From a virus (Duplodnaviria > Caudoviricetes): a DNA stretch of 58,398 nucleotides. How positions within the stretch are numbered: the first letter of the stretch is position 1; every line of letters begins with the position of its first letter. Location of the stretch: positions 1 to 58,398 of the IMG/VR virus record IMGVR_UViG_3300022928_000003, one strand, 5' to 3'. Shown here piece by piece: positions 1-58,398 of the stretch. The notes below the pieces were generated by a model. It worked only from the letters and a program-made list of their open reading frames with translations. It was not told where the DNA came from and made no database searches. A program made the position numbers and the translations under genes.

Positions 1-796
1 CTGTTACGTCAATGCCTGTGTTGGTGGTGGCTAGTTTTTCAACCCCACTATAATAAAGTTGTGCTTCACCACCATCTTGACCAAGAAACATTTTTTGACC
101 ACTTGTATTTGTGATACGAACATTTGCTGTTCCTTGTAAATATAGGTCACCATCACCATTGTCTTTTACATAGCTATTACTACCATCGTGATAAATTTGC
201 AAGTCAGACCCTGCACCAAATATGGCTTTCTCATTGTCTGCAAAAGTTAGACTTCCTGATAAGTTTACATCTTGAGAAGCATCAACTGTAAAAGCCGTTG
301 ATCCACCAGTAGCAACTGTGATAACGTCTGAACCAGAAAATGTAATCGATGTGTTTGTATCTGCATCACCAGATATTGAATCTAATTGAATGCTTCCAAC
401 ATTAGTTAAGTTGGCATCACTCATATCTAATGAGCCAGTAACATCTAAGTTACCAGAAACACTTAAATTACCTGCCATTGTGACGTTACCATCAAACACG
501 CCACCATCTGCCTTGCTTACTGTATCAGCTACAGAGAATACATCGTAAACAATAATCTCAACAATATCATTAACGGACAACCCTGGATCAAAAACAATAG
601 ATGTACCACTAGTGGCAGTGTAATCTGCATCACCTAGCTTTACACCATTAACATACACATCAACGTAGTTGCTATCTCTGTAGCTTAAAGAAACGCCCTC
701 GGCCCCCGCTCCACTGAACGTTGTCTGTGAAGCAGTAGCAGTATAGGTATGTTTTTGTCTAACTCCGTTGGAAGGAGATACTCCTATGTATGCCAT
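1..796 (-). CDS. Tail fibre/spike protein 3, N-terminal part (continues across the circular junction into 58373..56587; ~860 aa in total)
   Basis: ATG at 796 (MAYIGVSPSNG...) overlaps the TAA of the upstream gene. The frame is open to base 1 and is in frame with the 56587..58335 ORF through the 25-nt terminal overlap. The junction peptide KLATTNTGIDVTGTAVTDGLTVAGNVSVDGG matches paralog 3702..6434. Confidence 0.85.
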   Translation of the reverse strand, partial: MAYIGVSPSNGVRQKHTYTATASQTTFSGAGAEGVSLSYRDSNYVDVYVNGVKLGDADYTATSGTSIVFDPGLSVNDIVEIIVYDVFSVADTVSKADGGVFDGNVTMAGNLSVSGNLDVTGSLDMSDANLTNVGSIQLDSISGDADTNTSITFSGSDVITVATGGSTAFTVDASQDVNLSGSLTFADNEKAIFGAGSDLQIYHDGSNSYVKDNGDGDLYLQGTANVRITNTSGQKMFLGQDGGEAQLYYSGVEKLATTNTGIDVT

Positions 797-3423
797 TATA
801 CGTTCTCCAATGCTACTATTCTAGCTTCTAATTCTTGAATAGTTTTTACAAGTAATGGTATCATCTTGCTCATATCCATAGTTTGATAATCTGGGATTGT
901 GTTCCCATCTTCATCTAATTTATTATCACCAACAGAAACACCATCTGGTAATTCTTCACCATCTTTCCATACTTTTACTGCATCTTTAGCTCTATTAACT
1001 GCTTCTGGTACAACTGACTGTACTTCATGTGCTAAAAATCCATCAATAAGTGTATTTGTAGTATCATGTGTCCAACTAAATCTTGCAGGTTTAAGTTGTT
1101 TTAGTCTTGTTGTTGCATCAAAAGTATAAGTAACATTATTCTTTAAACGATAATCTGAAGTTGCAGCATAACTAATAGACGTTGCGCCAGTATGTGATAT
1201 CTCACCTGCATTACTTCCATTGTCAGAAGTAAATAAAACAAAATTACCACTGTTATTAGAAGCATTGCTTCTCAAACTTATACAGGCTCTTGCACCAAGA
1301 TTTTCTGTTATATTAAATGTGCCATCAGAATTATTTCCATAAGCCTGTGATGTTTGTATTCTTGCAGAGCTATCAATTCTTAATCTCGGATTACCATCAC
1401 CATCTGATAACACAATTTGATTGTCTGATGTTCTTATGTCTAAGCCACCTGCATTGCCGTTGTAGCCACCTAAAATAACGTTTTTAGCTCCACTTGTTAC
1501 ATAATAGCCAGATTGATGACCCACAAATGTATTTTGATAGCCAGTATTACTGTATCCTGACTGCAATCCAATCATTGTATTAAAGCCATTACCTGCTCCA
1601 GAAGCATAACTATAACCTGCTTGATATCCTACACTAGTGTTCCATCCTGCTACTGTCTGTGAATAACTTGCTTGATACCCCACTGCCGTATTGTTAACTG
1701 CTGTGGTGTTTGCTTCTAAAGTTTCATATCCAATGGCTACATTTTTAGAACCTGTTGTGTTTTCTCTTAAAGACTGATGCCCAAGTGCTGTATTTTCTGT
1801 GCTAGTTGTCGTGGAAAAAGCAGACTGATAACCAATGCCAGTGTTTCCAGTGCCAGTGGTATTTGCATAAAGCGACTGATACCCAACTGCTGTGTTGTTG
1901 GATGCTGTGCTATTAAAAGCCAATGCGTGAGAACCAATAGCAACATTATTGCTACCTGTAGTATTAGAACCAAAAGAGTTCCAACCAAAGGCAGAATTAA
2001 GTGTACCTGTTGTGTTTGAAGCTGTTGATTGATATCCCACTGCTGTATTGTTAGATGCTGTGGTGTTGTTTTCTAGTGCAGATTTACCAATCGCAGTGTT
2101 AAACTCACCTGTAGTATTAAGACGTAAAGCATTAGTACCAACAGAAACTAACTGACTTCCTGTTGTGTTAGTATAACCAGACAATCTACCAATAAAAGTA
2201 TTAAAAGATGCTGTAGTATTACTATAACCTGCCTGATAACCAACTGCGGTGTTGTTGTCTGCTGTGGTGTTGTTTAAAAGTGCTTCAGAACCTACAGAAG
2301 TATTAGATGAACCAGTATTATATCTTAATGCTTGTTTACCTATTCCAGTATTATCAGTTCCAGTTGTATTTGCCCTTAAAGCGAAATAACCTAAAGCTGT
2401 ACTATTAGTTCCAGTAGTATTATCAGCAAGTGCATTATATCCAACAGCAGTCAAGGTAGAACCAGTAGTGTTATCTTGTAATGATTGATATCCAACAGCA
2501 ACGTTTCCAGTTGCTGTGGTGTTGTTGTACAATGAAAATGCACCCAATGCCGTATTTCCAGCACCTGTTGTATTTGAAAATAGAGCTACTGTGCCTACAC
2601 TAGTATTATCATTGGAAGTTGTAGTATTGTATCCAGCACCCTTTCCAAGCGATACATTTCGGATACCTGTAGTATTACTATATGCAGACTGATAGCCAAC
2701 GGCTGTGTTTTCATTTGCTGTGGTGTTGGAGTGCAAAGCCTCACGACCAACGGCAGTGTTGTATGAACCTGTTGTTGTAAGTTGCATGACATGACTACCA
2801 ACCGCAGTGTTCTGTTGACCTGTCGTTGCTGTTAGAAGTGCCTCTGTACCAAAAGCAGTATTGTGTACGCCAGTTGTGTTGTTTGCCAATGCAAGATAGC
2901 CAACGGCTGTAAGTGGTGAACCTGTGGTGTTGTCAAATAAAGCCAGATACCCCACTGCTACGTTGTTAGATGCTGTGGTGTTTTTTTCTAATGCACTATC
3001 ACCAATAGCCACATTATTAACACCAGTTGTGTTGTTATACATAACATCATCACCAATGCCTACGTTTGAGCCGCCAGTCTCGGTAAGTGCTAAAGCACCT
3101 TCGCCTATGCCTATGTTGCGAGAAGCTGTTGTGTTGCTGGAAAGAGAACCTGCACCAATTCCTATATTTGTAACCCCAGACGTATTAGATGAAAGTGCAT
3201 TATTTCCAATAGCTACATTAAACCCACCAGAAAGTGAACCACTTGATAATGCACCATTACCCAACGCAGTGTTCTGTGTACCAGTAGGATAGTTGCCATC
3301 TAGTTTAATAGTACCACCATCTACTGACAGGTTATTTGATAACGTTGTTGCACCCGTTACATCAAGAGTACCACTGAAGTTTGCATCAGTGGTTATCTTA
3401 GATACATCTTTTGCTCTTGTCAT
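796..3423 (-). CDS. Tail fibre/spike protein 2: 14-residue NTAVG/NTTG beta-helix repeats with C-terminal intramolecular chaperone (peptidase S74)
   Basis: Dozens of N-x-A-[VI]-G repeats; SDYRLK...GFLAHEV...LVKTIQEL coiled-coil S74 signature. Confidence 0.85.
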   Translation of the reverse strand: MTRAKDVSKITTDANFSGTLDVTGATTLSNNLSVDGGTIKLDGNYPTGTQNTALGNGALSSGSLSGGFNVAIGNNALSSNTSGVTNIGIGAGSLSSNTTASRNIGIGEGALALTETGGSNVGIGDDVMYNNTTGVNNVAIGDSALEKNTTASNNVAVGYLALFDNTTGSPLTAVGYLALANNTTGVHNTAFGTEALLTATTGQQNTAVGSHVMQLTTTGSYNTAVGREALHSNTTANENTAVGYQSAYSNTTGIRNVSLGKGAGYNTTTSNDNTSVGTVALFSNTTGAGNTALGAFSLYNNTTATGNVAVGYQSLQDNTTGSTLTAVGYNALADNTTGTNSTALGYFALRANTTGTDNTGIGKQALRYNTGSSNTSVGSEALLNNTTADNNTAVGYQAGYSNTTASFNTFIGRLSGYTNTTGSQLVSVGTNALRLNTTGEFNTAIGKSALENNTTASNNTAVGYQSTASNTTGTLNSAFGWNSFGSNTTGSNNVAIGSHALAFNSTASNNTAVGYQSLYANTTGTGNTGIGYQSAFSTTTSTENTALGHQSLRENTTGSKNVAIGYETLEANTTAVNNTAVGYQASYSQTVAGWNTSVGYQAGYSYASGAGNGFNTMIGLQSGYSNTGYQNTFVGHQSGYYVTSGAKNVILGGYNGNAGGLDIRTSDNQIVLSDGDGNPRLRIDSSARIQTSQAYGNNSDGTFNITENLGARACISLRSNASNNSGNFVLFTSDNGSNAGEISHTGATSISYAATSDYRLKNNVTYTFDATTRLKQLKPARFSWTHDTTNTLIDGFLAHEVQSVVPEAVNRAKDAVKVWKDGEELPDGVSVGDNKLDEDGNTIPDYQTMDMSKMIPLLVKTIQELEARIVALENV

Positions 3424-3432
3424 GTATTGCTC

Positions 3433-3681
3433 CTAAGCAGTATACCCTTGACCTGCTGTGATTGCAGCATTAACCGCTGTCATATCTTCATCTGTCCAAT
3501 AGTCCTTAGCCACCATAATTTCTAAGTGTGCTACGTTCCTATCAACACAGTCTTGCTTTTCTTCAGCTGTATCATCTGCCATTTCTGTACCTGCAATGAT
3601 TGCATTGATAAGGTCTACTGAGTGACCCATAGCTGTGTAGTCTTGTGCTATTTCTTCTGCTGTTTTTTCTATGTCTGGCAT
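3433..3681 (-). CDS. Small acidic protein, probable tail-fibre assembly/accessory protein
   Basis: 82-aa ORF with AAGGAG RBS, located between two fibre genes. Confidence 0.55.
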   Translation of the reverse strand: MPDIEKTAEEIAQDYTAMGHSVDLINAIIAGTEMADDTAEEKQDCVDRNVAHLEIMVAKDYWTDEDMTAVNAAITAGQGYTA

Positions 3682-3701
3682 TTTATTCTCCTTTTAAGTT
3701 A

Positions 3702-6434
3702 TTAGCCATTTTCTAATGCACTTAGTCGTGCTTCAAGTGCGTCATTCTTTGCTGACAGTTCTTGTATTGCTTTTGTTAACATAGGTATAAGTTCTGATGG
3801 TGCTAATCTTTGTCTTCCATCTGACTCATCTTCTGACCACATTTCAAAACCATTTTGTATTTCAGAATGGTTATCTATTACAGATTTAACTTCTTGTGCA
3901 ATAAAGCCGTGTTGTACTTTATCACCTCTACCCATAACTCTTTCATCAGAATTAGCAACATATGCTCTATGGTTAGATGGAACATCTTTTTCTTTTTTCC
4001 ATTTAAATGTAACTGGTCTTAAATCATTTATAAAAGATAAACCTGCTGTTGATGTAGTTATTTCTTCTTTATATCTTTCATCTGATGGTGCTGTAATAGA
4101 AGTGCCACCAAATGCTATATTAGAATCTGTTCCATCTTTACCAAATGTAAAGTTGGAATCTCCAGTTCCAATAACATTATAACCCATAACTATTTGGTCA
4201 CTACTAGTTGTAGATGATGTATCAGCAAAAGAACCAATAACAGTATTTCTATTACCATTAGTATTTCTGTCATGTGTCATAGTTTGAAAACCAAGACAAG
4301 TATTATAAGAGCCATCTGTTATATCTTGACCTGCTCCGTGACCCACTAATGTATTAGAAATTCCAGTTGTTATGGTTAATCCTGCATTGTAACCAAGTGC
4401 TGTACAATCAGTAGCTGTAGTTAAGGCATTTAAAGATTGATGCCCAATACCAGTATTGTCAGAACCAGTAGTACAATTTGTTAGAGCAGTTTGCCCGATG
4501 GCTACGTTATTAGCTCCAGTGGTATTGTCATATAGTGCCTGAAGACCTATTGCTATGTTGCTAGATGCTGTGGTGTTGTTTGCTAATGCTTGATGACCTA
4601 ATGCTACATTACTAGCACCAGTTGTGTTTCCATATAAAGACTGATACCCAATAGCAGTGTTGTTTGATGCTGTGGTGTTTGAAAACAAAGACTGCGAACC
4701 TACTGATATATTAAACCCACCAGTTGTATTTGCACCTAATGAATGTAAACCAACTGCTGTGTTGTTCGTACCACTTGTATTTGCATCTAAAGACACAGAC
4801 CCAACGGCTGTATTATTATTACCTGTATTTGATAATAAAGCATTTTTACCAACTGCTGTATTGTTTGATGCTGTGGAGGTACTGTTTAATGTATTTTGCC
4901 CAATAGCTACATTACTTGCTCCAGTCGTAATTCCATTTCCTGCTTGATAGCCCAAAGCAGTATTGCTTGTACCTGTAGTAAGATTATACATAGACTCAAA
5001 ACCAACTGCTGTATTGTAGGTTGTTTGTCCACCAGTAAAGTTTTGTGTGTATAATGCAGAATATCCTATAGCTACAGTTCTGTTGCCTGTAGTGTTTGAA
5101 CGTAATGAGTTCATACCCAATGCAGTATTGTTTGCACCTGTAGTATTACTGTAAAGTGAAGCCGTTCCCATAGCTGTATTATTTGATGCTGTGGTATTTG
5201 AGATTAAAGCATCACCACCGAAAGCCACATTGTATTGACCAGTAGTGTTGTTTTTTATTGCTTGATATCCAACTGCTGTGTTGTAAGTTGCTGTGGTATT
5301 TTGGTCTAAGGCATCAAAGCCGACAGCAGTGTTATAACTTCCTGTAGTGTTAGCGTCTAAAGCATCTCTACCAACGGCAGTATTATGAGTACCTGTAGTA
5401 TTCACAAGAAGTGCAGTATGACCAACAGCAGTGTTATAATTACCTGTAGTATTTGCTGATAAAGCATTATAGCCTACAGCAACTAGTTCTATACCAGTGG
5501 TATTGCTTTCTAATGATGTTGTTCCTACAGCAGTATTTTCAGCAGCTGTATTAGCAGTCAGTGAACCCCAACCAACTGCTACACTGTCATTAGATGTAGT
5601 GTTAGCATCAAGAGCATTCATTCCTACAGCTACGTTTCTAATTCCTGTAGTATTTGCAAATAGTGAATTATAACCCACTGCCGTGTTGTTTGATGCTGTG
5701 TTATTATATAAAGCACCTTGCCCTAATGCACTATTGTTAGAACCCGTGCTGTTTAACCCAAGAGTGTCTCTTCCAAACCCTGTATTAAAATTGCCCGAAG
5801 TATTAGTGGTTAAAGATGCGTGTCCTACAGCCGTGTTGTAGTTACCCGATGTAAGTGCATCAAGTGCTGCATCACCCAATGCCACATTATTCGTACCAAC
5901 TGGATAATTGCCATCCAACTTAATAGTACCGCCGTCTATGCTGACATTACCAGCTACTGTAAGTCCGTCTGTAACTGCCGTGCCTGTTACGTCAATGCCT
6001 GTTGAGGTAGTAGCTAGTTTAGGACTAGCATCGTGGTAAAGTGTTACTGCACCATCAATATCAAAAGTAGCCATCAACTCTGATGTTCCTTTATCAATAC
6101 TTACACCAGTGCCATCACTTGTTATATGTAGCTTCCCTGTACCAACGTCTCGTACATAGCTATTTGTAGCATTGTGATAAATCTGTAAGTCAGCACTGTC
6201 ACCTAACTTAATGATATCATTGTCACCCATGTTAAGGTGAGTTTGTAATGTTGTCTCACCTTGTACGTTGAGTGTGCCGTCTATATCAGTGTTATCAAGA
6301 TTGGTTGTTCCATCTATGTCAGCGTTTCCACTAACATCAAGAGAACCAGCATCAACCTCACCACTAAACGTACCTGTAGTTGTGTCAATAACAGTTGCAA
6401 TTATATCAGCAGGTTTCTTACCTATATATGGCAT
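3702..6434 (-). CDS. Tail fibre/spike protein 1 with beta-helix repeats and S74 chaperone domain
   Basis: MPYIG N-terminus, NTAVG repeats, SDERYK...HGFIAQEV...LTKAIQEL. Confidence 0.85.
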   Translation of the reverse strand: MPYIGKKPADIIATVIDTTTGTFSGEVDAGSLDVSGNADIDGTTNLDNTDIDGTLNVQGETTLQTHLNMGDNDIIKLGDSADLQIYHNATNSYVRDVGTGKLHITSDGTGVSIDKGTSELMATFDIDGAVTLYHDASPKLATTSTGIDVTGTAVTDGLTVAGNVSIDGGTIKLDGNYPVGTNNVALGDAALDALTSGNYNTAVGHASLTTNTSGNFNTGFGRDTLGLNSTGSNNSALGQGALYNNTASNNTAVGYNSLFANTTGIRNVAVGMNALDANTTSNDSVAVGWGSLTANTAAENTAVGTTSLESNTTGIELVAVGYNALSANTTGNYNTAVGHTALLVNTTGTHNTAVGRDALDANTTGSYNTAVGFDALDQNTTATYNTAVGYQAIKNNTTGQYNVAFGGDALISNTTASNNTAMGTASLYSNTTGANNTALGMNSLRSNTTGNRTVAIGYSALYTQNFTGGQTTYNTAVGFESMYNLTTGTSNTALGYQAGNGITTGASNVAIGQNTLNSTSTASNNTAVGKNALLSNTGNNNTAVGSVSLDANTSGTNNTAVGLHSLGANTTGGFNISVGSQSLFSNTTASNNTAIGYQSLYGNTTGASNVALGHQALANNTTASSNIAIGLQALYDNTTGANNVAIGQTALTNCTTGSDNTGIGHQSLNALTTATDCTALGYNAGLTITTGISNTLVGHGAGQDITDGSYNTCLGFQTMTHDRNTNGNRNTVIGSFADTSSTTSSDQIVMGYNVIGTGDSNFTFGKDGTDSNIAFGGTSITAPSDERYKEEITTSTAGLSFINDLRPVTFKWKKEKDVPSNHRAYVANSDERVMGRGDKVQHGFIAQEVKSVIDNHSEIQNGFEMWSEDESDGRQRLAPSELIPMLTKAIQELSAKNDALEARLSALENG

Positions 6435-6435
6435 A

Positions 6436-6774
6436 TTATGTTATCTCCATTATACTCATAGTAGCACTAATCTTATCAGCTATAGAAGAAGAAACTTTTA
6501 CTACGTCTGTTGTCTCTACAACTATTTTATTACCAGACATAATCTCTAAACTACCACCAACTGGAATAGGAGCATCTTTAATCACAGTTGATGTAACACT
6601 TGCACTTGTATCTTCAATTTCAACGGTAGCCGATACTTGAGCCGTATGAACATTACAAAGAGTCAATCCTAATATTATAGTGGTTGTCGAACTAGGAACT
6701 GTATACAAAGCATCTGTCTGATTAGCAGTTGTAGACATCACTGCATTGTTTACTAATTTAAATGTATTTGCCAT
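6436..6774 (-). CDS. Virion/tail-associated beta-rich protein (paralog of 51196..51585)
   Basis: MANTFK start; LYTVPS and DVVKV motifs shared with 51196..51585. Confidence 0.6.
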   Translation of the reverse strand: MANTFKLVNNAVMSTTANQTDALYTVPSSTTTIILGLTLCNVHTAQVSATVEIEDTSASVTSTVIKDAPIPVGGSLEIMSGNKIVVETTDVVKVSSSIADKISATMSIMEIT

Positions 6775-6784
6775 TCTTTATCTC

Positions 6785-7795
6785 CTATCCGAGAGCAATC
6801 GCAAGGGCAGTTGCTTCATCAGATGCTTCTGTTAATGTTGTTGCACCTATATCATTCAATACCTCACTAGCACTGCGACCCTCTACACTTGTGCCATTTA
6901 TTCTTAAAAAATCATCATCTGCTACAGTAGAATCTGCTACCAAAGTATTACCACTTGATATACCAGTATTTGTTAAGGCGGCTGTACCAAGACCAAGTGA
7001 TGTTCTGGCAGTAGCTCCAGATTCTGCTACAAAATTATTTCCGTCACCTACAATAAAGTTTCCATCAGTTACGGCAAGTCCTGCAACATCTTGTAGTTGT
7101 GCATCTAATCTTGCATTAGCAACTGTTCCTGTAAGTTGACTTGCATCAATGCTTTTATTTGTTAAAGTTTGTGTGCCAGATAAAGTTGCTACAGTGCTAT
7201 CAATAGCTACAGTAAGTGTATTAGAAGAACCACTTGTATCAATACCCGTGCCACCTGCAATATCTAAAGTTTCACTATCTAAATCTATACTTAATGCACC
7301 ACCTGTATCACCTTGAAAGTCTAGGTCTTGTGCAGTTACTTGAGCATCTACATACGCTTTAATAGATTGTTGTGTTGCTAAAGATGTTGCACTGTCAGAA
7401 GATAATCCATCTTCATCAAGAATAGCTGTAACTGTTGCACCACTAGCTAGTTTTAAATTACTGATATTTGTTACGTTACTTGCATCTAAAAACACTGCCT
7501 TCGCAGCTGGTAATGTGCAGAAAACTGTTCTTGTACCTGCCGCCCAATTCACAGCACTACCAGAATTAGAACTGGCTAGTATTGTTGTTCTTGCTAATGT
7601 GGTACCAGAAGCAGTAAAAGTACCAAGACCAACCTCAAAATCTGTGTTGTCGGTACAAGCATAATATGTTGTATCTCCATCACTAAGATTGGCAGTAAAA
7701 GTCTCAAAACCAGTAACGGCTCCACCTAGGGTATAGGTACCCGTTCCACTGGTAGTGGTTGTTTCTTTTACTCTATCTGATATTACTAGTGCCAT
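6785..7795 (-). CDS. Tail fibre-base/structural protein
   Basis: MALVISDRVKETTTT N-terminus; LATQQSIKAYVD and C-terminal ALAIALG motifs typical of podovirus tail proteins. Confidence 0.65.
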   Translation of the reverse strand: MALVISDRVKETTTTSGTGTYTLGGAVTGFETFTANLSDGDTTYYACTDNTDFEVGLGTFTASGTTLARTTILASSNSGSAVNWAAGTRTVFCTLPAAKAVFLDASNVTNISNLKLASGATVTAILDEDGLSSDSATSLATQQSIKAYVDAQVTAQDLDFQGDTGGALSIDLDSETLDIAGGTGIDTSGSSNTLTVAIDSTVATLSGTQTLTNKSIDASQLTGTVANARLDAQLQDVAGLAVTDGNFIVGDGNNFVAESGATARTSLGLGTAALTNTGISSGNTLVADSTVADDDFLRINGTSVEGRSASEVLNDIGATTLTEASDEATALAIALG

Positions 7796-8226
7796 TACTT
7801 CAACTCTATTGTCAGATTCCCTGCATTAATTCTAAATATATCACCATCAGCTATTACTTTATTAACATCTAATGCACCTACAAATAAAATATTACCACTT
7901 GTTAAAGCATCTGCTACAAATACATGTGTTATTGTTTCTGTTGTGCCACCAGATGCTGGGTATTCAATACTAGCAGAGTTAGTGGCAGTTTGGGTGTCTG
8001 TTGAATCATCACCTATTGTAGTCCAGTTTGCAGCTGTTACTTGTTGTCTTGCATAGTTTGTAAATGTCGCTTCTGTTAAAGAACCTGTTTCTGCGGCAGA
8101 TACGGCTGTTGCTAGTCCTACATAAATACTGTCTCCTGGACTAGAAAAGCTAAGAGAGTTATTTTTGAATATATAATGTAATATCCTTCTCTCTAAATAA
8201 TTGGTTGCTGCATTTGATGTTGCCAT
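7795..8226 (-). CDS. Tail structural protein
   Basis: YVGL...YARQ...GNILF...GDIFRINAGNL pattern; tail module context. Confidence 0.65.
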   Translation of the reverse strand: MATSNAATNYLERRILHYIFKNNSLSFSSPGDSIYVGLATAVSAAETGSLTEATFTNYARQQVTAANWTTIGDDSTDTQTATNSASIEYPASGGTTETITHVFVADALTSGNILFVGALDVNKVIADGDIFRINAGNLTIELK

Positions 8227-8235
8227 TTTTAACTC

Positions 8236-8883
8236 CTATGTTCTTGGTCTAGAAGGTAGACCCATTCTATAGCCATCTGTGTTTTCTCTTGCTTCTCCAA
8301 AGTCTTTTAATCTTTCTATATAAAAAATGTAATTTTTTTCATATTGAGCTTGAACATCTGGCTCACCTTTCATAAAGTTGTATGCCTCTATTAAAGAACC
8401 ATAAAGCAATGCAAAAGGTGCATTTGTACTAATCCAAGTTGTGCCACCATCAGCTCCTGCGGTCAAACTATCTGGTCTGTAATAATAATGTAACTCAACA
8501 GTGTAGTTTGCATCAGGAGTTGGTGCTACAATAAAATTAGAAATATCAAACTGTGCATAATACCTTGGCTTTCCTGTAGAAGAAGAACCATTGTAAGCCT
8601 CTTGTAAAAAATTAACATCTTTATGAAGCAAAAATTCTTCACTACCTGCTGTAGTTATTTGAAGAGAAAATGAAGAAAGATAATCTGATGGTAGACTTAA
8701 AAATTTATCATTTAAAGAAACAGCAGATGTTACGTTTTTTCTAAAGTAATCTAAATCTACAGATTTAAATATTTTTTCTTCTGCTGCTTTAATAAAATTA
8801 TTTAAATTGTTTACAAAAACAGTTTCATCATTATCTGTATAATCTTGTATAGCTGTTTTTAATGTTGCTAATGTAAAACTCAT
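8236..8883 (-). CDS. Head-tail adaptor/tail tubular-like protein
   Basis: G-x-P-x-Y-Y...APTPD..Y..E..Y motif; LLYGSL.EA motif. Confidence 0.65.
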   Translation of the reverse strand: MSFTLATLKTAIQDYTDNDETVFVNNLNNFIKAAEEKIFKSVDLDYFRKNVTSAVSLNDKFLSLPSDYLSSFSLQITTAGSEEFLLHKDVNFLQEAYNGSSSTGKPRYYAQFDISNFIVAPTPDANYTVELHYYYRPDSLTAGADGGTTWISTNAPFALLYGSLIEAYNFMKGEPDVQAQYEKNYIFYIERLKDFGEARENTDGYRMGLPSRPRT

Positions 8884-9377
8884 TAATTTGTTATAGTGAC
8901 AGGGCCTGCTGAAGCAATGCCACCACCTCCCTTTTGTGTTATGGTTGAAGTAGAACCACTATCAAATGTATAATTATTATCATCTGTTTTTGTTATCGTA
9001 AAGCCACTTTCAGAATTTAGAGTTGTGCTAGAAATGTTACCTATAGAGGACACATTTCTAAACCTAACAGTGTCACTTGATGACCTTCCATGATTAGGTT
9101 CGTTAACGCTTATTGTTGTTGAAGATATTGTAATAGTAAAAGCATTTAAAGGTAATATGTTAGGAACAGCAGTTTCTGTTCTGTCTGGTCTTGCGTTTCT
9201 TAGAGCTTCTGGATCAGTTGGTATTCTTGGAGGTGTAAGTTGAGGATGTTTTTCTTCATATTCATCTTTGCCAACAAATGAACCATTCCATTCTTTGCGC
9301 ATATCTTTAATTCTATATCTAAATCCAGAACGATCTGATACTCCAAAAGCATGTTTACCAGACGCAAAAGCTCCCAT
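8883..9377 (-). CDS. Conserved virion protein (DRSGFRY...KHPQ N-domain plus beta-rich C-domain)
   Basis: ORF coupled to neighbours; C-domain resembles the TITVLDPAHG...GGG segment of 51585..53720. Confidence 0.55.
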   Translation of the reverse strand: MGAFASGKHAFGVSDRSGFRYRIKDMRKEWNGSFVGKDEYEEKHPQLTPPRIPTDPEALRNARPDRTETAVPNILPLNAFTITISSTTISVNEPNHGRSSSDTVRFRNVSSIGNISSTTLNSESGFTITKTDDNNYTFDSGSTSTITQKGGGGIASAGPVTITN

Positions 9378-10045
9378 TATCCCACCTTATAATAATTAAG
9401 TTGCGGTGTTACTGTAAAACTTGATCTATCTCTATCTTCACCCATAGCTCTTTCAAATTCTTCTTCATAAACTGTTTTTAATAATTGTATTCTGTCAGGA
9501 GCTTTTTTCATTGATATATAATATGCTAATCCAGCAGTTAAGCATGGGTAAAATCTAAATGGTATTTCCATTGTGTTCACTTGACTATCAGCATCTTGCA
9601 TTCTAGTCAAAGCATCATAAACTATAACATCTGTACTGTTTTCAGGACTGGGCCAAATTTTTAAATTAGGAGTTATTTGTCTATCAAGAAAAAATTGAGT
9701 TGGTCTACCAGTGGTTGTTTTTGTTGGTATAGCTAAATAAGTATCTCTACTAACTCTGCTCATGCTAAAATCTGTGCCACTTCTTCTAACAACAGCAGAC
9801 AATATATCAATTACGTCAGATCCTAATGAATAATCTGCATCACTTGCTGTTAGCGCTTGTGTTCTTTGTTCTATTGTCCATTGATTTAAACCTCTATTAG
9901 CCCATTCCGCTAACATTAAATTCAAAGATCTTTTTGCTGTTTGAAGATCATATCCAGTGCGAACTTCTAAACCACATCTTTCAAATGCTTCTTCTATGTA
10001 TTCAACTACGTCAAGTTCAAAGTCTGTTGAATTAGATGTTGTCAT
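9377..10045 (-). CDS. Head-tail connector (P22 gp4-like adaptor)
   Basis: IEEAFERCG...AKRSLNLMLAEWANRGLN, GRPTQFF, WPSP motifs. Confidence 0.7.
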   Translation of the reverse strand: MTTSNSTDFELDVVEYIEEAFERCGLEVRTGYDLQTAKRSLNLMLAEWANRGLNQWTIEQRTQALTASDADYSLGSDVIDILSAVVRRSGTDFSMSRVSRDTYLAIPTKTTTGRPTQFFLDRQITPNLKIWPSPENSTDVIVYDALTRMQDADSQVNTMEIPFRFYPCLTAGLAYYISMKKAPDRIQLLKTVYEEEFERAMGEDRDRSSFTVTPQLNYYKVG

Positions 10046-10320
10046 TTCTTTTTTCTCCTAAGAGATTTAACTCTTCTTGGTTTACCTGCGGGTTGCCCTA
10101 ATTTATTCTTTTGATTTATTCTACTTCTTTTTTCTGCTGCTGTCATCTCTGATCTAGTTTTAGGAGTTTTTGAAGATATTCGTTTACTTGGTCTACAATA
10201 AGGAGTGCCTCGTTTTTCTCCTTTTTTACGACCACATGCCTTGCCCGTTTTAACGTCTTTCCAATCTTCTTTAAACCATCTTTTAAGAGCTAATCCAGAT
10301 TTTGTTTTTCTAACAGCCAT
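10042..10320 (-). CDS. Small highly basic virion-module protein
   Basis: K/R-rich 92 aa, LKRWFKEDW and PYCRP motifs. Confidence 0.6.
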   Translation of the reverse strand: MAVRKTKSGLALKRWFKEDWKDVKTGKACGRKKGEKRGTPYCRPSKRISSKTPKTRSEMTAAEKRSRINQKNKLGQPAGKPRRVKSLRRKKK

Positions 10321-10589
10321 TATCTATACTTTGTAATTTTTCTTCTATTTTCCATAACGATACCACAACCACGAGCTATATTTTTATTTTTAGCAGGTCT
10401 TTTACGTTTTTGCTTGGTAACATTACCACCATTTTTTAATTCTACGACACCACCTTCTGCTTTTTTCTTAGCGTTACCATAATTAGACGCACCAACCTTT
10501 CTGCATTTTGCAATAGCTCCTGAAGCATAAGCTGATGGAAAAACTCTGTAGCGAGCTTTAACTTTTCTGTAACAAGCGTCTTTTGGCAT
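10320..10589 (-). CDS. Small highly basic protein with GG motifs
   Basis: FPSAYASG, AEGGVV, KNGGNV, ARGCG. Confidence 0.6.
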   Translation of the reverse strand: MPKDACYRKVKARYRVFPSAYASGAIAKCRKVGASNYGNAKKKAEGGVVELKNGGNVTKQKRKRPAKNKNIARGCGIVMENRRKITKYR

Positions 10590-10677
10590 TATTTTTTACC
10601 TTTACATTTTTTTTCTTTTTCTTTTTGTTCGGTGGCTTTGATATTTGTTGACTCATTTGCGATCTACCCATAACCAT
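10558..10677 (-). CDS. Small basic peptide (~39 aa, MVMGRSQMSQQISKPP...)
   Basis: Read manually; fills the gap between neighbouring genes. Confidence 0.4.
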   Translation of the reverse strand: MVMGRSQMSQQISKPPNKKKKKKNVKVKNNAKRRLLQKS

Positions 10678-10836
10678 CTAAAATACCTTTTCAAGTACTG
10701 CAACAACTATAATGACACCATAAATACCCCATATCCTACTATCTAAAGATTTAAGTTTATCTTGTATTTCTGCATATCGCCTATTACATTCACTTTCGTG
10801 TTTTTCTAATAATTTTAAAACATCATCAGCTTTCAT
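10678..10836 (-). CDS. 52-aa coiled-coil plus single TM membrane protein (XhlA/holin-like)
   Basis: MKADDVLKLLEKHESECNRRY...IWGIYGVIIVVAVLEKVF, read manually; start abuts the upstream stop. Confidence 0.55.
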   Translation of the reverse strand: MKADDVLKLLEKHESECNRRYAEIQDKLKSLDSRIWGIYGVIIVVAVLEKVF

Positions 10837-11121
10837 TTAACATTTCCACCTTCTTCTTGCTTGCCTTAAACGGCTATTAGGGTTTTTTGCTGCTTTAGGA
10901 AACTTTTTCATCTGTCCTGCACTTCTAGCACAATAAGACTTTCTTCTTTTTGCCGCCTTACTTCCTGCTTTTACTTTACCTGTTACGGCAGTTTTTAATT
11001 TACTTCCAGGGTTTTCTCTTCTATATCGAGAAACACCAGCCTTAGTCATTCCCGCACCACTTTTAGTGGAGCGGAAATACTTTTTAGTCTTTGGAGGTTG
11101 TTTGTCTTTTGCCCTAGCCAT
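10837..11121 (-). CDS. Small highly basic protein
   Basis: RRKSYCARSAGQ...NSRLRQARRRWKC. Confidence 0.65.
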   Translation of the reverse strand: MARAKDKQPPKTKKYFRSTKSGAGMTKAGVSRYRRENPGSKLKTAVTGKVKAGSKAAKRRKSYCARSAGQMKKFPKAAKNPNSRLRQARRRWKC

Positions 11122-11405
11122 TATGATAAAAACAAAGTAAGTTTATTACCACTGCCAGTGAAGCCATGTATATACGCTCCATTTTCAGCTAGCACACCTG
11201 CATCTGGAATGTTTAAGGTATGAAGTCCAGTAGGAAAACTTTGAAGCAATATAGTTGCTCCACCTGATCCATCTTTAATAGTCAACACACCAGCGGCATT
11301 ACCAAATATAACAACTTGTCTTATTCTTGACCTTGCAGGACCTACAACCGCAGCGGCATCACCTTGGTCGTGGTTAAAGGCTTTTACGTCAGACCTAACT
11401 GCCAT
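11121..11405 (-). CDS. Virion structural protein
   Basis: 94-aa beta-rich ORF with GGGG RBS. Confidence 0.55.
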   Translation of the reverse strand: MAVRSDVKAFNHDQGDAAAVVGPARSRIRQVVIFGNAAGVLTIKDGSGGATILLQSFPTGLHTLNIPDAGVLAENGAYIHGFTGSGNKLTLFLS

Positions 11406-11417
11406 GATAACCCCCTA

Positions 11418-11924
11418 TTATTGATCAGCAAAAGCAGGTGCTGTCGCAGATACTACGTTACCCCAAATATACCAATTTGTTGAATCCTTAGCCATGATAT
11501 TAATTTCCATAATACCAAAATCAGTAAGTGTTAATTTTGAGTTTGAATTACCATCTGCATACACTGATACGTTATCTGCATTAGTGTCTAAGTGCTGCAC
11601 ACCACCAATAAAGAAGTTGGTGTCTGAACCAGAATCAATTATTAAATTTTCTGTTTCTTCAGCTGCGCCACCATATATAAGTTTAAAGGTGGCTCCTGCT
11701 GTTGGGGATGGAAGTGTGATTGTTCTATTAGCTGCTACAGCTGGTACAACCATTGTTCTTCCACTGTGTGTTGCATTATCGAGTGTTTTGTCCTCGTCTG
11801 CTAATGCTACTGGTGCATCACCCATAGTCATAACTTCTGTAATAGTTCCAGTTGTTGTGTTTTTACTAATAGTTTTGATTGTGCTTTCAGATCTAATAGG
11901 ACCTGAGAATGTTGTATTAGCCAT
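11418..11924 (-). CDS. Capsid decoration/head fibre-like protein
   Basis: MANTTFSGPIRS start; directly downstream of the major capsid gene. Confidence 0.55.
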   Translation of the reverse strand: MANTTFSGPIRSESTIKTISKNTTTGTITEVMTMGDAPVALADEDKTLDNATHSGRTMVVPAVAANRTITLPSPTAGATFKLIYGGAAEETENLIIDSGSDTNFFIGGVQHLDTNADNVSVYADGNSNSKLTLTDFGIMEINIMAKDSTNWYIWGNVVSATAPAFADQ

Positions 11925-11987
11925 GTTAATCTCCTTGTCGTGGCTATTGTCGAACTTAATTGTTCGTCAAGGTGATTTTAGTATACA

Positions 11988-12019
11988 TAAAAAAAGGGTG
12001 ACTCGCAAGCCACCCTTTT
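11988..12019 (-). terminator. Rho-independent terminator after the major capsid gene
   Basis: Minus strand AAAAGGGTGGC-TTGCGA-GTCACCCTTTTTTT. Confidence 0.8.
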
Positions 12020-12039
12020 AATAATCGAACAATTGTTCG

Positions 12040-12951
12040 TTAAGCTGCGCCTGGTGATCCAAACACACAACGAGGATCAGAGAACCCAAAAGCATATCTT
12101 TCTCTTGCTTTATATCTCATATTTCCTGTGTCGAAGTCTGCTTCCATGCTTGTGCTTAATGGTGTTCTTTCAAAATATTTGAAACCATTTGGAGCATCTG
12201 TTTTGATGAAAAACGCATCTGTATCTGTTAAGAAATGATTGATAACGTAACCTTCTGGTAACATTCCCATATTCTTAATTGCATTTACATCGTTGTCAGC
12301 AGTTCCAGATCTTAGAGTTGACTCTAATAAACGATCAGCAACAAACTGTAGTGCTGGTGGAATGATTAATTTCATACCACGAAGAGCTACAATCATGTTT
12401 CTCTCGTCAACAAAATTAGAAATGTCAATTAATGCACTTTCTAATGATGTTTCATTTAAGTCAGCGGCACTTGATGGCTCATTTGAAAATGTTCCACCAC
12501 CACCTAGAGGATGGTCTGTAGCACAAAGCTCTTTTCCATCACCGCCAGTAAAGCTAGAGCTAAACGCATTGTTTAGCACTGAAGCAGCTTTTACTTGCTT
12601 AGTGTGTGCCATTGATCTTGCTAGTGCCTTTGTGTATCTAGCACCAAGACGATCATAGAGATTGTCTTCCATTGCTTCCTCAGTTAATGCGAAAGCTAAT
12701 GCAACAGTCTCCATTGTATATCTTGATGTATATACTTCGTTTGCACTATCGAATGCAACTCCAGCACCCTCTGATTTAGTTGCAGCATTGCCGAAACCAC
12801 TGATCATCACTTCTTCTTCAAACGCTCTGTCTGAAGATTCTGTGTCATAGATTTCTGCATGCTCGTTGTCGTAACGGTCATATTCCATGCCAAAAAGGGC
12901 ATTTAGACCAGGTTCTAGTTCTTTAACTAGTTGCGCTCTTGATATAGCCAT
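12040..12951 (-). CDS. Major capsid protein
   Basis: MAISRAQLVKELEPGLNALFG...KARERYAFGFSDPR; follows scaffold and precedes a terminator. Confidence 0.85.
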   Translation of the reverse strand: MAISRAQLVKELEPGLNALFGMEYDRYDNEHAEIYDTESSDRAFEEEVMISGFGNAATKSEGAGVAFDSANEVYTSRYTMETVALAFALTEEAMEDNLYDRLGARYTKALARSMAHTKQVKAASVLNNAFSSSFTGGDGKELCATDHPLGGGGTFSNEPSSAADLNETSLESALIDISNFVDERNMIVALRGMKLIIPPALQFVADRLLESTLRSGTADNDVNAIKNMGMLPEGYVINHFLTDTDAFFIKTDAPNGFKYFERTPLSTSMEADFDTGNMRYKARERYAFGFSDPRCVFGSPGAA

Positions 12952-12964
12952 AATCTAATCTCCC

Positions 12965-13549
12965 TTACGCTAATCCAGCAGACTTCTGTCCAAATATGTG
13001 ATTTTGAATCACAACATAGACATTAGTTGCATCTGATGAAACATCGCTATTCTCTGGGTCTTGCGAAATATCAATCGCTTTCAGAGGTAAACCAGCAGTA
13101 GTTGCACCTGTTGCTACATCTAACTCTGCACCAGAAATACCAGTTACAGTTGAACCTGCTGTGGTATAAACAATGTCAAAGTTACCTAATAAATCTGCAA
13201 CTGGAAATGCAGCATTACCTTGAATTTCAAAGATAACACTTGGGTCATCTATAATGAAGGCTTCAATGTCAGCAGCATTTGTACTTGCAGGGTAGTAGTT
13301 GGAAAAAGTTTCTTTTCCAGTTGTAGGATCTGTATATCTACAACCATTAAACACTCCAACTATTGGAACAGTACCGCCATCAGCATGTACTTCTACACCA
13401 CCACCAGTGACTTGCATAACCATGTCACCTTGGAATATAGAAGTTCCATAATTGGCAGCGATTCTATATCGGCTTTGTCCTCCAGTATAGGGTGTTCCAC
13501 CTATTCTTTTAACAGGACGCATTCCGAAAGCAGCATCTTGATTTGCCAT
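12965..13549 (-). CDS. Capsid-associated (cement/decoration) protein
   Basis: MAN.DAAFGMRP, IFQGD.V, IDDP motifs; immediately upstream of MCP. Confidence 0.65.
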   Translation of the reverse strand: MANQDAAFGMRPVKRIGGTPYTGGQSRYRIAANYGTSIFQGDMVMQVTGGGVEVHADGGTVPIVGVFNGCRYTDPTTGKETFSNYYPASTNAADIEAFIIDDPSVIFEIQGNAAFPVADLLGNFDIVYTTAGSTVTGISGAELDVATGATTAGLPLKAIDISQDPENSDVSSDATNVYVVIQNHIFGQKSAGLA

Positions 13550-13571
13550 TTCTATCTCCTAAAAATTAAAA

Positions 13572-14033
13572 TTATGAGTCAACGGACTTTTTGCCACCAA
13601 AGGCGACTTGAGAACGTCTCTCAGGTTTAAGTATAGGCATTGCAGCATTTGAATCTTTCATCATATCTCTGTCAATAGCCTCCATTTGATTATTTGTTTT
13701 GCTTTGAAAATATTGATTTCTTTGCTCAACAAGTTCATCAGGTATCCGTGCTAACAAAAGACCACCCTGACCGATTACTCCAGCATTTTTGCCTTCATCA
13801 ATTACAGGTGCATCAAAGTCGGGATATTCTTCAGCACGAACTAATTCATATCCTTCTCTAAGCCGTTTATGAATATTTGATCTGTCATCATATTCCATAA
13901 CTCGTTCTCTTATCCATCTGTGTTTATAGCCCACAGGAGCTTCTGGAGCATCAAGCGTTGATGGTGGCTTCCATTGTTGTACTCTCGCAGTTTTTTCACG
14001 AGTTTGCGACTCTCGATTAGTACGATCAGCCAT
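13572..14033 (-). CDS. Conserved head-module protein
   Basis: WKPPSTL.AP..P.GY.HRWIR, LREGYE, GGLLLARIP. Confidence 0.6.
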   Translation of the reverse strand: MADRTNRESQTREKTARVQQWKPPSTLDAPEAPVGYKHRWIRERVMEYDDRSNIHKRLREGYELVRAEEYPDFDAPVIDEGKNAGVIGQGGLLLARIPDELVEQRNQYFQSKTNNQMEAIDRDMMKDSNAAMPILKPERRSQVAFGGKKSVDS

Positions 14034-14991
14034 TAACTACTCCTTTTGATTTTTCTATTTTAGCTACTTCCTGTGCATACTTTTCTAATGGTATCCTCAT
14101 TTTTTTAGCAAAGGCTACCTGACCAGGTGTTAGCTCAATAGTTTTTTTACCACCCTTTTTTAGAGACCGTCCACTGGACGCAGGAGCTACAGATTGGGTG
14201 TTTTTCTGTCCTCCCTTAAACTTGTGTGGAAATTCAATAGCCATACGTTTACTAACTTCTGAATAATAATCATCAGTTGATGGATCAAATCCTTCTTGAC
14301 CAACTAATTGTTCGTGTATAGCTCTTGCTCCACTTGTCATAATCATATCAGTTCCAAACCAAGAATTGTTATCTAACCATTTTTGTAATTTAGGATCTAA
14401 TTCTTGTTTTTGAGGGGTCTGCCTGACTTGCGAGGTGTTCTGTTCAACATCGCTCTTTTGCGCATTATTTCCAGTTGCTCCCGCTTGCTCAGAACGAGCT
14501 TTTTGGATTCTAAGTCTTTCGTTTTCAATAGCGAGTTTAGCCATGAGGTCACTCGCTTCAGACATTTTTTCAGCATCTCCAGCATCAAAAGCCTCCTTGT
14601 AAAGTTTTTTAGCTTGAGCAGTTTGTGACTCAATTCTATTACCAAATTCTGAAGTATAACCTTGATTTAACTGATTAAGCTGTTGTTTTAACTTTTCATT
14701 TTCATTTTTTTGTTGTTGAGCAAAATTAAAAGCTGCTTCTGCTTCCTCTAATGCTTGCTTACGTTTTGCTGTTAATTGATTAATTCTTTTTTGAACATTA
14801 TCGCTATATGCTTCTATTTCTTCAGAATCTTCAGATTTTTCACGAACAATTGTTCGGTCTTCTTCAACTTTTTTTTCTGTTGAAATTTCATTTTTTTCTT
14901 CAACAACAGGTGTTTCGTCTTCTAATTCATAGACAAACTTTTCTTCCTGTTCTTCTTGTTTTTCTGTTTCGTTATTCATTATGCTCTCCAT
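14026..14991 (-). CDS. Capsid scaffolding protein
   Basis: Acidic coiled coil, VQKRINQLT, W...N.WFG, C-terminal LT..QVAFAKKM.IPLEKYA. Confidence 0.7.
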   Translation of the reverse strand: MESIMNNETEKQEEQEEKFVYELEDETPVVEEKNEISTEKKVEEDRTIVREKSEDSEEIEAYSDNVQKRINQLTAKRKQALEEAEAAFNFAQQQKNENEKLKQQLNQLNQGYTSEFGNRIESQTAQAKKLYKEAFDAGDAEKMSEASDLMAKLAIENERLRIQKARSEQAGATGNNAQKSDVEQNTSQVRQTPQKQELDPKLQKWLDNNSWFGTDMIMTSGARAIHEQLVGQEGFDPSTDDYYSEVSKRMAIEFPHKFKGGQKNTQSVAPASSGRSLKKGGKKTIELTPGQVAFAKKMRIPLEKYAQEVAKIEKSKGVVNG

Positions 14992-15464
14992 TATATATAA
15001 GAAATATCTTTAGGGTCAAGTATAGATGCTATAATATTATCGTCATTTATGATTCTTAGCTCTAAACCGTCTACTTTAAACTTATTTCCAGCATATCTAC
15101 CCATAAGTACCCAATCTTTCTCAGAACACCACGCTCCACTTGGGAATTTATCTTTATCTTTGTAAGCGTCAGGCCCTACTTTTACAACGTATGCTACAAC
15201 ACTTGCAAAGCTCTCACGATCTCTAGTTTTATCAGGTATTATAATCCCATTAACCTTTTCTGGAACATAATATGGAATAACAAGCATTCTATATCCAGTA
15301 GGCTGTGGCAATCTATCTAACGCTGATTTACCTAATTTAGATGGATCTTTTGAGTTTGGATTAGCATCTTCATTATCATCAAATGCTTTACTTATAGAGG
15401 GAGGAGTCGGATTGATTTTTTTTTGTGCCACAAACCGTTCTGGCACGATCAGTTTCTTAGTCAT
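14991..15464 (-). CDS. groES: Co-chaperonin GroES-like protein
   Basis: P.GYRMLV, GIIIPD, VVKVGPDAY, RYAG, RIINDDNIIA. Confidence 0.8.
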   Translation of the reverse strand: MTKKLIVPERFVAQKKINPTPPSISKAFDDNEDANPNSKDPSKLGKSALDRLPQPTGYRMLVIPYYVPEKVNGIIIPDKTRDRESFASVVAYVVKVGPDAYKDKDKFPSGAWCSEKDWVLMGRYAGNKFKVDGLELRIINDDNIIASILDPKDISYI

Positions 15465-15651
15465 CTAAGTCTGTACCTTTCATCGAGGATTTTAATTCTT
15501 CTTCAACCCAAGTCATTCCTCGTATTTGACCTGTTATGAACCGATAGTCTTCCATTGAGTCTATCGAACCATCAGCCAAAGATTGAGTTAATTGCTCTTT
15601 TCTTTGACGTATGTTCTTATATAAATACTCTGCTAATTTAATTCCGTCCAC
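15457..15651 (-). CDS. Conserved small head-module protein
   Basis: LADG...MEDYR..TGQIRG motif; coupled to groES. Confidence 0.6.
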   Translation of the reverse strand: MDGIKLAEYLYKNIRQRKEQLTQSLADGSIDSMEDYRFITGQIRGMTWVEEELKSSMKGTDLDD

Positions 15652-15757
15652 ACTTATTTTCCTCTACCTTGTGATGCCTTTAAACATTTTACATGTTTAT
15701 AATAAAAATAATTACCAATTTTACTAAAACATTTTGCTAAAGTTAGCCAATGCCACA

Positions 15758-16153
15758 TCATTTTGTTAAACCTTTTTGTTTTTCATATGTTCTCAAACCA
15801 CCTAAACCGAGCATACCCATCAAAACTGTCATCAATGACCCCATGTCAAATGTAGGTAATTCTGGTATAGTAACTCCAATATATGCACATAAGAATATAG
15901 TTATAGGTGCTAATACAAAATGCCAACACAATGCTACACCACAAGTCCAACCTATGAATGGTCTCCAACCTGCAACAAAGATAGACTTGTGCTGTGCCTC
16001 TGCCTTGTTGATCTCAATCTGACCCTTAGCTAGTTCTTGTGCATGATTCTCAGCCATAGTTGCCACCTCATGTGCCAACTTATTCTTCATGTCTTTGTCT
16101 TCTATGAACTTACCGAGTAAATTACTTACTGGCCCTATCAATGCTGTTAACAT
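15758..16153 (-). CDS. Holin (GTA holin 3TM-like)
   Basis: EAQHKSIFVAGWRPFIGW, hydrophobic helices, GMLGLGGLRTYEK; start taken as MLTALIGP. Confidence 0.8.
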   Translation of the reverse strand: MLTALIGPVSNLLGKFIEDKDMKNKLAHEVATMAENHAQELAKGQIEINKAEAQHKSIFVAGWRPFIGWTCGVALCWHFVLAPITIFLCAYIGVTIPELPTFDMGSLMTVLMGMLGLGGLRTYEKQKGLTK

Positions 16154-16358
16154 TATTATCTCCTTTATGTTCGTGACCCATCCATATACCAAAAACACCT
16201 GTCATTACACCCATGACCACAGATACAAATGCTGACTGTGCTGCTGTAGGTGCATCTAAATCCATGAACCATTCGGCACATCTCCATGACATGACTGTAC
16301 TAGCAAGCATCATACATCTTGGTAGTATTTTCCATTTTAAAAAAGTTTCTACACTCAT
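16122..16358 (-). CDS. Two-TM membrane protein (lysis-module associated)
   Basis: WKILPR, WFM.L..PT..Q, hydrophobic segments. Confidence 0.6.
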   Translation of the reverse strand: MSVETFLKWKILPRCMMLASTVMSWRCAEWFMDLDAPTAAQSAFVSVVMGVMTGVFGIWMGHEHKGDNNVNSIDRASK

Positions 16359-16561
16359 TGTTTTAAAACCTCATTTAAACCAAAACCCTCTAATAAAACT
16401 AAGGTAAAGAATAACAATAAAATTCCACCTGCTATTAGTTTACCAGAAAAGTTTGTTGAACCTATCTTTATGGCAACAAACTCGTTGCCCAATATTCTTA
16501 AAGATAATTCAAAACTATTTTGACCTATATCTAGGTTGACTATTTTTTTATCTTTGTCCAT
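16355..16561 (-). CDS. Small membrane protein
   Basis: LRILGNEF motif plus C-terminal TM. Confidence 0.5.
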   Translation of the reverse strand: MDKDKKIVNLDIGQNSFELSLRILGNEFVAIKIGSTNFSGKLIAGGILLLFFTLVLLEGFGLNEVLKQ

Positions 16562-16758
16562 TAGTACACCTTTACTTTGTCTGTATCTACAAAAGGTACG
16601 AGCTTACATATACACTCATATGTTTGTGGCTCATCACCTTTCATAAATGTTTGGTTATCTAATACATCTTTGTAATGTATACACACATTAACATTCTTAA
16701 AATATATACCACCATTAACAATACCATTTAATGTGCAAGCAAGTAAAAAGGCTGTCAT
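16561..16758 (-). CDS. Small Cys-containing hypothetical protein
   Basis: Translationally coupled ORF. Confidence 0.5.
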   Translation of the reverse strand: MTAFLLACTLNGIVNGGIYFKNVNVCIHYKDVLDNQTFMKGDEPQTYECICKLVPFVDTDKVKVY

Positions 16759-17486
16759 TTAGCTATACTCCTAAGACTTTCCATTACTTTATCTATAGAT
16801 GGCTCTTGACCATTAGGATTAAAAACACATTGATAGTTGCGTGGGCATCCTACATGAATATCAGTGAACTCTAACTCATATGTCTTTTGAGCGCCAACAT
16901 AAATGCAAGCCATTTTATCTTTAAATACTTTTTGTTTTTTCAAGCGACATGTTGTCATTTTGGGAGGGTTTATAATGCCTTGTCGGACTTTTTGGTCATA
17001 TGTGTAATCTTTAGCGAATACCTTTACCCCAACAACTACAAAGGCAATTACTAAACCAATAATGATAAACCCATATGCTACCCATTTAATAACCTCTAAT
17101 ATTTCTTCTTGTTCTTTTTTAGCTTTTAATCTGGCTTGTCTTTGAGCTTCTTTAGCTTTTGCTATTCTGTCAGCTCTTTCAGCAATAATCTGATCCCATG
17201 CTTGAGGCCCAAACCTTAAATTAATAAGTTGTTTAAGTTCTTGTCGTTTTTCTTCTAAAAGTTTTCTATCTATGTAATCTGTAGCACTAGATTCAACTGA
17301 ACCAAATTGCTCCATGATAGACATGCCTTTTCCTTGACCTTTATTCATCTGCTCTTCGCCTAGAAAAAAGCCATCTATTTGTTTAGCTATACCTTGTATG
17401 TCTTGAACTGTGGATATATTTTCTTTTATGAAATCAACGCTTTTTTTTACTAAAGCAATTCCCGTTAATATCTCTGCGACAACCAT
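16755..17486 (-). CDS. Membrane-anchored coiled-coil protein with Cys-containing C-domain
   Basis: Coiled coil, TM helix, C-terminal C...CIY...CP..YQC. Confidence 0.55.
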   Translation of the reverse strand: MVVAEILTGIALVKKSVDFIKENISTVQDIQGIAKQIDGFFLGEEQMNKGQGKGMSIMEQFGSVESSATDYIDRKLLEEKRQELKQLINLRFGPQAWDQIIAERADRIAKAKEAQRQARLKAKKEQEEILEVIKWVAYGFIIIGLVIAFVVVGVKVFAKDYTYDQKVRQGIINPPKMTTCRLKKQKVFKDKMACIYVGAQKTYELEFTDIHVGCPRNYQCVFNPNGQEPSIDKVMESLRSIAK

Positions 17487-17621
17487 TTAAAAAACGCCCT
17501 CAAACCTTTGCGGTCTAGCTATTTTTGAGAACTTTGTTATTATTTTTGGTTTGTTTTTTGGCTTTATTTGTTTTCTTTGGTTTATTTTTTTTTGTACTTT
17601 GTTCCGTTTTTGGCTCGACAT
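17487..17621 (-). CDS. 44-aa basic peptide overlapping 17515..17775 (…KFSKIARPQRFEGVF)
   Basis: Read manually; its stop abuts the ATG of the next gene. Confidence 0.4.
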   Translation of the reverse strand: MSSQKRNKVQKKINQRKQIKPKNKPKIITKFSKIARPQRFEGVF

Positions 17622-17775
17622 CTGCTATAACCTCTAATACTTTCAAAGGATTTTGTTTTATTACTGCTTTTAAAACAACTTCTGGTGAAGTTACTACACC
17701 TTGTTCAGCAAGTCTTGTGCGTCTCTTTTTTTCTTTTTCTTGTGCAATCATTCCTGCACGAACTGAACTAACCAC
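17515..17775 (-). CDS. Basic hypothetical protein
   Basis: ORF coupled to the portal stop. Confidence 0.5.
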   Translation of the reverse strand: MVSSVRAGMIAQEKEKKRRTRLAEQGVVTSPEVVLKAVIKQNPLKVLEVIADVEPKTEQSTKKNKPKKTNKAKKQTKNNNKVLKNS

Positions 17776-20185
17776 TTCTTCCTCCTTTCATAGCATTCAT
17801 AGCTGCTATATCTCGTTGAGTTTGTATTCTATCTTGAGCAATTTCTTCTTGTTGCTGAAGACGTTTATTGTCAATCATTGTATCATTTGACTCTTTTTGC
17901 ATTTCCATCTCTGTTTTTTTCTGAAATTGTTCGGCTTTTTGTTGTATTTCAGAACCACGAAGAGCTAATTCTTGTTTTCTTAACGTAACAAGAGGGTCTT
18001 CTTGTGGCGGAGGTGTAAGTGCTTGTGCATATTGCTCTTGTACTTCAGCTGCAATTTCAGCTGCTCTTGAAGCAATTTGATCTGTTATTTGTTTTTGCAT
18101 ATTTGGATCTTGTTGCATCATCATCTGTTGTTCTGGTGGTATTGATGCCATAACTTCCTGTTGTGCAGTCATTTCAGACATCATTGCTATATGCTCGGAT
18201 ATATGACCTTGCAACGTCATAAGTATTGAAGCATTTGATTGTGCCACAGGAGTAGAAAGCATTGCTAAATGAGCAGATATATGTGCTTGATGATTTTGTT
18301 CTGGGAATGCAGTTAATACACCTAATCTCAATGCTTCTTGATTTTCTTTTGCTGGGTTCATGGGCATCGGTTGTGGAGGAGGCTGCAACACTTGGTCTAT
18401 ATTTGTAACACCTAACGCTTCGTACATCTTGCGATAGGCTTGATACATACCATTTTGCCCATGAATTTCTGGATTGCTTTGTGCTAATTGCAATTGTGTT
18501 TGAGCCAAAGCGATACGTTGTGACATTGAAAATATATTAGGGTCTGAAACAGGTAATATATCTATTCGATCATCAAAATCAGCTTGTTTTATTTCTGGTG
18601 GCGCTCCTGGTACTTGATATGGATACATTGGAACACCCATAGAAAACACACGAGCTAACAATTTAAATTCTATCTTTTGTGAGTAATGAAGACGTTTATG
18701 AATAGCTGACATAACCTTCGTGCCACGCTCCATAATAGCCATAGTTGTGCCAACAGGAGCGTTGCCTTGCATCTCACCAACTTTCATGTCAGCCATAGAT
18801 GCAAAACGTCTGCCAGAATCTATTAATGTTCCCATAAGAGAATATAATGTTTGTGATGGTTCTTTGAATGGCAATGGCATAATAGCTTGCCTTAAATCCA
18901 TACCTACCATATCTACATCTCTAAACTCACCAGGATTAAGAGGTGTCTCGTCATCCCTTATTCTAGCTCCTCTAGCTTTAAAACCTGCTGGAAGGTTAGA
19001 TAGTGTGCCAGCATCTATTAGCTGCCTTAGAATGGACGTAGAAGCTCTGGAAAGACCGCCTATAGTATGTGTGAGACCAAAACCATAAAACCCAAGACCA
19101 GGTAGAAACTTATAATGCACAAAATAAGGCACTTTCCTACGGAGCGGATCACTTTCATTGAAATTCCGTTTGATTGATAAGACATCCCCAGTGTCCTCCA
19201 TAATTGTTACGATATAGGGCATCTTCAATCCTGTCGGTTCACCATCAGCTCCAATATCTTCAAATCCTTCAATATCTAAATCTGTGTGAACTTCATAAAC
19301 CATTATCTCTTCATTCTGTGAAGAGCTACTTGCAATACCCTCTATCTCGTTAATTGTATCCTTCACTTCGTTCATAGTGTCTGAGTCAGCGCCAGAACTA
19401 GGAAGGTCTATATTTTTATAAAATCCTGATAATTGTAGTTTTTTAATTTCGTTTTTATCCATGCGAATGCAGTGAGTTATTCTCGTTGCTGTTGCCAAGT
19501 CTGTTGCACTGTAAGGAACAATTAAGTCCTCAGAATGCACAAACTTACTGACAGCTCTTTGCATTGAAGGATCAAAGTAAACTTTTTTAAATGCTGAACC
19601 TACAATCGGAAGATAAAACAACATTTGATCTAATTCAGGATCATATTCTTCCATCTCGTAAGTTATTTGGTAATTCATATAATTTTTAACACGCTCTGCT
19701 TGAGCTGTTACTTCTGGAGTTTCTGCTCCAATAATTGATGTCTTGACAGGTCCTCCAGCAGGTAGCATTTCACGATACGCCTGTGCTTGAAACTGCGTAA
19801 CAGATTCAGCTAATAACGGATGTACTATACCAGACGCTCCCTCGAAAGGCTCTGATCTGTCTTCGTAACTCATACCAAGAAGTTCTAATCCACTTTTGTA
19901 CTGTTCTTCCCAATCACTTCTTGAATTGATATCTTCTTCTATATTTCTTATAATTTCATTAGATATTTCTGATAATACATCTTCATCAATGTGTTCTGCT
20001 AGGTTTGCATCAAACGGAATAGCTATGGGAGCTTCTGTTTCCATCTCCATATCACCAACAATCGCTGATCCATCCTCTAATTCTGTCACACCTTCTACCA
20101 AAGCCTCTGGAGGCAGTTTGACTAAATTAGCTTCCAGTTCTGGAGCGACAGCATCTGCTATGCCATTTATATTTTCAATCGCCAT
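17768..20185 (-). CDS. Portal protein
   Basis: SR.DWE..Y..GL, HPLLAESVTQFQA, GSAFKKVY.D, FLPGLGFYGFG; 805 aa. Confidence 0.85.
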   Translation of the reverse strand: MAIENINGIADAVAPELEANLVKLPPEALVEGVTELEDGSAIVGDMEMETEAPIAIPFDANLAEHIDEDVLSEISNEIIRNIEEDINSRSDWEEQYKSGLELLGMSYEDRSEPFEGASGIVHPLLAESVTQFQAQAYREMLPAGGPVKTSIIGAETPEVTAQAERVKNYMNYQITYEMEEYDPELDQMLFYLPIVGSAFKKVYFDPSMQRAVSKFVHSEDLIVPYSATDLATATRITHCIRMDKNEIKKLQLSGFYKNIDLPSSGADSDTMNEVKDTINEIEGIASSSSQNEEIMVYEVHTDLDIEGFEDIGADGEPTGLKMPYIVTIMEDTGDVLSIKRNFNESDPLRRKVPYFVHYKFLPGLGFYGFGLTHTIGGLSRASTSILRQLIDAGTLSNLPAGFKARGARIRDDETPLNPGEFRDVDMVGMDLRQAIMPLPFKEPSQTLYSLMGTLIDSGRRFASMADMKVGEMQGNAPVGTTMAIMERGTKVMSAIHKRLHYSQKIEFKLLARVFSMGVPMYPYQVPGAPPEIKQADFDDRIDILPVSDPNIFSMSQRIALAQTQLQLAQSNPEIHGQNGMYQAYRKMYEALGVTNIDQVLQPPPQPMPMNPAKENQEALRLGVLTAFPEQNHQAHISAHLAMLSTPVAQSNASILMTLQGHISEHIAMMSEMTAQQEVMASIPPEQQMMMQQDPNMQKQITDQIASRAAEIAAEVQEQYAQALTPPPQEDPLVTLRKQELALRGSEIQQKAEQFQKKTEMEMQKESNDTMIDNKRLQQQEEIAQDRIQTQRDIAAMNAMKGGRSG

Positions 20186-20193
20186 TTCAAATC

Positions 20194-20982
20194 CTATCTA
20201 ATAGAGAATCCGCCACCTTTAATTGCAGCACCCATACCACGGCATCCCATTTTACCACCTTTTGCAACACCACCATATTTCATCTTTTGAACTTTACCAC
20301 CATATTCCATCATTTTAAAATCTGCGCCAGATATTGTACCATCTTTGTTTTTATCTAATTTTTTTTGTTTACCTGTAAGTTTTTTATTTTTTTGATTTGT
20401 TTTAGCAACATTTTTACTAAAATCTTCATTCAAAATTTCTGTTTTATCTGCTTTTAAACTCTTAGGTCTTGGTTTAGGCATTGGAACATCTCCACCTTCT
20501 TTCATGCCTTTTGCTTGAACTTTTTTTATCGCTTCCATTAAACCGCCCTTTCTCATTTTTCTTATTGCTCCACCGTATTTTTTACCAAACATTTTGGCAA
20601 AATCAGATTCAAATTTATCAGCTATTTTTTTGGTTTGTGACGGGGATAACGATTCACCTTTACCAAAAACATTACCCTGCTCTTCTATTGCTCTTATAGC
20701 TGCTTCTAATTCAGCTTGACTTAATTTTTCGCCACCACTTTGCATTTTTTGTACTACTTTACCACCGAATCTAGCTTTCATAATATCATTCCTTTGTATT
20801 CCAAATGCACCAGGCTTCTGAATTGAGTTACTTTTAGCGCTTAGTTTAACAGGTTTAGTTCTTATCTTACGAGGCTTTTTAGATCTCTTCATCAATTGAG
20901 CTAAATCTTTTTCAGATTGAGAATCTAAAGCCATAGCCATATTGACTCCAGCTAAAGAATCTCTTTTCTTTTTATTAGACAT
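20194..20982 (-). CDS. Basic low-complexity protein with many xxxGG motifs and an EF-hand-like DKNKDGTISGADF loop
   Basis: Sequence inspection; lies between terminase and portal. Confidence 0.55.
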   Translation of the reverse strand: MSNKKKRDSLAGVNMAMALDSQSEKDLAQLMKRSKKPRKIRTKPVKLSAKSNSIQKPGAFGIQRNDIMKARFGGKVVQKMQSGGEKLSQAELEAAIRAIEEQGNVFGKGESLSPSQTKKIADKFESDFAKMFGKKYGGAIRKMRKGGLMEAIKKVQAKGMKEGGDVPMPKPRPKSLKADKTEILNEDFSKNVAKTNQKNKKLTGKQKKLDKNKDGTISGADFKMMEYGGKVQKMKYGGVAKGGKMGCRGMGAAIKGGGFSIR

Positions 20983-21269
20983 TATCTAATCCCTTTAAAC
21001 ATTCCGCCTCTGCCTTTGGCAACACCGCCCATGTTCATCTTCTTAACTTTACCACCGTCCATCATACCAACGGGCATGGACTTGGTTGTGTTTACTACGC
21101 CACCATCTGCTTTTTTTGCTATTTTGCCTAAAACAATTTCTTTTATTCCTGCGGGAAGGTTTTTCATTGGATTAGCTCCTCGATTTGCTTTAACCAAAGT
21201 ACCTTCAGATTTTAAAATATTTTCTGCAAGTTTTTGCATTTTTGAACTCATTTTATTTTTACCAGCCAT
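20982..21269 (-). CDS. Small basic GG-motif protein
   Basis: ADGGVV, MMDGGKV, MNMGGVA. Confidence 0.55.
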   Translation of the reverse strand: MAGKNKMSSKMQKLAENILKSEGTLVKANRGANPMKNLPAGIKEIVLGKIAKKADGGVVNTTKSMPVGMMDGGKVKKMNMGGVAKGRGGMFKGIR

Positions 21270-22753
21270 TAGTAATACTCCATTTTTCTTCTATATCCTG
21301 GTTCAAACTCTTCATCGTCAGGTGTGGATATAAAACCACCTTGTCTGAATCTTAGTATAGCCTGTGTCATTGAATCTGCCAAGTCATCATGATCTCCATG
21401 TGGAAAACTCGCACATTCCTCAACAACTTCCTCTGCAAAATTAGCATCTGGTCTCCATACCATACCACTTTCAAACACAGGTGCGCAAGCATTCATCCTT
21501 GCAAACTTATCAGCACCTTTGCTCGGTGTAAAGGGTGTAACAGGAATACCCATACGTCTTAATTCTTGTGTTAAAGGTGTACCACTTGCTTTTTGCTCTA
21601 TCAATATCATGTCTGGATCATAAGCATCGCTTAATTCATAAGCCTTTTGCTTCAGTTCTGGGAAATCCCATCTGCCCTTCTCTGCATCAAGTAAAATAAT
21701 TGCATCACCCTCACCTTCTACTGGTGTAAATATCCCCCAAGTAGTAATAGCACTAAAGTCAGCACGATCATTTTTACTGAAAGCGGTATCGTATGATTGT
21801 ATGATATATGAGCAGGGAGGTGGTTCAGCATGATCCCAAACATTCCACCATTCCCTTTTTATTATAGCTCCTTCTTCTGCCGTTGGGTTTTGCATATACT
21901 GTGCATTCCACTTGGCTACTGGAATTGACGCTTTTACTCCGTCTAATTCCTCTCGACTCCAATATTCGGGCCATAGTACATTGTTTGTATCTGGAAATAT
22001 TGCAGGAAACTCCACGACTTCCCATCTATCTGCTCCTCCTTCAGCTTGCTTAGATATAACCCTAGCTGTTAAATCTTTAATACCCCATCTAGTCATAACA
22101 ATAATAATTGAACCACCTGGCTGCAATCTTTGTCGAGGACCTGACGTATACCACTCATAAATACCATCAAGTGCAGTAGGGCTTAGTGCATCTTGTTCTG
22201 ATACTGGATCATCAATGATACATAAATCTGCACCACGACCAGCTAACGCACCACCCACACCAACAGCGTAATATTCACCACCACCATTTGTTGACCATCT
22301 ACCAGATGCCTTCGCATCACTTGCTAATTTTATATCAGGAAATATATCCCTGAAGTCATCGCTATCAATTAAGTTCTTGACTTTACGTCCAAAACCTACT
22401 GCAAGTTCTGCCGTGTGTGTCGCTTGTATTATCTTCAGATCAGGTCGTCTGCCCATAAGCCACGCTGGAAACAAGTAACTAGCAAACTCTGATTTAGTAT
22501 GTCTTGGCGGCATATTGACAATCAAACGCTTAATTTTGCCGTCAGCTACTTTTTGCAACTTGTCCGCATATATTTTGTGATGTTTACCCTCAATGAAAGT
22601 GGGCCAAATCTTCTTTACAAACTTTAAATAATTTTCTTGACTTGTTTTCTGCTCTTCTAAAACTTTAAGACGATCAAGAAGAGGAGCCATCTTAGAGATT
22701 TCATCATCACTAAGATATTCTGCAAAATCTGAGGCTTGTAAAACCTGATCCAT
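21269..22753 (-). CDS. terL: Terminase large subunit
   Basis: RLIVNMPPRHTKS (Walker A), IIDDP (Walker B), SYDTA, IEQKASG, HDDLADS nuclease motifs. Confidence 0.92.
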   Translation of the reverse strand: MDQVLQASDFAEYLSDDEISKMAPLLDRLKVLEEQKTSQENYLKFVKKIWPTFIEGKHHKIYADKLQKVADGKIKRLIVNMPPRHTKSEFASYLFPAWLMGRRPDLKIIQATHTAELAVGFGRKVKNLIDSDDFRDIFPDIKLASDAKASGRWSTNGGGEYYAVGVGGALAGRGADLCIIDDPVSEQDALSPTALDGIYEWYTSGPRQRLQPGGSIIIVMTRWGIKDLTARVISKQAEGGADRWEVVEFPAIFPDTNNVLWPEYWSREELDGVKASIPVAKWNAQYMQNPTAEEGAIIKREWWNVWDHAEPPPCSYIIQSYDTAFSKNDRADFSAITTWGIFTPVEGEGDAIILLDAEKGRWDFPELKQKAYELSDAYDPDMILIEQKASGTPLTQELRRMGIPVTPFTPSKGADKFARMNACAPVFESGMVWRPDANFAEEVVEECASFPHGDHDDLADSMTQAILRFRQGGFISTPDDEEFEPGYRRKMEYY

Positions 22754-25284
22754 TATGCTGTCGCTAAGAGATTATCCAATGCTTGCATAACCTTACCACC
22801 TTCTGCATAACCAGCAACCCCGCCTTTTTTCATAGACTTAGGGGCAGCAACACCTGTTAACATCTCGATTAACTTATTTATATCGCCTGTGTTAAAAGTA
22901 GATGGAACGAAATCACTAACATTACTGGTAAAAGGTGAATCAACAACTGTTGGAACTGTCTCTGGAACAGGTAAAGGATCACCACCACCTATTACGTTTG
23001 GTGGCTTATCCTCTTCCTCTTTTTCTTCTTCTGGCTTTGGCTTTATTACAAATGGATTTTCATTATTATCATCACTACCCATAGGAGCATTCGGATCCAT
23101 ACCTTCCATTAAATTACCAAATTTATCCTTAGAACCTACGATAACATCTCCATCATAAACTGGAGTATAACCTTTTTGAGCTATTGAATCCAAAACCCTA
23201 CCTCTTGAATAATTACTAAATTTATTTGCAAGAGATGTTAATGTTGGAATAGCCCCTATACCCGCATTTTTAAAAGGCTCTATAAATTCCTTTGGTGCTT
23301 CTATACCTGGCGCAACTATCGGGGGTGGCTCAAATGGCTTTATACCTCTACCCATAGCTGAAGAAGTTAAATTTTGTAAATTAGGTGCAGTGCCAACGCC
23401 CATAGCCTGTTCAGCAGCTAACCTATCTGCCTCATTTCTATCTGCTAGTGTTAAGGCAGTATCAAAATCATCGCCAACCCTGCTTTCTTCACGAGTTGTT
23501 GTATCAATATCAAATACTGTATCAACGGGTCCTATTCGACCTGCCATAGTTTCTAATGCAGTGTCAGGAACAATCCCACGATTAGGCTCTGGATCATATG
23601 GTGTAAAAGTTGTACCCATATCAGCATCTCTAATATCATTCAATATTTGTTGTTGAGCCTCATCAGATAATGATCTAAATGTATTTTCATCCATGCCAGC
23701 TATTTGACCTGTACCTGTCTTTACTGCACTTTCGGTCATAACATTCGGATCAACTCTTGAAGGATCTCCAAAAGAATCCACTTGAGGCATAGATTGTATT
23801 ACATCACCCCTTGATCCAGCTCCTTGCGTACCAACTGGAGCTATACCTTTTTGAGCTTGATTGCCTCTCTGACTTAAAAAATTTGAAATCTGAAATGCGT
23901 CTGGCACATAATCAAAAATAGTATTCTTTAACGCACCATCTGGCTGACTCTCTACAAAACTTTTATTTTGTCCAAATGCTGTATTTAAATCAAGACCGTC
24001 CAAAACATCGTTGCTAAATGTAGAATTTAACGAACTAGGTCTAAAAGACGCTTGAACAATATCTGCTGGATTCACGTTTTTAGCAGAAGCTGTCAATGTG
24101 TCTTTATTGTCAAATATGCTAGCTAATTGTGTGCCAGTATCAGCAGGTCTTTCATCTTGAAGAACATCCAAGTTAGCCATAATAGAACTGTCATATTCCT
24201 TCTGACCAGCATCTGTTAAACTACCATCTTTGTTTATAAATCCCAAAGCATCAGCTTCTGTGCCACCAAAAACCTCATTTTCAGCTCTTGCAATCGCCTC
24301 TTGTAAAATCTCTGGTCTTGGTGTTGGAAAAGCAATGTCTTGATTGCTGTCGTCTCCACCAGTGTAAACACCAGAATCATCTGTGCTGTAATCAGAAACA
24401 TCGTTGTCTTCGCTAAATCCATCATCACTTGTCGCATCTACACTGCCATAATCACTGAACCCACCAAAGTCGCTGTCATCAACCTCACCACCATCAAAAA
24501 ATGCCCTTGGTGAACCACCCATCAACTGTGTGCTACCTGGCGTAAAGCCCTCATTGAATATTCGCTGGTCTATCATATTAAACATGTTAGGCCCGCCTCG
24601 CAAACCCATTGGCTCTCTTAATATGCCATTTTTGTCTTTTAACGGATCAACGGGTCTTGCCATCGTATCTTGTATTTGTGGAGGATTAAATGGGCGAAAT
24701 CCATTAATTCCAGAATCAAAAATAGATAAAAGCGGCTCTCCCGCCGTTTCCAAAGGTCTTGATAAATCTCCAGGTCTTGATAAATCTTCAGGGGGTTGTT
24801 GAGGTACACGCTGAAACATAGAAGGGCTAATTAATGGCTCCGCAATCTCCATTAAAGGTTGAGATGGGTCAAAAGTTTTTAAAGGTCCAAAAACACTTTG
24901 ACCACCACTACCACCACCACCATTTAAATTAAAACGCTGACTAGCCATCTGCTGAACTTCTTGAATAAATGGCTCAACTTGCGTGTTATCTATCTGCTGA
25001 GATAAATAATCACCATAACTATCCAAAGGATTGCTCGCCACACCACCTAACCGCATGTTTACAGGCTGATTAAATATGTCAATATTCGCCATCGGATCTG
25101 GAGCTGGCATCATAGGAGCTGAACCCATCGAAATTGGGGGAGTCATAGCCGTTGCGTTTGATATAGATTTTAGAAAATTGTTAAAATTACCCCTACTTTG
25201 GGCTGTTGTCTCAAAATTTACCTGTGGCGGTTGTGGTGGTACTGGTGGTGTACCCATATTCCCGCCTAAAGGTCCATTCGCCAT
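22753..25284 (-). CDS. Large acidic, Pro/Gly-rich putative virion protein with GG motifs
   Basis: Start taken as MANGPL (GTGGAG RBS); MRLGGV, FFDGGEV, MKKGGV, YAEGGKV. Confidence 0.55.
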   Translation of the reverse strand: MANGPLGGNMGTPPVPPQPPQVNFETTAQSRGNFNNFLKSISNATAMTPPISMGSAPMMPAPDPMANIDIFNQPVNMRLGGVASNPLDSYGDYLSQQIDNTQVEPFIQEVQQMASQRFNLNGGGGSGGQSVFGPLKTFDPSQPLMEIAEPLISPSMFQRVPQQPPEDLSRPGDLSRPLETAGEPLLSIFDSGINGFRPFNPPQIQDTMARPVDPLKDKNGILREPMGLRGGPNMFNMIDQRIFNEGFTPGSTQLMGGSPRAFFDGGEVDDSDFGGFSDYGSVDATSDDGFSEDNDVSDYSTDDSGVYTGGDDSNQDIAFPTPRPEILQEAIARAENEVFGGTEADALGFINKDGSLTDAGQKEYDSSIMANLDVLQDERPADTGTQLASIFDNKDTLTASAKNVNPADIVQASFRPSSLNSTFSNDVLDGLDLNTAFGQNKSFVESQPDGALKNTIFDYVPDAFQISNFLSQRGNQAQKGIAPVGTQGAGSRGDVIQSMPQVDSFGDPSRVDPNVMTESAVKTGTGQIAGMDENTFRSLSDEAQQQILNDIRDADMGTTFTPYDPEPNRGIVPDTALETMAGRIGPVDTVFDIDTTTREESRVGDDFDTALTLADRNEADRLAAEQAMGVGTAPNLQNLTSSAMGRGIKPFEPPPIVAPGIEAPKEFIEPFKNAGIGAIPTLTSLANKFSNYSRGRVLDSIAQKGYTPVYDGDVIVGSKDKFGNLMEGMDPNAPMGSDDNNENPFVIKPKPEEEKEEEDKPPNVIGGGDPLPVPETVPTVVDSPFTSNVSDFVPSTFNTGDINKLIEMLTGVAAPKSMKKGGVAGYAEGGKVMQALDNLLATA

Positions 25285-25329
25285 GAAATATCTCCACAAA
25301 AAACTATTTTATGCGAAGATACTATACGA

Positions 25330-25716
25330 TTAATTTATTTTTGACAATAGAAAGCCCATTTCTTTATGGCTTTGAGCTAAAATTTTAGAAACCATGTCAG
25401 AATTTGCAGAAATATCGTCCTTCATTTTCTTCATAAGAGCCTCAATCCTGTCAACATCCCATTTCGTCAATGGCTCTTCATACTTTTTAACCTCATCATG
25501 CAATTTATCCATCTTATCCATGTTTTTACACAAATATTTCGCTGATAAAACTACAGATATCGGAACTGGTTTCGTTCCATGCTCATAATGGTTCCACATC
25601 CTATGGCTCAAACCTAATTTCTTCGCCATGTTTACCTGACTTATTCCTAATTGATTGCGATAATTCAACATTTCATTGTTTTTTACTTTCGCATAGCTGT
25701 TTTCGTTACGTTTCAT
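25330..25716 (-). CDS. XRE-family helix-turn-helix transcriptional regulator
   Basis: YRNQLGISQVNMAKKLGLSHRMWNHYEHGTKPVP. Confidence 0.8.
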   Translation of the reverse strand: MKRNENSYAKVKNNEMLNYRNQLGISQVNMAKKLGLSHRMWNHYEHGTKPVPISVVLSAKYLCKNMDKMDKLHDEVKKYEEPLTKWDVDRIEALMKKMKDDISANSDMVSKILAQSHKEMGFLLSKIN

Positions 25717-25952
25717 TGGCTTGTCTCCTTCAATATTTTATATTTTAATAAATCTTCCGTAAATTCAGCAACAGTTCCAAACCTTACAGGCTTGTAAACC
25801 TTGTCACAAACGTTGGAAGCACATGTCGATAGCAGATCATCTACGTTATCTTTGTCATATCCCATTATTTTACGAAAAACATCAATAACATCATTCGGAT
25901 CGTCAGACTCAAAATCTCTGAAACCTGCGTATTCTAGTACATATCTAGGCAT
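25713..25952 (-). CDS. Hypothetical protein
   Basis: Start taken as MPRYVL after AGGAGG RBS. Confidence 0.55.
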   Translation of the reverse strand: MPRYVLEYAGFRDFESDDPNDVIDVFRKIMGYDKDNVDDLLSTCASNVCDKVYKPVRFGTVAEFTEDLLKYKILKETSQ

Positions 25953-25972
25953 ATTGCCCTCCTTTGACACAA

Positions 25973-26001
25973 GATGTAGCAATGAATGCTAAAAAGCGCA
26001 A
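25973..26001 (-). promoter_or_regulatory. sigma70-like promoter with operator GCATTCATTGC (drives the HTH operon)
   Basis: TTGCGC-17 nt-TACATC; the spacer carries the shared 11-bp motif. Confidence 0.5.
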
Positions 26002-26146
26002 GATTTTTTTTATAAAATTTTTTTTGGAGGTCGTATTTGAAATTGATGGGGGTCGTTTGAGGGGAACACGGTTTAGAAGATTTTTGCCAAAATTTATATA
26101 AATTTGGTGGTATGGTGGGGCTATACCGCCCCGTTTTATTCAGTAA

Positions 26147-26159
26147 AATCAATAACTTA
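26147..26159 (+). promoter_or_regulatory. IHF consensus site
   Basis: AATCAATAACTTA fits WATCAANNNNTTR. Confidence 0.45.
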
Positions 26160-26221
26160 GAACAATTGTTAGATATTGTATATTAACTAACAATTGTTCG
26201 ATGTCATAATAAATTTTAGAC

Positions 26222-26258
26222 AAAAAAATAGACCGTATAAAATTAATTATACGGTCTA
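26222..26258 (-). terminator. Terminator after the amidoligase gene
   Basis: TAGACCGTATAA-loop-TTATACGGTCTA followed by T7. Confidence 0.75.
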
Positions 26259-26268
26259 GATTTAAACC

Positions 26269-27474
26269 TTAATTTCTAAAAGGTTTTAAGTTTGATTTAT
26301 ATTGGTTGTCTAATCCAAGTAATAAATTTGTACCGCCATTGTTAGCGAATACAGCACCGCCAGAGCCACTATTTACTTGTAATGGTACTTCATAGCCGTT
26401 TAGATCATAACGTCCTTGAGAAGAGCTGTAAGCGTGATTATAGTGTTGTTGATTATGAGTGATTAAAATATCACGTCCAAACTGATTAATTAAGTTTGGT
26501 CTTATTTGCTCACTTATCATAGACCTAACACGCTGAGCGGTTTGAATACCGCTAGCATCCATGATCTCTTGGACTGTAGCACCGCCAACACGTCTCATTA
26601 ATGAGTATGCTATTGATTGTCTAGTACGACTAGAGCGCCCAATATAAGACGGTGTATCAATAACGGCTTGCACTTGGTTATGTCTATTAACAATTGAGTG
26701 TCTTTGCATGTTAGATAAAAACATCATCCAAGACCATATTTTATCAATTTCTAAAGTACCGCCATGCGATCTAAATTCTACAGTTTCATAATCATCCCAA
26801 TGATTAAGATTAATAGCTGAGAATTTACCGCCAACTGAGATAACACGTTTTAATTTGTGCCAAGTACACTCAGTATTTTTTATAGTACTTGGCGCTAATG
26901 GTTTTTTGCAAAAATAACCGTTTTTTTGTCTTGCTCTTCTCATAGGCTCAACTGCATAACCACCATCATCAATTCTTGACGGCGCAAGCAAAGAATTAAA
27001 CTGTATAATATTTTTGCTTACTCTGTATCCCATATCTTTAACAATCTCTAAAGGTATAGCATCACCAAAATAATCAGTACCATTGCGACTAGGTAAAGCT
27101 CGTCCATGAATAGCAGTATATTCAACTGATTTATCATGAAAATCATTTGGATCAATTGTTATTGGTCGTCTAGATAAATGAACATGAATGGATGCAGTCC
27201 AATTGACGGTTGCGCCATGATCGTTCAATTGTTCGAGTACTGATTTTAAATAATTATATGATTTTTGAGAATTACTTAAAATTGGTAATCTTGCCTCGCC
27301 GTCAACTCTTGAACCATCATATACATACTCTAGACCTTTTATTTTATTTGAGCCTAGTGAATTGTTATAACGGTTCATTTCAGTATAAGACCTTGTATTA
27401 AATTCAGGTTCTACACCAAAAACAAAATTTTGGTTATCGAATATGTTTTTATTTGTGTTAATTGTATCAAACAT
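26269..27474 (-). CDS. Putative amidoligase (COOH-NH2 ligase) with C-terminal winged-HTH (DUF3489-like) extension
   Basis: FGVEPEF, YDGS, HVHLS, KFSAINL, TVEFRSHGGT motifs; C-terminal SLMRRVGGATVQEIMDASG. Confidence 0.75.
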   Translation of the reverse strand: MFDTINTNKNIFDNQNFVFGVEPEFNTRSYTEMNRYNNSLGSNKIKGLEYVYDGSRVDGEARLPILSNSQKSYNYLKSVLEQLNDHGATVNWTASIHVHLSRRPITIDPNDFHDKSVEYTAIHGRALPSRNGTDYFGDAIPLEIVKDMGYRVSKNIIQFNSLLAPSRIDDGGYAVEPMRRARQKNGYFCKKPLAPSTIKNTECTWHKLKRVISVGGKFSAINLNHWDDYETVEFRSHGGTLEIDKIWSWMMFLSNMQRHSIVNRHNQVQAVIDTPSYIGRSSRTRQSIAYSLMRRVGGATVQEIMDASGIQTAQRVRSMISEQIRPNLINQFGRDILITHNQQHYNHAYSSSQGRYDLNGYEVPLQVNSGSGGAVFANNGGTNLLLGLDNQYKSNLKPFRN

Positions 27475-27541
27475 TTTGTTTATCCTTTTTTAGTTATTGT
27501 TTGGTTTTTAGGCGCATTTTGCCGCCTAAGTTTTAATTAGG

Positions 27542-27570
27542 TATATAAGGTAATGATTACAAGTATACCA
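27542..27570 (-). promoter_or_regulatory. Early promoter with operator GTAATCATTAC
   Basis: -10 TATATA two bases after the motif, as at 28961..28989; degenerate -35. Confidence 0.5.
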
Positions 27571-27717
27571 CCAAAATTAATTTGCTAAGTCATTGTTTTT
27601 ATTGAGAAACTTTTTTTGCTTTACCTCTTGACAATATTATTTAACAAGTTAATTAAATTTTCATTAGGAGGATATAGGGGGGAGGATCTAGAAAATGATT
27701 TGGGCAGGGGGCGAAAT

Positions 27718-27827
27718 CCCCGATCCCCGATCAGTGTCCTGCCCGATCCGAACAATTGTCCGATTGCCTTCCAGAAAAAACCCAGATCCTGCTGGGCTTT
27801 TTCAGGGGCTGGTTATCGAACAATTTA
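27718..27827 (-). repeat. Post-gene module: stop + AATTGTTCG half-site, terminator, palindrome, CCCGATC repeats
   Basis: Half-site 27817, hairpin CCCAG/CTGGG+T6, CGAACAATTGTCCG 27749. Confidence 0.7.
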
Positions 27828-28292
27828 CCTCCATGACCTGCCTCCACGCCTTGTTTGAATAACCCTACCTGCTTCCTTCTCGTAATCGAAGGCTTCAACA
27901 ACTGCGTCAAGAAGTTGTTCGGTATCTAGCTGGAAGTCTTCATACCCCTGCTTGATTGCGTCAAAGTATCTTTTGTTCGGAACAGCCTGACCTGCGTAGT
28001 TCATTATATAAATCATACCTTGAGTCATGCCCATGTACGACAGATCAACATATTCCTTTCTGTAAAGATTTGGGTAACCCTCAAAGATGTCTAAGTTTCT
28101 CTCATCTTGTTCAGATATTTTCCACAACCCCACAGGAACGCTATGCTTCTCTGACGGAACGATACTCGCCACGTTGTTGAATATCAGTTTGTACCCCAGT
28201 AGATTTGTCTTACCTACTGGAACTGCATCAGGCGATCTAGTCGCCATATTCTTTTTGTTAAGGTTTGCACCATAAGCTATGTATATTGCCAT
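27825..28292 (-). CDS. Gamma-glutamylcyclotransferase (AIG2-like) family protein
   Basis: YIAYGANL, V.VGLWKI...DE..LD.FEGYP..Y motifs; adjacent to the amidoligase. Confidence 0.85.
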   Translation of the reverse strand: MAIYIAYGANLNKKNMATRSPDAVPVGKTNLLGYKLIFNNVASIVPSEKHSVPVGLWKISEQDERNLDIFEGYPNLYRKEYVDLSYMGMTQGMIYIMNYAGQAVPNKRYFDAIKQGYEDFQLDTEQLLDAVVEAFDYEKEAGRVIQTRRGGRSWR

Positions 28293-28322
28293 TTGTCTCT
28301 CCTTTGGCTGATTAATATATAT

Positions 28323-28351
28323 AATATATAGTAATGATTGCATGTTGTCAA
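28323..28351 (-). promoter_or_regulatory. sigma70 early promoter with operator GCAATCATTAC
   Basis: TTGACA-17 nt-TATATT. Confidence 0.75.
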
Positions 28352-28458
28352 GTAGTAAAAGTATAAAAACCTACAGCAACATTATTATAACCAGTTGTTA
28401 TCTAATTTCATGCTTTGCTGCCAATGCGTACTGTTCCTGGCTGCGCACAGGAAGGAAA

Positions 28459-28576
28459 CCGAACAATTGTTCACCTGCAGCCAGGAGGAAGGGGGGGGGT
28501 GGACAATTGTTCGAGCTGGACGCAAAAAAAACAGGAGCCGAAGCTCCCGTTTCCCGATCCGATCCCGAACAATTTA
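28459..28576 (-). repeat. Post-gene module: stop + half-site, terminator, two palindromes around a G/C run
   Basis: Half-site 28566; hairpin ACGGGAGC-TTCG-GCTCCTGT+T run; sites at 28501 and 28460. Confidence 0.75.
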
Positions 28577-28927
28577 TGCTGCAGTAATCTTCCTTCTGTC
28601 GATCATATCCCATTTAGCAACGATTTCTTCGCCTAAGATATAAACATACATATTAACAACCTTTTCAGGGTCTGAAATGTCTGTTGTTAGTTTACCAAAG
28701 TTAAATTCTTCATAGTCTTTGATAATGCCAATAACATTAAATGCCTCTTCTCCCAGCCATTTCTTAGCTTTGTATGTGCCAATTATGTAATAGTCTGTAT
28801 TAAAAGCGTTGTGGTGTACGTCTGTCCAGTCGTCATTGTCTGGTGTGTTTTCTTTTAACCAGTCTTGAAAGTATTCTTCTACTTCCTGATATTTGAATGT
28901 GTTCTTGTCTATGTCTGTAAATTGCAT
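28574..28927 (-). CDS. Early hypothetical protein
   Basis: HH.AFNTDYYIIGTYKAKKWL, EKVVNMYVYI.GE; own promoter and AAGGAG RBS. Confidence 0.7.
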   Translation of the reverse strand: MQFTDIDKNTFKYQEVEEYFQDWLKENTPDNDDWTDVHHNAFNTDYYIIGTYKAKKWLGEEAFNVIGIIKDYEEFNFGKLTTDISDPEKVVNMYVYILGEEIVAKWDMIDRRKITAA

Positions 28928-28960
28928 TTGTTTCTCCTTTGGTTTTGTTTAATTAATATT

Positions 28961-28989
28961 AATATAGTGTAATGATTGCAACATGTCAA
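28961..28989 (-). promoter_or_regulatory. sigma70 early promoter with operator GCAATCATTAC
   Basis: TTGACA-17 nt-TATATT. Confidence 0.75.
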
Positions 28990-29144
28990 CCCTTAAATAA
29001 AACTTTTTCAATGATTACGTCATCATATCCTTTAGCTATCCATTCATCTGCGTGTTGCTTTGCTCGTGAATAGTCTTTGTAGTAATCATCTGTACCACCA
29101 ACCCAAACTATCCATCTCCAGCTCTGTTTGTATTCCTCTGTCAT
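28986..29144 (-). CDS. 52-aa early protein (MTEEYKQSWRWIVWVGG...KGYDDVIIEK)
   Basis: Read manually; AGGAGG RBS; below the ORF-track size cut-off. Confidence 0.65.
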   Translation of the reverse strand: MTEEYKQSWRWIVWVGGTDDYYKDYSRAKQHADEWIAKGYDDVIIEKVLFKG

Positions 29145-29165
29145 TTTGACCTCCTGCTGTTAACC

Positions 29166-29283
29166 CCGAACAATTGTTCACCTGTGCGTGACCTGCTGGG
29201 GGGGGGCTGCTTCTCGAACAATTGTTCGCCCTGCTGCCAGAAAAAACAGGATCAGGTTTCCCCGATCCCGTTCCGAACAATTA
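29166..29283 (-). repeat. Post-gene module homologous to 28459..28576
   Basis: Half-site 29274; hairpin CGGGATCGGG/CCTGATCCTG+T6; palindromes at 29215 and 29167 around a G9 run. Confidence 0.75.
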
Positions 29284-29646
29284 GGCTGTTACTAAATTGT
29301 TCGTTGATTTGCCAGTTTCGTGAAGTCTGTGCTGCCATTCAATAACTTCGTCATTGACCAATGTTACAGCTCTTTCGCTGTGTCCACCAACATTCCACAT
29401 CATTATCTGACTAACTCTCTTACCCTCTGCTCCTAAGTAATTAAGTCCGTTCTTATAATTATATATGGTTGCTATTGTGCCATCTTCAAACTTGATAGCC
29501 CATTGAGCATCTACTTTGTTATCAGACTCCTCAGACCATTCAAATCTTGTTGGCTCTCCGAAAACTTCTACCAGCTCCTGATAAGTTGCCCCAACATTAC
29601 CCTGAAGATGTGTTCCATAAGTTGTATTTGTTTTTTTAAATTTCAT
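29281..29646 (-). CDS. Early hypothetical protein
   Basis: TY.ELVEVFGEP...KVD..W...ATIYNYK...WNVGG; start MKFKK. Confidence 0.7.
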   Translation of the reverse strand: MKFKKTNTTYGTHLQGNVGATYQELVEVFGEPTRFEWSEESDNKVDAQWAIKFEDGTIATIYNYKNGLNYLGAEGKRVSQIMMWNVGGHSERAVTLVNDEVIEWQHRLHETGKSTNNLVTA

Positions 29647-29681
29647 TGGCTTAGTTCCTTGTGTTTGTTTAACTTGATATA

Positions 29682-29710
29682 TATATAGCAATGATTGCCA
29701 CATGTGTCAA
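29682..29710 (-). promoter_or_regulatory. sigma70 early promoter with operator GCAATCATTGC
   Basis: TTGACA-17 nt-TATATA. Confidence 0.75.
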
Positions 29711-29743
29711 CAGATAAAATAATTTTTTTTTATTTTTATTTAC

Positions 29744-29776
29744 TTGACAGGATTAGCAACAGTTACTATATATAAT
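29744..29776 (+). promoter_or_regulatory. Divergent sigma70 promoter with operator variant GCAACAGTTAC
   Basis: TTGACA-17 nt-TATATA(TAAT). Confidence 0.7.
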
Positions 29777-29778
29777 AC

Positions 29779-29854
29779 ATCAAGCATTTAAATATCCTTT
29801 GTTTAATTGTAAAAGTAAAAAGAGCAGGTTTTGGTTTTCCTGCTCTTTTTTTTT
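29779..29854 (+). ncRNA. Candidate ~75-nt small RNA
   Basis: Strong promoter, no ORF, intrinsic terminator GAGCAGG/CCTGCTC+T9; 5' part complementary to early-gene SD/AUG regions. Confidence 0.5.
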
Positions 29855-30240
29855 GCGCAGCCTCCAGGGAACCTGCCCGAACAATTGTTCATGCGCAGCA
29901 GGAACGCCTGGAGCTGCAGGTGAAGGTTTCCGAACAATTGTTCCAGCAAGCAGGTCAGGCAGCCAGGCGAAACTCCGATCCTTCCAGGCTGCAGGGCTTC
30001 TTTTTCCGAACAATTGTTCACGCAGGAGGCTGTCCAGCCAGGTAGATCCCGATAACGCTGCTGGATCCAGGGATAACCTGCTGCCGTTCCGAACAATTGT
30101 ACGATCCCCGCTGCTGGAGAAGCCCGATCCCGTTCCGATTCAGGGGGGGGTGACCTTCCTGAAGCCGAACAATTCTCCCGATTACGCCCAAATCCAGCCC
30201 CGATCACCCCGATCCCGCTGCGAGTCCGAACAATTCTTCG
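29855..30240. repeat. GC-rich array of six CGAACAATT(GTTC) sites with CCWGG/GCWGC/CCGATC-rich spacers
   Basis: Sites at 29878, 29931, 30007, 30090, 30166, 30227. Confidence 0.8.
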
Positions 30241-30274
30241 GTCTCCGTGCCTACACCCTGTCTAAGTAAATATG

Positions 30275-30802
30275 CTAGTTTTTGGGTTTTACGCTACTTT
30301 GTTCTATCAAGTCTGGGTCTTTATGGGATTTGTTCGCTATTTTCATGCGTTTCTGCGCAATGTCTTGAAATTCCTGTAGTTTTGACAATATTTCCTCCCT
30401 TGTCATGCTATCTGTTCGTTCATGTAGCACATGAGCCTTGTTTACAAGCAGTCCAGTAGCTTTTAAACGCAGTTCCTCAGCTCTGATAGCCTCACCAAAC
30501 TTCCCGCTCTCCCACGCCTCGTTACGAATCTTCAACAAATCCCGCACCGACTTATCAATTGTGACCCCGAAGCGACTACGGGCTTCCTCACGCATTTCCT
30601 GATATCTTTCCTGCACGACTGGGTTACGCAACAACCTCACAGCATCGACTCCAGGGTTTGCGTATCCCGCTGCTCTAGCAGCCGATGTCTGCGTCATATC
30701 CTTGTGCATAAAGTTATTCAGAAAATCTTGCTGTTTGTCAGTCAATCTTTTCCATCCAGCTAATCGCTGTTCCTTCGTTAAATTCTCAGCTACTTTTGGC
30801 AT
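30275..30802 (-). CDS. terS: Terminase small subunit
   Basis: LTDKQQDF...TQTSAARAAGYA....AVRLLRNPVV HTH pattern. Confidence 0.8.
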   Translation of the reverse strand: MPKVAENLTKEQRLAGWKRLTDKQQDFLNNFMHKDMTQTSAARAAGYANPGVDAVRLLRNPVVQERYQEMREEARSRFGVTIDKSVRDLLKIRNEAWESGKFGEAIRAEELRLKATGLLVNKAHVLHERTDSMTREEILSKLQEFQDIAQKRMKIANKSHKDPDLIEQSSVKPKN

Positions 30803-30857
30803 TACTTTTTCTCCTGTCTAATTTCATCCAAATCTTTGTTAATTTAATAGGGTTGGT

Positions 30858-31071
30858 GGGCGGGTTACTTACCGCCCCCTAAACCCCCCTTTAGGGGGGA
30901 AGTTCGGTAAGTTGGTAAGTAGCCATAAAAATCAATGACTTAGAGCAAAAAACTAACTTACCATGATAAGAAGTAACCTCCGTAAGTTGCTTCAAAAAAC
31001 CGAACAATTTCAATGACTTACTACTTACCGTCATTTTTACTTACCGAGTAAGTTGGTAAGTGGTAAGTAAA
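30858..31071. repeat. Origin-like/packaging control region with ACTTACC iterons, hairpins and two IHF-like sites
   Basis: About ten ACTTAC(C)/GTAAGT copies in both orientations; GGGCGG..CCGCCC and CCCCCT..AGGGGG inverted repeats; AATCAATGACTTA 30930, TTTCAATGACTTA 31008. Confidence 0.6.
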
Positions 31072-31371
31072 TCACTCATAAAGCACCACAATTTTGGGGT
31101 CATCTGTCTGTTTATAGAACGTACCATTTAAGGTACAAGAGTAGCCCAAATACTCCATCATTTCGGCATAGTTCCGATAACATTCAGGGCATGAAGTTAA
31201 TTCATAAGAGCAATTCATATGATGCAAAACCGATGCGTTTAATTTTTGGGATATACCTTTTTCTGTAGCGCAGCCTAGACAAATTGTTCGGTTATTCATC
31301 ACCAGCTCCATTCCGATAATAATTTTTTCTTTACACTGCGAACAATTCTTCTGTTTTTTATTAGCCATCAT
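31072..31371 (-). CDS. Cys-rich (zinc-finger-like) hypothetical protein
   Basis: CxxC motifs (CSQC, CLGC, CPEC). Confidence 0.55.
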   Translation of the reverse strand: MMANKKQKNCSQCKEKIIIGMELVMNNRTICLGCATEKGISQKLNASVLHHMNCSYELTSCPECYRNYAEMMEYLGYSCTLNGTFYKQTDDPKIVVLYE

Positions 31372-31598
31372 ACGCCTCCTATGCAACTAGCCATAATTTT
31401 GTGATCTATTGGCTCTTCGCCAAAATTATCAAATATAGCGCCTTCAATGAGCAATTCGCTTTTAACTATATCGGCACGACATTGATTCATAGTCGCATAT
31501 TGCACTTGGCTTTGGTGAATGATACACTTCTGTTCACCGTCATCATGGTGACTAACATCTGCCCATACGACACATATTAATACGAACATTTTAACCAT
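31368..31598 (-). CDS. Hypothetical protein
   Basis: Coupled ORF with MFVLIC start region. Confidence 0.5.
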   Translation of the reverse strand: MVKMFVLICVVWADVSHHDDGEQKCIIHQSQVQYATMNQCRADIVKSELLIEGAIFDNFGEEPIDHKIMASCIGGV

Positions 31599-31701
31599 CG
31601 CTCTTATCTTCTTCTTTACAACGATCACATTGATCTTTTGGATAAGGTGGTTCTTCTGCCCAAAATATTTCGTTACAATCTATACATTCATACTCGCCCA
31701 T
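31591..31701 (-). CDS. 36-aa zinc-ribbon peptide
   Basis: MGEYECIDC...QCDRC; GGAGG RBS; read manually. Confidence 0.5.
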   Translation of the reverse strand: MGEYECIDCNEIFWAEEPPYPKDQCDRCKEEDKSDG

Positions 31702-31827
31702 TTATTCCTCCTTAATTTCCCGAACAATTCTTCGTTTTGTTCGCTGGCGCTCTTTAGCCTTAGCAGATTTTTTGAGAGATTTTTCCCATGATCTGCTAGT
31801 GCTATGAATTTTTGCTCGCTTTACCAT
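31702..31827 (-). CDS. 41-aa basic peptide
   Basis: Read manually; stop abuts the next ATG. Confidence 0.4.
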   Translation of the reverse strand: MVKRAKIHSTSRSWEKSLKKSAKAKERQRTKRRIVREIKEE

Positions 31828-31920
31828 TTTTTTATTTTGTACAAAGCCCGAACAATTTTATCTATAAAGGTAATTTTGTACGGAGTGGCTTGTTGAATAT
31901 GTATTTTTATAAATTTTTCA

Positions 31921-32331
31921 TTAAGCAATTTGTCGCTCCTCATCTCTTGTTGTTGGGTTCCACTTGTGTTGAATTTCATCGATTTCAGATTGACTAACAC
32001 CATATGAACGTAGCGCTTTAGCCATGACCCGATCCGCAGTATCTGTCCATACAATCGCATGTAACATTGCCCAAATCCATGCACCAATTTCTTTCTCCTT
32101 TGTTGTGTTATTACGAGATTGATTACCGCCAAGTATATGCCCGATTTCATGTAAGGCAGACACATAATACCCCGTATTCTTAGTCGGTCTAATGGTTATA
32201 TGTCGCCTAGATGGAATAGCAGAATACCTAGGATTAGTTTCTGTTAGCGATTGATAACTTACAGTTATGTTCTCTAATGCGGCTAACTCTTGGATATGTA
32301 ATGCCATATCTATTCTTTTAACTAATATCAT
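31921..32331 (-). CDS. Zincin-like HExxH protein (ImmA/IrrE-like metallopeptidase fold)
   Basis: SALHEIGH...EKEIGAW. Confidence 0.6.
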   Translation of the reverse strand: MILVKRIDMALHIQELAALENITVSYQSLTETNPRYSAIPSRRHITIRPTKNTGYYVSALHEIGHILGGNQSRNNTTKEKEIGAWIWAMLHAIVWTDTADRVMAKALRSYGVSQSEIDEIQHKWNPTTRDEERQIA

Positions 32332-32516
32332 GGTTGTAACCTCTGAAAATTAAGTTCTTGTTGAAATTCATTCAACAAATCTTTTGCATGTTCTACATAC
32401 ATATCAACACCAAACTTGATCTTGACTTGCTTTAATACTTGCTCGTTTGTGTAGTCCTGCAACTGCTCACCTACGAACAATTCTACTTCAAGTAGTTTGT
32501 CAGATAGTCTACTCAT
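32328..32516 (-). CDS. Hypothetical protein
   Basis: Coupled ORF. Confidence 0.5.
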   Translation of the reverse strand: MSRLSDKLLEVELFVGEQLQDYTNEQVLKQVKIKFGVDMYVEHAKDLLNEFQQELNFQRLQP

Positions 32517-32754
32517 AATAATCACCATTACTTATGTCAAACTCATGTCTTATTTTCCACATAGCAGTATTCATGTCTCGTATGTCAGATAAATAAATAT
32601 CTTCCATGTCTTGAATGTTTCCTAAGACAGTTACTAAAGATTGATGAGCTAATTTAATAGCTTCTTTTTGTTCAGAAGACAAAGCCTTCAATCCATTCTT
32701 TCTGTTGATTTTAATTTTTTCTTGTTCTAATTCCCATTCTGTTTTTTTAGTCAT
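32509..32754 (-). CDS. Hypothetical protein
   Basis: AAGGAAGG RBS; IYLSDIR motif. Confidence 0.55.
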   Translation of the reverse strand: MTKKTEWELEQEKIKINRKNGLKALSSEQKEAIKLAHQSLVTVLGNIQDMEDIYLSDIRDMNTAMWKIRHEFDISNGDYYE

Positions 32755-32818
32755 CTTACTTTCCTTCCTTTGCTAGTTAAGATAGTTCTCTATAGTTACT
32801 ATAGTATTCAATACCATG

Positions 32819-33934
32819 TCAAGCATCTTTTTTATTTAATACATAATCATGGACTATTTTGCCTAATTCAGCATTACCAACCTTTTGTTGCTCAATCCAA
32901 ATACGTTTAAGAACATCGCCTTTTTTATTTTTTAACACTCTCCAATGCCCTCGTCTCCAATGTTCCCGCTTTGGTGATCCTTGCCCCGTGAACATGCGAG
33001 AATAAACCCGTTTGCCCCTAGGCTTTGGTAAATTAATTGTAACGACTTTATATTCGTTTTTAGGCACTTTACGACCAAAGGCTATATGATCTATCTTTTT
33101 AGGCGGAACAACCGTCTCTGTGGCGATTAAATCGTAGTTTAACAACCCAAGTAATGCGATCATAAACCTCGCATCGCCTTCCATAACATTATAAGACACT
33201 TCCATAAATTGTCTCATTTCTGATTTATTCCAACCATAATCAAATTTTTCTTGGCTTATCATCCAGTGCATAGATGCAGTTTGTGTTGTAGTCACTCGTT
33301 GTCTAATTTGATCTAAATAGTATTTATCTTTTTTAGTTCCATTGTTCATATATTCTCCAACGTACCAACTGCCAAGATATGCAGATGTAGATTGCCATGA
33401 TGCCATGTTCCAATCTTTATCGCTCATAGGCTCTTCATTGTGTGCTGAGGCAGAAAATCTATCAAACGGTTTTTCGTTATCAATAGTAAATCCGATCTGC
33501 GGAGAGACCACATAACTTTTATTATCGGGTTCGTATTTAGTATATAAGGCATATATAAAATCATTATTATGTTTCATAATATGATAGCCAACGGGCATAA
33601 TTTGTTCATTTATTTCATAAGTTTTGCCATTTGATTCATGGATTTTCTTTAATAGTTCTTGACGATAAACTTCATCCCACTCAATCCATAAAGAATTAAA
33701 TGGCGGTATACCTCGCTCCAACATATTAAAAAGTATTTCGGGTTTTGACATGCTTGCTTGTACTGCATGCTCAATAAGACCTTTGCTTAATACAAATTTT
33801 TGAGCAGTAACAATTTCAGTTTGTATATTGCGTCTCATGCCCTCTGCATATTTACCGCCTTGCCATCCAAGTATATTTCTTTTGGCATCCCCAAGAGCGG
33901 TAATTAGTTCGTTTGCTAAAATTGGTTTGTCCAT
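32819..33934 (-). CDS. Conserved phage protein with C-terminal PKREHWRRGHWR motif
   Basis: 371-aa ORF with own promoter and AAGGAG RBS. Confidence 0.65.
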   Translation of the reverse strand: MDKPILANELITALGDAKRNILGWQGGKYAEGMRRNIQTEIVTAQKFVLSKGLIEHAVQASMSKPEILFNMLERGIPPFNSLWIEWDEVYRQELLKKIHESNGKTYEINEQIMPVGYHIMKHNNDFIYALYTKYEPDNKSYVVSPQIGFTIDNEKPFDRFSASAHNEEPMSDKDWNMASWQSTSAYLGSWYVGEYMNNGTKKDKYYLDQIRQRVTTTQTASMHWMISQEKFDYGWNKSEMRQFMEVSYNVMEGDARFMIALLGLLNYDLIATETVVPPKKIDHIAFGRKVPKNEYKVVTINLPKPRGKRVYSRMFTGQGSPKREHWRRGHWRVLKNKKGDVLKRIWIEQQKVGNAELGKIVHDYVLNKKDA

Positions 33935-33965
33935 AATTATCTCCTTACGATAGACCTATATAATC

Positions 33966-33994
33966 TATATATGTAATGATAACTACATTGTCAA
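33966..33994 (-). promoter_or_regulatory. sigma70 promoter with operator variant GTTATCATTAC
   Basis: TTGACA-17 nt-TATATA. Confidence 0.7.
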
Positions 33995-34001
33995 TGGTAA
34001 A

Positions 34002-34643
34002 TTATTCTTTTTTAGTTTTCCAAAAATATTCGTCAGTATCGCCTAGCCTTGTGTTGTTACCGTTTTCAACTTGGTACTCAACTGTGCTAACTTTAAAATC
34101 GGGAATTTTAGGCTTTTCAGGAGTTAGGCTATTATCATAGATTCTCATTCTATTGTTCGGATATAAACAATATTGTCCATTATTCAACTGCAACAAATTA
34201 AATGATTTATGTTCTTCAGGTATTTCACTGGTGCTGTAGTCGATTATGTCAGGTTGGTTATGATAATTGTCGAGTGTGCATATATATGTGCCTTTTACGA
34301 TACCAAAACTTCTTGTCAGGACTTCAAAATCCATACTTCCGATGAATTGTTTATGTATAGCGGTAACATTATAATCCATACAATTCCAAAACTGTAAATT
34401 AGGTAAATCCATATCAAGTTTAGGCGTAACTGGTTTTGATACAAATGCAGATATTGGTAGCTTATCAAACATAGCTCCATATTCAGGTAAGTATGTTTCA
34501 AAGTAAAAAGCTCGACCCGCTATAGACTTAGCTGTAATCCATATGCCTTTAACAAACTCTCCATGTCCATCTTGTAAATCTCTGAGGTATTCTTTTCTAA
34601 CCCAAATTTGTTCTGCTGGTAAATTGCATATCAGCTCTGGCAT
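34002..34643 (-). CDS. Conserved marine-phage hypothetical protein
   Basis: NLP...VRKEYL.D...GHGEF, LPISAF, LYPNNR motifs. Confidence 0.65.
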   Translation of the reverse strand: MPELICNLPAEQIWVRKEYLRDLQDGHGEFVKGIWITAKSIAGRAFYFETYLPEYGAMFDKLPISAFVSKPVTPKLDMDLPNLQFWNCMDYNVTAIHKQFIGSMDFEVLTRSFGIVKGTYICTLDNYHNQPDIIDYSTSEIPEEHKSFNLLQLNNGQYCLYPNNRMRIYDNSLTPEKPKIPDFKVSTVEYQVENGNNTRLGDTDEYFWKTKKE

Positions 34644-34936
34644 TACATGCTCTCATCATCAATGCTGCTAACAGGAGAATAATATGATCTGTCAGGAACT
34701 TTTGATACTTTACCGTATAATTGTTCGGTTTTTGCCCTGGGATCATCTTCAAATTTTTCATTCATTTCTAGTTCTTCAGGTGTCATTTTACTGTTTCTTT
34801 TTTGCAAATCTTTAAAAACTTTTTTAATTTCAGCATTACCAGCTTGTCTTTCATAATTGCAATTTACGCAAAACTTAGCTTTTTCATAACGCCCTATTTT
34901 CATTTTAACACCGCAGTTAATACATTTTTGCATCAT
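34643..34936 (-). CDS. Zinc-finger-containing hypothetical protein
   Basis: CINC...CVNC, FEDDPRA. Confidence 0.5.
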   Translation of the reverse strand: MMQKCINCGVKMKIGRYEKAKFCVNCNYERQAGNAEIKKVFKDLQKRNSKMTPEELEMNEKFEDDPRAKTEQLYGKVSKVPDRSYYSPVSSIDDESM

Positions 34937-35111
34937 CTTCCCCACCTGCTTTAAAGTAACTTTCATCTGGAACGCATACCCAGCAATGCCAATTCCATCC
35001 TCCATCAATAGAATACGAAGCTCCAGACTTGCCACAAATCGAACAATTATTCGGTTTTTGTTTTGTTTGCACAACTGGTTGCCAAGTTCTTCTTCGACTT
35101 TGTTCACTCAT
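34917..35111 (-). CDS. Small Cys-motif protein
   Basis: CSICG...HCWVC. Confidence 0.5.
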   Translation of the reverse strand: MSEQSRRRTWQPVVQTKQKPNNCSICGKSGASYSIDGGWNWHCWVCVPDESYFKAGGEDDAKMY

Positions 35112-35946
35112 TATCTTTCCTCCATTTTTCGTACAAAGCATTCATTGGCACATCTCTTTTAAGATACGGGTAAACCCGAACATTTTGACATTTCAATAAA
35201 TCCTTCAGCTTTTTTTTATCTCCAAATGTTAGAAAATATTTTAACTTTCTGCTACCTTTTTCAAATAAATATCCTTTATTAATAAAACTTTGTTTTTGTT
35301 CTTGGCTTGTAACGCCCAGTTTATTGGCGTATTTGTGTATTAACTTTGGATCAACACGCTTGCCATCTGGTCTAATTAGATAATTAACTGGAGATGTAAA
35401 TCCATAAAAATGCCAGTTCGTAGCCTGATATAATGTTCCGATCTCTCCCGCTTCAGGATCAGAATAAGCAATAACAAAGTTATACCCTTTCTTAATTAAA
35501 TGTTTCTTAGCTTGACCAATCATCCAACTACCTGAATGGGGGTGAGCATGACTGGCGCAAGCTCCTCTGACTAATACAATACCTAAATGTTTGTTATGAT
35601 CTCCGAACAATTCTGACAAAGCTCCTGTTCCAGCAGTCAAACCAAAACACATAACACCAACTAAATCATCATCACAGAACATACCTAGACTAAACTTTGT
35701 GGTTCCCATAGTACCCAGCCACTCATATTTTAGTATAAAATTTTGAGCCATTTTAAATGGTATTTCGTGCATTACAGCGTTTTTTATGCTTGATCTTGGT
35801 CTATTGTCATCTAAACTTTTTCGCAACTGGTATTGAAAACAAACTTCATCAAACTTCTTACCCCTGTATCCAACTGACCTGTTAGCCATTTTGTAACCTG
35901 TACGACTTTTCCACAAGTTTACATGATTAAACAAATCAAACTGCAT
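35104..35946 (-). CDS. Mom-family DNA adenine-modification enzyme (GNAT fold)
   Basis: A..FI..YE...LVGVMCFG...LVRGAC...IAYSDP..GE.GTLYQATNW.F.G pattern. Confidence 0.75.
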   Translation of the reverse strand: MQFDLFNHVNLWKSRTGYKMANRSVGYRGKKFDEVCFQYQLRKSLDDNRPRSSIKNAVMHEIPFKMAQNFILKYEWLGTMGTTKFSLGMFCDDDLVGVMCFGLTAGTGALSELFGDHNKHLGIVLVRGACASHAHPHSGSWMIGQAKKHLIKKGYNFVIAYSDPEAGEIGTLYQATNWHFYGFTSPVNYLIRPDGKRVDPKLIHKYANKLGVTSQEQKQSFINKGYLFEKGSRKLKYFLTFGDKKKLKDLLKCQNVRVYPYLKRDVPMNALYEKWRKDNE

Positions 35947-38126
35947 TATAAGTTCTCTGTTGCTGTACTAGCCTCATATTCGCCTCTGCTCATGTCTCCA
36001 TCTGTAGTTCCGAGCCATTTACGACCACCTGACCTACTAAAAGAGTACTTACCAATTCGTCCTTCTGCAATTAATTCCCGAACAATTCCATCAACCATTC
36101 TTTGTGTGCAGTTATCTAGAGTTCTTGGTGCATCAGTATCAGCAGACATACGTTGTAATATAGCATCTGCTCCCGATTGCTGTGTTAACGCTCTACCTTC
36201 CCGCTCACATGTAGCAATCCAAGCAAACAAGGCATCTTTCTTTATCTCCCGATTACTTCCAGAATGCAGTCTTGATATATCTTCCGATCTATCTTCCAAC
36301 AATCCAGAAAACATATCCCGAACAAAATGCCTTATATCACGCCTTGCAGGGCCATTTGACTTAACAACTGCGCCATCAAAGCATCTGTTTCTTTGATATT
36401 CGATACCTAAATCTTGGCAACGTCTACGACCAGTAGCCTCATCTACTTGCCATATAGCAAACGCACAACGTACACCATCAACTAATGCTGAAGTACCTCG
36501 AATCATATTCCTTGCTTGCTCTGGAGATGAAACTGCCACATCATCTTTAATCTTTGTCATGTGGTGACACATCATTACTGAAGCTCCAGTTTCTGTAGCC
36601 ACTTGTGCCAGTAATCCCGTTAGTGCTGCTCCTGCTGCTGGATCAGAATTTACATCTGCATGAACAAATGATGCTAATGGATCAAACACGATTAACTTTA
36701 AATTATTCATTTGTATAATTTGCTCGTATATCTTCTCAAACTCAACGCTAGTCTTGTATCCATCACTAGTCTCTTGCAGTATTGGAAACACACCACCAAC
36801 ATTAGGAAGGGATACAATTCTAATTTCATGTTCATAATCAAAACGAGAATTGTTCGGATCTAAACGCTCAATTCTCCTGTGCATTTCACCCTCATCATCC
36901 TCTGCCGTAAAGATAATTGTATTGCCAAACTCTGTAATATTATCCCCGAAGGCACTTGTCATGGGCTGACCACTTGATACCTTCATTGCCAAATCTAGTG
37001 TCATCATACCTTTACCCGCATCTCCCGCTGCTGAAAATATAATAGGCACACCTAATGGTAATGTGTCTCCGATTAAAAACTTTTGTTCAGGAGCTTCGCC
37101 CTGAAACCTTTTAATCAATAGGCTTTCATCCAGTAAGTTAATTGTTTTCTTTACATGCTTTATTGTTGTGTTGAGAAAGTTACCAATGTCAAAGTTTTCT
37201 GCAATGGCATCTGCTGCATCCCATCTTTCTGGTTTACCCGCTGGAGGAGTTAACATTGTTACTGATCTAGCACCCGCATTCATAGCTAAATCTTGTACTA
37301 ATTCAGCAACTTTCTTACCCGCTGTATCGTTGTCGGGCCATATTGTTAATTCTTTGCCATGCAACGGTGAGAAATCAAATTGACTAGCTGACTTACGAGA
37401 TAACATACCCGCTCCGCCCATAGTACATGTAGCTGTAAATCCCAGTTCATTAAGAGCATCAGCACACTTCTCGCCTTCTACCCATATAACTTTATCTGAA
37501 GCAGAAATGTTCGGTATGTTATACAATGGTCTAACATCAGGCATCTTAGGATATGGATTGTTTCCAGTAAACTGACGAAACTCTTTCTTAGGTTTACCGT
37601 GATCGTCCATAACGGGATTACCCGCACCATCTCTCATATTATATCGTCTGACTATACAAAGTATTTCCCCATCTGCATTTAAATACAAATGTTCGGTATC
37701 AAATGGCGTGTTCATTGTTATCTGTTGACGCAAAGATGGATTAATAATTGGTGGAGGAGCTTCCTGATCCCTGACAAAACTTGGAGAATCGTCCAAATAG
37801 TTTCCGAACAATTCTTTGATTTCAGGTAATCTCATGCCACGACCCTCCATCAATATCTTTACGATACCACCAATACCTGACGCACCGTTAAAGTCCTGTC
37901 CTTTCATAAAGTATGGTGATCTGGGATTTATATCTATTTTTAATGATTGCCCAGGCTCTCCAGATAATGATCCGATTGAGAATTGATCACCACGAATTAC
38001 ACCGTTTGGATATGTGTTTCTAAGCTCACTTATCTGTACTTCTGGTGGCACTTTTTGGCTAATTAATTCTACCAATTCATGTGAGTTCATATCACGATTT
38101 TTATTGCCAAGTCTTATTATAGTCAT
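35946..38126 (-). CDS. Primase (TOPRIM)-helicase (RepA/AAA_25) fusion
   Basis: RPLYN, VEGEKCAD, WPDND TOPRIM; GDAGKG, TAEDD, VFDPL, HHMTK, RGTSAL. Confidence 0.85.
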   Translation of the reverse strand: MTIIRLGNKNRDMNSHELVELISQKVPPEVQISELRNTYPNGVIRGDQFSIGSLSGEPGQSLKIDINPRSPYFMKGQDFNGASGIGGIVKILMEGRGMRLPEIKELFGNYLDDSPSFVRDQEAPPPIINPSLRQQITMNTPFDTEHLYLNADGEILCIVRRYNMRDGAGNPVMDDHGKPKKEFRQFTGNNPYPKMPDVRPLYNIPNISASDKVIWVEGEKCADALNELGFTATCTMGGAGMLSRKSASQFDFSPLHGKELTIWPDNDTAGKKVAELVQDLAMNAGARSVTMLTPPAGKPERWDAADAIAENFDIGNFLNTTIKHVKKTINLLDESLLIKRFQGEAPEQKFLIGDTLPLGVPIIFSAAGDAGKGMMTLDLAMKVSSGQPMTSAFGDNITEFGNTIIFTAEDDEGEMHRRIERLDPNNSRFDYEHEIRIVSLPNVGGVFPILQETSDGYKTSVEFEKIYEQIIQMNNLKLIVFDPLASFVHADVNSDPAAGAALTGLLAQVATETGASVMMCHHMTKIKDDVAVSSPEQARNMIRGTSALVDGVRCAFAIWQVDEATGRRRCQDLGIEYQRNRCFDGAVVKSNGPARRDIRHFVRDMFSGLLEDRSEDISRLHSGSNREIKKDALFAWIATCEREGRALTQQSGADAILQRMSADTDAPRTLDNCTQRMVDGIVRELIAEGRIGKYSFSRSGGRKWLGTTDGDMSRGEYEASTATENL

Positions 38127-38200
38127 TATTATATCCTTACTTCGTTGGCTGAAGTTATAGGCGACATTTGTTTGTTTCTCTACCTTTCATGTCGCCTATT

Positions 38201-38920
38201 TTAACTCCAACATCTATCTTGAAACTCACACCATTTGCAGTCAAAGAAGTCTCTTGAGAATGCTACTCTAGGTAAAATTTCGTTTGCTTTTGTTGCTTCT
38301 AAAATATTTACAGCCTTATCACTAATCTCTTGCGCCAAAACTTTATCAAAAGGAACAAGTTCATAATATATCTGACTTGTGTTCTTATTTAATACTGTAA
38401 ATAAACATGGATGCTCTGTTAAGTTCATGTATGCCTGATACAAAGCTATCTGAGCTGCGTAAACTGGATTGGTCCTAGCTACGCCTTTCATCATAAATTC
38501 TCTAAACTTCTTATCATTGGCTGACTTATTCTCCCACAAACATGGATACCCCATGTCCACAGGACCTCCACATATTACACCATCTATATGACCTTTAATT
38601 TCCCCATCTGCGATAGAAAAACCAAATTGTTCGCCTTTTTTGTCTTCTGTACGCAAATCAAAGTTAGCATTTTTTAACCATTGTGCAACAGAATCTTCAA
38701 TTTCATGTCCAAATTGAAATATTCTTAAAGTATTAGCACTAAATTCACGACCTTCATCAGATTCATATCCCATGTATCTATATTGTATTTTTCTGGAACA
38801 TGATTCACCAAGAGACGAACCGCCTAAGTAAGTTCGTTTAGCTCTTTTGTTGTTCTCATCAATTATGTTTTGATCTATAGCATCTGATATTAATTTTGTT
38901 ATTTCTTTAGAAGGGAGCAT
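38201..38920 (-). CDS. PD-(D/E)xK exonuclease, Cas4/AddB-like with four Cys
   Basis: CSR, GHIDG, WENKS, Q..LY, CKWCEFQDRC. Confidence 0.8.
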   Translation of the reverse strand: MLPSKEITKLISDAIDQNIIDENNKRAKRTYLGGSSLGESCSRKIQYRYMGYESDEGREFSANTLRIFQFGHEIEDSVAQWLKNANFDLRTEDKKGEQFGFSIADGEIKGHIDGVICGGPVDMGYPCLWENKSANDKKFREFMMKGVARTNPVYAAQIALYQAYMNLTEHPCLFTVLNKNTSQIYYELVPFDKVLAQEISDKAVNILEATKANEILPRVAFSRDFFDCKWCEFQDRCWS

Positions 38921-39128
38921 TGCCACCTCCCGACCATGATTTATCTGAGTATTGAAAGTGGATACGAGCAATATATTCTCCGTTGTAAAACTCGTCTACA
39001 TTAGACGATAATTGTATGTTAGATATTATACCAACAACTTCGTCTTCTGACAAATCGCACAATTTTTTATCCCAGCCTATTTCCGAACAAATCCGAGCAA
39101 ACCTCTTTAATGGATGGTTATCTGACAT
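38907..39128 (-). CDS. Hypothetical protein (DUF6511-like)
   Basis: EIGWDKKL.DL...APF. Confidence 0.5.
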   Translation of the reverse strand: MSDNHPLKRFARICSEIGWDKKLCDLSEDEVVGIISNIQLSSNVDEFYNGEYIARIHFQYSDKSWSGGGNAPF

Positions 39129-39364
39129 TCGTCATCCTCCTGAATGTAAAAATGTAAATCAAAGGTTGCTCCAAAATAATGAACAATCGCTTTACCGCTA
39201 ACTACGTTATCAAAATCACTGCAAGTATCTAAAATAGCATTGTTAATATACTCCATGAGTTCATCTTTATTGCAGTCAAGATCGACAGGAACAAACATCT
39301 TGCCTTCTTTTTTGCTTACAGGACGCTCAAAAAATAAAGTATAATCAACTCTGATGCTTGCCAT
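39107..39364 (-). CDS. Hypothetical protein
   Basis: Coupled ORF. Confidence 0.5.
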   Translation of the reverse strand: MASIRVDYTLFFERPVSKKEGKMFVPVDLDCNKDELMEYINNAILDTCSDFDNVVSGKAIVHYFGATFDLHFYIQEDDECQITIH

Positions 39365-39632
39365 CTTTTGCCTCTATAGCTAATGCTGCATACCCGATAA
39401 CATCAATCATATTATCCTCTACCTTTGGATTCTGACTGTTTCTAATTTGTTTAATGCCTATCATTGCTCTATAGACATCATGTATATCAAGAGGCTCTTT
39501 TAATTTTTTTCTTAACAATATGTTCCATATTTCAGCTATGTATGTGTGAGTTTCTGTAGCATCGCCATGAGTTTTAGCTCTAGGTCCGTTTATAATTAAA
39601 TCTACTTTTTTTAGTGCTTCACTTCGGTGCAT
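39345..39632 (-). CDS. DUF6378-like (nucleotide-modification-associated) protein
   Basis: I.GPRAKTHGD....IAEIW...DV..AM...K..R...DNMID.IGYAAL. Confidence 0.65.
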   Translation of the reverse strand: MHRSEALKKVDLIINGPRAKTHGDATETHTYIAEIWNILLRKKLKEPLDIHDVYRAMIGIKQIRNSQNPKVEDNMIDVIGYAALAIEAKDGKHQS

Positions 39633-41298
39633 TTTTTTCTCCTATGTTTATAATTCTTGTATCTATTTGATCTTTATTCCAAACATAATTCAACCAACAA
39701 GCCGCTTTATATTTGTTCCAACTGAAATCTATTGGCTTAACATCAACACCATAACGTCTTAACATCTCTGATTGCTTTGGCGTTACAGCTTCATTTAACC
39801 ATCTTTTACCTTTCTTAGCAGCATCACTATCTTCAATCTTCCTTAGAAAGTCATCAGCAGATGCTATGGCTTGTTCCTTAGTTCCAACACTAACTACCCT
39901 TAACTTGCCCCCTGTGCGCTTTACAAGGGCTATAGATATATCATCTAAGTGTGCAACCATGCCAAAACCATTAAAGCCACTAGCACTCATACAAGCACCA
40001 TTGTTAAACAAGTCAATCCATCTAAACGGTGATCTATCCATAAGATCAACTTCAGTCATTACAAAGTCTTCTAGTGATTCTCGCTCTTCTTTGCCAAACT
40101 CATGTCCACATATAGGACACTCACGAGATGACAATGGTACTTCTGATTGACAATCTGGACATATTTTAACAGGAGCTTCACCTGATCTTTGAGATTCAGC
40201 ACCTTCAAGATTAACACCTTCATCTAATGACCCGTGTGTAAGTACACTTGTGCCAAAATCTAAAACCACACAATCTTTTTTAATGACATCTGGATGCTCC
40301 TCTGGATCTATTGTTCGGAGTCCACGACCAATCATCTGTACCATTGTAGATTTGTATGAACATGGTCTTGTAAGCACAATACAACTAACAGGCGGGGCAT
40401 CAAATCCCTCTGTAAGCACAGCTACATTGACAACAACTTGTATATCTCCATGCTCTAAATCATGTAATATTTGTTTTCTTTGGTCTGCTGGCGTGTCACC
40501 AGTAACAATTTCAGCTCTTACGTTTGATCTACGATACTCATCACATACATCTTGTGCATGAACGATTGTAGAGCAAAACACAACTGTCTTTCTGTCTCCC
40601 GCTTTATCTTTCCATTCATCTACAATTTTTTCGTTAATAGCTCGTTTGTTCATAATCCGTTCAACTTCACTCATATCAAAATCTGATACGGTTCTACGAA
40701 CATTTTGCAAATCATCTGTAACACCTACATCAATGACGTATGTCTTAGGCGGCACAAGAAAACCTTCACGGATAAGTGTTCCTATTTCAATTTGATGCGA
40801 ACAATTATTGAATACAGTCTTTAATCCTTTTTTATCTCCACGATTGGGAGTTGCTGTAAAACCAACTATCTGTACAGAATTGTTCGCTTCTTTGACCCTG
40901 TTAATAATTCTTTGATATGTATCTGCTATTGCATGGTGACTTTCATCAATAACAACCATGTCAACAGGCTTCATGTTATCCAAATTGTTCGGTCTCGAAA
41001 GCGTCTGCACCATGCTAAATATGGTTTCTCCAGACCAATCTTTCTCTGATCCGTCAACTATACTCGTGGATATGTTTGGATTAACACGGGAAAATTTCTG
41101 TGCATTCTGTCGTACAAGCTCATCTCTGTGTTGTATGACTAATACTCTATCGCCTTTTTTATATCTCTTACCTACTAATGCAGACAACATAATAGTTTTA
41201 CCCGCTCCCGTTGGAGCAACAACGATAGTGTTTTTGTGTTTATCAAGAGCGATAGACGCATCGTCTACGGCTACTTGTTGGTACGGTCTAAGTATCAT
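39619..41298 (-). CDS. Superfamily II DExH helicase with zinc ribbon
   Basis: LRPYQ, APTGAGKT, DESHH, TATP, LTEGFD, QMIGRGLR, CPDC..CPIC. Confidence 0.9.
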   Translation of the reverse strand: MILRPYQQVAVDDASIALDKHKNTIVVAPTGAGKTIMLSALVGKRYKKGDRVLVIQHRDELVRQNAQKFSRVNPNISTSIVDGSEKDWSGETIFSMVQTLSRPNNLDNMKPVDMVVIDESHHAIADTYQRIINRVKEANNSVQIVGFTATPNRGDKKGLKTVFNNCSHQIEIGTLIREGFLVPPKTYVIDVGVTDDLQNVRRTVSDFDMSEVERIMNKRAINEKIVDEWKDKAGDRKTVVFCSTIVHAQDVCDEYRRSNVRAEIVTGDTPADQRKQILHDLEHGDIQVVVNVAVLTEGFDAPPVSCIVLTRPCSYKSTMVQMIGRGLRTIDPEEHPDVIKKDCVVLDFGTSVLTHGSLDEGVNLEGAESQRSGEAPVKICPDCQSEVPLSSRECPICGHEFGKEERESLEDFVMTEVDLMDRSPFRWIDLFNNGACMSASGFNGFGMVAHLDDISIALVKRTGGKLRVVSVGTKEQAIASADDFLRKIEDSDAAKKGKRWLNEAVTPKQSEMLRRYGVDVKPIDFSWNKYKAACWLNYVWNKDQIDTRIINIGEKNAPK

Positions 41299-41324
41299 AA
41301 TTCCCTCATTGCTAGATGATGAAA

Positions 41325-41392
41325 GGGTAGCTTTACGGCACTCGTGCTACCCAAACGAGTTCTAGCAGACGAAGGTCAGTCTTGCCGCTAGA
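41325..41392 (-). ncRNA. Structured cis-regulatory RNA: hairpin plus H-type pseudoknot in the helicase leader
   Basis: ACUCGU/ACGAGU and GGGUAGC/GCUACCC interleaved stems; UCUAGC/GCUAGA hairpin. Confidence 0.6.
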
Positions 41393-41405
41393 TATTCGCA
41401 AAAAC

Positions 41406-42014
41406 CTATTTGTTAGCCCAAGATGGAGTTACACCATTTTGTTGCTGTTGCACTTGCGGTTGAGCTTGCACAGTAGGTTGCACAGGTGCTGGTGCATTAC
41501 CGTCACCTATATAACCATCTTGATTAACAGTTACAGGAGCAAGCATTTTATTCTTGTCATCATAACCGTTAGTGCCTTTCTCAACTGCAATCTTCATGCA
41601 AATTTCCATACCGTTGATTGCCTCAAGGCTTGGTATTTGTCGTAGCACATTAGCTTCAGGTGAAACATCATTTGGATTTAAACCTTTGGCACTATCAATG
41701 ATGCCCCTAAGAGTTCGTAAACCAATTTCCTTTGATACGGAAACACCATTTTGATTTTTCTTATCACCATCAAAGAATATGTTATGCCAAACTTTACGTT
41801 TGTCGAATTGACCACCTACGATGGTAAATTCACATTCAATCCACTTAGCTGAAGAATGAGCTGATTGCCTAAAAATAGCATCTTGTGCTAAATCAGGAAT
41901 CCTTACACCATCCAACTGTGGCTTGATATAAAGTATTGCACGAGCAATAGTTCCATGTGGAATAAGAGAAAAGTCATTACCCTCATCAGGGGCTATATTA
42001 TTTAAGTCAAGCAT
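41406..42014 (-). CDS. Single-stranded DNA-binding-like protein (DUF669-like)
   Basis: LIP.GT, EFTIV.GQFDKRKVW, GYDDKN, Q/P-rich tail ending PSWA; follows the AAA_24 gene. Confidence 0.6.
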   Translation of the reverse strand: MLDLNNIAPDEGNDFSLIPHGTIARAILYIKPQLDGVRIPDLAQDAIFRQSAHSSAKWIECEFTIVGGQFDKRKVWHNIFFDGDKKNQNGVSVSKEIGLRTLRGIIDSAKGLNPNDVSPEANVLRQIPSLEAINGMEICMKIAVEKGTNGYDDKNKMLAPVTVNQDGYIGDGNAPAPVQPTVQAQPQVQQQQNGVTPSWANK

Positions 42015-42888
42015 TATTATTTACTCCTTCGTTGCTAGACGTTGGTTGTTTAGCGGGATCAACAAATGTAAGCTCTCTTTCTGATTGCTTTTGTCCGCCA
42101 CTCATTTTAGTCAGAAGTTTACCTAAATGTGGCTCTTCCAATACATCGAGTTTGCCCGATCTATCTTTTGCTGGATATCCCCATTCATTAAGCGTCTGAC
42201 ATACAAAGGCACGATATGTACCTGTTGTTTCGTCACCTGTCATAACTGCCATTGTGATAACTTCATCAACAATTCCTGGTAGTTCACGACCTGTCTTAGC
42301 GCCCTCTATTTGTAATTCAAATAGTTTGCGACCATAATCATCAACCTTTTCGTCAAGAATGCCAACAAAAATAACATTCTTTTCACGAATATGTTGTAGG
42401 TGCGTCAGCCATGACATCATCTCACGACCTTGCATACCATAAACAGCACGAGTATCTATTGTACCGTTTCTAGTTCTATTTTCGGGTTGACCCATACAAT
42501 GCTGAAAACATAATCTACCAGCCACAGTAATACTGTCGATAAATATAGTATCATACTTCTTCATCATTTCCGATGGATCACCATATTGTTGCACTACATA
42601 ATCATAATGCACTTGGCTATAAGATTGATCGTCAGTCAAAGATGGATTGCCACCACCTAAAAAACATGCAAAGTCACGACATTCAGCCCATGTTTTAGGA
42701 CGGATAACGTCTATGGGCCATCCTTCAATAGCCGCATCACCTGCCTCTAAGTCCATGAACAATGTAGTATCTGCATCTAAAGTTCGAGCAAGAGTGGTTT
42801 TACCCACTCCACTCTGACCACACACAACAATCTTATGACCTTTTTTCTCAGCCATACGTTGTTCGGCTGTAATTATATTCAATGCCAT
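42007..42888 (-). CDS. AAA_24 / Sak4-like ATPase
   Basis: GQSGVGKT, DLEAG, FIDSIT, AKDRSG.L. Confidence 0.8.
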   Translation of the reverse strand: MALNIITAEQRMAEKKGHKIVVCGQSGVGKTTLARTLDADTTLFMDLEAGDAAIEGWPIDVIRPKTWAECRDFACFLGGGNPSLTDDQSYSQVHYDYVVQQYGDPSEMMKKYDTIFIDSITVAGRLCFQHCMGQPENRTRNGTIDTRAVYGMQGREMMSWLTHLQHIREKNVIFVGILDEKVDDYGRKLFELQIEGAKTGRELPGIVDEVITMAVMTGDETTGTYRAFVCQTLNEWGYPAKDRSGKLDVLEEPHLGKLLTKMSGGQKQSERELTFVDPAKQPTSSNEGVNNNA

Positions 42889-43325
42889 TATTCTACCTCT
42901 TCCAATTTAAATGTTACACCCGCCAAATCCACAGTTCTATGTGGTTCAAGCAAAGATTTTATAGCTGGAGGAGCAGATGCGTATTTTCTTTCTTCCACGG
43001 TAACACTTACTTTACCATAGTGTCTTGCATCATCTGCGTTCATTTGAGTATCAAGTGTAGTCATAAGACCAACTTGATCCCATTCAACTTTTTTTCTGAA
43101 TGTAGCATTAAGTTTTATATTATTTGCTATCATAAAACTAGTAGAACCAAAGTCCTTACCAGCTTCTCTAAGTTTATCACGAGCAGTATTACCATACTTA
43201 TGCTCAAAAACTTCATTGATAGTCTGTAAGTCTTTCTTTAAAGACTCCATCTCTTTTTCAAGAGACTTTCGAGATTCGATGAGTTTTGACTCAGCCATCT
43301 CAAAATAAGTTGCGAATGATGTCAT
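42888..43325 (-). CDS. Hypothetical replication-module protein
   Basis: AGGAGG RBS; KDFG, KKVEWDQ motifs. Confidence 0.6.
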   Translation of the reverse strand: MTSFATYFEMAESKLIESRKSLEKEMESLKKDLQTINEVFEHKYGNTARDKLREAGKDFGSTSFMIANNIKLNATFRKKVEWDQVGLMTTLDTQMNADDARHYGKVSVTVEERKYASAPPAIKSLLEPHRTVDLAGVTFKLEEVE

Positions 43326-43359
43326 AATTGACCTCCTTTATATTTACGCTAGAACTTCA

Positions 43360-43387
43360 TATATAGCACTAGTTACAATAAAGTCAA
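43360..43387 (-). promoter_or_regulatory. Promoter of the replication operon
   Basis: TTGACT-16 nt-TATATA; spacer GTAACTAGTGC resembles the operator. Confidence 0.5.
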
Positions 43388-43398
43388 TACTTGATCTA

Positions 43399-43776
43399 TC
43401 ATTTTTTTTTAAAACTTAACAAAATATCTATATTGTGTATGGCGAGCATAAGTTTTTTCTTTAACTTAAACTCAGGCGTAAGAACACCTTTAGCGTCTTC
43501 AACTATGAATCTAGATGATCCATCTTCTTCTATTAATAAATATGTAAAGTCGGCAATGTAATTACATATTTTTACATCATTAATTTTTAATTCGTACTTA
43601 ACTTGTCTTTCTAATTGTTCAACAACACCAGCTCTTTCCATAGCTTTTAATTGACCCCAACGCTCTGCTTCCCATCTTGAATCAAACTTTAGACCCATTG
43701 CGACTGTTTTTTTTGCGAAATACTTGTTGGGTTTCCCAAATTTTCGGGTTATAATTCGTTTATTATTGTTATACAT
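43399..43776 (-). CDS. DUF1064-like endonuclease
   Basis: NKY.AKKT...FDSRWEAER, LERQV.Y, Y.ADF.Y, VEDAKG. Confidence 0.8.
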   Translation of the reverse strand: MYNNNKRIITRKFGKPNKYFAKKTVAMGLKFDSRWEAERWGQLKAMERAGVVEQLERQVKYELKINDVKICNYIADFTYLLIEEDGSSRFIVEDAKGVLTPEFKLKKKLMLAIHNIDILLSFKKK

Positions 43777-43789
43777 GGGAGTTATTGTA

Positions 43790-43981
43790 ATGGCAGATCC
43801 AAAAAAATTCAAGTCCATTGGTATAGATACTGATACTTATTATAAATTAAAACGTATATGTGAAGATGAAAGACGTAATGTACGTCAACAAATTAGTATA
43901 TGGGTAGATAAAGATTATTCAAATAGATTTAAAGAAGAAGATAATGTTACTCGTTTAGGTTTAGGAACTTTAAATAATTAA
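43790..43981 (+). CDS. Ribbon-helix-helix-like DNA-binding protein
   Basis: FKSIGIDTDTYYKLKRIC...RNVRQQI; GGGAG RBS; the only convincing plus-strand gene. Confidence 0.65.
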   Translation: MADPKKFKSIGIDTDTYYKLKRICEDERRNVRQQISIWVDKDYSNRFKEEDNVTRLGLGTLNN

Positions 43982-44439
43982 GCAATTTGTTCTTTAACAC
44001 CTACAGCTTCCATTCTTTTTATTAAACGATTTGCACGATTAGTGACTTGCTTGTGCCATCTTGAATCTTCCATTTGTACAGCACATTCTAACCAATCTTC
44101 ATCAGCTATAGCAGCGCAAAATTTCTTAAATCCAGATAAACGAGGACGACCCATATTAAACATCATGTTCGCACATATTTTTTGAACTTCTTCTGGCAAA
44201 TCATCAAAGTTATTAAATAATTTTTTGCATTCTGATATTGTTACTTCAACATCCATTTTAAAGCAGTTATTAACTCTTTCTTCTGATACTGTTGTACCTA
44301 CTGGCTTTCCATATTCTTCATCCCATTCAGTAACTAAATGTCCTATACCAAATGTAGGTAATCCTAAATGATCAAGGTATATTTCATATTTACAACCTTC
44401 ATCTTCTTTTAATTCTTCTCTTAATTCATTTATGTTCAT
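43978..44439 (-). CDS. Lysozyme (GH24, T4-lysozyme-like endolysin)
   Basis: DEG...IY.D.LG..T.GIGH, NM.FNMG, SRW.KQ..NRA.RL. Confidence 0.88.
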   Translation of the reverse strand: MNINELREELKEDEGCKYEIYLDHLGLPTFGIGHLVTEWDEEYGKPVGTTVSEERVNNCFKMDVEVTISECKKLFNNFDDLPEEVQKICANMMFNMGRPRLSGFKKFCAAIADEDWLECAVQMEDSRWHKQVTNRANRLIKRMEAVGVKEQIA

Positions 44440-47333
44440 GGTGTTTGCCTTGCTGCTATTGCTTGATTTATAGGACTTAGACCTAATAATTGTCCTGTGC
44501 CTGGTGAACTTACGTTAATTGCTCCCAATCCTGTATTAGCTGCGGGTGGAGTTACGTTTATTCCTGTACCTGCTGGCGTTTGATTCTGAACATTTGTTCG
44601 GACTTGATTAGCCGTATTTTTAATTGCAGAAGTAACCCCGTAGTTATCTGCAAGAGCTTCTATTTGATCCGCTCCTTCATTTACGCCTTCTTGAAACATT
44701 TGACCAGGAGCTTGTGACATAAAGTTTCTTATAACTTGTCCTAGTGTCATAGCCCTTTCTGCGTCTGTCTTTGCAGTTCTTACACCATTTTTATATTGTT
44801 TTACTATTTGACTATAATAAGGAGCTGATGTTAAGAACCTGCCCAACACAGTAAACTTTGCTAATTTGCCTAAATTTTGTAGAGGGCTAGCGGCTATATT
44901 AGCAGCTACAAGATCACCACCTTCAGCAGTTCTTGCGTTAAACTTTAATATCTTAGCGAACTCTGTCATATCTTTGCCCATTCTATCACCATAAAGAACA
45001 TTTAATTTATTTCCTTTTGATGCTTCTAACATACGATCAGCAAACTTACCCAATTTTTTACTATCTGTCATAACAGTTTCACCAAAGTCTTTAATAAGAC
45101 TGTTCATAAAATAACCTTGAATTTTCTTTATTGATTCTTCATCATTTTGTGTTCTGAAATAAGTAAGTATGTCATTTATTTCATTTGCTTTTGTAGAATT
45201 GTTCGCTATTAACTCACCAGCTTGTGTTGAATTTAAAGTGCCTTCAGCTAATTTTTTTCTAACATTACTTGCTTGTAAATTACCTAAATTAACTTGTGCA
45301 TTTTTAACACTATTTAACAATCCTCTTAATGTATCACTACCACCTTGATCTACAATATTTTGAATAACAGTGTCATCGATTTTATCTATAGATGTTAATC
45401 TTATTTGATTAGCTAAAGCCTTAATACCATTATATTTATCTGCTCCACCAAATAAAACATCTCCGCTTGTTCCCAAACTATCAATAGCATCAGCAAATGC
45501 TTTACCGCTAAAATCTTTAGGACTCATAGAATCTATACCTGATTTAGCTAAAGCATCTTTAACAAAATTGTTCGATAATTCTTCTCTAAATCTGAGAACA
45601 TCGTTAGGTTTACCAAATTTTTCTAATACTTTTATAGCCCCTTGTAAAAACTGCGGTCTATTTGGTTTAATTAAATCTCTAAATATTTGAGGGTCAACAG
45701 CTAAACGTCTTGCATCCCTATCACCTGTTTTTACAAAGTCTTCTAAATTTTTTAATACTGTATTACCTTGCAATTGTTCGAGTATATCTTTACCTTCTTT
45801 AAAATCAGCTCTTGCTTTTTTTAATTGTTCTCCAGCTTTAGTAAGCATTGCTGCTTCATCAGTAGTTAATTTTGCACCTTGAGCAGTGATTTCTAAATTT
45901 TCACGGCTCATAATATTATCTATGTCGTCTAGAATTGGTTTTAAAACTCTACCTACAGTTGCATCACCAGACATAATTAAATCATTTGTAGATTTTCTGG
46001 CGTTATACAATTGATTAAAAGATGCTTTGTTACCTCTTTGCTTTATTAATGATCTTAATAAACTTAACTGTCCTTTAGCGTCCTCAAAAGACTTGCCAGT
46101 TGCTCCTTTTAAACTATCTAATGCTGTTAAAACTTTTGGCTGCAAATCTTTTACATTAATAAAGTTTTTTGAACCAAGTTGTTCTCCCATAAGATCATCA
46201 ACAGCTTTAAATGTTCTTGTCATGTTTCTGTTAAATTTTTCTTGTGCATTTGTAAAAAGTTCAAATATTTCATTATCTATGTCAGGATTTCTAGTCATAC
46301 CAGGACTTGCAAACGCATTAGCTGTATCTTCAAATTGTTTTAACACAGCTTTTCTTGCTTCAGCTTCTGCTTTAAGTAAAGCAGCATTATCTTCTTTTAA
46401 ACCTCGTAATAAAGCCTCACCAGCTTCGTCTGCTGTGCTAGACCCGCTTATTTGAGTAAACTCATTTATTTTTTTAGACATAACTTCATTGTTTTGTTTT
46501 AAACGTTCAGATGTCTTAAATATTTTTTCTCCAATGCCTTGCGCTCTTGCAATAACTGATGGCGCTCTGATGGCTGATAGCGTAGGCAATATGCCCATAT
46601 CAATTGACTTAGCTGCTGTTTCAAGTTCCTCAGACGTTAATTCTTTACCAGCTTGCAATGATTTTTTACCAACACCAAATGCCTTACCAAGTAATCCGAA
46701 CAATCCATCTCCAACAAAGCCTATGGCTGCTTCAGTAGCTATGTCTTTAGCTATATCTCCCGCTGATTGTTTTGACACACCAGCTCCAGCTTCAACAATT
46801 TCTTCTACTCCTTGACCTGTTCCAGCTCCTATTCCAGCACCTATAGCTGCTCCAAGAACAGGAATAGGTATAGCGACTTGCCCTGCTATAGCTCCACCAA
46901 CTGCACCTATAAGCTCTGGTGCTATACCTGCAAGATCAGCTAAATCATAACGACTAAATCCATCTTCATCTATGAGTATATTTTTGTCTGTTTCTTGTCC
47001 AAACTTAGCTGCACCTTCAGGTGTAAGAGCCAATCTACCACGCTTGTCACGCACATATTCGTCTTCGCCTATATCAAATTTAGCTAATATAGCTGCTTCT
47101 TCATCTCTATTTTCGGCTGCTGACAAGGCAGATCGTAAAGAAGCACTCTTAATTCCTGTGTCAGTATCAAACAATTGTTCGTTAATTAAGTCTTCTTTTT
47201 TATCAACAGAAACACCTTGTTCTTGTCCTCTAAGATATTCAGTAATTTTTAATTGTTCTGAAAATGTTGGTTTTTCGCCTTTAATCTTAAAGCCGACTTC
47301 TTTACCACCAACCTCCATTTTTAAAACGCCCAT
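44436..47333 (-). CDS. Large internal virion/ejection protein
   Basis: 965 aa, helical, Gly/Ala-rich hydrophobic segment; podovirus ejection-module position. Confidence 0.6.
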   Translation of the reverse strand: MGVLKMEVGGKEVGFKIKGEKPTFSEQLKITEYLRGQEQGVSVDKKEDLINEQLFDTDTGIKSASLRSALSAAENRDEEAAILAKFDIGEDEYVRDKRGRLALTPEGAAKFGQETDKNILIDEDGFSRYDLADLAGIAPELIGAVGGAIAGQVAIPIPVLGAAIGAGIGAGTGQGVEEIVEAGAGVSKQSAGDIAKDIATEAAIGFVGDGLFGLLGKAFGVGKKSLQAGKELTSEELETAAKSIDMGILPTLSAIRAPSVIARAQGIGEKIFKTSERLKQNNEVMSKKINEFTQISGSSTADEAGEALLRGLKEDNAALLKAEAEARKAVLKQFEDTANAFASPGMTRNPDIDNEIFELFTNAQEKFNRNMTRTFKAVDDLMGEQLGSKNFINVKDLQPKVLTALDSLKGATGKSFEDAKGQLSLLRSLIKQRGNKASFNQLYNARKSTNDLIMSGDATVGRVLKPILDDIDNIMSRENLEITAQGAKLTTDEAAMLTKAGEQLKKARADFKEGKDILEQLQGNTVLKNLEDFVKTGDRDARRLAVDPQIFRDLIKPNRPQFLQGAIKVLEKFGKPNDVLRFREELSNNFVKDALAKSGIDSMSPKDFSGKAFADAIDSLGTSGDVLFGGADKYNGIKALANQIRLTSIDKIDDTVIQNIVDQGGSDTLRGLLNSVKNAQVNLGNLQASNVRKKLAEGTLNSTQAGELIANNSTKANEINDILTYFRTQNDEESIKKIQGYFMNSLIKDFGETVMTDSKKLGKFADRMLEASKGNKLNVLYGDRMGKDMTEFAKILKFNARTAEGGDLVAANIAASPLQNLGKLAKFTVLGRFLTSAPYYSQIVKQYKNGVRTAKTDAERAMTLGQVIRNFMSQAPGQMFQEGVNEGADQIEALADNYGVTSAIKNTANQVRTNVQNQTPAGTGINVTPPAANTGLGAINVSSPGTGQLLGLSPINQAIAARQTP

Positions 47334-47337
47334 TTGA

Positions 47338-49314
47338 TTATCCTGTTACATCTATTATTTCAATTCCACCAGATTCACCTATTGAAATTCTGTTTTGATA
47401 TTGTTTTGGAGTCGATTTTTTTAAAACATCTAACAATATTTCTTGAGTTCTTGTATAATTATCATCATTAGTGTGAAATCTTCTATCGTTTAATTGGTCA
47501 AACAAAGATTTAACTCTATTCATAGGAACAGCAAACATTTTCTTCAATTCGTTTAATCTCATTATTCTTTCATTTGGATTAGTTGCTAAATCAATTCTTC
47601 CAACTTGTTTTTCTAAATTTTTAAAGTCTACATTAGAAATACCATTTCCTGTTTCTTGACTTAAAAATCTTTTAAATTGAGCAAGTAATCTATCTTGAAC
47701 AGCTTTTGCTCCAGCCTCTTTAGAGATACCTTTCATCACAACTTTGTCTCCGTTAGCATCTACATATGTTTGATCTTCAAACAACTCTTCACCTTTTACA
47801 CCTAACGTAGTTAATAGACCTTTTGCTCTTTCTGTTAAAAGATAAGCTGCTGGTGATCCCGCTTGAGCTATTTCTTTATTTACGTTTAATAAATAATCTA
47901 TCGAATCGTTTGCTTGTAATAAATTTCCATATCCATCTGCTAAACCTCTAGCTGACGATGTTGGGTTTAATATTTTTTCATTTCCGTTTTGGTCAAATCC
48001 AAATTGAACTTCTACACCTTTTAATCCTTGAACTTGTTGACTAATGCTTTTCTTTAAATTAAGTTTTCCATCTTTTATAGCTTTTGCTCTAGCATTTATC
48101 ATAGCGACATCAAGATCATTTTTGTCTTTCATTGCTTGTATTATATATTTTCCTTGTTGATCTCTTGTTTCTTTACCTAATGCGTTGAGAGCTGTTCTTT
48201 TTTCTTTCAAAAAAGCTGCTTTTGCAACTGTGTCAGCTTTAATTTCTTGTAAAGCAAACTTACCAGCAGCAACTTGACCAGCTCTAGCCTCTTGTCTAGC
48301 TTTCTCAAACAATGGCAGAGCTTTTTGACCCGCTTCTCCTGCTGCTCCTATGATATTAGATAAGTTAAAACCTTTACCTGCTCTGTTTTGCATCAGAGAC
48401 AAGCCTAAAGACATTAGAGCCAGTTTGTTATCAGGCTCTCCCGATACATCTATACCCGTAGCTTTAGCAAAATCTTCTTTATATTGTTCTATTGTTTTAG
48501 CACCAGAGGGTTTTTTATCATCTCCATATATAGAATTAAAATCTTCCATAGCACTTTTAAATAAACTTTGTTGTGCTTGTGCTAATTTTTCTGCTTCAGA
48601 TAAAACAGGCTCTCTCATTTCAGGTGTAATGACTTCCATCTCAGCACCCTCTTGAGACATGTCTCCTAATTGAGTGTTTTCTATTATCTTTTGTTGCATT
48701 TCTGCAATACGAGCATCCGCCTCTGGATCTGAAAATTGTCCTTTTGGATCTATAGTTTCTTCTTCACCGCTAACAACTTGATCTCCAGATTTATCAGCTC
48801 CAAAAGAATCTACTCCTATGTTTGCTTTGTCTGCTTTATTAGAAAGTTTTGCAAGTCTTTTTGCAACTTCATCTCTTGTCTCTAATGATTGACCTATAAC
48901 TGGTTCAGAAGCTATTTTGCTTTTAGGTAATCCTAATTCCATACCTGAAGTATCTCTAGCAATTCTTTCAGCAATTTTTTTACGACCAGTTTCAGTTAAT
49001 GTTGGATCAAAAGCAGCTTCTGTAATTGTTGAAACTCCTGCATCTATTGGAGATATAATTGATTTATAAACATCAGCAAGAGATGCAGGAATATTTAAAG
49101 CACCTTCAGCTAGACCTAATCCAGCAGCACCAATTGGTGTTTCTCCCTTACCCAAATCAAATCTTCTAAATCCAAGACCGCTAAACATATCAGTTTTGTC
49201 ATCATACGATTTATCAAGATTAGTTAAAAACCTATTTCCAATTGACCTACCAGGCACTAGTCGATCTATAGCTTTTTGTCTATATGCTTGTAATGCGTCT
49301 TCTATACCAGCCAT
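47338..49314 (-). CDS. Internal virion/ejection protein
   Basis: 658 aa, helical, LMSLGLSLM segment. Confidence 0.55.
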   Translation of the reverse strand: MAGIEDALQAYRQKAIDRLVPGRSIGNRFLTNLDKSYDDKTDMFSGLGFRRFDLGKGETPIGAAGLGLAEGALNIPASLADVYKSIISPIDAGVSTITEAAFDPTLTETGRKKIAERIARDTSGMELGLPKSKIASEPVIGQSLETRDEVAKRLAKLSNKADKANIGVDSFGADKSGDQVVSGEEETIDPKGQFSDPEADARIAEMQQKIIENTQLGDMSQEGAEMEVITPEMREPVLSEAEKLAQAQQSLFKSAMEDFNSIYGDDKKPSGAKTIEQYKEDFAKATGIDVSGEPDNKLALMSLGLSLMQNRAGKGFNLSNIIGAAGEAGQKALPLFEKARQEARAGQVAAGKFALQEIKADTVAKAAFLKEKRTALNALGKETRDQQGKYIIQAMKDKNDLDVAMINARAKAIKDGKLNLKKSISQQVQGLKGVEVQFGFDQNGNEKILNPTSSARGLADGYGNLLQANDSIDYLLNVNKEIAQAGSPAAYLLTERAKGLLTTLGVKGEELFEDQTYVDANGDKVVMKGISKEAGAKAVQDRLLAQFKRFLSQETGNGISNVDFKNLEKQVGRIDLATNPNERIMRLNELKKMFAVPMNRVKSLFDQLNDRRFHTNDDNYTRTQEILLDVLKKSTPKQYQNRISIGESGGIEIIDVTG

Positions 49315-49323
49315 GCCTAACCC

Positions 49324-50328
49324 TTATGAGCTTTTTTGACCACCACCAAAAGGTGCGATCTGTGACAATGTTGTATAAGCACCTATACCTTGTAAAAATG
49401 GATTGGCAGAAGGTGTTGTTGCTTGTGTAAACGTAGATGGAATACTTGCACTTGGCATTCCTTGTAACAAATTCTGACCTATTTGCAATCTTGTAAAAGG
49501 CTCTTGAGCTGCTTGCATTGCATTTTGTCTTTGCGCATCTAATTGAGCTTGTTGTTGCGCTTGTCTCATTGCGCCTAACTGACTTAACTGTGATACATCT
49601 GCTTGACCTAATGCCTGTTGCAAACGCCCTATATCTGATGTTGTACCAGCTAAAGTTCCAAATGCTTGCCCAAGACCGCCAGCTAGTCTTCCTGACTCTA
49701 GTTGAGCTTTTAAACCCGCTCCAGCAGCGTCTTGTGATGCCTTTAATGCTTGACCATAACCAGAAGATAACAATCTTGCTAATGTATCTGCTTTTGTGTT
49801 TTGTAAATTACGTTCTGTTTCTGCTCTTTGAACACCTTGTCTTGATCCACCAAAAGCACCTGCTTGTATAGCTTGAGCATCTGCACCAGCTCTTCTCATA
49901 TCAGCTTGTCTATCAAGCTGTTCCATTGTTCGATCAATGACTTGTTGTTGAAATGGGTCTTGAAACTTTGATATATCTCCAGTTATTTGAGAGACTAAAG
50001 GATCAGTGAATTTAGATGCTTGACCTGGCTGTAACATTCCTAGACCACCTGTCAAAGCCTGTTGAGCAGCTAAACCTTGTTGTGAAGCTCCTTCAATAAA
50101 AGGCTTGTAAGCTCCAGCCATTCCTTCGCCTAAATCTATTGCGTCTTCACGAAGTGGATCCATACCAGCTATTTGATAATCTGGTAAACCTAAAGGAGAA
50201 TCAAGTAATCCTTTAGTTTTTTGTGTGTCACCATCAAACTCACCAAAGCCTGTTTGCAATAATCTTTTTTGCAAACCCTCAAGAAAAGGAGGTAATCGTT
50301 GTATATTTTCATAGGTTTGAGTTGCCAT
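49324..50328 (-). CDS. Internal virion (DNA-pilot-like) protein
   Basis: Q/A/G-rich; PFQQQVI, AGAFGGSRQGV motifs. Confidence 0.6.
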   Translation of the reverse strand: MATQTYENIQRLPPFLEGLQKRLLQTGFGEFDGDTQKTKGLLDSPLGLPDYQIAGMDPLREDAIDLGEGMAGAYKPFIEGASQQGLAAQQALTGGLGMLQPGQASKFTDPLVSQITGDISKFQDPFQQQVIDRTMEQLDRQADMRRAGADAQAIQAGAFGGSRQGVQRAETERNLQNTKADTLARLLSSGYGQALKASQDAAGAGLKAQLESGRLAGGLGQAFGTLAGTTSDIGRLQQALGQADVSQLSQLGAMRQAQQQAQLDAQRQNAMQAAQEPFTRLQIGQNLLQGMPSASIPSTFTQATTPSANPFLQGIGAYTTLSQIAPFGGGQKSS

Positions 50329-51158
50329 TATGCTCTAGCCTCCAATTTATCCATCATATTATAGGCTCTTTGGATACCTTTTCTTTGATTACCATCACCT
50401 AAACCTTTTACTGCATCTTTTGTTAATACAAATTCACCCGCCATAAGCATAGCAGGAACATCATCTTTACGTCCAGAACCTTCGCTTGGATCTATACCAC
50501 CGTTTCTACGAGGAAAACCCATAGGCCCTCCCATATTAGCATATGTTATGCCACCCAATCTTCCGCCAGGTCCTCCATATCCAAAAGGTCTTCTCTCAAA
50601 TTCTGATCTCATATCGTCTTCATCTTCACCGCCAGCTAATAATTGCATAAGCAATCCAGCAGTTAATCCTTGTCCTAAACCTGATCCTAAAAATTTACCT
50701 GTAAGACTATCATCACCTATACCCAACATATTTAAAAAACTACCAGAGTTACCACCACCTGTGGCTACTTTTTTAATGCCTTCAGTTGCTGCGTCAGTTG
50801 CTGTTTTTTCAGACAATCTTTTAACTGCTTCGTTAGCACCTCTATTATCAAGAAAAGCGCCGCTACCTTGACCCATAGTACCAGCTTTTGAAGCTCCAAC
50901 TTGTGTTGCGGTTGATCCAGCTTCTGCGCCACCACCAAACATTGCACCTAAACCACCTGACAACAATCCAGCCATGACAGCATCTTTTGTTTTACCACCA
51001 CCAAGTTTACTTGCTAAAGCTCCTGTCAATGCTCTTGATATAAATGGATTGACAGCAGAAGTACCGAACAATTGTCCTAAACCAGCCCCAACAGAAGGCC
51101 CTGCAAACGCACTTATTGCAATTGGTGCTATTTTTTTAAGTAATTTACCTAAACTCAT
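50328..51158 (-). CDS. Gly-rich internal virion protein
   Basis: C-terminal G.G..DDVPAML..GEFV.TKDAV motif. Confidence 0.6.
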   Translation of the reverse strand: MSLGKLLKKIAPIAISAFAGPSVGAGLGQLFGTSAVNPFISRALTGALASKLGGGKTKDAVMAGLLSGGLGAMFGGGAEAGSTATQVGASKAGTMGQGSGAFLDNRGANEAVKRLSEKTATDAATEGIKKVATGGGNSGSFLNMLGIGDDSLTGKFLGSGLGQGLTAGLLMQLLAGGEDEDDMRSEFERRPFGYGGPGGRLGGITYANMGGPMGFPRRNGGIDPSEGSGRKDDVPAMLMAGEFVLTKDAVKGLGDGNQRKGIQRAYNMMDKLEARA

Positions 51159-51195
51159 ATCAATACATTACCTTATTTTAGATATTTGTTCAATC

Positions 51196-51585
51196 CTATA
51201 TCTGTGTTATCGCACTTGTGGTAATTCTAGTCTTAATTAATTCTTGTATACTAGCTACAACAAGAAGTCTGTTTGCAGTTCCTGCTTGTACTTTTACTAC
51301 ATCTCCTGGTTTCAAAATTAAATCTTTTGTTAACAATTCTTCTGTAGCGTGACCCGCAACGGTTTTTTTAAATATCGTAAATGTATTACTAGAAGAATCT
51401 GTTATAGTAACCGTTATAGTATCACCATTATTGCTATCATCATGCACTAAAATAGAATTTATAACAGAGGCATTAGATTCAGCACCGCTAGGAGCTGTAT
51501 ATAAAACAGTAGCGTCAGTTGTTGTTAAATCAACTTTTGAATTTGTTAAACCTTGTATATATTGAGGAATACTAGTTACTAACAT
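51196..51585 (-). CDS. Virion protein (paralog of 6436..6774)
   Basis: LYTAPS, LILKPGDVVKV. Confidence 0.55.
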   Translation of the reverse strand: MLVTSIPQYIQGLTNSKVDLTTTDATVLYTAPSGAESNASVINSILVHDDSNNGDTITVTITDSSSNTFTIFKKTVAGHATEELLTKDLILKPGDVVKVQAGTANRLLVVASIQELIKTRITTSAITQI

Positions 51586-53720
51586 TAACGTCTACCATCT
51601 TGTCTTATATTAGCCCTTGGTGTACCAAGTTTATATTTAGTGCCTAAAGAAGTTGAATCAATCCGCAAAGCAAAAGATCTACCTCGTAGACGATAATTTA
51701 ATTTTTCTGTGAATTGTTCTACTGGACTAGTTGCAGTTCTTTGTGCATTACCAGATTGTGATTGCAGAAAGTTACCTCCAGAAAAATTCTTAGCCTTAAC
51801 AGTAAAATCTACATCGGGATTAACGCTAGTTGATCCATTAAAAGTAATATCTGGTATAATCTCGCTTAAAAAAACGTACTTTTCTCCCTCACCTATATCT
51901 ACAGGAGCAGATTCAATAAAAGATGTCATTGCAGAGCCATCATCATCGTAACCTACTTCGTGGTTATATAAATATTGACTACCAGTGGCTTGAGGTAAAG
52001 TTCTAATCCCTCTGTCAAGCCATGCTTGACGAGCCATTGTTCCATAGTACCATACTTTTTCTGAATAATTATAAGCAACATATTTATCTATTTCAGTACC
52101 AGCAGATGATGGATAAAACCACAAAATCTCACTAAATTCTGAATTAATACCTGCATGAACTTTATCACGTTCTTCAAAGTTAAAATCTAAAAAAACTTTA
52201 TCTTTTACACTACATGGTAGTTGTATTGTTTGACCACCGCTGTATATATAAAAAGTATCAACACCCATCCAATAGACAGCATCCTCTACCGCAATAGCAG
52301 AAGATGGACTCATAATGGTTATATTCTTTGATAGTTCTTGCAGACCAAAAGTAAATGGAGGTCCTATAAATTTCATAGCGTGTAATGTTTTGTTTGTAAA
52401 AACAAGCAACTGTTGTTTTGTTTCAACAGCTTGAACAAAGGTCGATCCCCCACCAAGTCTTAAATCACCAGCAGTATTCGTTGCAGATGGGAACCAATCC
52501 AGAGGATTTTCTTGAGATGAAAATCTAATTAACAATGGATCTTGCACTCCATCACCTTGAGTTGATGTGTCACTAGCTCCTAGACCATCACACCCAAAAG
52601 CAATAACATGTCTATCTTGGTCGGATACAAGAACTTGTTTAGCCCTTTGTGGAACACTTCTCGGTGTTCCAGGTATAGTGCTTAATTCTACAGCTCTACC
52701 ACTTAAACCATTTGTTTTATCCCAGTAATAAATAGCTCCATCTCTTGGGTTAAGTATTAAATCTTCTCCAAAGTTATCATGTGACCATAACCTAATCTGT
52801 GCGCCAGGAACCGTAATCGATGCTGCACTACCCCATCCTACAAAGTCATCTGTAGAAAGAGTATTACCTGTAGCTAATCTAACCAATGATCCATTGTCAT
52901 GTGTTGCAGCCGTTGTGCCACTATGTCCACGGGTCACTGTCATTGTGTTATCATCCGCAGAAGCCGTAATAAGCATTAACTCGTTATCAATTAAAACAAC
53001 ATCGCCTTCTGTGGTCATGCCTGTCTCATCAACAACATCAACGCCTGTTTCACTTGCATCGAGAGCTTCATTTAATGTTGTGGACAATGCACTACTAGTT
53101 GTTCCACTCCATTGTCCAGCACCCCAACCCGTACCACCAACTGTCACATCAAGACCTGTGTTTAACTGATATGATCCAACAACACTACCACCACCATTTC
53201 CGCTATCAGAGGCATTGGCTGCAATGGCAGAAGTAATTGTGTACGAGTTAGAGCTTACAATGGATGTGATTTGATATTCTTTATTAAGAACGGCAGCTGT
53301 TATATTACCACCTAAACTCACAGCACCAGAAAAAGTTACAAAATCATTTTCGTTAGCACCATGTGCTGGATCTAAAACAGTTATTGTTGTTGAACCATTC
53401 GTGGCTGAAAAAGTTATATCTCCTGCACTGGTTGTGGCTCTAATAGGCGTAATATCATTGAAAGATTGTCCTTCTTCAATGTAATATTTTAATTGCGTTC
53501 CTATACCTAAAAAATCAGAACCATCAAGAGCAACCCAATTATGCAATCGTCTGGCAGAACCTTGAAATGTTTCTGTAGTATGTTTTGCCCAACCACCTAT
53601 CTTTTCTGGAAAACCAAATCTAAATCTTACTTTATCACCATCAACATATCCACCTTCATTACTTTCAGATGTTATGTCTGACACAACTCCTGGTTTAAAT
53701 TTTAGTTTTGTCATAGGCAT
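51585..53720 (-). CDS. Tail tube/nozzle (P22 gp10-like DNA-stabilisation) protein
   Basis: D.DKVRFR.G.PEKIGGW, IRFSSQE, YWMG, EILWFYPS, R.RGR...RI. Confidence 0.7.
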   Translation of the reverse strand: MPMTKLKFKPGVVSDITSESNEGGYVDGDKVRFRFGFPEKIGGWAKHTTETFQGSARRLHNWVALDGSDFLGIGTQLKYYIEEGQSFNDITPIRATTSAGDITFSATNGSTTITVLDPAHGANENDFVTFSGAVSLGGNITAAVLNKEYQITSIVSSNSYTITSAIAANASDSGNGGGSVVGSYQLNTGLDVTVGGTGWGAGQWSGTTSSALSTTLNEALDASETGVDVVDETGMTTEGDVVLIDNELMLITASADDNTMTVTRGHSGTTAATHDNGSLVRLATGNTLSTDDFVGWGSAASITVPGAQIRLWSHDNFGEDLILNPRDGAIYYWDKTNGLSGRAVELSTIPGTPRSVPQRAKQVLVSDQDRHVIAFGCDGLGASDTSTQGDGVQDPLLIRFSSQENPLDWFPSATNTAGDLRLGGGSTFVQAVETKQQLLVFTNKTLHAMKFIGPPFTFGLQELSKNITIMSPSSAIAVEDAVYWMGVDTFYIYSGGQTIQLPCSVKDKVFLDFNFEERDKVHAGINSEFSEILWFYPSSAGTEIDKYVAYNYSEKVWYYGTMARQAWLDRGIRTLPQATGSQYLYNHEVGYDDDGSAMTSFIESAPVDIGEGEKYVFLSEIIPDITFNGSTSVNPDVDFTVKAKNFSGGNFLQSQSGNAQRTATSPVEQFTEKLNYRLRGRSFALRIDSTSLGTKYKLGTPRANIRQDGRR

Positions 53721-54913
53721 TATAAAGCACTCGCAGATAAGGTTCCTGTATACTCTGCCACACTAACGCCTCCAGTGCCATCGTTAACTGGTTTTAATGC
53801 GTAAGGTTGACCACTTCCGTTTGACCCAGATATAGTACCCGTTACGCTAAATGAACCATCTGTTGAATCTCTGTCTACAGTATTTGTAGCACCAGCAGAT
53901 ACTGTTGCACTAAATGGATCACTACCAGTTAAAGTACAAGATATTGCTAAATTGTTCGTAAATATAAATCGTCTACCTGCTGTTGGGCCATTTATGTCTA
54001 TGTTTTTAATTGCGTTAAAAGCACCTCTGCCCTCGTTCATCGCAAAAACTAATTTATCATTATTTACATCTACAAAAGCATAAAAATCAAAAGTGCCTGA
54101 GTTACCATTATTAACACCTTGAATTACATTATTCCATTTCATAAATCTATATGTCTTACTATTTATAGTGTGTGTTGTATTCACACTTGGTCGATTTGCA
54201 GTTCCACCATCAAAAGTACCTGTACCTCCAGTTCCACCCGAAGTTGATGGGCCCATAATACGACCACTTATTTTAGTGCCATCTTCCATAAAAGCATGAG
54301 TGAAAGACATACCAAAATCAGATCTATCTAAATTTGTCATAGCCGTTCCACCAGCGATAGTTGTATAACCCGTTGTGTAGTATGTTCCATGAACTAAAAA
54401 ACCTTCATTAGAATTACTTGAAGGATTTTTAACAGTTGTGTTGCCATCACCAAAAGGACTAAAACCAGGAGGAGCACCCAAAGATGTTCCACTTACATCA
54501 ACATCAACATCTAATAATAGAGTATCAAAAGTATGTGTATCTGTCTGTACAACAACTGTAGAGTTATCCGCCTCACTTATCGTGGTTGTACCAGAGTTTC
54601 CAGTAGAACTTTGTGATGATGTAAATGTTTTTAACGTGGACTGCACATTACCACTTCCTTTAAGTTCTAGTGTTGTACTAGAGTTTGTTGTCAGTGGCGA
54701 TCCACTGGAATTAATTATGTTATTACCATTTGTATCAAGTATTATTTTTTTGTGTGCAGAATCATCATCTAATGTCAAATTACCAGAAATGTTAGTTGTT
54801 AACCTAAAAAACTGTATGGGTAATTTACTTTTAGCTGTTCCAGCTTTGTCGTTTAAATTACCTGCCGAACTTACTTCAGTAAATCCTAAACCTGATATTA
54901 ATGGTATACTCAT
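53720..54913 (-). CDS. Tail-associated beta-rich protein
   Basis: S/T/G-rich 397-aa ORF in the tail module. Confidence 0.5.
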   Translation of the reverse strand: MSIPLISGLGFTEVSSAGNLNDKAGTAKSKLPIQFFRLTTNISGNLTLDDDSAHKKIILDTNGNNIINSSGSPLTTNSSTTLELKGSGNVQSTLKTFTSSQSSTGNSGTTTISEADNSTVVVQTDTHTFDTLLLDVDVDVSGTSLGAPPGFSPFGDGNTTVKNPSSNSNEGFLVHGTYYTTGYTTIAGGTAMTNLDRSDFGMSFTHAFMEDGTKISGRIMGPSTSGGTGGTGTFDGGTANRPSVNTTHTINSKTYRFMKWNNVIQGVNNGNSGTFDFYAFVDVNNDKLVFAMNEGRGAFNAIKNIDINGPTAGRRFIFTNNLAISCTLTGSDPFSATVSAGATNTVDRDSTDGSFSVTGTISGSNGSGQPYALKPVNDGTGGVSVAEYTGTLSASAL

Positions 54914-54920
54914 TTAACAC

Positions 54921-55871
54921 CTAAAATTTTACTGTTTCTGTGAACGAGAACCCAGAACCATTAAATATGCCAATTCCTAATTCAGCACTACTTCCTAAAG
55001 ATATGCCAGATGAAGTAACAGCACCATTATTTGTCCAATCTATTGTCATGCTATTTGCAGAAGTTGTTTTATCAATAATTACATATTGTCCTGCAACTAG
55101 ATTTGTTGTAGCCACTCTCACTGTTTGGCTGCCACTAGAAACTGCAAGAGGTTGATAAACGGATGTGGCTCCACTTGGTGTTACAGTTACAGTTCCTGTA
55201 ACAGATAATGCACTTTTTGCCTCTACTAAGTTTTGATTAAAGTAAGTGCTTAAATCAGTAACAGCCGCCTGAACCATTGTGCCATCATCGTTAAGAACAA
55301 CTCTATCCGCATCAGCTACTGTTGTTGATGTAGCACTTGTGTCTCCATCAACAATATTTAGTTCTGTTGCTGTCGATGTAACACCATCTAATATATTTAA
55401 TTCGGCTGCGGTAGATGTAACAGCAGTACCACCTATTCTTGGTGACGCTATGTCCAAAGCGTCTGTTACATCAATAACTGCTGCTCCAGATCCTGCACCA
55501 TTAGCATAAATAATTTTTTTAGAACCAGCAACAACAGATACATTAGCACCAGAACCTTGTGTAAAAGTTGCTGTTTGGTTTGTCGTATTATGAACTATGT
55601 AAACTTTGTCTTGATCGTTTGGAGATATAGTGATCGTGTTTGTGCCAGAAGGAGACCCTCCTAAAATAAGAACTTTATTACCACCTTCTGATAAAGTACC
55701 ATCATTTGTTGTTAATGTATGTGTTGTGCCAATTAATGATATAGAACCTACACCATTAATAGCTCTGTCTATAATTTCTAAGTTATTATTTGTGGTCGTA
55801 CCCCATGTACCAGCTTGTTCACCAGCACCTATTTTTTCTATACCACTATTTGCTGTATATGTACTTGCCAT
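54921..55871 (-). CDS. Tail fibre-adaptor protein
   Basis: MASTY...GEQAGTWGTTTNNN, T.AELNILDG repeats. Confidence 0.65.
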   Translation of the reverse strand: MASTYTANSGIEKIGAGEQAGTWGTTTNNNLEIIDRAINGVGSISLIGTTHTLTTNDGTLSEGGNKVLILGGSPSGTNTITISPNDQDKVYIVHNTTNQTATFTQGSGANVSVVAGSKKIIYANGAGSGAAVIDVTDALDIASPRIGGTAVTSTAAELNILDGVTSTATELNIVDGDTSATSTTVADADRVVLNDDGTMVQAAVTDLSTYFNQNLVEAKSALSVTGTVTVTPSGATSVYQPLAVSSGSQTVRVATTNLVAGQYVIIDKTTSANSMTIDWTNNGAVTSSGISLGSSAELGIGIFNGSGFSFTETVKF

Positions 55872-55878
55872 GTTTACC

Positions 55879-56361
55879 TCACTCTATTTCTATCTCTGTC
55901 CAACTTTCTGATCCAGAAGGGGTCACTGTTGTCCATGTCTCTGTGCCACTTGGTGTAATGGCTGTGTAAATCTCTGGCGTTGCACCTGCATTTATCTCTT
56001 CAAACAATAAATCCCCAACTGACGCTTGAGAAAAATTTAAATCTTTGGTCGCAACACCTGATCCTATCATAATAGCATTTGATGTTTTTGTAAATGCAGA
56101 CTCTATTTCAGACACACCTAATCTTGCTCTAAGACCAGCTGATGTCATTATGGTGTCGGTGCTTAACTCTGCATTTGCACCTGCACTTATATAAATAGCA
56201 TTTGATGATTGGGTAAAGTTACTGTCTACAGTAGTTACTCCAGACAGTATACCTACACCAACGCTTACAGCAGAAGAAATAGCTGTTTGCTCGGACACAC
56301 CTGCTAATAGAATACTTTGATCCGATATGGAGTATTCAGATAGAGCAGATGCACCTAACAT
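55879..56361 (-). CDS. Tail-associated protein
   Basis: MLG start; C-terminal TPSG.E.WT repeats. Confidence 0.55.
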   Translation of the reverse strand: MLGASALSEYSISDQSILLAGVSEQTAISSAVSVGVGILSGVTTVDSNFTQSSNAIYISAGANAELSTDTIMTSAGLRARLGVSEIESAFTKTSNAIMIGSGVATKDLNFSQASVGDLLFEEINAGATPEIYTAITPSGTETWTTVTPSGSESWTEIEIE

Positions 56362-56585
56362 TAGCTAGCCTTTTCTTCTTTAGGCTCTTCTTCACCTTTA
56401 ACAGATTGTATCAATGAGTTTGTAAAAGCATTTTGAGCCACAGTTACTTGGTCTAATTGAAATTTTAGACTGGCGGCTTTGGTTTGTAAGTCTTTTATCT
56501 GATTGATAAAATAGTTCTGGTCTTGAGATAAGTCTTCTTGATTATACTCTTTACCATCAATAGTGATTACGTTTGTTTTTTCCAT
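56361..56585 (-). CDS. Small coiled-coil tail-fibre accessory protein
   Basis: ITIDGKEY...L..Q...I.DL pattern; follows the fibre gene. Confidence 0.55.
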   Translation of the reverse strand: MEKTNVITIDGKEYNQEDLSQDQNYFINQIKDLQTKAASLKFQLDQVTVAQNAFTNSLIQSVKGEEEPKEEKAS

Positions 56586-56586
56586 T

Positions 56587-58398
56587 TTATTCTCCTTCTA
56601 ATGTTGTTATTCTTGCTTCTAAGTCTTCTATCTTTGCGATAGCTTCTTTCAATGCACCTGTTAATAATGGTACTAATTTTGATTGGTCAATACCTTGTGC
56701 ATCAATGTTTCCATCTTCATCTACGGCATCCTTTACACCACTTACTGCTTCTGGAATTACAGTTTGTGCTTCATGAGCAAGGAAACCATCTACTGTTGTG
56801 TCTGCATCTGCAATAAAGTTAAATCTTTTAGGTGATAATTGCTTTACTCTATCAATAGCACCAGTCATATCAACAATGTTTTCTTTTAGTCTATAATCTG
56901 AAGAAGTAACATAACTTGTAGAAGTACCACTTGTATTTATTCTACCAACTTGATTATTGTCATTATGAAATGATATTTGAACACCATCACTAGTACCAGT
57001 TCTATGACAAAGAATTGGAAAACCACCACCTATTTGACTAGCATTAAGAGTTGCATCTCCACTTGTAGCAACTTTAATATCACCAATCATAACTCTTCCA
57101 GAAGAGTTTATAGAAACTTGAACATTACCATCACCATCTGATAATACAATATTATTGCTTGCTGTTCTTATATCTAAGCCATCTTGATTGCCGTTAAAGC
57201 GACCTAAGATGGTGTTATTTGCACCAGTTGTTACTGATGAACCACTATTTTGTCCTAAAAAGGTATTATAACTACCTGTAGTTTGTTGCCCTGCTTGTTG
57301 TCCAATAAAGGTACTTTGATTTCCTGTAGTATTATCTCTACCTGCTTCCCTACCAATCGCAGAGTTATATGAACCTGTAGTCGTATTTTTTAATGCTTCT
57401 TCTCCTATACCAGTATTAGAAGTTCCTGTAGTATTGCCAGACAATGAAGCAGAACCATAAGCACTGTTAAAAGTACCACTTGTATTTGCATCTAAGGAAA
57501 CATGACCAAAAGCACTATTACCAGTTGCTGTGTTTAGGATAAGTGCGTTATAACCAAAAGCATTATTATCAGACCCTGTAACATTTGAATATAAAGCTTG
57601 ATAACCAAAAGCTGCATTTGGACCTCCTGTTGTATTAGCCTGTAAAGCACCATACCCAACTGCTGTGTTGTTGGATGCTGTGGTGTTTTGTCTTAAAGAC
57701 CTATCACCTAATGCTGTGTTGTAATCACCTGTTGTGTTATATTGTAAAGCTCTTTCTCCTAAAGCTACATTATCACGACCTGTAGTATTAGTGGTTAAAG
57801 CACTATCACCTACAGCTACATTTGATGCACCTGTTGTGTTAGCATATAAAGCTAGATTTCCTACAGCAACCAACCCTCCAGCTGTAGTATTACTGTAAAG
57901 CGACTGATACCCCACTGCTGTGTTGCTAGATGCTGTGGTATTACTGCGTAATGACTGCGTACCAATCGCAACGTTAGTTGCACCAGTAGTAGTAAGATAA
58001 CCTGCTTCATATCCCATTGCCACATTGTTATCTGCTGTAGTACTTTGCAGTGACCTTCTGCCAACAGCAGTATTAAAGCTACCTGTTGATGCGTTTAAGG
58101 AAGATACCCCAACAGCAGTATTTTGAGAACCAGTTACATTTGTTTGTAAAGCAGTGTAACCTATTGCTGTGTTGTTTGTTCCACTAGTATTATTTGGTAA
58201 TACAGCAGAACCTATTGCAGTATTATTATCGCCACTTAAACTTCCACTAGATAAAGTGCTATTGCCCAAAGCTACGTTCTGACTACCAACTGGATAATTA
58301 CCATCTAGCTTGATTGTGCCACCATCTACTGACACGTTACCTGCTACAGTTAATCCATCTGTGACTGCTGTACCTGTTACGTCAATGCCTGTGTTGGT
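56587..58398 (-). CDS. Tail fibre/spike protein 3, C-terminal part (beta-helix plus S74 chaperone)
   Basis: NTAVG repeats; SDYRLKEN...GFLAHEAQ...LTGALKEA; frame open to the window end. Confidence 0.85.
   Translation of the reverse strand, partial: TNTGIDVTGTAVTDGLTVAGNVSVDGGTIKLDGNYPVGSQNVALGNSTLSSGSLSGDNNTAIGSAVLPNNTSGTNNTAIGYTALQTNVTGSQNTAVGVSSLNASTGSFNTAVGRRSLQSTTADNNVAMGYEAGYLTTTGATNVAIGTQSLRSNTTASSNTAVGYQSLYSNTTAGGLVAVGNLALYANTTGASNVAVGDSALTTNTTGRDNVALGERALQYNTTGDYNTALGDRSLRQNTTASNNTAVGYGALQANTTGGPNAAFGYQALYSNVTGSDNNAFGYNALILNTATGNSAFGHVSLDANTSGTFNSAYGSASLSGNTTGTSNTGIGEEALKNTTTGSYNSAIGREAGRDNTTGNQSTFIGQQAGQQTTGSYNTFLGQNSGSSVTTGANNTILGRFNGNQDGLDIRTASNNIVLSDGDGNVQVSINSSGRVMIGDIKVATSGDATLNASQIGGGFPILCHRTGTSDGVQISFHNDNNQVGRINTSGTSTSYVTSSDYRLKENIVDMTGAIDRVKQLSPKRFNFIADADTTVDGFLAHEAQTVIPEAVSGVKDAVDEDGNIDAQGIDQSKLVPLLTGALKEAIAKIEDLEARITTLEGE
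58374..58398 (+). repeat. 25-nt terminal overlap identical to 1..25 (circular assembly junction)
   Basis: CTGTTACGTCAATGCCTGTGTTGGT at both ends. Confidence 0.85.

Follow-up and report, generated by a model that had tools for sequence, protein, structure and literature searches.

A 9-bp word dispersed through the genome of an uncultured aquatic phage and conserved across its clade

Distribution of the word along the genome

The DNA analysed here (the window) is the complete viral record, 58,398 bp long, of an uncultured aquatic phage whose long ORFs all lie on the - strand. The top over-represented 9-mer of this genome is CGAACAATT, which had 47 exact matches in the whole window compared to an expected 0.53 (maximum of 3 in 100 dinucleotide shuffles). 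Two inverted words sharing an AATT overlap form the 14-bp palindrome CGAACAATTGTTCG, and 14-mers with at most two mismatches to this palindrome numbered 23 against 0.17 expected. As the three perfect palindromes are each counted twice, the 47 matches represent 44 sites (Table 1), or about one site per 1.3 kb. The first-pass annotation had put the number of copies at roughly 40 by eye; the over-representation is confirmed and exceeds that estimate. All of the positions it gave for perfect palindromes, near-perfect copies and half-sites hold to within 1 base, and it had missed copies at 11958, 26192, 27227, 38625 and 47173 as well as two-mismatch palindromes at 26159 and 44587. In an exact search, 1-11.9 kb, 18-26 kb and 54-58.4 kb were devoid of copies, consistent with none having been noticed earlier in the tail-fibre genes.

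Table 1. Word copies and associated features, by position in the window
Feature	Position	Strand	Details
Perfect 14-mer palindromes	12026, 14843, 29215		
CGAACAATTAAGTTCG copy	11958..11973	-	Inner stem of Rfam Mu-gpT-DE RNA match (11922-11972)
Perfect palindrome	12026..12039		Directly 3' of major head gene stop codon, before terminator
Bare 9-mer, coding	14306..14314	-	
Perfect palindrome	14843..14856		Within gene 14026-14991
Coding copy	17925..17933	-	Portal gene
XRE-type HTH protein	25330..25716	-	Weak candidate reader; conserved in all five relatives
Two imperfect palindromes	26159..26200		20-30 nt 3' of amidoligase terminator
Cassette zone	27749..29303		Near-palindromes or palindromes at 27749, 28460, 28500, 29167, 29215; stop codons overlapping the word at 27817, 28566, 29274
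Array	29878..30240	-	Six copies of AATTGTTCG(G) on coding strand; non-coding, GC-rich
terS (Terminase_2)	30275..30802	-	Candidate reader (HTH and array position)
Small early genes upstream of terS	31001..32482		Copies in or between genes: 31001, 31282, 31339, 31721, 31849, 32474
Replication region	34719..41000		Eleven coding copies, both orientations: 34719, 35040, 35604, 36079, 36848, 37805, 38625, 40798, 40878, 40983, and near-palindrome 34714
Virion and ejection genes	45197..53958		Six coding copies: 45197, 45566, 45772, 47173, 51065, 53950

Non-coding copies were mostly near-palindromes, grouped 3' of terS and 3' of terminators, whereas coding copies were mostly bare 9-mers. The array runs from directly 3' of the terS stop to a terminator near 29810-29850; its copies are spaced 53-83 bp apart, its GC content is 0.56 compared to ~0.37 for the genome, and its coding strand carries 12 TCGG against 1 CCGA. 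Relatives have equivalent arrays 3' of terS, and spacing across window and relatives is 50-117 bp. Each unit of the cassette zone consists, in order, of a sigma-70-like promoter, a small gene, a stop codon overlapped by the word, an intrinsic terminator and one or two near-palindromes. The palindromes of this zone do not overlap strong sigma-70-like promoters and lie at least 100 bp upstream of them. The zone is hypervariable among relatives, its homology breaks coincide with word copies, and repeats of 23-37 nt, ~710 bp apart, are common to the cassette boundaries. We rejected an operator-in-promoter reading of the 26.2-kb spot, where the conserved promoter lies ~200 bp downstream and a palindrome is present in only three of six genomes.

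Coding copies, unit of selection and conservation

A codon-preserving shuffle, which the first-pass annotation had suggested as a check, bore out the excess within genes. In the 73 chosen ORFs that define our coding counts, CGAACAATT occurred 25 times compared to 1.87 (sd 1.26, maximum 6 of 300) when proteins were kept and synonymous codons permuted, and to 0.48 after shuffling codon order; 21 of the 25 copies fall outside 26-32 kb by our tally. Peptide positions able to encode the word synonymously carried it in 16/28 cases in one orientation and in 9/13 in the other, whereas 58 composition-matched control words were realised at 3.1%, and the 16:9 orientation ratio of coding copies tracks the 28:13 ratio of compatible positions. 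Saturation reached 19/23 within 12-42 kb, the domain in which the word is concentrated, compared to 6/18 away from this dense zone. Single-mismatch variants of the word remained near background with no more than 6 copies each. Coding copies encode unrelated peptides, occupy each of the three frames and occur in either orientation, which supports the conclusion that CGAACAATT is a DNA-level signal.

These counts bear on whether the word could be a side effect of some selfish or recombinational process, that is, a REP/MITE-like repeat or cassette-junction microhomology with no reader selected by the phage. The homology breaks at word copies and the repeats at cassette boundaries would fit such an origin, as would a bacterial MAG (G006) with 31 copies of a 20-mer that contains the same palindrome within a ~75 bp repeat. 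However, the G006 element has conserved flanks while the phage copies have none, and copy-and-paste spread cannot yield the coding pattern, because the coding copies are bare 9-bp words, do not represent insertions compared with orthologues and occupy 57-69% of compatible positions. We therefore give this origin hardly any credence.

The unit on which selection acts is the exact 9-mer and not the palindrome. In the window, mismatch partitions (0,1) to (0,4) totalled 34 sites, compared to one for (1,1) and none for (1,2), and coding half-sites showed no conservation of their flanks (50 sites, six genomes). The second half of the palindrome nonetheless matched at three or more of five positions in 24 of the 47 word copies against a background of ~8%, and 52 of 68 non-ORF word matches in six genomes were near-palindromes.

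CGAACAATT recurs in relatives down to ~75% TerL identity, with 274 copies in 816 kb of sequence from 80 TerL-anchored loci. Five longer relative records, with GC contents of 34-51%, contained 26, 35, 17, 5 and 14 copies, compared to 0-1 for the reversed word. The word was absent from HTVC027P, and none comparable was prominent in the compared sequence parts of three further cultured relatives. Conservation across the phage clade is thus supported for the word, whereas single positions, for which conservation had also been proposed as a check, turn over: coding positions were lost beyond ~85% nucleotide identity while counts persisted. The portal-gene copy, for instance, was kept where aligned segments were 88-90% identical and changed at 67-83%, and the palindrome at 12026 was retained in L136 and L155 and lost in other relatives. 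At or near the orthologue of the 14843 palindrome, relatives retained GAAC-N4-GTTC with a variable centre (AAAT, AGAT) and a different peptide. Half-sites in relatives come in GAAC, GTAC and GCAC flavours; L197 and L201 carry AGTACAATTGTTCT sites, and in L144, L164 and L176 the N4 centre varies with half-sites and spacing fixed. As compatible positions are saturated while individual positions turn over between relatives, these data support strong selection that acts on the number of words and not on their position.

Strand polarity, co-occurring genes and candidate readers

Orientation differed within the clade. Saturation was about equal for the two orientations in the window and G002. In contrast, one orientation filled 13/28 compatible coding positions of G001 and G004 and the opposite one 0/17 (Fisher p = 5.8e-4), and perfect 9-mers in the dense zone of 17 genomes showed one-strand biases of 64:23 and 49:16. 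Furthermore, the 7-mer core in G001 lay on the coding strand in ORFs (17:1) and on the template strand outside them (17:7).

The G001 bias of the 7-mer core could reflect a signal at the RNA level, in which palindromes form small 3'-end hairpins and array or 3'-UTR RNAs with AAUUGUUCG pair with CGAACAAUU in mRNAs as a seed-and-target network. Consistent with this, 15 of 60 non-coding copies lie just 3' of terminators compared to 3.6 expected, and the Mu-gpT-DE match that contains the 11958 copy scored 50.9 bits against a gathering score of 49, with paired changes on both sides of the stem in L148, L149 and L155. The array folded somewhat better than shuffles (z = -2.6); none of the arrays matched an Rfam family. 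RNA-library contigs covered the dense zone in three of four RNA runs and one bridged the terS 3' end and the array, both weak hints; DNA carry-over in these libraries is possible. Yet hybrid sites such as AGTACAATTGTTCT disrupt the hairpin, and coding copies that are equally saturated in both orientations in the window and G002 are not predicted if one strand is transcribed. We regard an RNA-level signal as very unlikely.

Among the 52 of 73 ORFs scanned, we detected no DNA polymerase gene, no integrase or L5-like repressor, no LexA-like gene and no ParB, MatP or Noc-like gene. The word does co-occur with a clade-specific module of an SNF2/ResIII helicase, a Cas4-like exonuclease and Sak4, and with a T7 gp4-like primase-helicase (Toprim and AAA_25, with a match to RSF1010 RepA) that is present in all five relatives; none of the four cultured relatives, in none of which the word was seen, matched this gene set.

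The main rival to the reading we prefer draws on this module: a Chi-like polar word read by a translocating helicase-nuclease, either the clade's own helicase, exonuclease and Sak4 or host RecBCD/AddAB/AdnAB. The word would identify phage DNA as self, halt degradation from ends and trigger recombination-dependent replication; a palindrome would signal in both directions within a compact site, and the array on one strand by terS would guard the end made by packaging. It keeps its place as main rival because of the partial strand polarity in some clades, and it would also account for an exact word that tolerates no mismatches, an asymmetric unit and the conservation of number rather than position. 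The co-occurring module fits it as well, as does the lack of a detected DNA polymerase gene in the scanned ORFs, which is in line with a phage that relies on recombination and host enzymes. Like Chi and the DUS/USS words, CGAACAATT is an exact short word that recurs roughly every kb, irrespective of frame and strand, often in inverted pairs near terminators, with number maintained as positions turn over, and it is missing from modules likely acquired recently (here the tail fibres). However, Chi and DUS/USS occur in cellular genomes, where RecBCD/AddAB or competence receptors read them, whereas the present word is that of a phage clade. At 5-8 nt, the known Chi words are also shorter. Moreover, equal saturation of both orientations in the window and G002, the drop in saturation outside the dense zone, and GAAC/GTAC/GCAC-N4 variation that follows the half-site logic of dimer sites all speak against a polar word. 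Very few host genomes were tested and none was enriched for the word: in G010 the exact word was only ~1.6 times as frequent as its one-mismatch neighbours, and one small Actinomycetota MAG showed no comparable word sharpness. Taken together, a Chi-like role is possible, though unlikely.

The primase-helicase could instead point to replication signals, with array units as iterons of an origin and dispersed words as loading or priming sites for this Toprim/RepA-like enzyme. Same-orientation units in non-coding DNA, a monomer-sized unit, a site density within the range of Okazaki-fragment spacing and the presence of the enzyme alongside the word fit this proposal. Primase recognition sites are normally trinucleotides, unlike a 9-mer, and the enzyme is of the T7 gp4 type and not a P4-alpha-type origin binder; irregular unit spacing and the presence of both orientations in the window argue further against it, making it highly improbable.

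Two phage proteins with HTH domains are candidate readers. The recognition helix of the XRE-type protein, one of the binders proposed in the first-pass annotation, varies among relatives (SHRMW, SLRTW, SERGY, SHRML) while the word is constant; this leaves it a weak candidate reader. L143 and L144 have both XRE and terS helices in common but differ in word flavour. The terS HTH stretch hardly varies within the clade, as is true of the word core but not of XRE, and in every genome inspected, the window included, the first array begins just 3' of the terS stop codon. The post-terS arrays could thus be a pac region bound by the terS HTH, with dispersed copies as secondary sites through which terminase would more readily locate or retain phage DNA. 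Known pac sites are located within terS genes or next to them, and the repeated short boxes adjoining terS resemble those of pac regions; this terS type, a Terminase_2 family member, also co-occurs with the word. But known pac regions are local, and we know of no pac box written through a coding genome; dispersed pac-like sites are not known to be of benefit and might lead to unproductive cutting. Spacing of 50-117 bp does not suit a single terS ring. Furthermore, G001 does not differ from the window in its terS HTH stretch, yet it does in flank base and polarity. A packaging signal is, in our estimate, quite unlikely.

A dispersed set of sites for one reader

We consider the best reading, at a probability of about 0.4, to be dispersed, number-selected sites for one sequence-specific DNA reader, with one 9-mer per subunit. 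CGAACAATT would be the recognition word of a single dsDNA reader, for which the clade has been selected to carry the maximal number of copies; each 9-mer would hold one subunit and the palindrome two. The sites may act by number and would not be classical operators at promoters: they could soak up the reader and so titrate it during genome replication, or they could coat or mark phage DNA. Candidate readers are a host LexA-type repressor, the HTH of terS or one of the proteins of the co-occurring replication/recombination module.

What makes a LexA-type repressor of the host a concrete candidate is that the palindrome is built like the LexA SOS boxes of the Gram-positive type and also has the exact sequence of one: CGAACAATTGTTCG is identical to the mycobacterial 14-mer SOS box of M. 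tuberculosis dnaE2 (PMC8607333 Table 1; PMC2724278). Published LexA consensus sequences, CGAACRnRYGTTYC and RGTACnnnDGTWCB (PMC2248561, PMC3091678), match window sites and the AGTACAATTGTTCT sites of L197/L201. GAAC and GTAC halves with a GTTC partner in relatives likewise match the Firmicutes/Actinobacteria (GAAC-N4-GTTC; Cheo box) and cyanobacterial consensus, and the centre varies in some relatives with half-sites fixed. The earlier idea of a decoy for a host protein has thereby gained a concrete candidate. Other phages have one or few LexA boxes, at lytic promoters. In contrast, this phage has ~44 sites per 58 kb, about half of them isolated half-sites inside genes, with a fixed AATT centre, almost no degeneracy and no overlap with recognisable promoters. 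A LexA-type dimer should bind isolated half-sites poorly, and the gap between 47 exact copies and the few single-mismatch variants is far sharper than in usual operator sets. The position of cassette-zone palindromes upstream of promoters, a strand polarity in some relatives that is not expected of a symmetric reader, and the mismatch between helices and word also weigh against the reading of a dispersed site set for one reader. Of the binding-site system first proposed, the DNA-level, number-selected and clade-conserved aspects hold up, whereas its sharpness and polarity are unlike those of an ordinary symmetric site set.

Other known systems share part of this pattern. Marking of the parS/matS type, also suggested earlier, finds likeness in the 13-16-bp palindromes of parS/ParB, matS/MatP, NBS/Noc and SBS/SlmA, some within genes and concentrated in one domain; here, however, the unit is the half-site, the density is far higher and the ORF scan detected no reader homologue. 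Stoperators of Cluster A mycobacteriophages, read by an L5 gp71-type monomeric repressor (PMC9283540), are, as here, numerous copies of a short, asymmetric and tightly conserved word across a phage genome, apparently read singly, with some copies overlapping stop codons or occupying short intergenic gaps. Stoperators lie in promoters and short intergenic spaces, oriented with transcription. By contrast, 25 of 47 matches here lie in coding sequence, both orientations occur in the window and units fuse into palindromes; the scanned ORFs, moreover, include no integrase or L5-like repressor. Thus, no described system matches all features of the CGAACAATT set, and saturation of the word almost wherever the proteins allow points to a strongly selected DNA-recognition system.

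Abundance, coding copies and sharpness of the word

The 9-mer CGAACAATT had 47 matches on both strands of the window, representing 44 sites, where 0.53 were expected, and it ranked first among all 9-mers of the window. The 14-bp palindrome of which it forms one half occurred 23 times with at most two mismatches (3 perfect and 20 imperfect copies) compared to 0.17 expected, and the copies located by the first-pass annotation were all correctly placed to within one base. That annotation had also proposed that the motif is written even into coding sequence, and this held: 25 copies lay inside genes, compared to 1.87 when the proteins were kept and synonymous codons permuted (largest count 6 in 300 shuffles) and to 0.48 when codon order was shuffled. 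The coding copies occupied all three frames and both orientations and encoded unrelated peptides (EQL/EQF, NN-, RTI, ELFG, IVR, NCS). Thus, the signal resides in the DNA, and a protein motif was rejected as its cause. Further over-represented words appeared in the 9-mer ranking of the window (for example ACACCACAGCATC-like, AATACTACAGG-like and GGTGGTGG-like words, 9-19 copies); these probably derive from repeated peptide units of tail-fibre or virion genes.

We then counted all peptide positions at which synonymous codons could spell the word. CGAACAATT was spelled at 16/28 compatible positions and its opposite orientation AATTGTTCG at 9/13, compared to 3.1% for 58 composition-matched control words, and saturation reached 19/23 positions within 12-42 kb compared to 6/18 elsewhere. 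Since the 16:9 orientation ratio of the coding copies parallels the 28:13 ratio of compatible positions, the apparent orientation bias in the genes of the window stems from coding constraints. The word was also sharp: the exact form had 47 copies and each of its 27 single-mismatch variants at most 6. At AATT-centred sites, mismatches were nearly all confined to one half, with 34 sites partitioned as (0,1) to (0,4), one as (1,1), none as (1,2) and six as (2,2), and the second half was bimodal, 24/47 having at least 3/5 palindromic matches compared to a background of ~8% and the remainder being background-like. Together, these data show that selection acts on the exact 9-mer, and that the palindrome consists of two overlapping inverted units. 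In a pool of 144 matches, drawn from the window and from five fully fetched relatives, 50/76 matches in ORFs were bare 9-mers with unconserved flanks and 52/68 matches outside ORFs were near-palindromes.

A TerL scan of viral contigs returned at least 595 related stretches, and 80 TerL-anchored loci out of these held 274 copies of the word in 816 kb. The five longer relative records (G001-G005) carried 26, 35, 17, 5 and 14 copies compared to 0-1 for the reversed word, over a GC range of 34-51%, and de novo word ranking returned the same core in every relative record with clade-specific flavours (AGCGAACAA, ACCCGAACA; GTACAATTGTAC or GCACAATTGTGC alongside the GAAC form). A DNA-similarity search of a phage collection gave no match to the window; among cultured phages, HTVC023P-type pelagiphages and two related isolates come closest, with a TerL identity of 56-61%. 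No copy of the word was present in the cultured phage HTVC027P, and no comparable word was prominent in the fetched parts of four cultured relatives. The first-pass annotation had asked for a check of the conservation of synonymous positions in related phages: coding copies were kept among close relatives and lost beyond ~85% nucleotide identity. Despite this positional loss, every relative genome retained many copies and a high saturation. The palindrome in the gene at 14026-14991 persisted as GAAC-N4-GTTC at its orthologous position or close by, its centre varying and its encoded peptide differing. We conclude that the word is real, clade-wide and outside the explanation of any described system.

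Genome organization and non-coding copies

The window, a complete viral record, is 58,398 bp long, carries terminal repeats and has a GC content of ~37%; all long ORFs lie on the - strand, and no tRNA genes were found. Of the 73 ORFs chosen as genes, 52 were searched with Pfam and/or PHROGs; neither a DNA polymerase nor an integrase was detected among the 52. The replication and recombination module encodes a DUF1064/Holliday-junction-resolvase-like protein, Sak4, a ResIII/SNF2-type helicase with a zinc ribbon, a Cas4-like exonuclease, a Toprim plus RepA-like primase-helicase and, as a lead only, a DUF669-like protein. In its place, cultured HTVC023P-type relatives carry a module of primase, helicase and DNA polymerase A. 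The Mom-like gene, the phrog_3704 gene, the amidoligase and the gamma-glutamyl cyclotransferase-like gene possibly act in DNA or metabolite modification. The Mom-like gene had no match in any genome compared and, being window-specific, was rejected as a partner of the word; the phrog_3704 gene had weak matches only, in G005 and three cultured phages.

Features of the window, in order of transcription
Feature	Position	Strand	Remarks
Tail-fibre, virion and ejection genes	58 to 44 kb	-	First block in the direction of transcription
Replication and recombination module	43 to 35 kb (35946-43818)	-	Next block after the virion/ejection genes
Mom-like DNA-modification gene	35104-35946	-	Pfam Mom, E = 1e-21; followed by small early genes, then terS
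phrog_3704 'ferredoxin' gene	34002-34643		Beside the Mom-like gene
terS	30275-30802	-	Follows the small early genes
terS-adjoining non-coding array	~29880-30270 (~390 nt)	-	56% GC; six copies, single orientation
Small-gene cassettes	30.3 to 27.5 kb	-	3' of terS, followed by the amidoligase
Cassette promoters	~29710, 28989, 28351	-	Sigma-70-like, near-consensus, spacer core GCAATCATT
Gamma-glutamyl cyclotransferase-like gene	27825-28343		Kept in all five relatives
Amidoligase	26269-27474	-	Kept in all five relatives
Regulatory region, XRE-type HTH protein, TerL, portal and head genes		-	Downstream of the amidoligase
Mu-gpT-DE RNA (RF03012) match	11922-11972	-	Rfam, 50.9 bits compared to a gathering score of 49
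Tail genes	12 to 0 kb	-	Last block along transcription

The non-coding copies of the window were concentrated at 27.5-30.3 kb. There, the array of same-orientation copies begins directly after the terS stop codon and finishes at a terminator; its coding strand contains TCGG 12 times compared to CCGA once, as well as 19 GGA triplets. Each of the cassettes that follow is laid out as a strong sigma-70-like promoter with a conserved spacer, a small gene whose stop codon the word overlaps, an intrinsic terminator and then one or two near-palindromes. Cassette boundary repeats kept a spacing of 707-711 bp despite differing genes. T4-type phages have promoter-plus-stem-loop cassettes, which the cassette zone of the window resembles. 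Across the six genomes, 15/60 non-ORF sites lay within 60 nt downstream of a terminator-like T-run compared to 3.6 expected. In the spacers, tracts of 8-9 G (+ strand; C on the coding strand) occur at 28491, 29198 and 30143, and at all three the run length in RNA-library contigs was one base off that of the window. HTVC027P (L206) contained 7 copies of ACCTGATCC/GGATCAGGT compared to 0.18 expected, and this word is also present in a terminator hairpin of the window (29247-29264); thus, the terminator type may span the wider family, even without the 9-mer word.

The cassette promoters (TTGACA-N17-TATATT) sit at least 100 bp away from the palindromes, and the word occurs in both orientations though the genes all lie on a single strand. 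Thus, the word is not the promoter, and this role was rejected. An operator inside a promoter at 26207-26180 was likewise withdrawn, the conserved promoter being ~200 bp downstream and palindromes being present there in 3/6 genomes only. A regulatory region upstream of the XRE/TerL operon (~25960-26070, - strand) is conserved in all six genomes and consists of a CCTCAAACGACCCCCA-like box, an A/T-rich tract (AAAAAAAATTTTATAAAAAAA) and a TTGAC/TTGCx-N17-TATAAx promoter, in this order; a 72-aa ORF at 25934-26152 is probably spurious. The cassette zone (27500-30300, - strand) was hypervariable, and homology among relatives was often broken at word copies. The word could accordingly be viewed as a selfish by-product; set beside the 50 coding half-sites of the six genomes, which lack the conserved flanks of a REP/MITE-like repeat, we consider this highly improbable.

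Some observations would fit a role of the word at the RNA level. The Mu-gpT-DE match sits 68 nt downstream of the major head gene, and the copy at 11958 forms its inner stem, the motif (CGAAC...GUUCG) replacing the inner stem of the model; changes on both sides of this stem were present in three loci of relatives (L148, L149, L155). The terS-adjoining array of the window had a folding z of -2.6, and an Rfam search of arrays gave no credible family. RNA-library contigs, which may reflect DNA carry-over and are uninformative on ends, covered the dense zone in 3/4 RNA runs, one spanning the terS 3' end and the array; parts of the region from 22 to 42 kb that lack such cover do not count as evidence. 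Given also the use of both orientations by coding copies in the window and G002, an RNA-level role is distinctly unlikely.

Strand polarity and candidate readers

We compared orientations of the coding copies within the same genome regions of G001 and G004 and found 13/28 compatible positions realised in one orientation compared to 0/17 in the other (Fisher p = 5.8e-4). The 7-mer core of G001 had a coding:template strand ratio of 17:1 in ORFs compared to 7:17 in non-ORF DNA. Among 17 non-redundant genomes, perfect 9-mers of the dense zone had strand ratios of 64:23 at imperfect palindromes and 49:16 at half-sites, alongside 21 perfect palindromes. In the window and G002, the two orientations were about equally saturated. 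None of the polarity of the arrays, G001 and G004 is predicted by a purely symmetric dimer site. It is mainly for this reason that a polar word of the Chi type, read by a translocase, is kept as a serious, if unlikely, rival. Like a Chi-type hotspot, the word is short, exact and asymmetric. Chi is oriented relative to DNA ends or replication; the word is polar in the arrays, G001 and G004 and not in the window and G002. Chi is also read by a helicase-nuclease and over-represented in the genome that owns this enzyme; for the word, over-representation was shown in the phage genome.

We also examined which proteins follow the distribution of the word. The whole replication and recombination module was present in all five word-bearing relatives and unmatched in the fetched parts of four cultured relatives, as were this terS type, the XRE protein, the amidoligase, the GGACT-type protein, several virion, ejection and lysis proteins and two small ORFs without assigned function. 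The recognition helix of the XRE protein varied (SHRMW, SLRTW, SERGY, SHRML) and the word was constant; furthermore, the relative loci L143 and L144 share XRE and terS helices and differ in word flavour, and no clean relation between XRE and word was obtained. The terS HTH stretch was nearly invariant, as is the word core, and the array was always 3' of terS. That the copies are terS or pac sites is quite unlikely. A constant word is better matched by a slowly evolving reader, for which a host protein, terS and a core enzyme are candidates, than by an XRE protein that evolves fast.

That the copies are replication signals is very unlikely; the primase-helicase of the module is T7 gp4-like (Toprim plus RepA-like helicase), leaving a P4-alpha-like origin binder unsupported. 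In a protein atlas, the 202-aa module protein gave a DUF669 lead (rank 22, score 0.92) and the 145-aa module protein a weak DUF7173 lead only; neither gave a DNA-reader lead. No reader gene of the ParB, MatP or Noc family, as in parS, matS and NBS systems, was found by Pfam and/or PHROGs among the 52/73 ORFs scanned.

Bacterial genomes did not lead to a host. DNA runs labelled as salt-marsh, estuary and freshwater metagenomes contained 46-99% of sampled words. Contigs with close relatives of the major head protein (L210-L252, 52-86% identity) were binned into MAGs labelled Maricaulis, Marinimicrobia, Dehalococcoidia, Verrucomicrobia, Nitrosopumilales, Saccharibacteria and others. These are most likely free-phage contigs swept into unrelated bins, and the MAG labels are therefore no guide to the host; host assignment by this route failed, the matches being phage contigs binned across unrelated phyla and archaea. 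In a 1.3-Mb Actinomycetota MAG (G010), the word occurred 42 times compared to 11 for the control, and 730 compared to 305 times at up to one mismatch, with the exact word only ~1.6x its one-mismatch neighbours. Since the excess extends to one mismatch, the exact word is not special in this genome. Two other genomes, G008 and G009, contained 4 and 7 copies.

A bacterial MAG, G006, contained 31 copies of the 20-mer GGTCGAACAATTGTTCGACC, which includes the palindrome and is central in a ~75-bp repeat with conserved flanks (loci L268, L287, L299, L314 and L342; L282 in G007). At 3/6 inspected loci, the repeat lay in the gap after the 3' end of a gene; it was present in 2/40 sampled relatives, with 2 copies each, and in none of the others. 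We judge it to be a copy-and-paste element, REP/MITE-like in look. In contrast to its conserved flanks, the phage copies have none, and the palindrome core common to both may be a coincidence.

Likeness to known systems and possible meaning

Literature searches gave no description of the word system, and the main text of the main paper on uncultivated HTVC023P-type phages does not treat a motif, palindrome, promoter, LexA or intergenic repeat in any relevant way. In the literature searched, the exact 14-mer came up only where sites regulated by mycobacterial LexA are described: Table 1 of a study of M. tuberculosis LexA binding kinetics has it as a 'perfect palindrome', the dnaE2 SOS box (PMC8607333), and is among the LexA sites listed in PMC2724278. 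The LexA consensus is given as CGAACRnRYGTTYC for Firmicutes/Actinobacteria and RGTACnnnDGTWCB for cyanobacteria, with natural boxes such as AGTACGATTGTTCT (PMC2248561, PMC3091678). The window sites fit the former, and the AGTACAATTGTTCT sites of two relative loci (L197, L201) the latter. The GCAC form may resemble a Fibrobacter-type box; a literature search for that consensus gave no match.

Like the SOS box of Gram-positive type, the window contains the 14-bp palindrome CGAAC-N4-GTTCG. Unlike it, the window palindromes neither overlap nor abut promoters, and the case at 26.2 kb is unconserved. LexA boxes form a degenerate family of sites bound by a dimer. All window sites share an AATT centre and have one perfect half, with single-mismatch variants close to background level, and in the relative loci L144, L164 and L176 the centre is variable. 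The stoperators of Cluster A mycobacteriophages resemble the word in being a tightly conserved asymmetric word in more than 20 copies (here 44 sites of a 9-mer unit). However, stoperators lie in promoters and short intergenic spaces, whereas 25/47 matches in the window are inside coding sequence. Stoperators are oriented with transcription; for the word, both orientations are saturated in the window, and G001 and G004 are polar. Stoperator phages are also temperate with an L5-type two-domain immunity repressor; neither an integrase nor such a repressor was found among the 52/73 ORFs scanned, only the 128-aa XRE-type HTH protein. As for a REP/MITE-like repeat, its conserved flanks were found in G006. 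Altogether, the word system has some likeness to stoperators, to LexA boxes and to words of the Chi or uptake kind, and for every family open to testing it lacks one or more defining features.

The reading we favour, at a probability of about 40%, is that the copies are dispersed, number-selected sites for one sequence-specific DNA reader that would bind one 9-mer per subunit, with LexA-box-like palindromes where units overlap. The site set would probably act as a sink or mark, not as operators. It is also conceivable, though unlikely, that the word is a phage-owned 'self' signature, read by the clade's own recombination/replication machinery or terminase while tracking DNA. The SNF2-type helicase, the Cas4-like nuclease, Sak4 or terminase could then be the reader, analogous to the way Chi marks bacterial DNA for RecBCD, and phage DNA would be spared, recombined or packaged and word-free DNA would not. 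Such a signature would account for the exactness and partial strand polarity of the word, for its coding saturation and for the rapid turnover of its positions and, if true, would be the first virus-owned genomic word system resembling Chi or uptake sequences.

The system lends itself to direct testing, since the word and its single-base mutants have been specified along with a few candidate proteins. The phage family is common in aquatic metagenomes, as the number of TerL-related stretches in one scan indicates (at least 595), and its codon choice is overridden at ~60% of possible positions, which implies strong, ongoing selection on phage DNA for which phage biology at present offers no explanation. 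Were host LexA the reader, these apparently lytic phages would be connected to the DNA-damage response of the host, or would manipulate it, to an extent without described precedent; if it is a phage machine, the word would constitute a virus-owned self-marking system.

What the first reader, a model, noticed from the sequence alone, without database searches (positions are those of the whole stretch)
29744..29854. Candidate phage small RNA antisense to the SD+AUG of its own early genes
Seen: a plus-strand TTGACA-17-TATATA promoter, back-to-back with the 29710 promoter, leads into ~75 nt with no ORF that ends in a GAGCAGG/CCTGCTC-T9 terminator. Its 5' part GCAUUU-AAAUA-UCCUUUG-UUUAAUU (29784-29808) is complementary, with identical 5-nt spacing, to CAAAGGA-gaaac-AAAUGC of the 28927 gene and CAAAGGA-gagac-AAAUG of the 28292 gene. 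It also partly matches AAAGGAUA of the amidoligase leader and the UUAAACAAA leaders at 28927 and 29646. Inference: a trans-acting sRNA that dampens early-gene (or host) translation and is co-regulated by the same operator.
Basis: partly seen in the sequence, partly recalled or inferred. Interest (0 to 1): 0.75.

Follow-up and report, generated by a model that had tools for sequence, protein, structure and literature searches.

The report
Candidate phage small antisense RNA gene
On the otherwise gene-free strand of a marine phage genome lies a small promoter-to-terminator unit that probably makes a ~75-base structured RNA able to cover the ribosome-binding sites of the phage's own accessory genes, though nobody has yet seen the RNA.

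Summary
Plus-strand TTGACA-17-TATATA (29744-29772), predicted start 29779, no credible ORF, and the terminator GAGCAGG-N10-CCTGCTC-T9 ending at 29854 are all there.

The window is a complete 58.4-kb phage genome with every gene on the minus strand. The unit recurs once per genome, always antisense to TerS, in 24 of 81 related loci searched. It is an accessory module: 21 of 63 TerS loci with enough downstream sequence have it, and the 42 without it include six that were read and show no terminator hairpin.

The plus-strand RNA folds as hairpin 1, carrying UCCU in its loop, plus a terminator. The core TCCTTTGTT is invariant in 12 of 12 distinct sequences. Five base pairs show compensatory changes (0 of 500 shuffles), and G·U pairs favour the plus strand. 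The minus-strand mini-ORF is not conserved.

It ranks first in 8 of 9 genomes, but the binding energy is not beyond chance. Expression could not be shown, because only unstranded contigs were available.

Verdict: a credible, unvalidated new member of the phage trans-antisense RNA kind.

The parts
29720..29743 (+). T-rich stretch upstream of the -35 box (a possible UP element), shared as spacer with the divergent minus-strand promoter
   Evidence: Sequence. Relatives without the unit carry a similar T-rich stretch in front of their first cassette promoter. Its function is inferred.
29744..29772 (+). Sigma-70-type promoter: TTGACA, 17-nt spacer (with the box GCAACAGTTAC at 29756-29766), TATATA
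   Evidence: It is an inverted, diverged copy of the cassette promoters (I1 71% and I3 80% complementary). Among 16 distinct variants, the -10 box and the 17-nt spacing are kept in all 16; the -35 box is TTGACA in 11 and TTGTAA in 5.
29779..29854 (+). Predicted small RNA of about 72-76 nt. The start is inferred as the 7th base after the -10 box; the end lies within the U9 run.
   Evidence: Fold of -22 kcal/mol, z -4.7. Covariance model hits of 78-103 bits in the window and 24 loci, one per genome, all antisense to TerS. Neither the 5' end nor the 3' end has been mapped.
29784..29810 (+). Hairpin 1: an A/U-rich stem with UCCUU in the apical loop
   Evidence: It is part of the minimum-energy fold in all 16 variants on the plus strand. 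The mirror hairpin is not part of the minus-strand fold. z is -1.2 to -2.6 on the plus strand and +0.1 to +0.8 on the minus strand in 9 variants. Four pairs show changes on both sides.
29795..29803 (+). Invariant core TCCTTTGTT, the anti-Shine-Dalgarno 'seed' complementary to AACAAAGGA
   Evidence: Invariant in 12 of 12 distinct sequences, while the 5' arm of the hairpin is replaced in one clade.
29811..29816 (+). A-rich single-stranded linker, which continues into the A-tract of the terminator stem
   Evidence: Any protein binding here is speculation.
29817..29854 (+). Intrinsic terminator: 12-bp stem (29817-29828 with 29839-29850), 10-nt loop and U-run. It also reads as a weaker terminator on the minus strand.
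   Evidence: It is 87-100% identical to five diverged relatives, compared with 82-90% for the TerS gene and 61-87% for the adjacent repeats. It shows one compensatory A-U to G-C change and two independent G·U changes that would be C·A mismatches on the minus strand. It is absent from six relatives without the unit that were read.
29682..29710 (-). Divergent cassette promoter (TTGACA-17-TATATA) of the 29646 gene, back to back with the RNA promoter
27466..27488 (-). Best predicted target: the amidoligase start region AAAGGATAAACAAAATGTTTGAT (SD through codon 3)
   Evidence: 19 base pairs over 23 nt with the RNA's first 22 nt (my reading). Net cofold energy is -13.0, rank 1 of 76 start regions. 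It also ranks first in 7 of 8 relatives. The energy alone is not beyond chance.
28924..28954 (-). Second predicted target: the leader and start of the 28927 gene (AATTAAACAAA..CAAAGGA..AAATGC)
   Evidence: -11.8, rank 2 of 76. Its homologous cassette ranks first or second in several relatives.
29740..29787 (-). Minus-strand SD plus 15-codon mini-ORF; considered and rejected as a gene
   Evidence: The peptide length and frame are not conserved across clades. It sits directly behind the terminator with no promoter of its own. Its conserved residues are simply the reverse complement of the plus-strand promoter.

Best explanation
This is a gene for a small trans-acting antisense RNA carried by the phage.

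Proposed mechanism:
1. Host sigma-70 RNA polymerase starts at about 29779, from a promoter that is an inverted copy of the phage's own accessory-gene ('moron' cassette) promoters.
2. Transcription stops at the hairpin-U9 terminator, giving an RNA of about 75 nt.
3. The RNA folds into a weak A/U-rich hairpin that presents UCCU(U) in its loop, an A-rich linker and the terminator hairpin.
4. The invariant core UCCUUUGUU first contacts the exposed Shine-Dalgarno region (A)ACAAAGGA. That motif is shared by the leaders of the cassette island between the TerS and portal/TerL genes.
5. Pairing then spreads, ribosome binding is blocked and translation falls.

The most consistent partner is the amidoligase mRNA. 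In this genome the pairing would run from the SD through the AUG to codon 3. The 28927-type cassette leader comes second.

The minus strand of the RNA gene looks like a duplicated cassette or amidoligase start region (SD, ATG, first codons) placed antisense to a promoter. That would explain how the regulator arose.

What is shown and what is inferred:
- Shown: the sequence anatomy, conservation, a structure specific to the plus strand, the invariant core, complementarity, and co-occurrence with one amidoligase type.
- Inferred: transcription, the RNA ends, pairing in vivo, repression, and timing.

My odds: about 0.7 that a structured plus-strand RNA is made and kept by selection; about 0.45-0.5 that it acts by pairing with phage start regions; about 0.35 that the amidoligase mRNA is the main target.
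For: Anatomy and conservation
- All elements are at the stated coordinates.
- The genome is complete and every called gene lies on the minus strand, so a consensus plus-strand promoter is exceptional.
- The covariance model gives 25 hits of 78-103 bits (window plus 24 of 81 loci). There is one per genome, all antisense to TerS, and the next best hit is 26 bits.
- Promoter and terminator occur together or not at all. 21 of 63 loci with at least 800 nt downstream of TerS have the unit and 42 lack it. Six loci without it that were read show no hairpin plus T-run.

Structure
- 94.1% of 271 cells are paired, and 5 pairs change on both sides, against 0.7 +/- 0.7 in shuffles (0 of 500). Slid controls give 0-3.
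- RNAalifold finds both hairpins independently.
- Paired cells: 255 of 271 on the plus strand against 230 of 271 on the minus strand. There are 26 G·U cells against 1 A·C cell.
- Hairpin 1 has z -1.2 to -2.6 on the plus strand and +0.1 to +0.8 on the minus strand in 9 variants.
- TCCTTTGTT is invariant in 12 of 12 sequences.
- The terminator is more conserved than the TerS coding DNA.

Coding potential
- The mini-ORF is not conserved.
- The plus-strand TTG ORF 29799..30269 has no SD, and T8/T9 length variation in the terminator run shifts its frame.

Targets
- The amidoligase start region ranks 1 of 76 in the window (-13.0). None of 149 random minus-strand windows goes below -9.3.
- It ranks first in L027, L002, L014 and L036 and second in L016.
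- In L007, L008 and L058 the cognate values are -17.8, -14.6 and -8.4, against a best other start region of -8.0, -9.4 and -7.5.
- With 86 shuffled 5' domains, the amidoligase start region ranks first once and never reaches -13.0.
- Six of 9 distinct amidoligase leaders in genomes with the RNA carry a perfect AACAAAGGA; the other three have one mismatch.
- One clade shows a matched change: GUUUA to GUUUG in the RNA, UAAAC to CAAAC in the leader. Another shows a matched 1-nt deletion.

Co-occurrence
- 12 of 13 assessable loci with the RNA have the amidoligase type that is at least 77% identical to the window's.
- All 30 loci without the RNA that have an amidoligase hit carry a 27-59% type.
- Of the 21 divergent-type leaders read (20 from loci without the RNA, plus L037), only one (L078) contains AACAAAGGA.
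Against: - No transcript has been shown. All four RNA-library runs are unstranded contigs. One 631-nt contig (X1, 29725-30357) runs across the terminator and begins 54 nt upstream of the predicted start. It is therefore not the discrete small RNA, and it may be DNA or minus-strand read-through.
- The predicted binding energy is not exceptional. 24 of 86 shuffled 5' domains reach -13.0 or better with some start region, and the mean best value is -11.9.
- Contiguous 9-12-nt complementarities are frequent in this AT-rich genome.
- Cognate RNA-leader pairs are barely better than non-cognate pairs (mean -13.2 against -11.7). The co-evolution signal is weak and could reflect gene conversion among paralogous leaders.
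- Co-occurrence with the amidoligase type is confounded by physical linkage. The GGCT gene beside it follows the same pattern.
- L037 has the RNA but the other amidoligase type, whose GGAG leader lacks the motif.
- All compensatory changes in hairpin 1 come from one lineage (L089/L016). The effective number of sequences is small: 1.57 in the model.
- Five of 16 variants have a weaker -35 box (TTGTAA).
- The RNA would be made from the same promoter type as its targets, so a temporal logic is not obvious.
Confidence: 0.48

Rival explanations
1. The unit works at the DNA/transcription level only. The hairpin is a bidirectional terminator that stops read-through from the TerS operon into the cassette island. 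The divergent promoter only modulates, or competes with, the neighbouring 29710 promoter. The short RNA is then a by-product with no trans target.
For: - The hairpin also folds on the minus strand (-16 to -18 kcal/mol) and is followed there by CUUUUUACUUUU.
- It is the only intrinsic terminator between TerS and the first cassette.
- The terminator is the most conserved part of the unit.
- The two -35 boxes lie 34 nt apart, so polymerase footprints would overlap (the overlap is inferred).
- A contig from an RNA library crosses the site.
Against: - It does not explain the invariant TCCTTTGTT core, or why hairpin 1 keeps its fold through a stem replacement.
- G·U pairs make both hairpins better on the plus strand. 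In two clades the minus-strand terminator carries a C·A mismatch, at -13.3 and -11.7 against about -17.4 to -20.1 elsewhere.
- 42 of 63 relatives do without any such terminator unit (six of them read).
- In one clade about 54 nt are inserted between the two promoters, so the overlap is not conserved.
Confidence: 0.2
2. The RNA is real, but its main targets are host mRNAs (an SD-proximal AAGGA with an A-rich flank). It would be a host-takeover sRNA, and the match to phage leaders is incidental to their shared SD context.
For: - The seed is essentially an anti-SD plus an A/U-rich flank.
- Complementarity within the phage genome is not beyond chance in energy terms.
- L037 keeps the RNA without the matching amidoligase leader.
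- The review passages seen list phage sRNAs that act on host transcripts.
Against: - The host is unknown. TerS has no relative in 185,579 species genomes, and the 8 pattern matches in bacterial genomes are not homologues. No host target can therefore be named.
- The RNA's complement is plainly a member of the phage's own leader family, including the ATG and first codons.
Confidence: 0.13
3. This is a non-functional relic of cassette shuffling: an inverted promoter copy next to a fragment of a leader and a terminator. It would persist only through linkage in a recombining island.
For: - The promoter is an inverted paralogue of the cassette promoters.
- Cassettes do occur in the inverted orientation in relatives L066 and L078, where the antisense promoter drives a protein gene.
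- The unit is dispensable in two thirds of relatives.
- One variant tolerates a ~57-nt insertion between the -10 box and hairpin 1 (L023).
Against: - The -10 box, spacing, seed and terminator persist across clades in which the flanking non-coding DNA has fallen to 33-75% identity.
- There are compensatory and strand-specific changes.
- An inverted cassette would place an SD, not an anti-SD, on the transcribed strand.
Confidence: 0.12
4. The functional element lies on the minus strand: an SD plus ATG that starts a translated mini-gene or leader peptide.
For: CAAAGGA lies 8-9 nt before an ATG, and the ATG is retained by homology in all six clades.
Against: - The peptide runs to 15, 11, 5 or about 47 codons, with frame shifts and loss of the stop.
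- SD-ATG spacing collapses to about 1 nt in one clade (L291/L036).
- No promoter lies between the terminator and the SD.
- The mirror hairpin is not part of the minus-strand minimum-energy fold, and 26 G·U cells become C·A mismatches there.
Confidence: 0.03

Closest known systems
c4 antisense RNA of phages P1 and P7
   Same: A phage-encoded small RNA that acts in trans on a phage mRNA. Its complementary sequences are presented in loops and cover the ribosome-binding region, blocking translation (review PMC12197685, passages in section 9 seen).
   Different: - c4 controls an antirepressor in temperate phages and determines immunity.
- As I recall, not from a call, c4 is processed from the same operon as its target and has an Rfam family.
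- Here the RNA has its own promoter and terminator, lies 2.3 kb from the best target, and sits in a phage with no lysogeny genes noted.
- No Rfam family matched at or near threshold.
sar RNA of phage P22 and OOP RNA of lambda
   Same: Short (68/69 nt and 77 nt) phage RNAs with their own promoter and terminator that pair with a phage mRNA (table and section 4 of PMC12197685, seen).
   Different: As I recall, both are transcribed from the DNA opposite their target and so are fully complementary to it. The review table lists OOP as cis and sar as trans. Here no gene lies opposite the RNA. The complementarity is partial and is directed at paralogous leaders elsewhere in the genome.
Trans-encoded bacterial sRNAs whose C/U-rich loop motifs occlude Shine-Dalgarno sequences (recalled examples: RNAIII and RsaE of Staphylococcus)
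   Same: A small independent transcript with an intrinsic terminator and U-tail, a conserved seed complementary to SD regions, and several mRNA targets that share a motif.
   Different: Those are chromosomal. Chaperone dependence, expression and targets here are untested. This resemblance is recalled, not tested.
Moron cassettes and the promoter-stem-loop (PeSL) cassettes of T4-type phages (recalled from the literature; not searched here)
   Same: The surroundings are an array of self-contained promoter-gene-terminator units flanked by repeats, in a hyperplastic region, with promoters of one family.
   Different: The unit studied here carries no protein gene, and its transcript is antisense to the cassette leader motif.

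Membership tests
Sigma-70-type promoter | -35 TTGACA, -10 TATAAT-like, spacing 17 +/- 1 | tested here: met
   TTGACA-17-TATATA at 29744-29772. The spacing and the -10 box are kept in 16 of 16 variants.
Sigma-70-type promoter | Initiates transcription | not testable with these tools
   The RNA-library data were unstranded contigs without ends.
Intrinsic (Rho-independent) terminator | G+C-containing stem-loop followed directly by a U-run | tested here: met
   A 12-bp stem including GAGCAGG/CCTGCTC, a 10-nt loop and U9. One compensatory change and two G·U changes keep the stem.
Trans-encoding base-pairing small RNA | Own promoter and terminator, no conserved ORF | tested here: met
Trans-encoding base-pairing small RNA | Conserved structure with a conserved accessible seed | tested here: met
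   TCCTTTGTT is invariant in 12 of 12 sequences, and UCCU lies in the loop in all 16 folds.
Trans-encoding base-pairing small RNA | Detected as a discrete transcript | tested here: inconclusive
   The region is present in contigs from RNA libraries, but these are unstranded, and one contig crosses the terminator.
Trans-encoding base-pairing small RNA | Regulates a target through pairing | not testable with these tools
   Prediction only.
Any curated RNA family (Rfam 15), including phage antisense RNAs | Covariance-model score at or above the family's gathering threshold | tested here: not met
   The best scores are 16.8-23.8 bits, against thresholds of 40-86. The overlapping matches cover mainly the terminator half of the RNA.
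cis-antisense RNA (sar/OOP type) | Transcribed opposite its target gene | tested here: not met
   No conserved gene lies opposite 29779-29854.
Leader peptide or mini-gene on the minus strand | ORF conserved in frame and length, with a promoter upstream | tested here: not met

The most novel reading that the evidence does not exclude
The RNA is a post-transcriptional governor of a whole array of mobile accessory-gene cassettes. It would have been born from a duplicated cassette or amidoligase start region placed antisense to a cassette promoter. It would then recognise the leader motif (A)ACAAAGGA that cassettes carry with them. Any cassette that joins the island comes automatically under its control, and the RNA travels with the amidoligase/GGCT block as a co-adapted module in abundant uncultured marine phages.
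Probability: 0.2. Interest if true: 0.75.

Novelty: new member of a known kind. Interest (0 to 1): 0.55.

Why it matters
Regulatory RNAs of phages are known mostly from temperate coliphages and a few transcriptome studies. The relatives of this phage are environmental metagenome contigs, and its closest cultured relatives by TerL (about 60% identity) are pelagiphages. None of these has had RNA regulators described in the text I could search.

If real, this would be a compact example, readable from sequence alone, of how an antisense regulator arises from a copy of its target's start region. It would also show how a phage limits translation of host-promoter-driven accessory genes (amidoligase, gamma-glutamyl cyclotransferase).

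It also gives a defined, cheap test. The parts are a 75-nt RNA, a 9-nt seed and two leaders, and they can be assayed in E. coli without the unknown host.

Tried and rejected
Searches that found nothing
- blastn of 28900-30300 against 50,697 phage records gave no match.
- Rfam gave nothing near threshold.
- The terminator pattern in bacterial and archaeal genomes gave 8 matches in unrelated taxa. None was recognised by the model at the matched site; the best hit elsewhere in those loci was 18.4 bits.
- TerS has no relative in genome contigs, so there is no clue to the host.
- The amidoligase-anchored scan added no new RNA variants. All 8 loci with at least 2.3 kb upstream of the gene hold the unit, but they are mostly contigs already seen.

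Searches that were too loose
It added only a few copies of variants already known.

RNA evidence
- Of 11 runs listed, 4 were laid, and all are Logan contigs.
- They give no strand, no ends and no expression level.
- In X1, 26 of 30 bins have depth, so DNA carry-over or genome-wide transcription cannot be told apart.
- The gap at 29629-29724 in X1 is not evidence of anything.

Target prediction
- RNAduplex energies were inflated by long internal loops. I replaced them with cofold net energies.
Smaller versions replaced them.
- Cognate against non-cognate RNA-leader energies showed no clear co-evolution.

Rejected readings
- The 156-aa plus-strand TTG ORF (29799..30269) and the 134-aa minus-strand ORF in the GC-rich repeats are rejected as genes. 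They have no SD and lie in repeat sequence, and T8/T9 length variation shifts the frame of the first.
- The plus-strand TTGACA at 27628 has a poor -10 box (TAATTA) and was not pursued.

Other
- Literature: searches were read as listings and abstract starts only. In PMC9599517, six terms (promoter, amidoligase, cyclotransferase, small RNA, intergenic, terminator) gave 0 occurrences in the main text. Its supplements could not be seen and might hold annotations.
Full report
**Context**

The window is a complete 58,398-bp genome held as a single contig. All long ORFs and all 76 genes I called lie on the minus strand. Pfam and PHROGs identify these genes:
- small terminase, 30802..30275;
- large terminase, 22753..21269;
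- an amidoligase, 27474..26269;
- a gamma-glutamyl cyclotransferase (GGCT), 28292..27825.

The large terminase is about 60% identical to those of Pelagibacter phages HTVC027P and HTVC023P and of two uncultured phages. No phage record matches the region at the DNA level.

Between TerS and the amidoligase lies an island of small self-contained cassettes. Each has:
- a near-consensus minus-strand promoter, TTGACA-17-TATAT(T/A), with a shared spacer box (G)CAATCATT(A/G)C;
- a leader of the type ..TTAAACAAA..CAAAGGAG..ATG;
- a small ORF;
- a GC-rich stretch with CGAACAATTGTTCG palindromes.

**The observation**

- TTGACA at 29744-29749, a 17-nt spacer, and TATATA at 29767-29772;
- a predicted start at A29779, the 7th base after the -10 box (inferred);
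- GCATTT-AAATA-TCCTTTG-TTTAATT at 29784-29808;
- GAGCAGG at 29822-29828, a 10-nt loop, CCTGCTC at 29839-29845, and T9 at 29846-29854.

The divergent 29710 promoter sits 34 nt away. The generic scan missed the promoter and the terminator only because of its own rules (T required at -10 position 6; loop of at most 8). A direct scan finds just two TTGACA-N16-18-TA[TA][AT][AT][TA] sites on the plus strand of the whole genome. The plus-strand promoter is an inverted, diverged copy of the cassette promoters (I1 71% and I3 80% complementary).

**Relatives**

A TerS-based scan of IMG/VR found 187 relatives, of which 80 loci were kept. blastn and pattern scans recovered the unit in 42 places among the 317 loci held at that point, collapsing to 16 distinct sequences in about six clades.

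A covariance model built from 12 distinct sequences was run over the window and 81 loci (590 kb). It gave 25 hits of 78-103 bits, one per genome, always on the strand opposite TerS. The next best hit was 26 bits.

Of the 63 TerS loci with at least 800 nt of downstream sequence, 21 carry the unit and 42 do not. Presence does not follow TerS identity: it is present at 91-100% and absent at 83-95%. In six loci without it that I read, the GC-rich repeats run straight into the T-rich region and the first cassette promoter, with no hairpin plus T-run. Promoter, RNA body and terminator therefore behave as one accessory module. This argues against the hairpin being simply the TerS terminator.

**Which strand, and is it structured?**

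The 76-nt plus-strand RNA folds at -22 kcal/mol (z -4.7, 0 of 200 shuffles). It forms hairpin 1 with UCCUU in the loop, an A-rich linker and a 12-bp terminator stem. The minus-strand transcript of the same DNA scores only z -1.5 and forms the terminator alone.

In all 16 variants, the plus-strand minimum-energy fold has hairpin 1 with UCCU in the loop, followed by the terminator. The mirror hairpin is not part of the minus-strand fold.

On the 12-sequence alignment:
- 94.1% of 271 cells pair.
- Five pairs change on both sides, against 0.7 +/- 0.7 in shuffles (0 of 500); slid controls give 0-3.
- RNAalifold predicts both hairpins on its own.
- Read on the minus strand, the same pairs drop from 255 to 230 of 271.
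- There are 26 G·U cells against 1 A·C cell.

Hairpin 1 has z -1.2 to -2.6 on the plus strand and +0.1 to +0.8 on the minus strand in nine variants.

Caveats:
- The four compensatory pairs in hairpin 1 all come from one lineage, in which the whole 5' arm and the distal 3' arm were replaced.
- The set is shallow, with an effective sequence number of 1.57.
- The hairpin is weak, at -4.7 to -8.5 kcal/mol.

**What is constrained**

TCCTTTGTT (29795-29803) is invariant in 12 of 12 sequences. Identity to five diverged relatives, by segment:

| Segment | Identity |
|---|---|
| Terminator hairpin and T-run | 87-100% |
| TerS coding DNA | 82-90% |
| Adjacent GC-rich repeats | 61-87% |
| AT-rich spacer | 33-91% |
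| Linker and hairpin 1 | 52-97% |

Hairpin 1 drops to 52-70% identity in two clades yet keeps its fold and its core. The -10 box and the 17-nt spacing are kept in 16 of 16 variants. The -35 box is TTGACA in 11 and TTGTAA in 5.

**No coding reading survives**

The minus-strand SD-ATG mini-ORF changes across clades:
- MLDVLYIVTVANPVK in the window's clade;
- an 11-aa peptide after a frame shift in a second clade;
- MLLYI in a third;
- a 47-aa ORF with the stop lost, and the SD about 1 nt from the ATG, in a fourth.

Its conserved residues are the reverse complement of the plus-strand promoter, and it has no promoter of its own behind the terminator. The plus-strand TTG ORF 29799..30269 has no SD, and T8/T9 variation in the terminator run shifts its frame.

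**Targets**

The minus strand of the RNA gene, ACAATTAAACAAAGGATATTTAAATGCTTGAT, belongs to the island's leader family. It resembles both of the following:
- the 28927 leader, AATTAAACAAA-ACC-AAAGGAGAAACAAATGC;
- the amidoligase start region, ACAATAACTAAAAAAGGATAAACAAAATGTTTGAT, including the first codons (ATG CTT GAT against ATG TTT GAT).

I scored each candidate by net cofold energy, which charges for unfolding both partners:
- In the window, the amidoligase start region ranks 1 of 76 (-13.0) and the 28927 start region ranks second (-11.8). None of 149 random minus-strand windows falls below -9.3.
- Each relative's own RNA against its own start regions puts the amidoligase first in L027 (1 of 13), L002 (1 of 12), L014 (1 of 14) and L036 (1 of 12), and second in L016 (2 of 17).
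- In L007, L008 and L058 the gene is cut by the contig end. There the cognate values of -17.8, -14.6 and -8.4 beat the best other start region at -8.0, -9.4 and -7.5.
- Six of the nine distinct amidoligase leaders in genomes with the RNA carry a perfect AACAAAGGA. Three, including the window's, have one mismatch.
- One clade shows a matched U-A to C-G change between RNA and leader. Another shows a matched 1-nt deletion.

**Results that weaken the target call**

- With 86 shuffled 5' domains, the amidoligase ranks first once and never reaches -13.0. However, 24 of the 86 shuffles reach -13.0 or better with some other start region. The energy itself is therefore unremarkable; only the consistency of the partner and of the site counts.
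- Contiguous 9-12-nt matches abound in this genome.
- Cognate pairs average -13.2 against -11.7 for non-cognate pairs.
- Matched changes could come from gene conversion among paralogous leaders.

**Co-occurrence**

- Twelve of 13 assessable loci with the RNA carry the amidoligase type that is at least 77% identical to the window's. L037 is the exception, at 34%.
- All 30 loci without the RNA that have an amidoligase hit carry a 27-59% type.
- Of the 21 divergent-type leaders read (20 from loci without the RNA, plus L037), most use GGAG or similar, and only L078 has AACAAAGGA.
- The GGCT gene follows the same split, so physical linkage is a sufficient alternative explanation.

**Expression**

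Eleven runs share words with the region. The four RNA-library runs I laid are stored as contigs only. The region is present in them, but without strand, ends or level. One 631-nt contig (29725-30357) crosses the terminator and begins upstream of the predicted start, so it is not the small RNA. This neither supports nor refutes transcription.

**Comparison with what is known**

No Rfam family comes near its threshold. The nearest functional analogues are:
- the c4 RNA of P1 and P7, a loop-presented trans antisense to a ribosome-binding region;
- the short sar (68/69 nt) and OOP (77 nt) RNAs.

These comparisons rest on the review PMC12197685, of which I saw the abstract and passages in sections 4, 9 and 15. 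This unit differs in three ways: it has its own promoter and terminator, no gene lies opposite it, and it addresses a family of cassette leaders in a phage with no lysogeny genes noted. I found no description of RNA regulators for this phage group. That statement rests on:
- the listings;
- six terms that were absent from the main text of PMC9599517. Its supplements were not visible.

**Verdict**

A selectively maintained plus-strand small-RNA gene with an anti-SD seed is the best reading (about 0.7 for the RNA being real, about 0.48 for the full mechanism), with the amidoligase mRNA as the leading candidate target. It is a new, unvalidated member of a known kind of phage regulator.

Noticed in passing
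window 26159-30240 (also 12026, 14843, 31339-51078): The 14-bp palindrome CGAACAATTGTTCG occurs 23 times with up to 2 mismatches, against 0.17 expected. Thirteen of these lie in the GC-rich stretches that flank each cassette between TerS and the genes downstream of the amidoligase. Relatives carry the same arrays together with ATCGGG-type repeats. They could be binding or recombination sites that mark cassette boundaries, or be related to packaging, since they begin right after terS.
   Followed up: partly
window 33994..33966, 29710..29682, 28989..28961, 28351..28323 (minus strand): Four exact TTGACA-17-TATAT(T/A) promoters share a spacer box next to the -10 hexamer: (G)CAATCATT(A/G)C in the three island promoters, TATCATTAC at 33994. 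The amidoligase promoter region (27570..27541) keeps the box but has no -35 consensus. This may be a common regulator site.
   Followed up: partly
window 28520-28545 and 29247-29264 (minus strand): Inside the GC-rich stretches, each cassette appears to end in its own minus-strand intrinsic terminator. Examples are GGGAGC-TTCG-GCTCC followed by T8 (my reading) and CGGGGAAACCTGATCCTG-TTTTTT. This gives a promoter-gene-terminator 'moron' architecture.
   Followed up: partly
L066 about 781 nt and L078 about 918 nt downstream of TerS: In two relatives without the RNA, an antisense cassette promoter back to back with a sense promoter is followed by an SD and an ATG, apparently a protein gene on the opposite strand. 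Cassettes can therefore insert in either orientation.
   Followed up: no
L023 5893-5950 (same contig as L088): One variant has a ~57-nt insertion between the -10 box and hairpin 1. It contains its own small palindromes (CAAAGT-CGA-ACTTTG and GGGAG..CTCCC). The RNA there would be about 130 nt long.
   Followed up: no
window 27507-27530: The amidoligase 5' UTR holds a hairpin (TTAGGCG-N8-CGCCTAA) whose 3' arm and following A-rich tract (CGCCTAAAAACC) recur in most relatives read. On the plus strand it reads as a terminator-like site.
   Followed up: no
window 21269-30802: The small and large terminase genes are about 7.5 kb apart. Between them lie the cassette island, the amidoligase and GGCT genes, and an 848-aa protein with no Pfam or PHROG match.
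   Followed up: no
L001-L080: The amidoligase and GGCT genes occur in at least two deeply diverged types (at least 77% against 27-59% identity for the amidoligase; at least 84% against 44-72% for GGCT). The types assort independently of TerS identity, which indicates recombination of the island as blocks.
   Followed up: partly

Follow-up and report, generated by a model that had tools for sequence, protein, structure and literature searches.

The window analysed here is a 58,398-nucleotide stretch of tailed-phage DNA (IMG/VR record IMGVR_UViG_3300022928_000003), the assembly of which closes on itself with a 25-bp overlap, fitting a terminally redundant or circularly permuted genome without proving either. 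All genes share one strand, so GC skew is uninformative on the origin of replication, and no tRNA genes were found. Beside terS, the gene for the small terminase subunit, lies a non-coding block described in an initial annotation as GC-rich in an AT-rich genome; its GC content is 58.0%, against 37.3% genome-wide. The block begins 35 bp past the terS stop codon, directly 3' of the gene, and its placement downstream of terS is borne out by matches of the neighbouring gene product to Pfam Terminase_2 (38.9 bits; cut-off 26.1) and PHROG phrog_51 (E = 1.9e-14). Six copies of a 9-mer, CGAACAATT, follow one another within it at distances of 53, 76, 83, 76 and 61 bp, exactly as first reported and all on the plus strand. 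The features around the block are:

30275-30802, minus strand: terS, small terminase subunit of 175 aa with an N-terminal helix-turn-helix (Pfam, PHROG)
29855-30240, unstranded: GC-rich non-coding array of six same-orientation CGAACAATT copies, with variable spacers rich in SCWGS and CCGATC words
29878-29886, plus strand: motif copy 1, extending to GAACAATTGTTC
29931-29939, plus strand: motif copy 2, extending to GAACAATTGTTC
30007-30015, plus strand: motif copy 3, extending to GAACAATTGTTC
30090-30098, plus strand: motif copy 4
30166-30174, plus strand: motif copy 5, half-site only
30227-30235, plus strand: motif copy 6
29820-29855, unstranded: bidirectional intrinsic-terminator hairpin (12-bp stem, A-run and T-run flanks), closing the terS-plus-array transcription unit
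29680-29774, unstranded: divergent sigma-70-type promoter pair (TTGACA-17 nt-TATATA) within a 26% GC stretch; inverted repeat I1

The block itself holds neither a promoter nor a terminator. With the terS stop codon on one side and the terminator on the other, the array should be co-transcribed with terS. The terminator hairpin shows a compensatory stem change in relatives; beyond it, the minus-strand member of the promoter pair drives the first cassette gene and the plus-strand member faces the terminator and the array. Tandem Repeats Finder reported no tandem period in the array, and blastn of positions 27600-30300 against GenBank phages gave no match.

The words that fill the block were initially said to recur in smaller modules near 27.7, 28.5 and 29.2 kb, and they do, along with the same motif. 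The modules and the genes between them are:

29150-29300, unstranded: smaller module with four motif sites (29167, 29215/29220, 29274, 29295), a G-run and a minus-strand terminator
28420-28580, unstranded: smaller module with three motif sites (28460, 28505, 28566), two CTGCAG and a terminator hairpin
27690-27830, unstranded: smaller module with two motif sites (27749, 27817), CCGATC repeats and a hairpin
27825-29703, minus strand: promoter-gene-terminator cassettes between the modules (a 140-aa ORF; 52-aa and 117-aa ORFs; a GGACT-family gene)

In each module a motif copy abuts a stop codon, that of gene 29281-29703, gene 28574-28927 and the GGACT gene, respectively. The smaller modules hold terminators and lie 70-145 bp from conserved TTGACA-17-TATAT promoters, and the cassette genes (27825-29703) are replaced by other genes in relatives with 91-93% identical TerS.

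An exact 9-mer across the genome

With 47 genomic copies against 0.53 expected, at a density of 0.8 per kb, CGAACAATT is one of the two most over-represented 9-mers of the genome. Most matches (41 of 47) lie outside the six-copy array, three smaller clusters included, and about 25 scattered sites fall inside genes (26 ORF matches lie beyond the modules), where they use either strand and every reading frame. Overall, the dispersed sites concentrate in the early/replication half of the genome and at gene borders, where they abut stop codons or sit just upstream of ribosome-binding sites. Their orientation outside the arrays is unbiased, with 11 copies plus 2 palindromes one way and 16 the other way.

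The motif is sharply bounded: variants with one mismatch are almost absent, 47 of the 89 CGAAC pentamers continue with AATT, and the central AATT is invariant, even though about half of the copies lack a second half-site. In relatives, the sites are exact while the flanking sequence diverges. The excess of the 9-mer, its exactness, its occurrence in all frames and its retention despite diverging flanks argue for selection at the DNA level for a specific reader. Among the matches listed in a full-text literature search for the 9-mer, only unrelated papers appeared.

Restriction-type words

Word counts were compared with 1000 dinucleotide-preserving shuffles of the block. The approximate counts of six CCWGG and eight GCWGC sites first given for 29855-30130 proved exact, and no shuffle reaches either (0/1000 each; shuffle means 1.0 and 1.6). 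CTGCAG, GGATCC and same-strand CCGATC are likewise all present. CTGCAG occurs twice in this interval (mean 0.19; 14/1000 reach 2) and CCGATC also twice, with four copies, all on the plus strand, in 29855-30240 (mean 0.36; 0/1000); both are enriched, but the single GGATCC is not significant (87/1000 shuffles). GATC occurs seven times in 29855-30240 (mean 2.25; 2/1000). Since the shuffles rarely or never match them, the counts of CCWGG, GCWGC, CTGCAG, GATC and CCGATC go beyond GC and dinucleotide content, and the suspicion that GC content alone produced them can be set aside.

These words have a common S-CWG-S composition with a weak excess of short palindromes. In this genome CTGCAG is confined to the modules (0 elsewhere vs 15.3 expected; four in or at module edges), and CCWGG outside the modules reaches an observed/expected ratio of 0.47. 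Over 108 dereplicated loci, CTGCAG stands at 0.82 per kb in modules vs 0.07 per kb elsewhere, and CCWGG at 4.6 vs 0.42 per kb. The complete avoidance of some restriction sites, set against their concentration in modules, is a separate puzzle.

Enrichment of CCWGG, GCWGC, CTGCAG and GATC beyond composition, the module-bound distribution of CTGCAG, the depletion of CCWGG outside modules and a Mom-family gene at 35104-35946 would all suit the initial proposals, in which the array lures or senses the host's restriction-modification enzymes or is a preferred target of Mom-like modification. We consider these highly improbable, and neither version is supported. A cluster of cleavable sites is a liability for a phage rather than a decoy, and the words change between close relatives, unlike the 9-mer. 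CCGG, CGCG and GGCC are avoided in the modules too, and SASNY, the Mom context, is at chance in the block (28 vs 24.4 expected; 205/1000 shuffles reach 28). The enrichment that was initially taken as the main signal is real, but the repeated unit is the 9-mer, exact throughout the genome and the clade.

Conservation beside terS

The array directly 3' of terS is conserved in uncultured aquatic relatives with TerS identities of 51-100%. At loci with 82-100% identical TerS, all 68 carry at least one copy within 500 bp downstream of terS and 61/68 carry at least three. Among 60 loci found through the motif (TerS 51-93% identical), 44 have at least three copies after terS, and copy density is 5.45 per kb in the 600 bp after the gene vs 0.69 per kb elsewhere. 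Clusters of at least four copies lie within 300 bp downstream of terS in 16 of 20 cases. The phage itself was found in salt-marsh, estuary and freshwater runs, and its TerS is encoded by at least 187 IMG/VR stretches.

Within the arrays of relatives, which hold one to seven copies at spacings of 38-159 bp, the motif copies are invariant and the spacers differ through substitutions and through indels of lengths not divisible by three. A periodogram of 165 spacings has its maximum at 10.5 bp (R = 0.29; phase near 0 degrees), and 10.5 bp is again the top period after strict dereplication (34 arrays, 78 spacings, R = 0.24, jitter-null p = 0.036). Relative to transcription, 180 array copies point one way, 33 the other way and 24 are palindromic. 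One well-supported population variant, in run X15, changes 35 nt to 65 nt in the array with a 209-nt flank; two array-internal deletion joints in the same run are weak, because their flanks span only 25 nt. Only 22 of 61 arrays have a canonical G-quadruplex motif on their sense strand. An apparent "mobile spacer" common to loci L241 and L246 was discarded, the simplest reading being one unit shifted by an extra copy. A CRISPR array was also rejected: CRISPR arrays have exact 23-47 bp repeats and spacers of uniform length, and here only 9-14 bp are conserved, at spacings of 53-83 bp in this phage and 38-159 bp in relatives, with no tandem period.

Long ORFs do span the block (29799-30269, plus strand, 156 aa; 29803-30207, minus strand, 134 aa), as a protein-coding gene would require, but GC-rich DNA is poor in stop codons, and the coding reading is unsupported and extremely unlikely. 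Motif copies fall in different frames within each ORF, neither ORF has a Pfam match, and the spacer indels ignore multiples of three. Both frames are broken in relatives, including one with 100% identical TerS, and ORF identity is 30-50% at the amino-acid level where TerS is 91-98% identical, which upholds the initial description of the block as non-coding.

A role at the RNA level is also unsupported and very unlikely, whether the array were an antisense element or a 3' UTR of the terS mRNA that is structured or binds protein. Two RNA libraries do have contigs over the block (X20: 29725-30357; X21: 29926-30132), with DNA carry-over possible. A gap in RNA-library contigs over 25.5-27.6 kb and over most of 30.85-33.5 kb carries no evidential weight. 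Strand-asymmetric words occur clade-wide (TCGGG, ATCGG and TTCGG on the sense strand); and both strands fold better than shuffles (z = -3.2 and -4.4). However, the repeated near-palindrome alone can account for the low folding energies, and individual spacers barely beat shuffles (mean z = -0.6 for each strand). The spacers and their lengths vary too much for a conserved fold, 29855-30240 has no Rfam match at the gathering score or at E up to 1, and within genes the motif occurs on both strands.

Across six larger relatives, TerS is 84-94% identical and the motif core is retained in all. Apart from TerS, just one site-specific DNA binder is recognisable, an Xre-like HTH protein (25330-25716) that scores below Pfam cut-offs; it is 33-38% identical in the same six, and no gene's presence or absence among them tracks the abundance of the 9-mer. 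Autoregulation by the Xre-like protein was considered and rejected, its promoter-spacer site at 26192 being kept in the closest relative only. Relatives poor in the 9-mer still over-represent a shorter core, TTGTTCG. Pelagiphage relatives have capsid, portal and TerL in common with this phage (49-70% identity), no detectable homologue of its TerS and 0 motif copies; they carry different short-repeat arrays in the corresponding region and, in HTVC027P, analogous heptad arrays adjoin cassette promoters about 700 bp from terS. No passage on arrays of this kind was found in the portions of the pelagiphage literature covered. Against GenBank phages, TerS has one weak match only, in a Burkholderia phage (33% identical, covering 59% of the query); with so weak a best match, no cultured relative indicates the packaging type.

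The distribution of the motif also bears on whether it addresses a host DNA-processing machine, as a Chi-like, uptake-type or LexA-type signal, with the array as a sponge or a DNA-end shield. Density, use of both strands and all frames, and exactness resemble uptake sequences and Chi sites, the array copies share one orientation, and the dyad form fits the Gram-positive LexA box, CGAAC-N4-GTTCG. We nevertheless judge a host signal to be very unlikely. The motif departs from LexA boxes in that a second half-site is missing from about half of the copies and AATT is invariant. Structurally related pelagiphages lack the motif. A phage-encoded reader is favoured by the presence of the motif in sister lineages that span 34-49% GC and were sampled in marine, estuarine, freshwater and salt-marsh settings. 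A 14-mer scan of genome contigs found at least 120 single-site matches in unrelated taxa, with no local 9-mer enrichment among the matches listed, and five whole genomes taken from these matches hold 10-83 copies of the 9-mer each, a chance-like density. In four actinobacterial genomes TGTTCGG outnumbers its reversed control 3-7 times, which codon usage could explain; in a Paenibacillus genome it is not enriched.

Regulation, replication and recombination

Three further readings take up the arrangement of the sites. In the first, a transcription regulator of phage or host origin would bind the array, or the array would be a roadblock or insulator, with the 9-mer being operator-like; the clusters would form insulating barriers between the terS unit and the strongly promoted cassettes, or titrate the regulator. 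The sites are dispersed, with a concentration in the early/replication half and at gene borders; one (26192) lies in the spacer of a promoter-like element of the Xre-like HTH operon; the modules occupy terminator-to-promoter junctions; and array orientation is biased relative to transcription (180 vs 33, with 24 palindromic). Published precedents are the repeats of Cluster O and the stoperators of Cluster A mycobacteriophages (PMC4351075, PMC9283540). Even so, the regulator reading is unlikely, albeit one to be taken seriously. The Xre-like protein is just 33-38% identical in relatives that keep the motif, the strong cassette promoters have no site, orientation is unbiased outside arrays, and no integrase or immunity module appeared among the ORFs scanned. 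Regulation also offers no reason for the array to stay at terS.

Replication is a second, less probable possibility, with the array as an iteron-like origin or copy-control locus and the scattered copies as titration sites. The repeats are direct and phased, GATC is clustered (7 in 386 bp), and the 26% GC stretch with divergent strong promoters adjoins the array (29680-29800). G-tracts favour the sense strand (12.0 G3+ vs 4.1 C3+ per 300 nt; G exceeds C in 56/61 arrays), an asymmetry that could favour R-loops, and the phage has a primase-helicase, although neither a polymerase nor a recognisable initiator was found. Spacings of 38-159 bp with turnover of the spacers do not, however, resemble those of known iterons; the array has no linked initiator candidate, and the replication genes are 6 kb away. 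Like regulation, an origin gives no reason for the array to remain beside terS.

Finally, the modules could be mainly recombination junctions, akin to the promoter/stem-loop cassettes (PeSLs) of T4-type phages, that shuffle cassettes, the large array then being a collection of junction remnants at the border of a variable region. Motif modules flank every cassette between terS and the amidoligase gene, different genes lie between the modules in relatives with 91-93% identical TerS, copy number ranges from 1 to 7, and the run X15 variant turns 35 nt into 65 nt. Precedents are PeSLs (PMC2839356) and repeat exchange in Cluster O (PMC4351075). As the main function of the modules this is improbable. 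An identity of 9 bp is very short for homologous exchange and the analysis found no site-specific recombinase; the exact copies in conserved genes, with their diverging flanks, the helical phasing, and the clade-wide GC-rich spacers with their constant word bias are all left unexplained.

A candidate loading site for the small terminase

The array is non-coding, linked to terS and helically phased; its motif is exact, genome-wide and clade-wide, and copy number and spacers turn over. Judged from its sequence, its most probable role would be to dock a DNA-binding protein, the packaging enzyme being one candidate. More specifically, we tentatively favour a phased protein-binding array that would serve as a TerS loading (pac-like) site, split by inserted cassettes. 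The packaging or ejection signal offered in the initial annotation thereby becomes the leading explanation, on comparative evidence: linkage to terS, helical phasing and co-conservation of TerS and motif.

Under the loading-site proposal, the array would be a non-coding nucleoprotein-assembly site, and its copies the sites for a sequence-specific DNA-binding protein. Each putative binding site is the exact asymmetric 9-mer CGAACAATT, some copies extending to the dyad CGAACAATTGTTCG, and the sites would tend to share one helix face within GC-rich spacers. Because the array has kept its place just 3' of terS across deep divergence, we infer that the binder is the small terminase and the array its loading (pac-like) region, where binding would start packaging. 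Promoter-gene-terminator cassettes may have inserted into, or recombined through, this non-coding region, which would explain the same motif in the modules at 27.7, 28.5 and 29.2 kb.

Mapped TerS recognition sites lie in or beside terS and are built from several short repeats. The present array is 35 bp from terS, is found beside the gene at 61/68 and 44/60 of the relatives' loci, and consists of six exact copies, putatively bound, with 10.5-bp phasing. A classical pac or cos site, by contrast, is single, and that 41 of the 47 motif matches lie outside the array counts against a pac-like site, as does a position downstream of terS, neither within nor upstream of it. Moreover, since the array is the first junction of the variable-cassette region, its place beside terS could reflect that border and not TerS function. 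Conservation of the TerS helix-turn-helix is weak evidence, this signature being family-wide, and contig ends used as a proxy were uninformative (12/80 end within 354 bp downstream of terS vs 7/80 starting within 450 bp upstream).

Likeness to known systems

Several terminase recognition regions are made of short repeats, among them the R-sites of lambda cosB, the hexamer clusters of P1 pac, and SPP1 pacL/pacR. The array resembles these in its several short repeats (putative binding sites here) and in its non-coding or terS-proximal DNA; P1 pac contains GATC, as the array does, and helical phasing and bending matter at lambda cosB. The known sites differ in being unique and within or upstream of terS, whereas the array is downstream and is accompanied by 41 other matches. 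Plasmid centromere and iteron loci such as F sopC and P1 incA lie just after the gene of their binding protein, the same order of a DNA-binding-protein gene followed by a site array, and the sopC repeat unit is a short dyad plus a spacer. Those loci are nevertheless true tandem arrays of constant period, unlike the 9-14 bp core at 38-159 bp spacing seen here. The proposed array would follow a logic comparable to that of lambda cosB or of a plasmid centromere beside its binder's gene. The REP/BIME elements of enterobacteria are likewise GC-rich mosaics of short motifs at gene 3' ends, near terminators; REP elements, however, are extragenic only, chromosomal and defined by a longer imperfect palindrome, and the array spacers show only a weak excess of hairpin potential.

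The closest described analogue is the 17-bp dyad repeat TGTTCGGNNNCCGAACA of Cluster O mycobacteriophages, which has no known function and whose copies recombine to give indels (PMC4351075). In both cases the repeats are exact, number about 30-50 per genome, lie in intergenic DNA and inside genes without consistent orientation outside arrays, and create indels by recombination between copies. The 9-mer, with 47 matches, fits the Cluster O pattern of more than 30 invariant copies in intergenic and coding DNA, and the 7-bp half-site CCGAACA/TGTTCGG is identical. The two repeats nevertheless differ in sequence, TGTTCGGNNNCCGAACA against CGAACAATT, and the Corndog genome, with 34 copies of its own, has 0 of the latter. 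The half-sites are in the opposite arrangement (GAAC..GTTC around AATT here, with about half being half-sites only), the covered text describes no dense array beside terS (PMC4351075), and host and gene content are unrelated (65% vs 37% GC), with no tblastn match below E = 0.01 between the proteins of Corndog and this phage.

Cluster A stoperators (PMC9283540) are also asymmetric short sites in at least 20 copies, many in short intergenic gaps, with a monomeric binder possible. Their orientation follows transcription genome-wide, however, and here it does so in the arrays only (180:33); Cluster A phages are also temperate with an immunity repressor, and none was found here among the ORFs scanned. 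The PeSL cassettes of T4-type phages, which mediate gene shuffling, are like the modules in that sigma-70-type promoters and terminators flank small non-essential variable genes (PMC2839356). They differ in that what is conserved here is a 9-mer set apart from the promoter and terminator, lying in GC-rich DNA and also inside core genes, and that the large array has no promoter.

An extension of the loading-site reading would accommodate the scattered copies, although we regard it as rather improbable: the 9-mer might be a lineage-specific "self" mark on phage DNA for the packaging machinery, with the array as its high-affinity loading site. Scattered copies (0.5-0.9 per kb in some sublineages) would then label the whole chromosome, and the terminase or a partner could prefer phage over host DNA, or re-engage along concatemers. 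In packaging, such a mark would parallel uptake sequences or Chi sites, and the clustered, otherwise avoided restriction sites might denote a protein-shielded or dispensable (terminally redundant) region.

Implications

Hardly any uncultured aquatic phage has a described packaging signal, origin or global regulator. A precisely delimited DNA word, together with a conserved array at the side of terS in a widespread clade, provides a testable protein-DNA pair. The identity of the half-site with that of the Cluster O repeat suggests a shared type of reader, or convergence. If the packaging or replication machinery does read the scattered copies, the phage would be marking its own DNA in a new way.

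An exact DNA word across the phage genome

The 58,398-bp assembly is a complete phage genome of 37.3% GC, closing on itself through a 25-bp end overlap (window 1-25 identical to 58374-58398) and holding every convincing gene on the minus strand; a large minus-strand ORF extends past both window ends, so the record is cut inside a gene. The genes identified include:

30275-30802, minus strand: terS (Pfam Terminase_2, score above the cut-off)
21269-22753: terL
Structural genes: SU10-type portal and Mu gpT-like capsid protein
Ejection proteins and lysozyme
Replication and nuclease genes: primase-helicase, Cas4-like exonuclease, helicase and Sak4-like protein
Mom-family protein
Amidoligase and GGACT-family gene

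TerL is 56-61% identical to those of Pelagibacter phages HTVC023P and HTVC027P and of two uncultured phages, and public runs with the phage sequence represent salt-marsh, estuary and freshwater samples. The amidoligase and GGACT-family cyclotransferase genes (window 26269-27474 and 27825-28343) each have a strong promoter of their own, and window 34002-35946 encodes the Mom-family protein and a PurM-like protein (PHROG label 'ferredoxin'); together, the four suggest DNA or metabolite modification chemistry.

The repeated unit of the GC-rich block adjoining the terS 3' end (29855-30240), CGAACAATT, is genome-wide and not local, a point missed in the initial annotation. This 9-mer occurs 47 times vs 0.53 expected (maximum of 3 in 100 shuffles) and ranks among the two most over-represented 9-mers of the genome; its one-mismatch variants are nearly absent, and of the 89 CGAAC pentamers, 47 continue into AATT. 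Of the matches, 26 fall in ORFs beyond the GC-rich modules (the block and three smaller motif-bearing stretches), spread over both strands and every reading frame, which places the signal in DNA and not in peptide. Since about 18 matches form a near-perfect dyad (the full 14-mer at 12026, 14843 and 29215) and the second half looks random in about 23, the unit is an asymmetric 9-mer able to pair head to head. In alignable relatives, many sites are kept exactly despite diverging flanks and others are lost. That this word is a signal to a host machine is very unlikely.

The sole Rfam match at the gathering score (50.9 bits vs 49) is a Mu-gpT-DE RNA (window 11922-11972, minus strand) a short way downstream of the Mu gpT-like capsid gene; a hairpin and a full 14-bp dyad (12026-12039) separate it from the capsid stop codon. 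Compared with its reversed control, the half-site TGTTCGG is enriched 3-7-fold in four actinobacterial genomes (Mycobacterium, Rhodococcus, Nocardia, Nocardioides), which may be only codon usage; a Paenibacillus genome shows no such excess.

A non-coding array beside terS

The initial counts for the block are all confirmed. Its six motif copies start at 29878, 29931, 30007, 30090, 30166 and 30227, with the spacings of 53, 76, 83, 76 and 61 bp initially described, and its reported GC richness was measured at 58%. Among the restriction-type words said to tile it, CCWGG (6), GCWGC (8-9), CTGCAG (2), CCGATC (4) and GATC (7) all exceed dinucleotide-preserving shuffles; GGATCC (one in the block) shows no excess, nor does the Mom context SASNY (28 vs 24.4), which argues against the suggested hotspot for Mom-like modification.

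The block is non-coding. Long ORFs cover it on both strands, as expected of DNA poor in stop codons, and the motif copies fall in differing frames within each spanning ORF. What stands against a coding gene, a reading of practically nil probability, is that a protein family search with these ORFs gave no match, that a relative of 100% TerS identity already has them frame-shifted, and that they retain only 30-50% identity in relatives with TerS 91-98% identical. Moreover, in an alignment of eight six-copy arrays the motif copies are invariant and the spacers carry substitutions and indels of lengths not divisible by three.

One well-supported DNA variant has 35 nt of the array swapped for 65 nt. 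Contigs of two RNA libraries cover the array, with DNA carry-over possible, and a function as an RNA element is highly improbable.

Conservation and linkage to terS

A 14-mer scan of IMG/VR yielded at least 118 loci, at least 61 of them with a TerS homologue, at least 52 with the amidoligase and at least 45 with the GGACT-family protein. Scanning with the TerS protein gave 187 relatives; among the best 80 of these, 68 have enough downstream sequence for a motif count, and the motif follows terS in 68/68, with at least three copies within 500 bp in 61/68, so the array does recur in relatives, a check the initial annotation had proposed. Loci found through the motif have TerS 51-93% identical, carry 5.45 sites/kb in the 600 bp after terS vs 0.69/kb elsewhere, and show at least three copies after terS in 44 of 60 cases; of 20 clusters with at least four copies, 16 fall in the 300 bp that follow terS.

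Across 68 dereplicated arrays, copy number is 1-7 and spacing 38-159 bp, with 180 copies oriented one way, 33 the opposite way and 24 palindromic. A periodogram of their spacings has its maximum at 10.5 bp, at near-zero phase, and this peak persists after strict dereplication (34 arrays, 78 spacings, jitter-null p = 0.036), so that sites tend to share one helix face. Spacers are alike in composition, not in sequence: they share the sense-strand words TCGGG, ATCGG and TTCGG, GCAGC and CCTGG are also common, and G-tracts outnumber C-tracts in 56 of 61 arrays. The core TTGTTCG is over-represented in all six larger relatives, of which three have the full 9-mer in abundance (26-34 copies) and the other three have few (3-5); the terS-side array is thus constant, and heavy genome-wide scattering sublineage-specific. 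What is shown for the block is a non-coding array, conserved and phased, whose exact repeated DNA word is under DNA-level selection.

Terminator, promoters and cassettes

On the coding strand, terS is followed by the array, a terminator, a 26% GC promoter stretch, three cassettes and the amidoligase gene:

29820-29855: strong hairpin terminator following the array, with a compensatory stem change in relatives
29680-29774: 26% GC stretch with divergent TTGACA-17-TATATA promoters
Three promoter-gene-terminator cassettes with the smaller modules in between
29.2, 28.5 and 27.7 kb: smaller modules with 4, 3 and 2 motif sites, respectively
27541-27570, 28322-28351, 28960-28989 and 29679-29708, minus strand, and 29744-29774, plus strand: five copies of a conserved promoter (TTGACA, 17 nt, TATAT)

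Motif copies lie right against the stop codons of both the cassette genes and the capsid gene. A regulator or insulator array is a somewhat unlikely reading of the block. Relatives with TerS 91-93% identical carry differing cassettes between the modules; that the modules are mainly recombination junctions is quite unlikely.

Successive modules are 711, 707 and 711 bp apart. The five promoter copies have in common a spacer core, GCAATCATTAC, which may be a candidate second regulatory site. In window 29744-29858, the plus-strand promoter faces a bidirectional terminator and would yield a transcript of ~75 nt, antisense to the stretch between array and first cassette; this stretch is conserved in relatives, and a 15-codon ORF on its minus strand has a good ribosome-binding site.

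Restriction-type words

Genome-wide, CCGG (0 vs 32 expected), CGCG (0 vs 25) and GGCC (16 vs 59) are avoided, as they are in the GC-rich modules, and GGATCC (2 vs 8.8) and CCWGG (30 vs 64) are markedly under-represented. The 57.5 kb outside the modules contain no CTGCAG (15 expected); its four copies lie inside modules or at their edges. CCWGG has an observed/expected ratio of 0.47 outside modules and a density of 9.5/kb inside. Across 108 dereplicated loci, CTGCAG reaches 0.82/kb in modules vs 0.07/kb elsewhere, and CCWGG 4.6/kb vs 0.42/kb. We do not adopt the earlier suggestion of a restriction-modification decoy, because clustered cleavable sites would harm the phage, individual sites differ between close relatives, and the words are part of a general S-CWG-S bias; decoy or Mom hotspot, this kind of reading is exceedingly improbable. 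Fast turnover in word-biased non-coding DNA is a possible neutral account of the contrast, and shielding by bound protein or a dispensable region are possible, more interesting ones. The avoidance signature might aid host identification.

Candidate reader of the array

The array would be a set of protein-binding sites, with TerS as the favoured candidate reader. Known TerS sites are repeat clusters at terS, which favours this candidate, as does the retention of the array at the terS 3' flank down to 51% TerS identity. Additionally, TerS is 84-94% identical where an Xre-like HTH protein, the one further site-specific binder that can be recognised, drops to 33-38%, and pelagiphages with common capsid, portal and TerL lack both a detectable homologue of this TerS and the motif; these same phages carry other short-repeat arrays in the corresponding region. 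As the motif also occurs elsewhere in the genome and the array borders the variable cassette region as well, we hold the TerS/pac reading as tentative, a possibility somewhat short of even.

Relation to known repeats

The nearest described counterpart is the Cluster O mycobacteriophage repeat TGTTCGGNNNCCGAACA (PMC4351075), with 34 invariant copies in Corndog, located between and inside genes, with recombination between copies and no known function. We confirmed the count of 34 in the Corndog genome, which has 0 copies of the 9-mer and no detectable protein in common with this phage. The two motifs have an identical 7-bp half-site, but in opposite arrangement. Stoperators (PMC9283540) share some features with the array but depart from it in at least one defining test, as do cosB/pac repeat clusters, REP/BIME elements and plasmid centromeres. 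PeSL cassettes (PMC2839356) and iteron loci likewise share some features with it and appear to match it only in part; a replication origin is an unlikely reading.

Cultured pelagiphage relatives have GC-rich short-repeat arrays of other kinds. HTVC027P (L120) carries tandem GCTTGNN heptad arrays (15949-16070, 16839-16866, 17162-17175) next to the promoters of small leftward-directed genes in the terS-terL interval, and 023Pt_psg01 (L119, 15360-15470) an array of GCTCGCT/GCTTGCT words. A term search of two pelagiphage papers found no description of such arrays, and a full-text literature search for the 9-mer gave nothing relevant among the matches listed.

The feature is real and conserved. It can be classed both with genome-wide phage repeat motifs and with repeat arrays adjoining terS, as a variant of these two known kinds. 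Array and motif together give a clear experimental handle.
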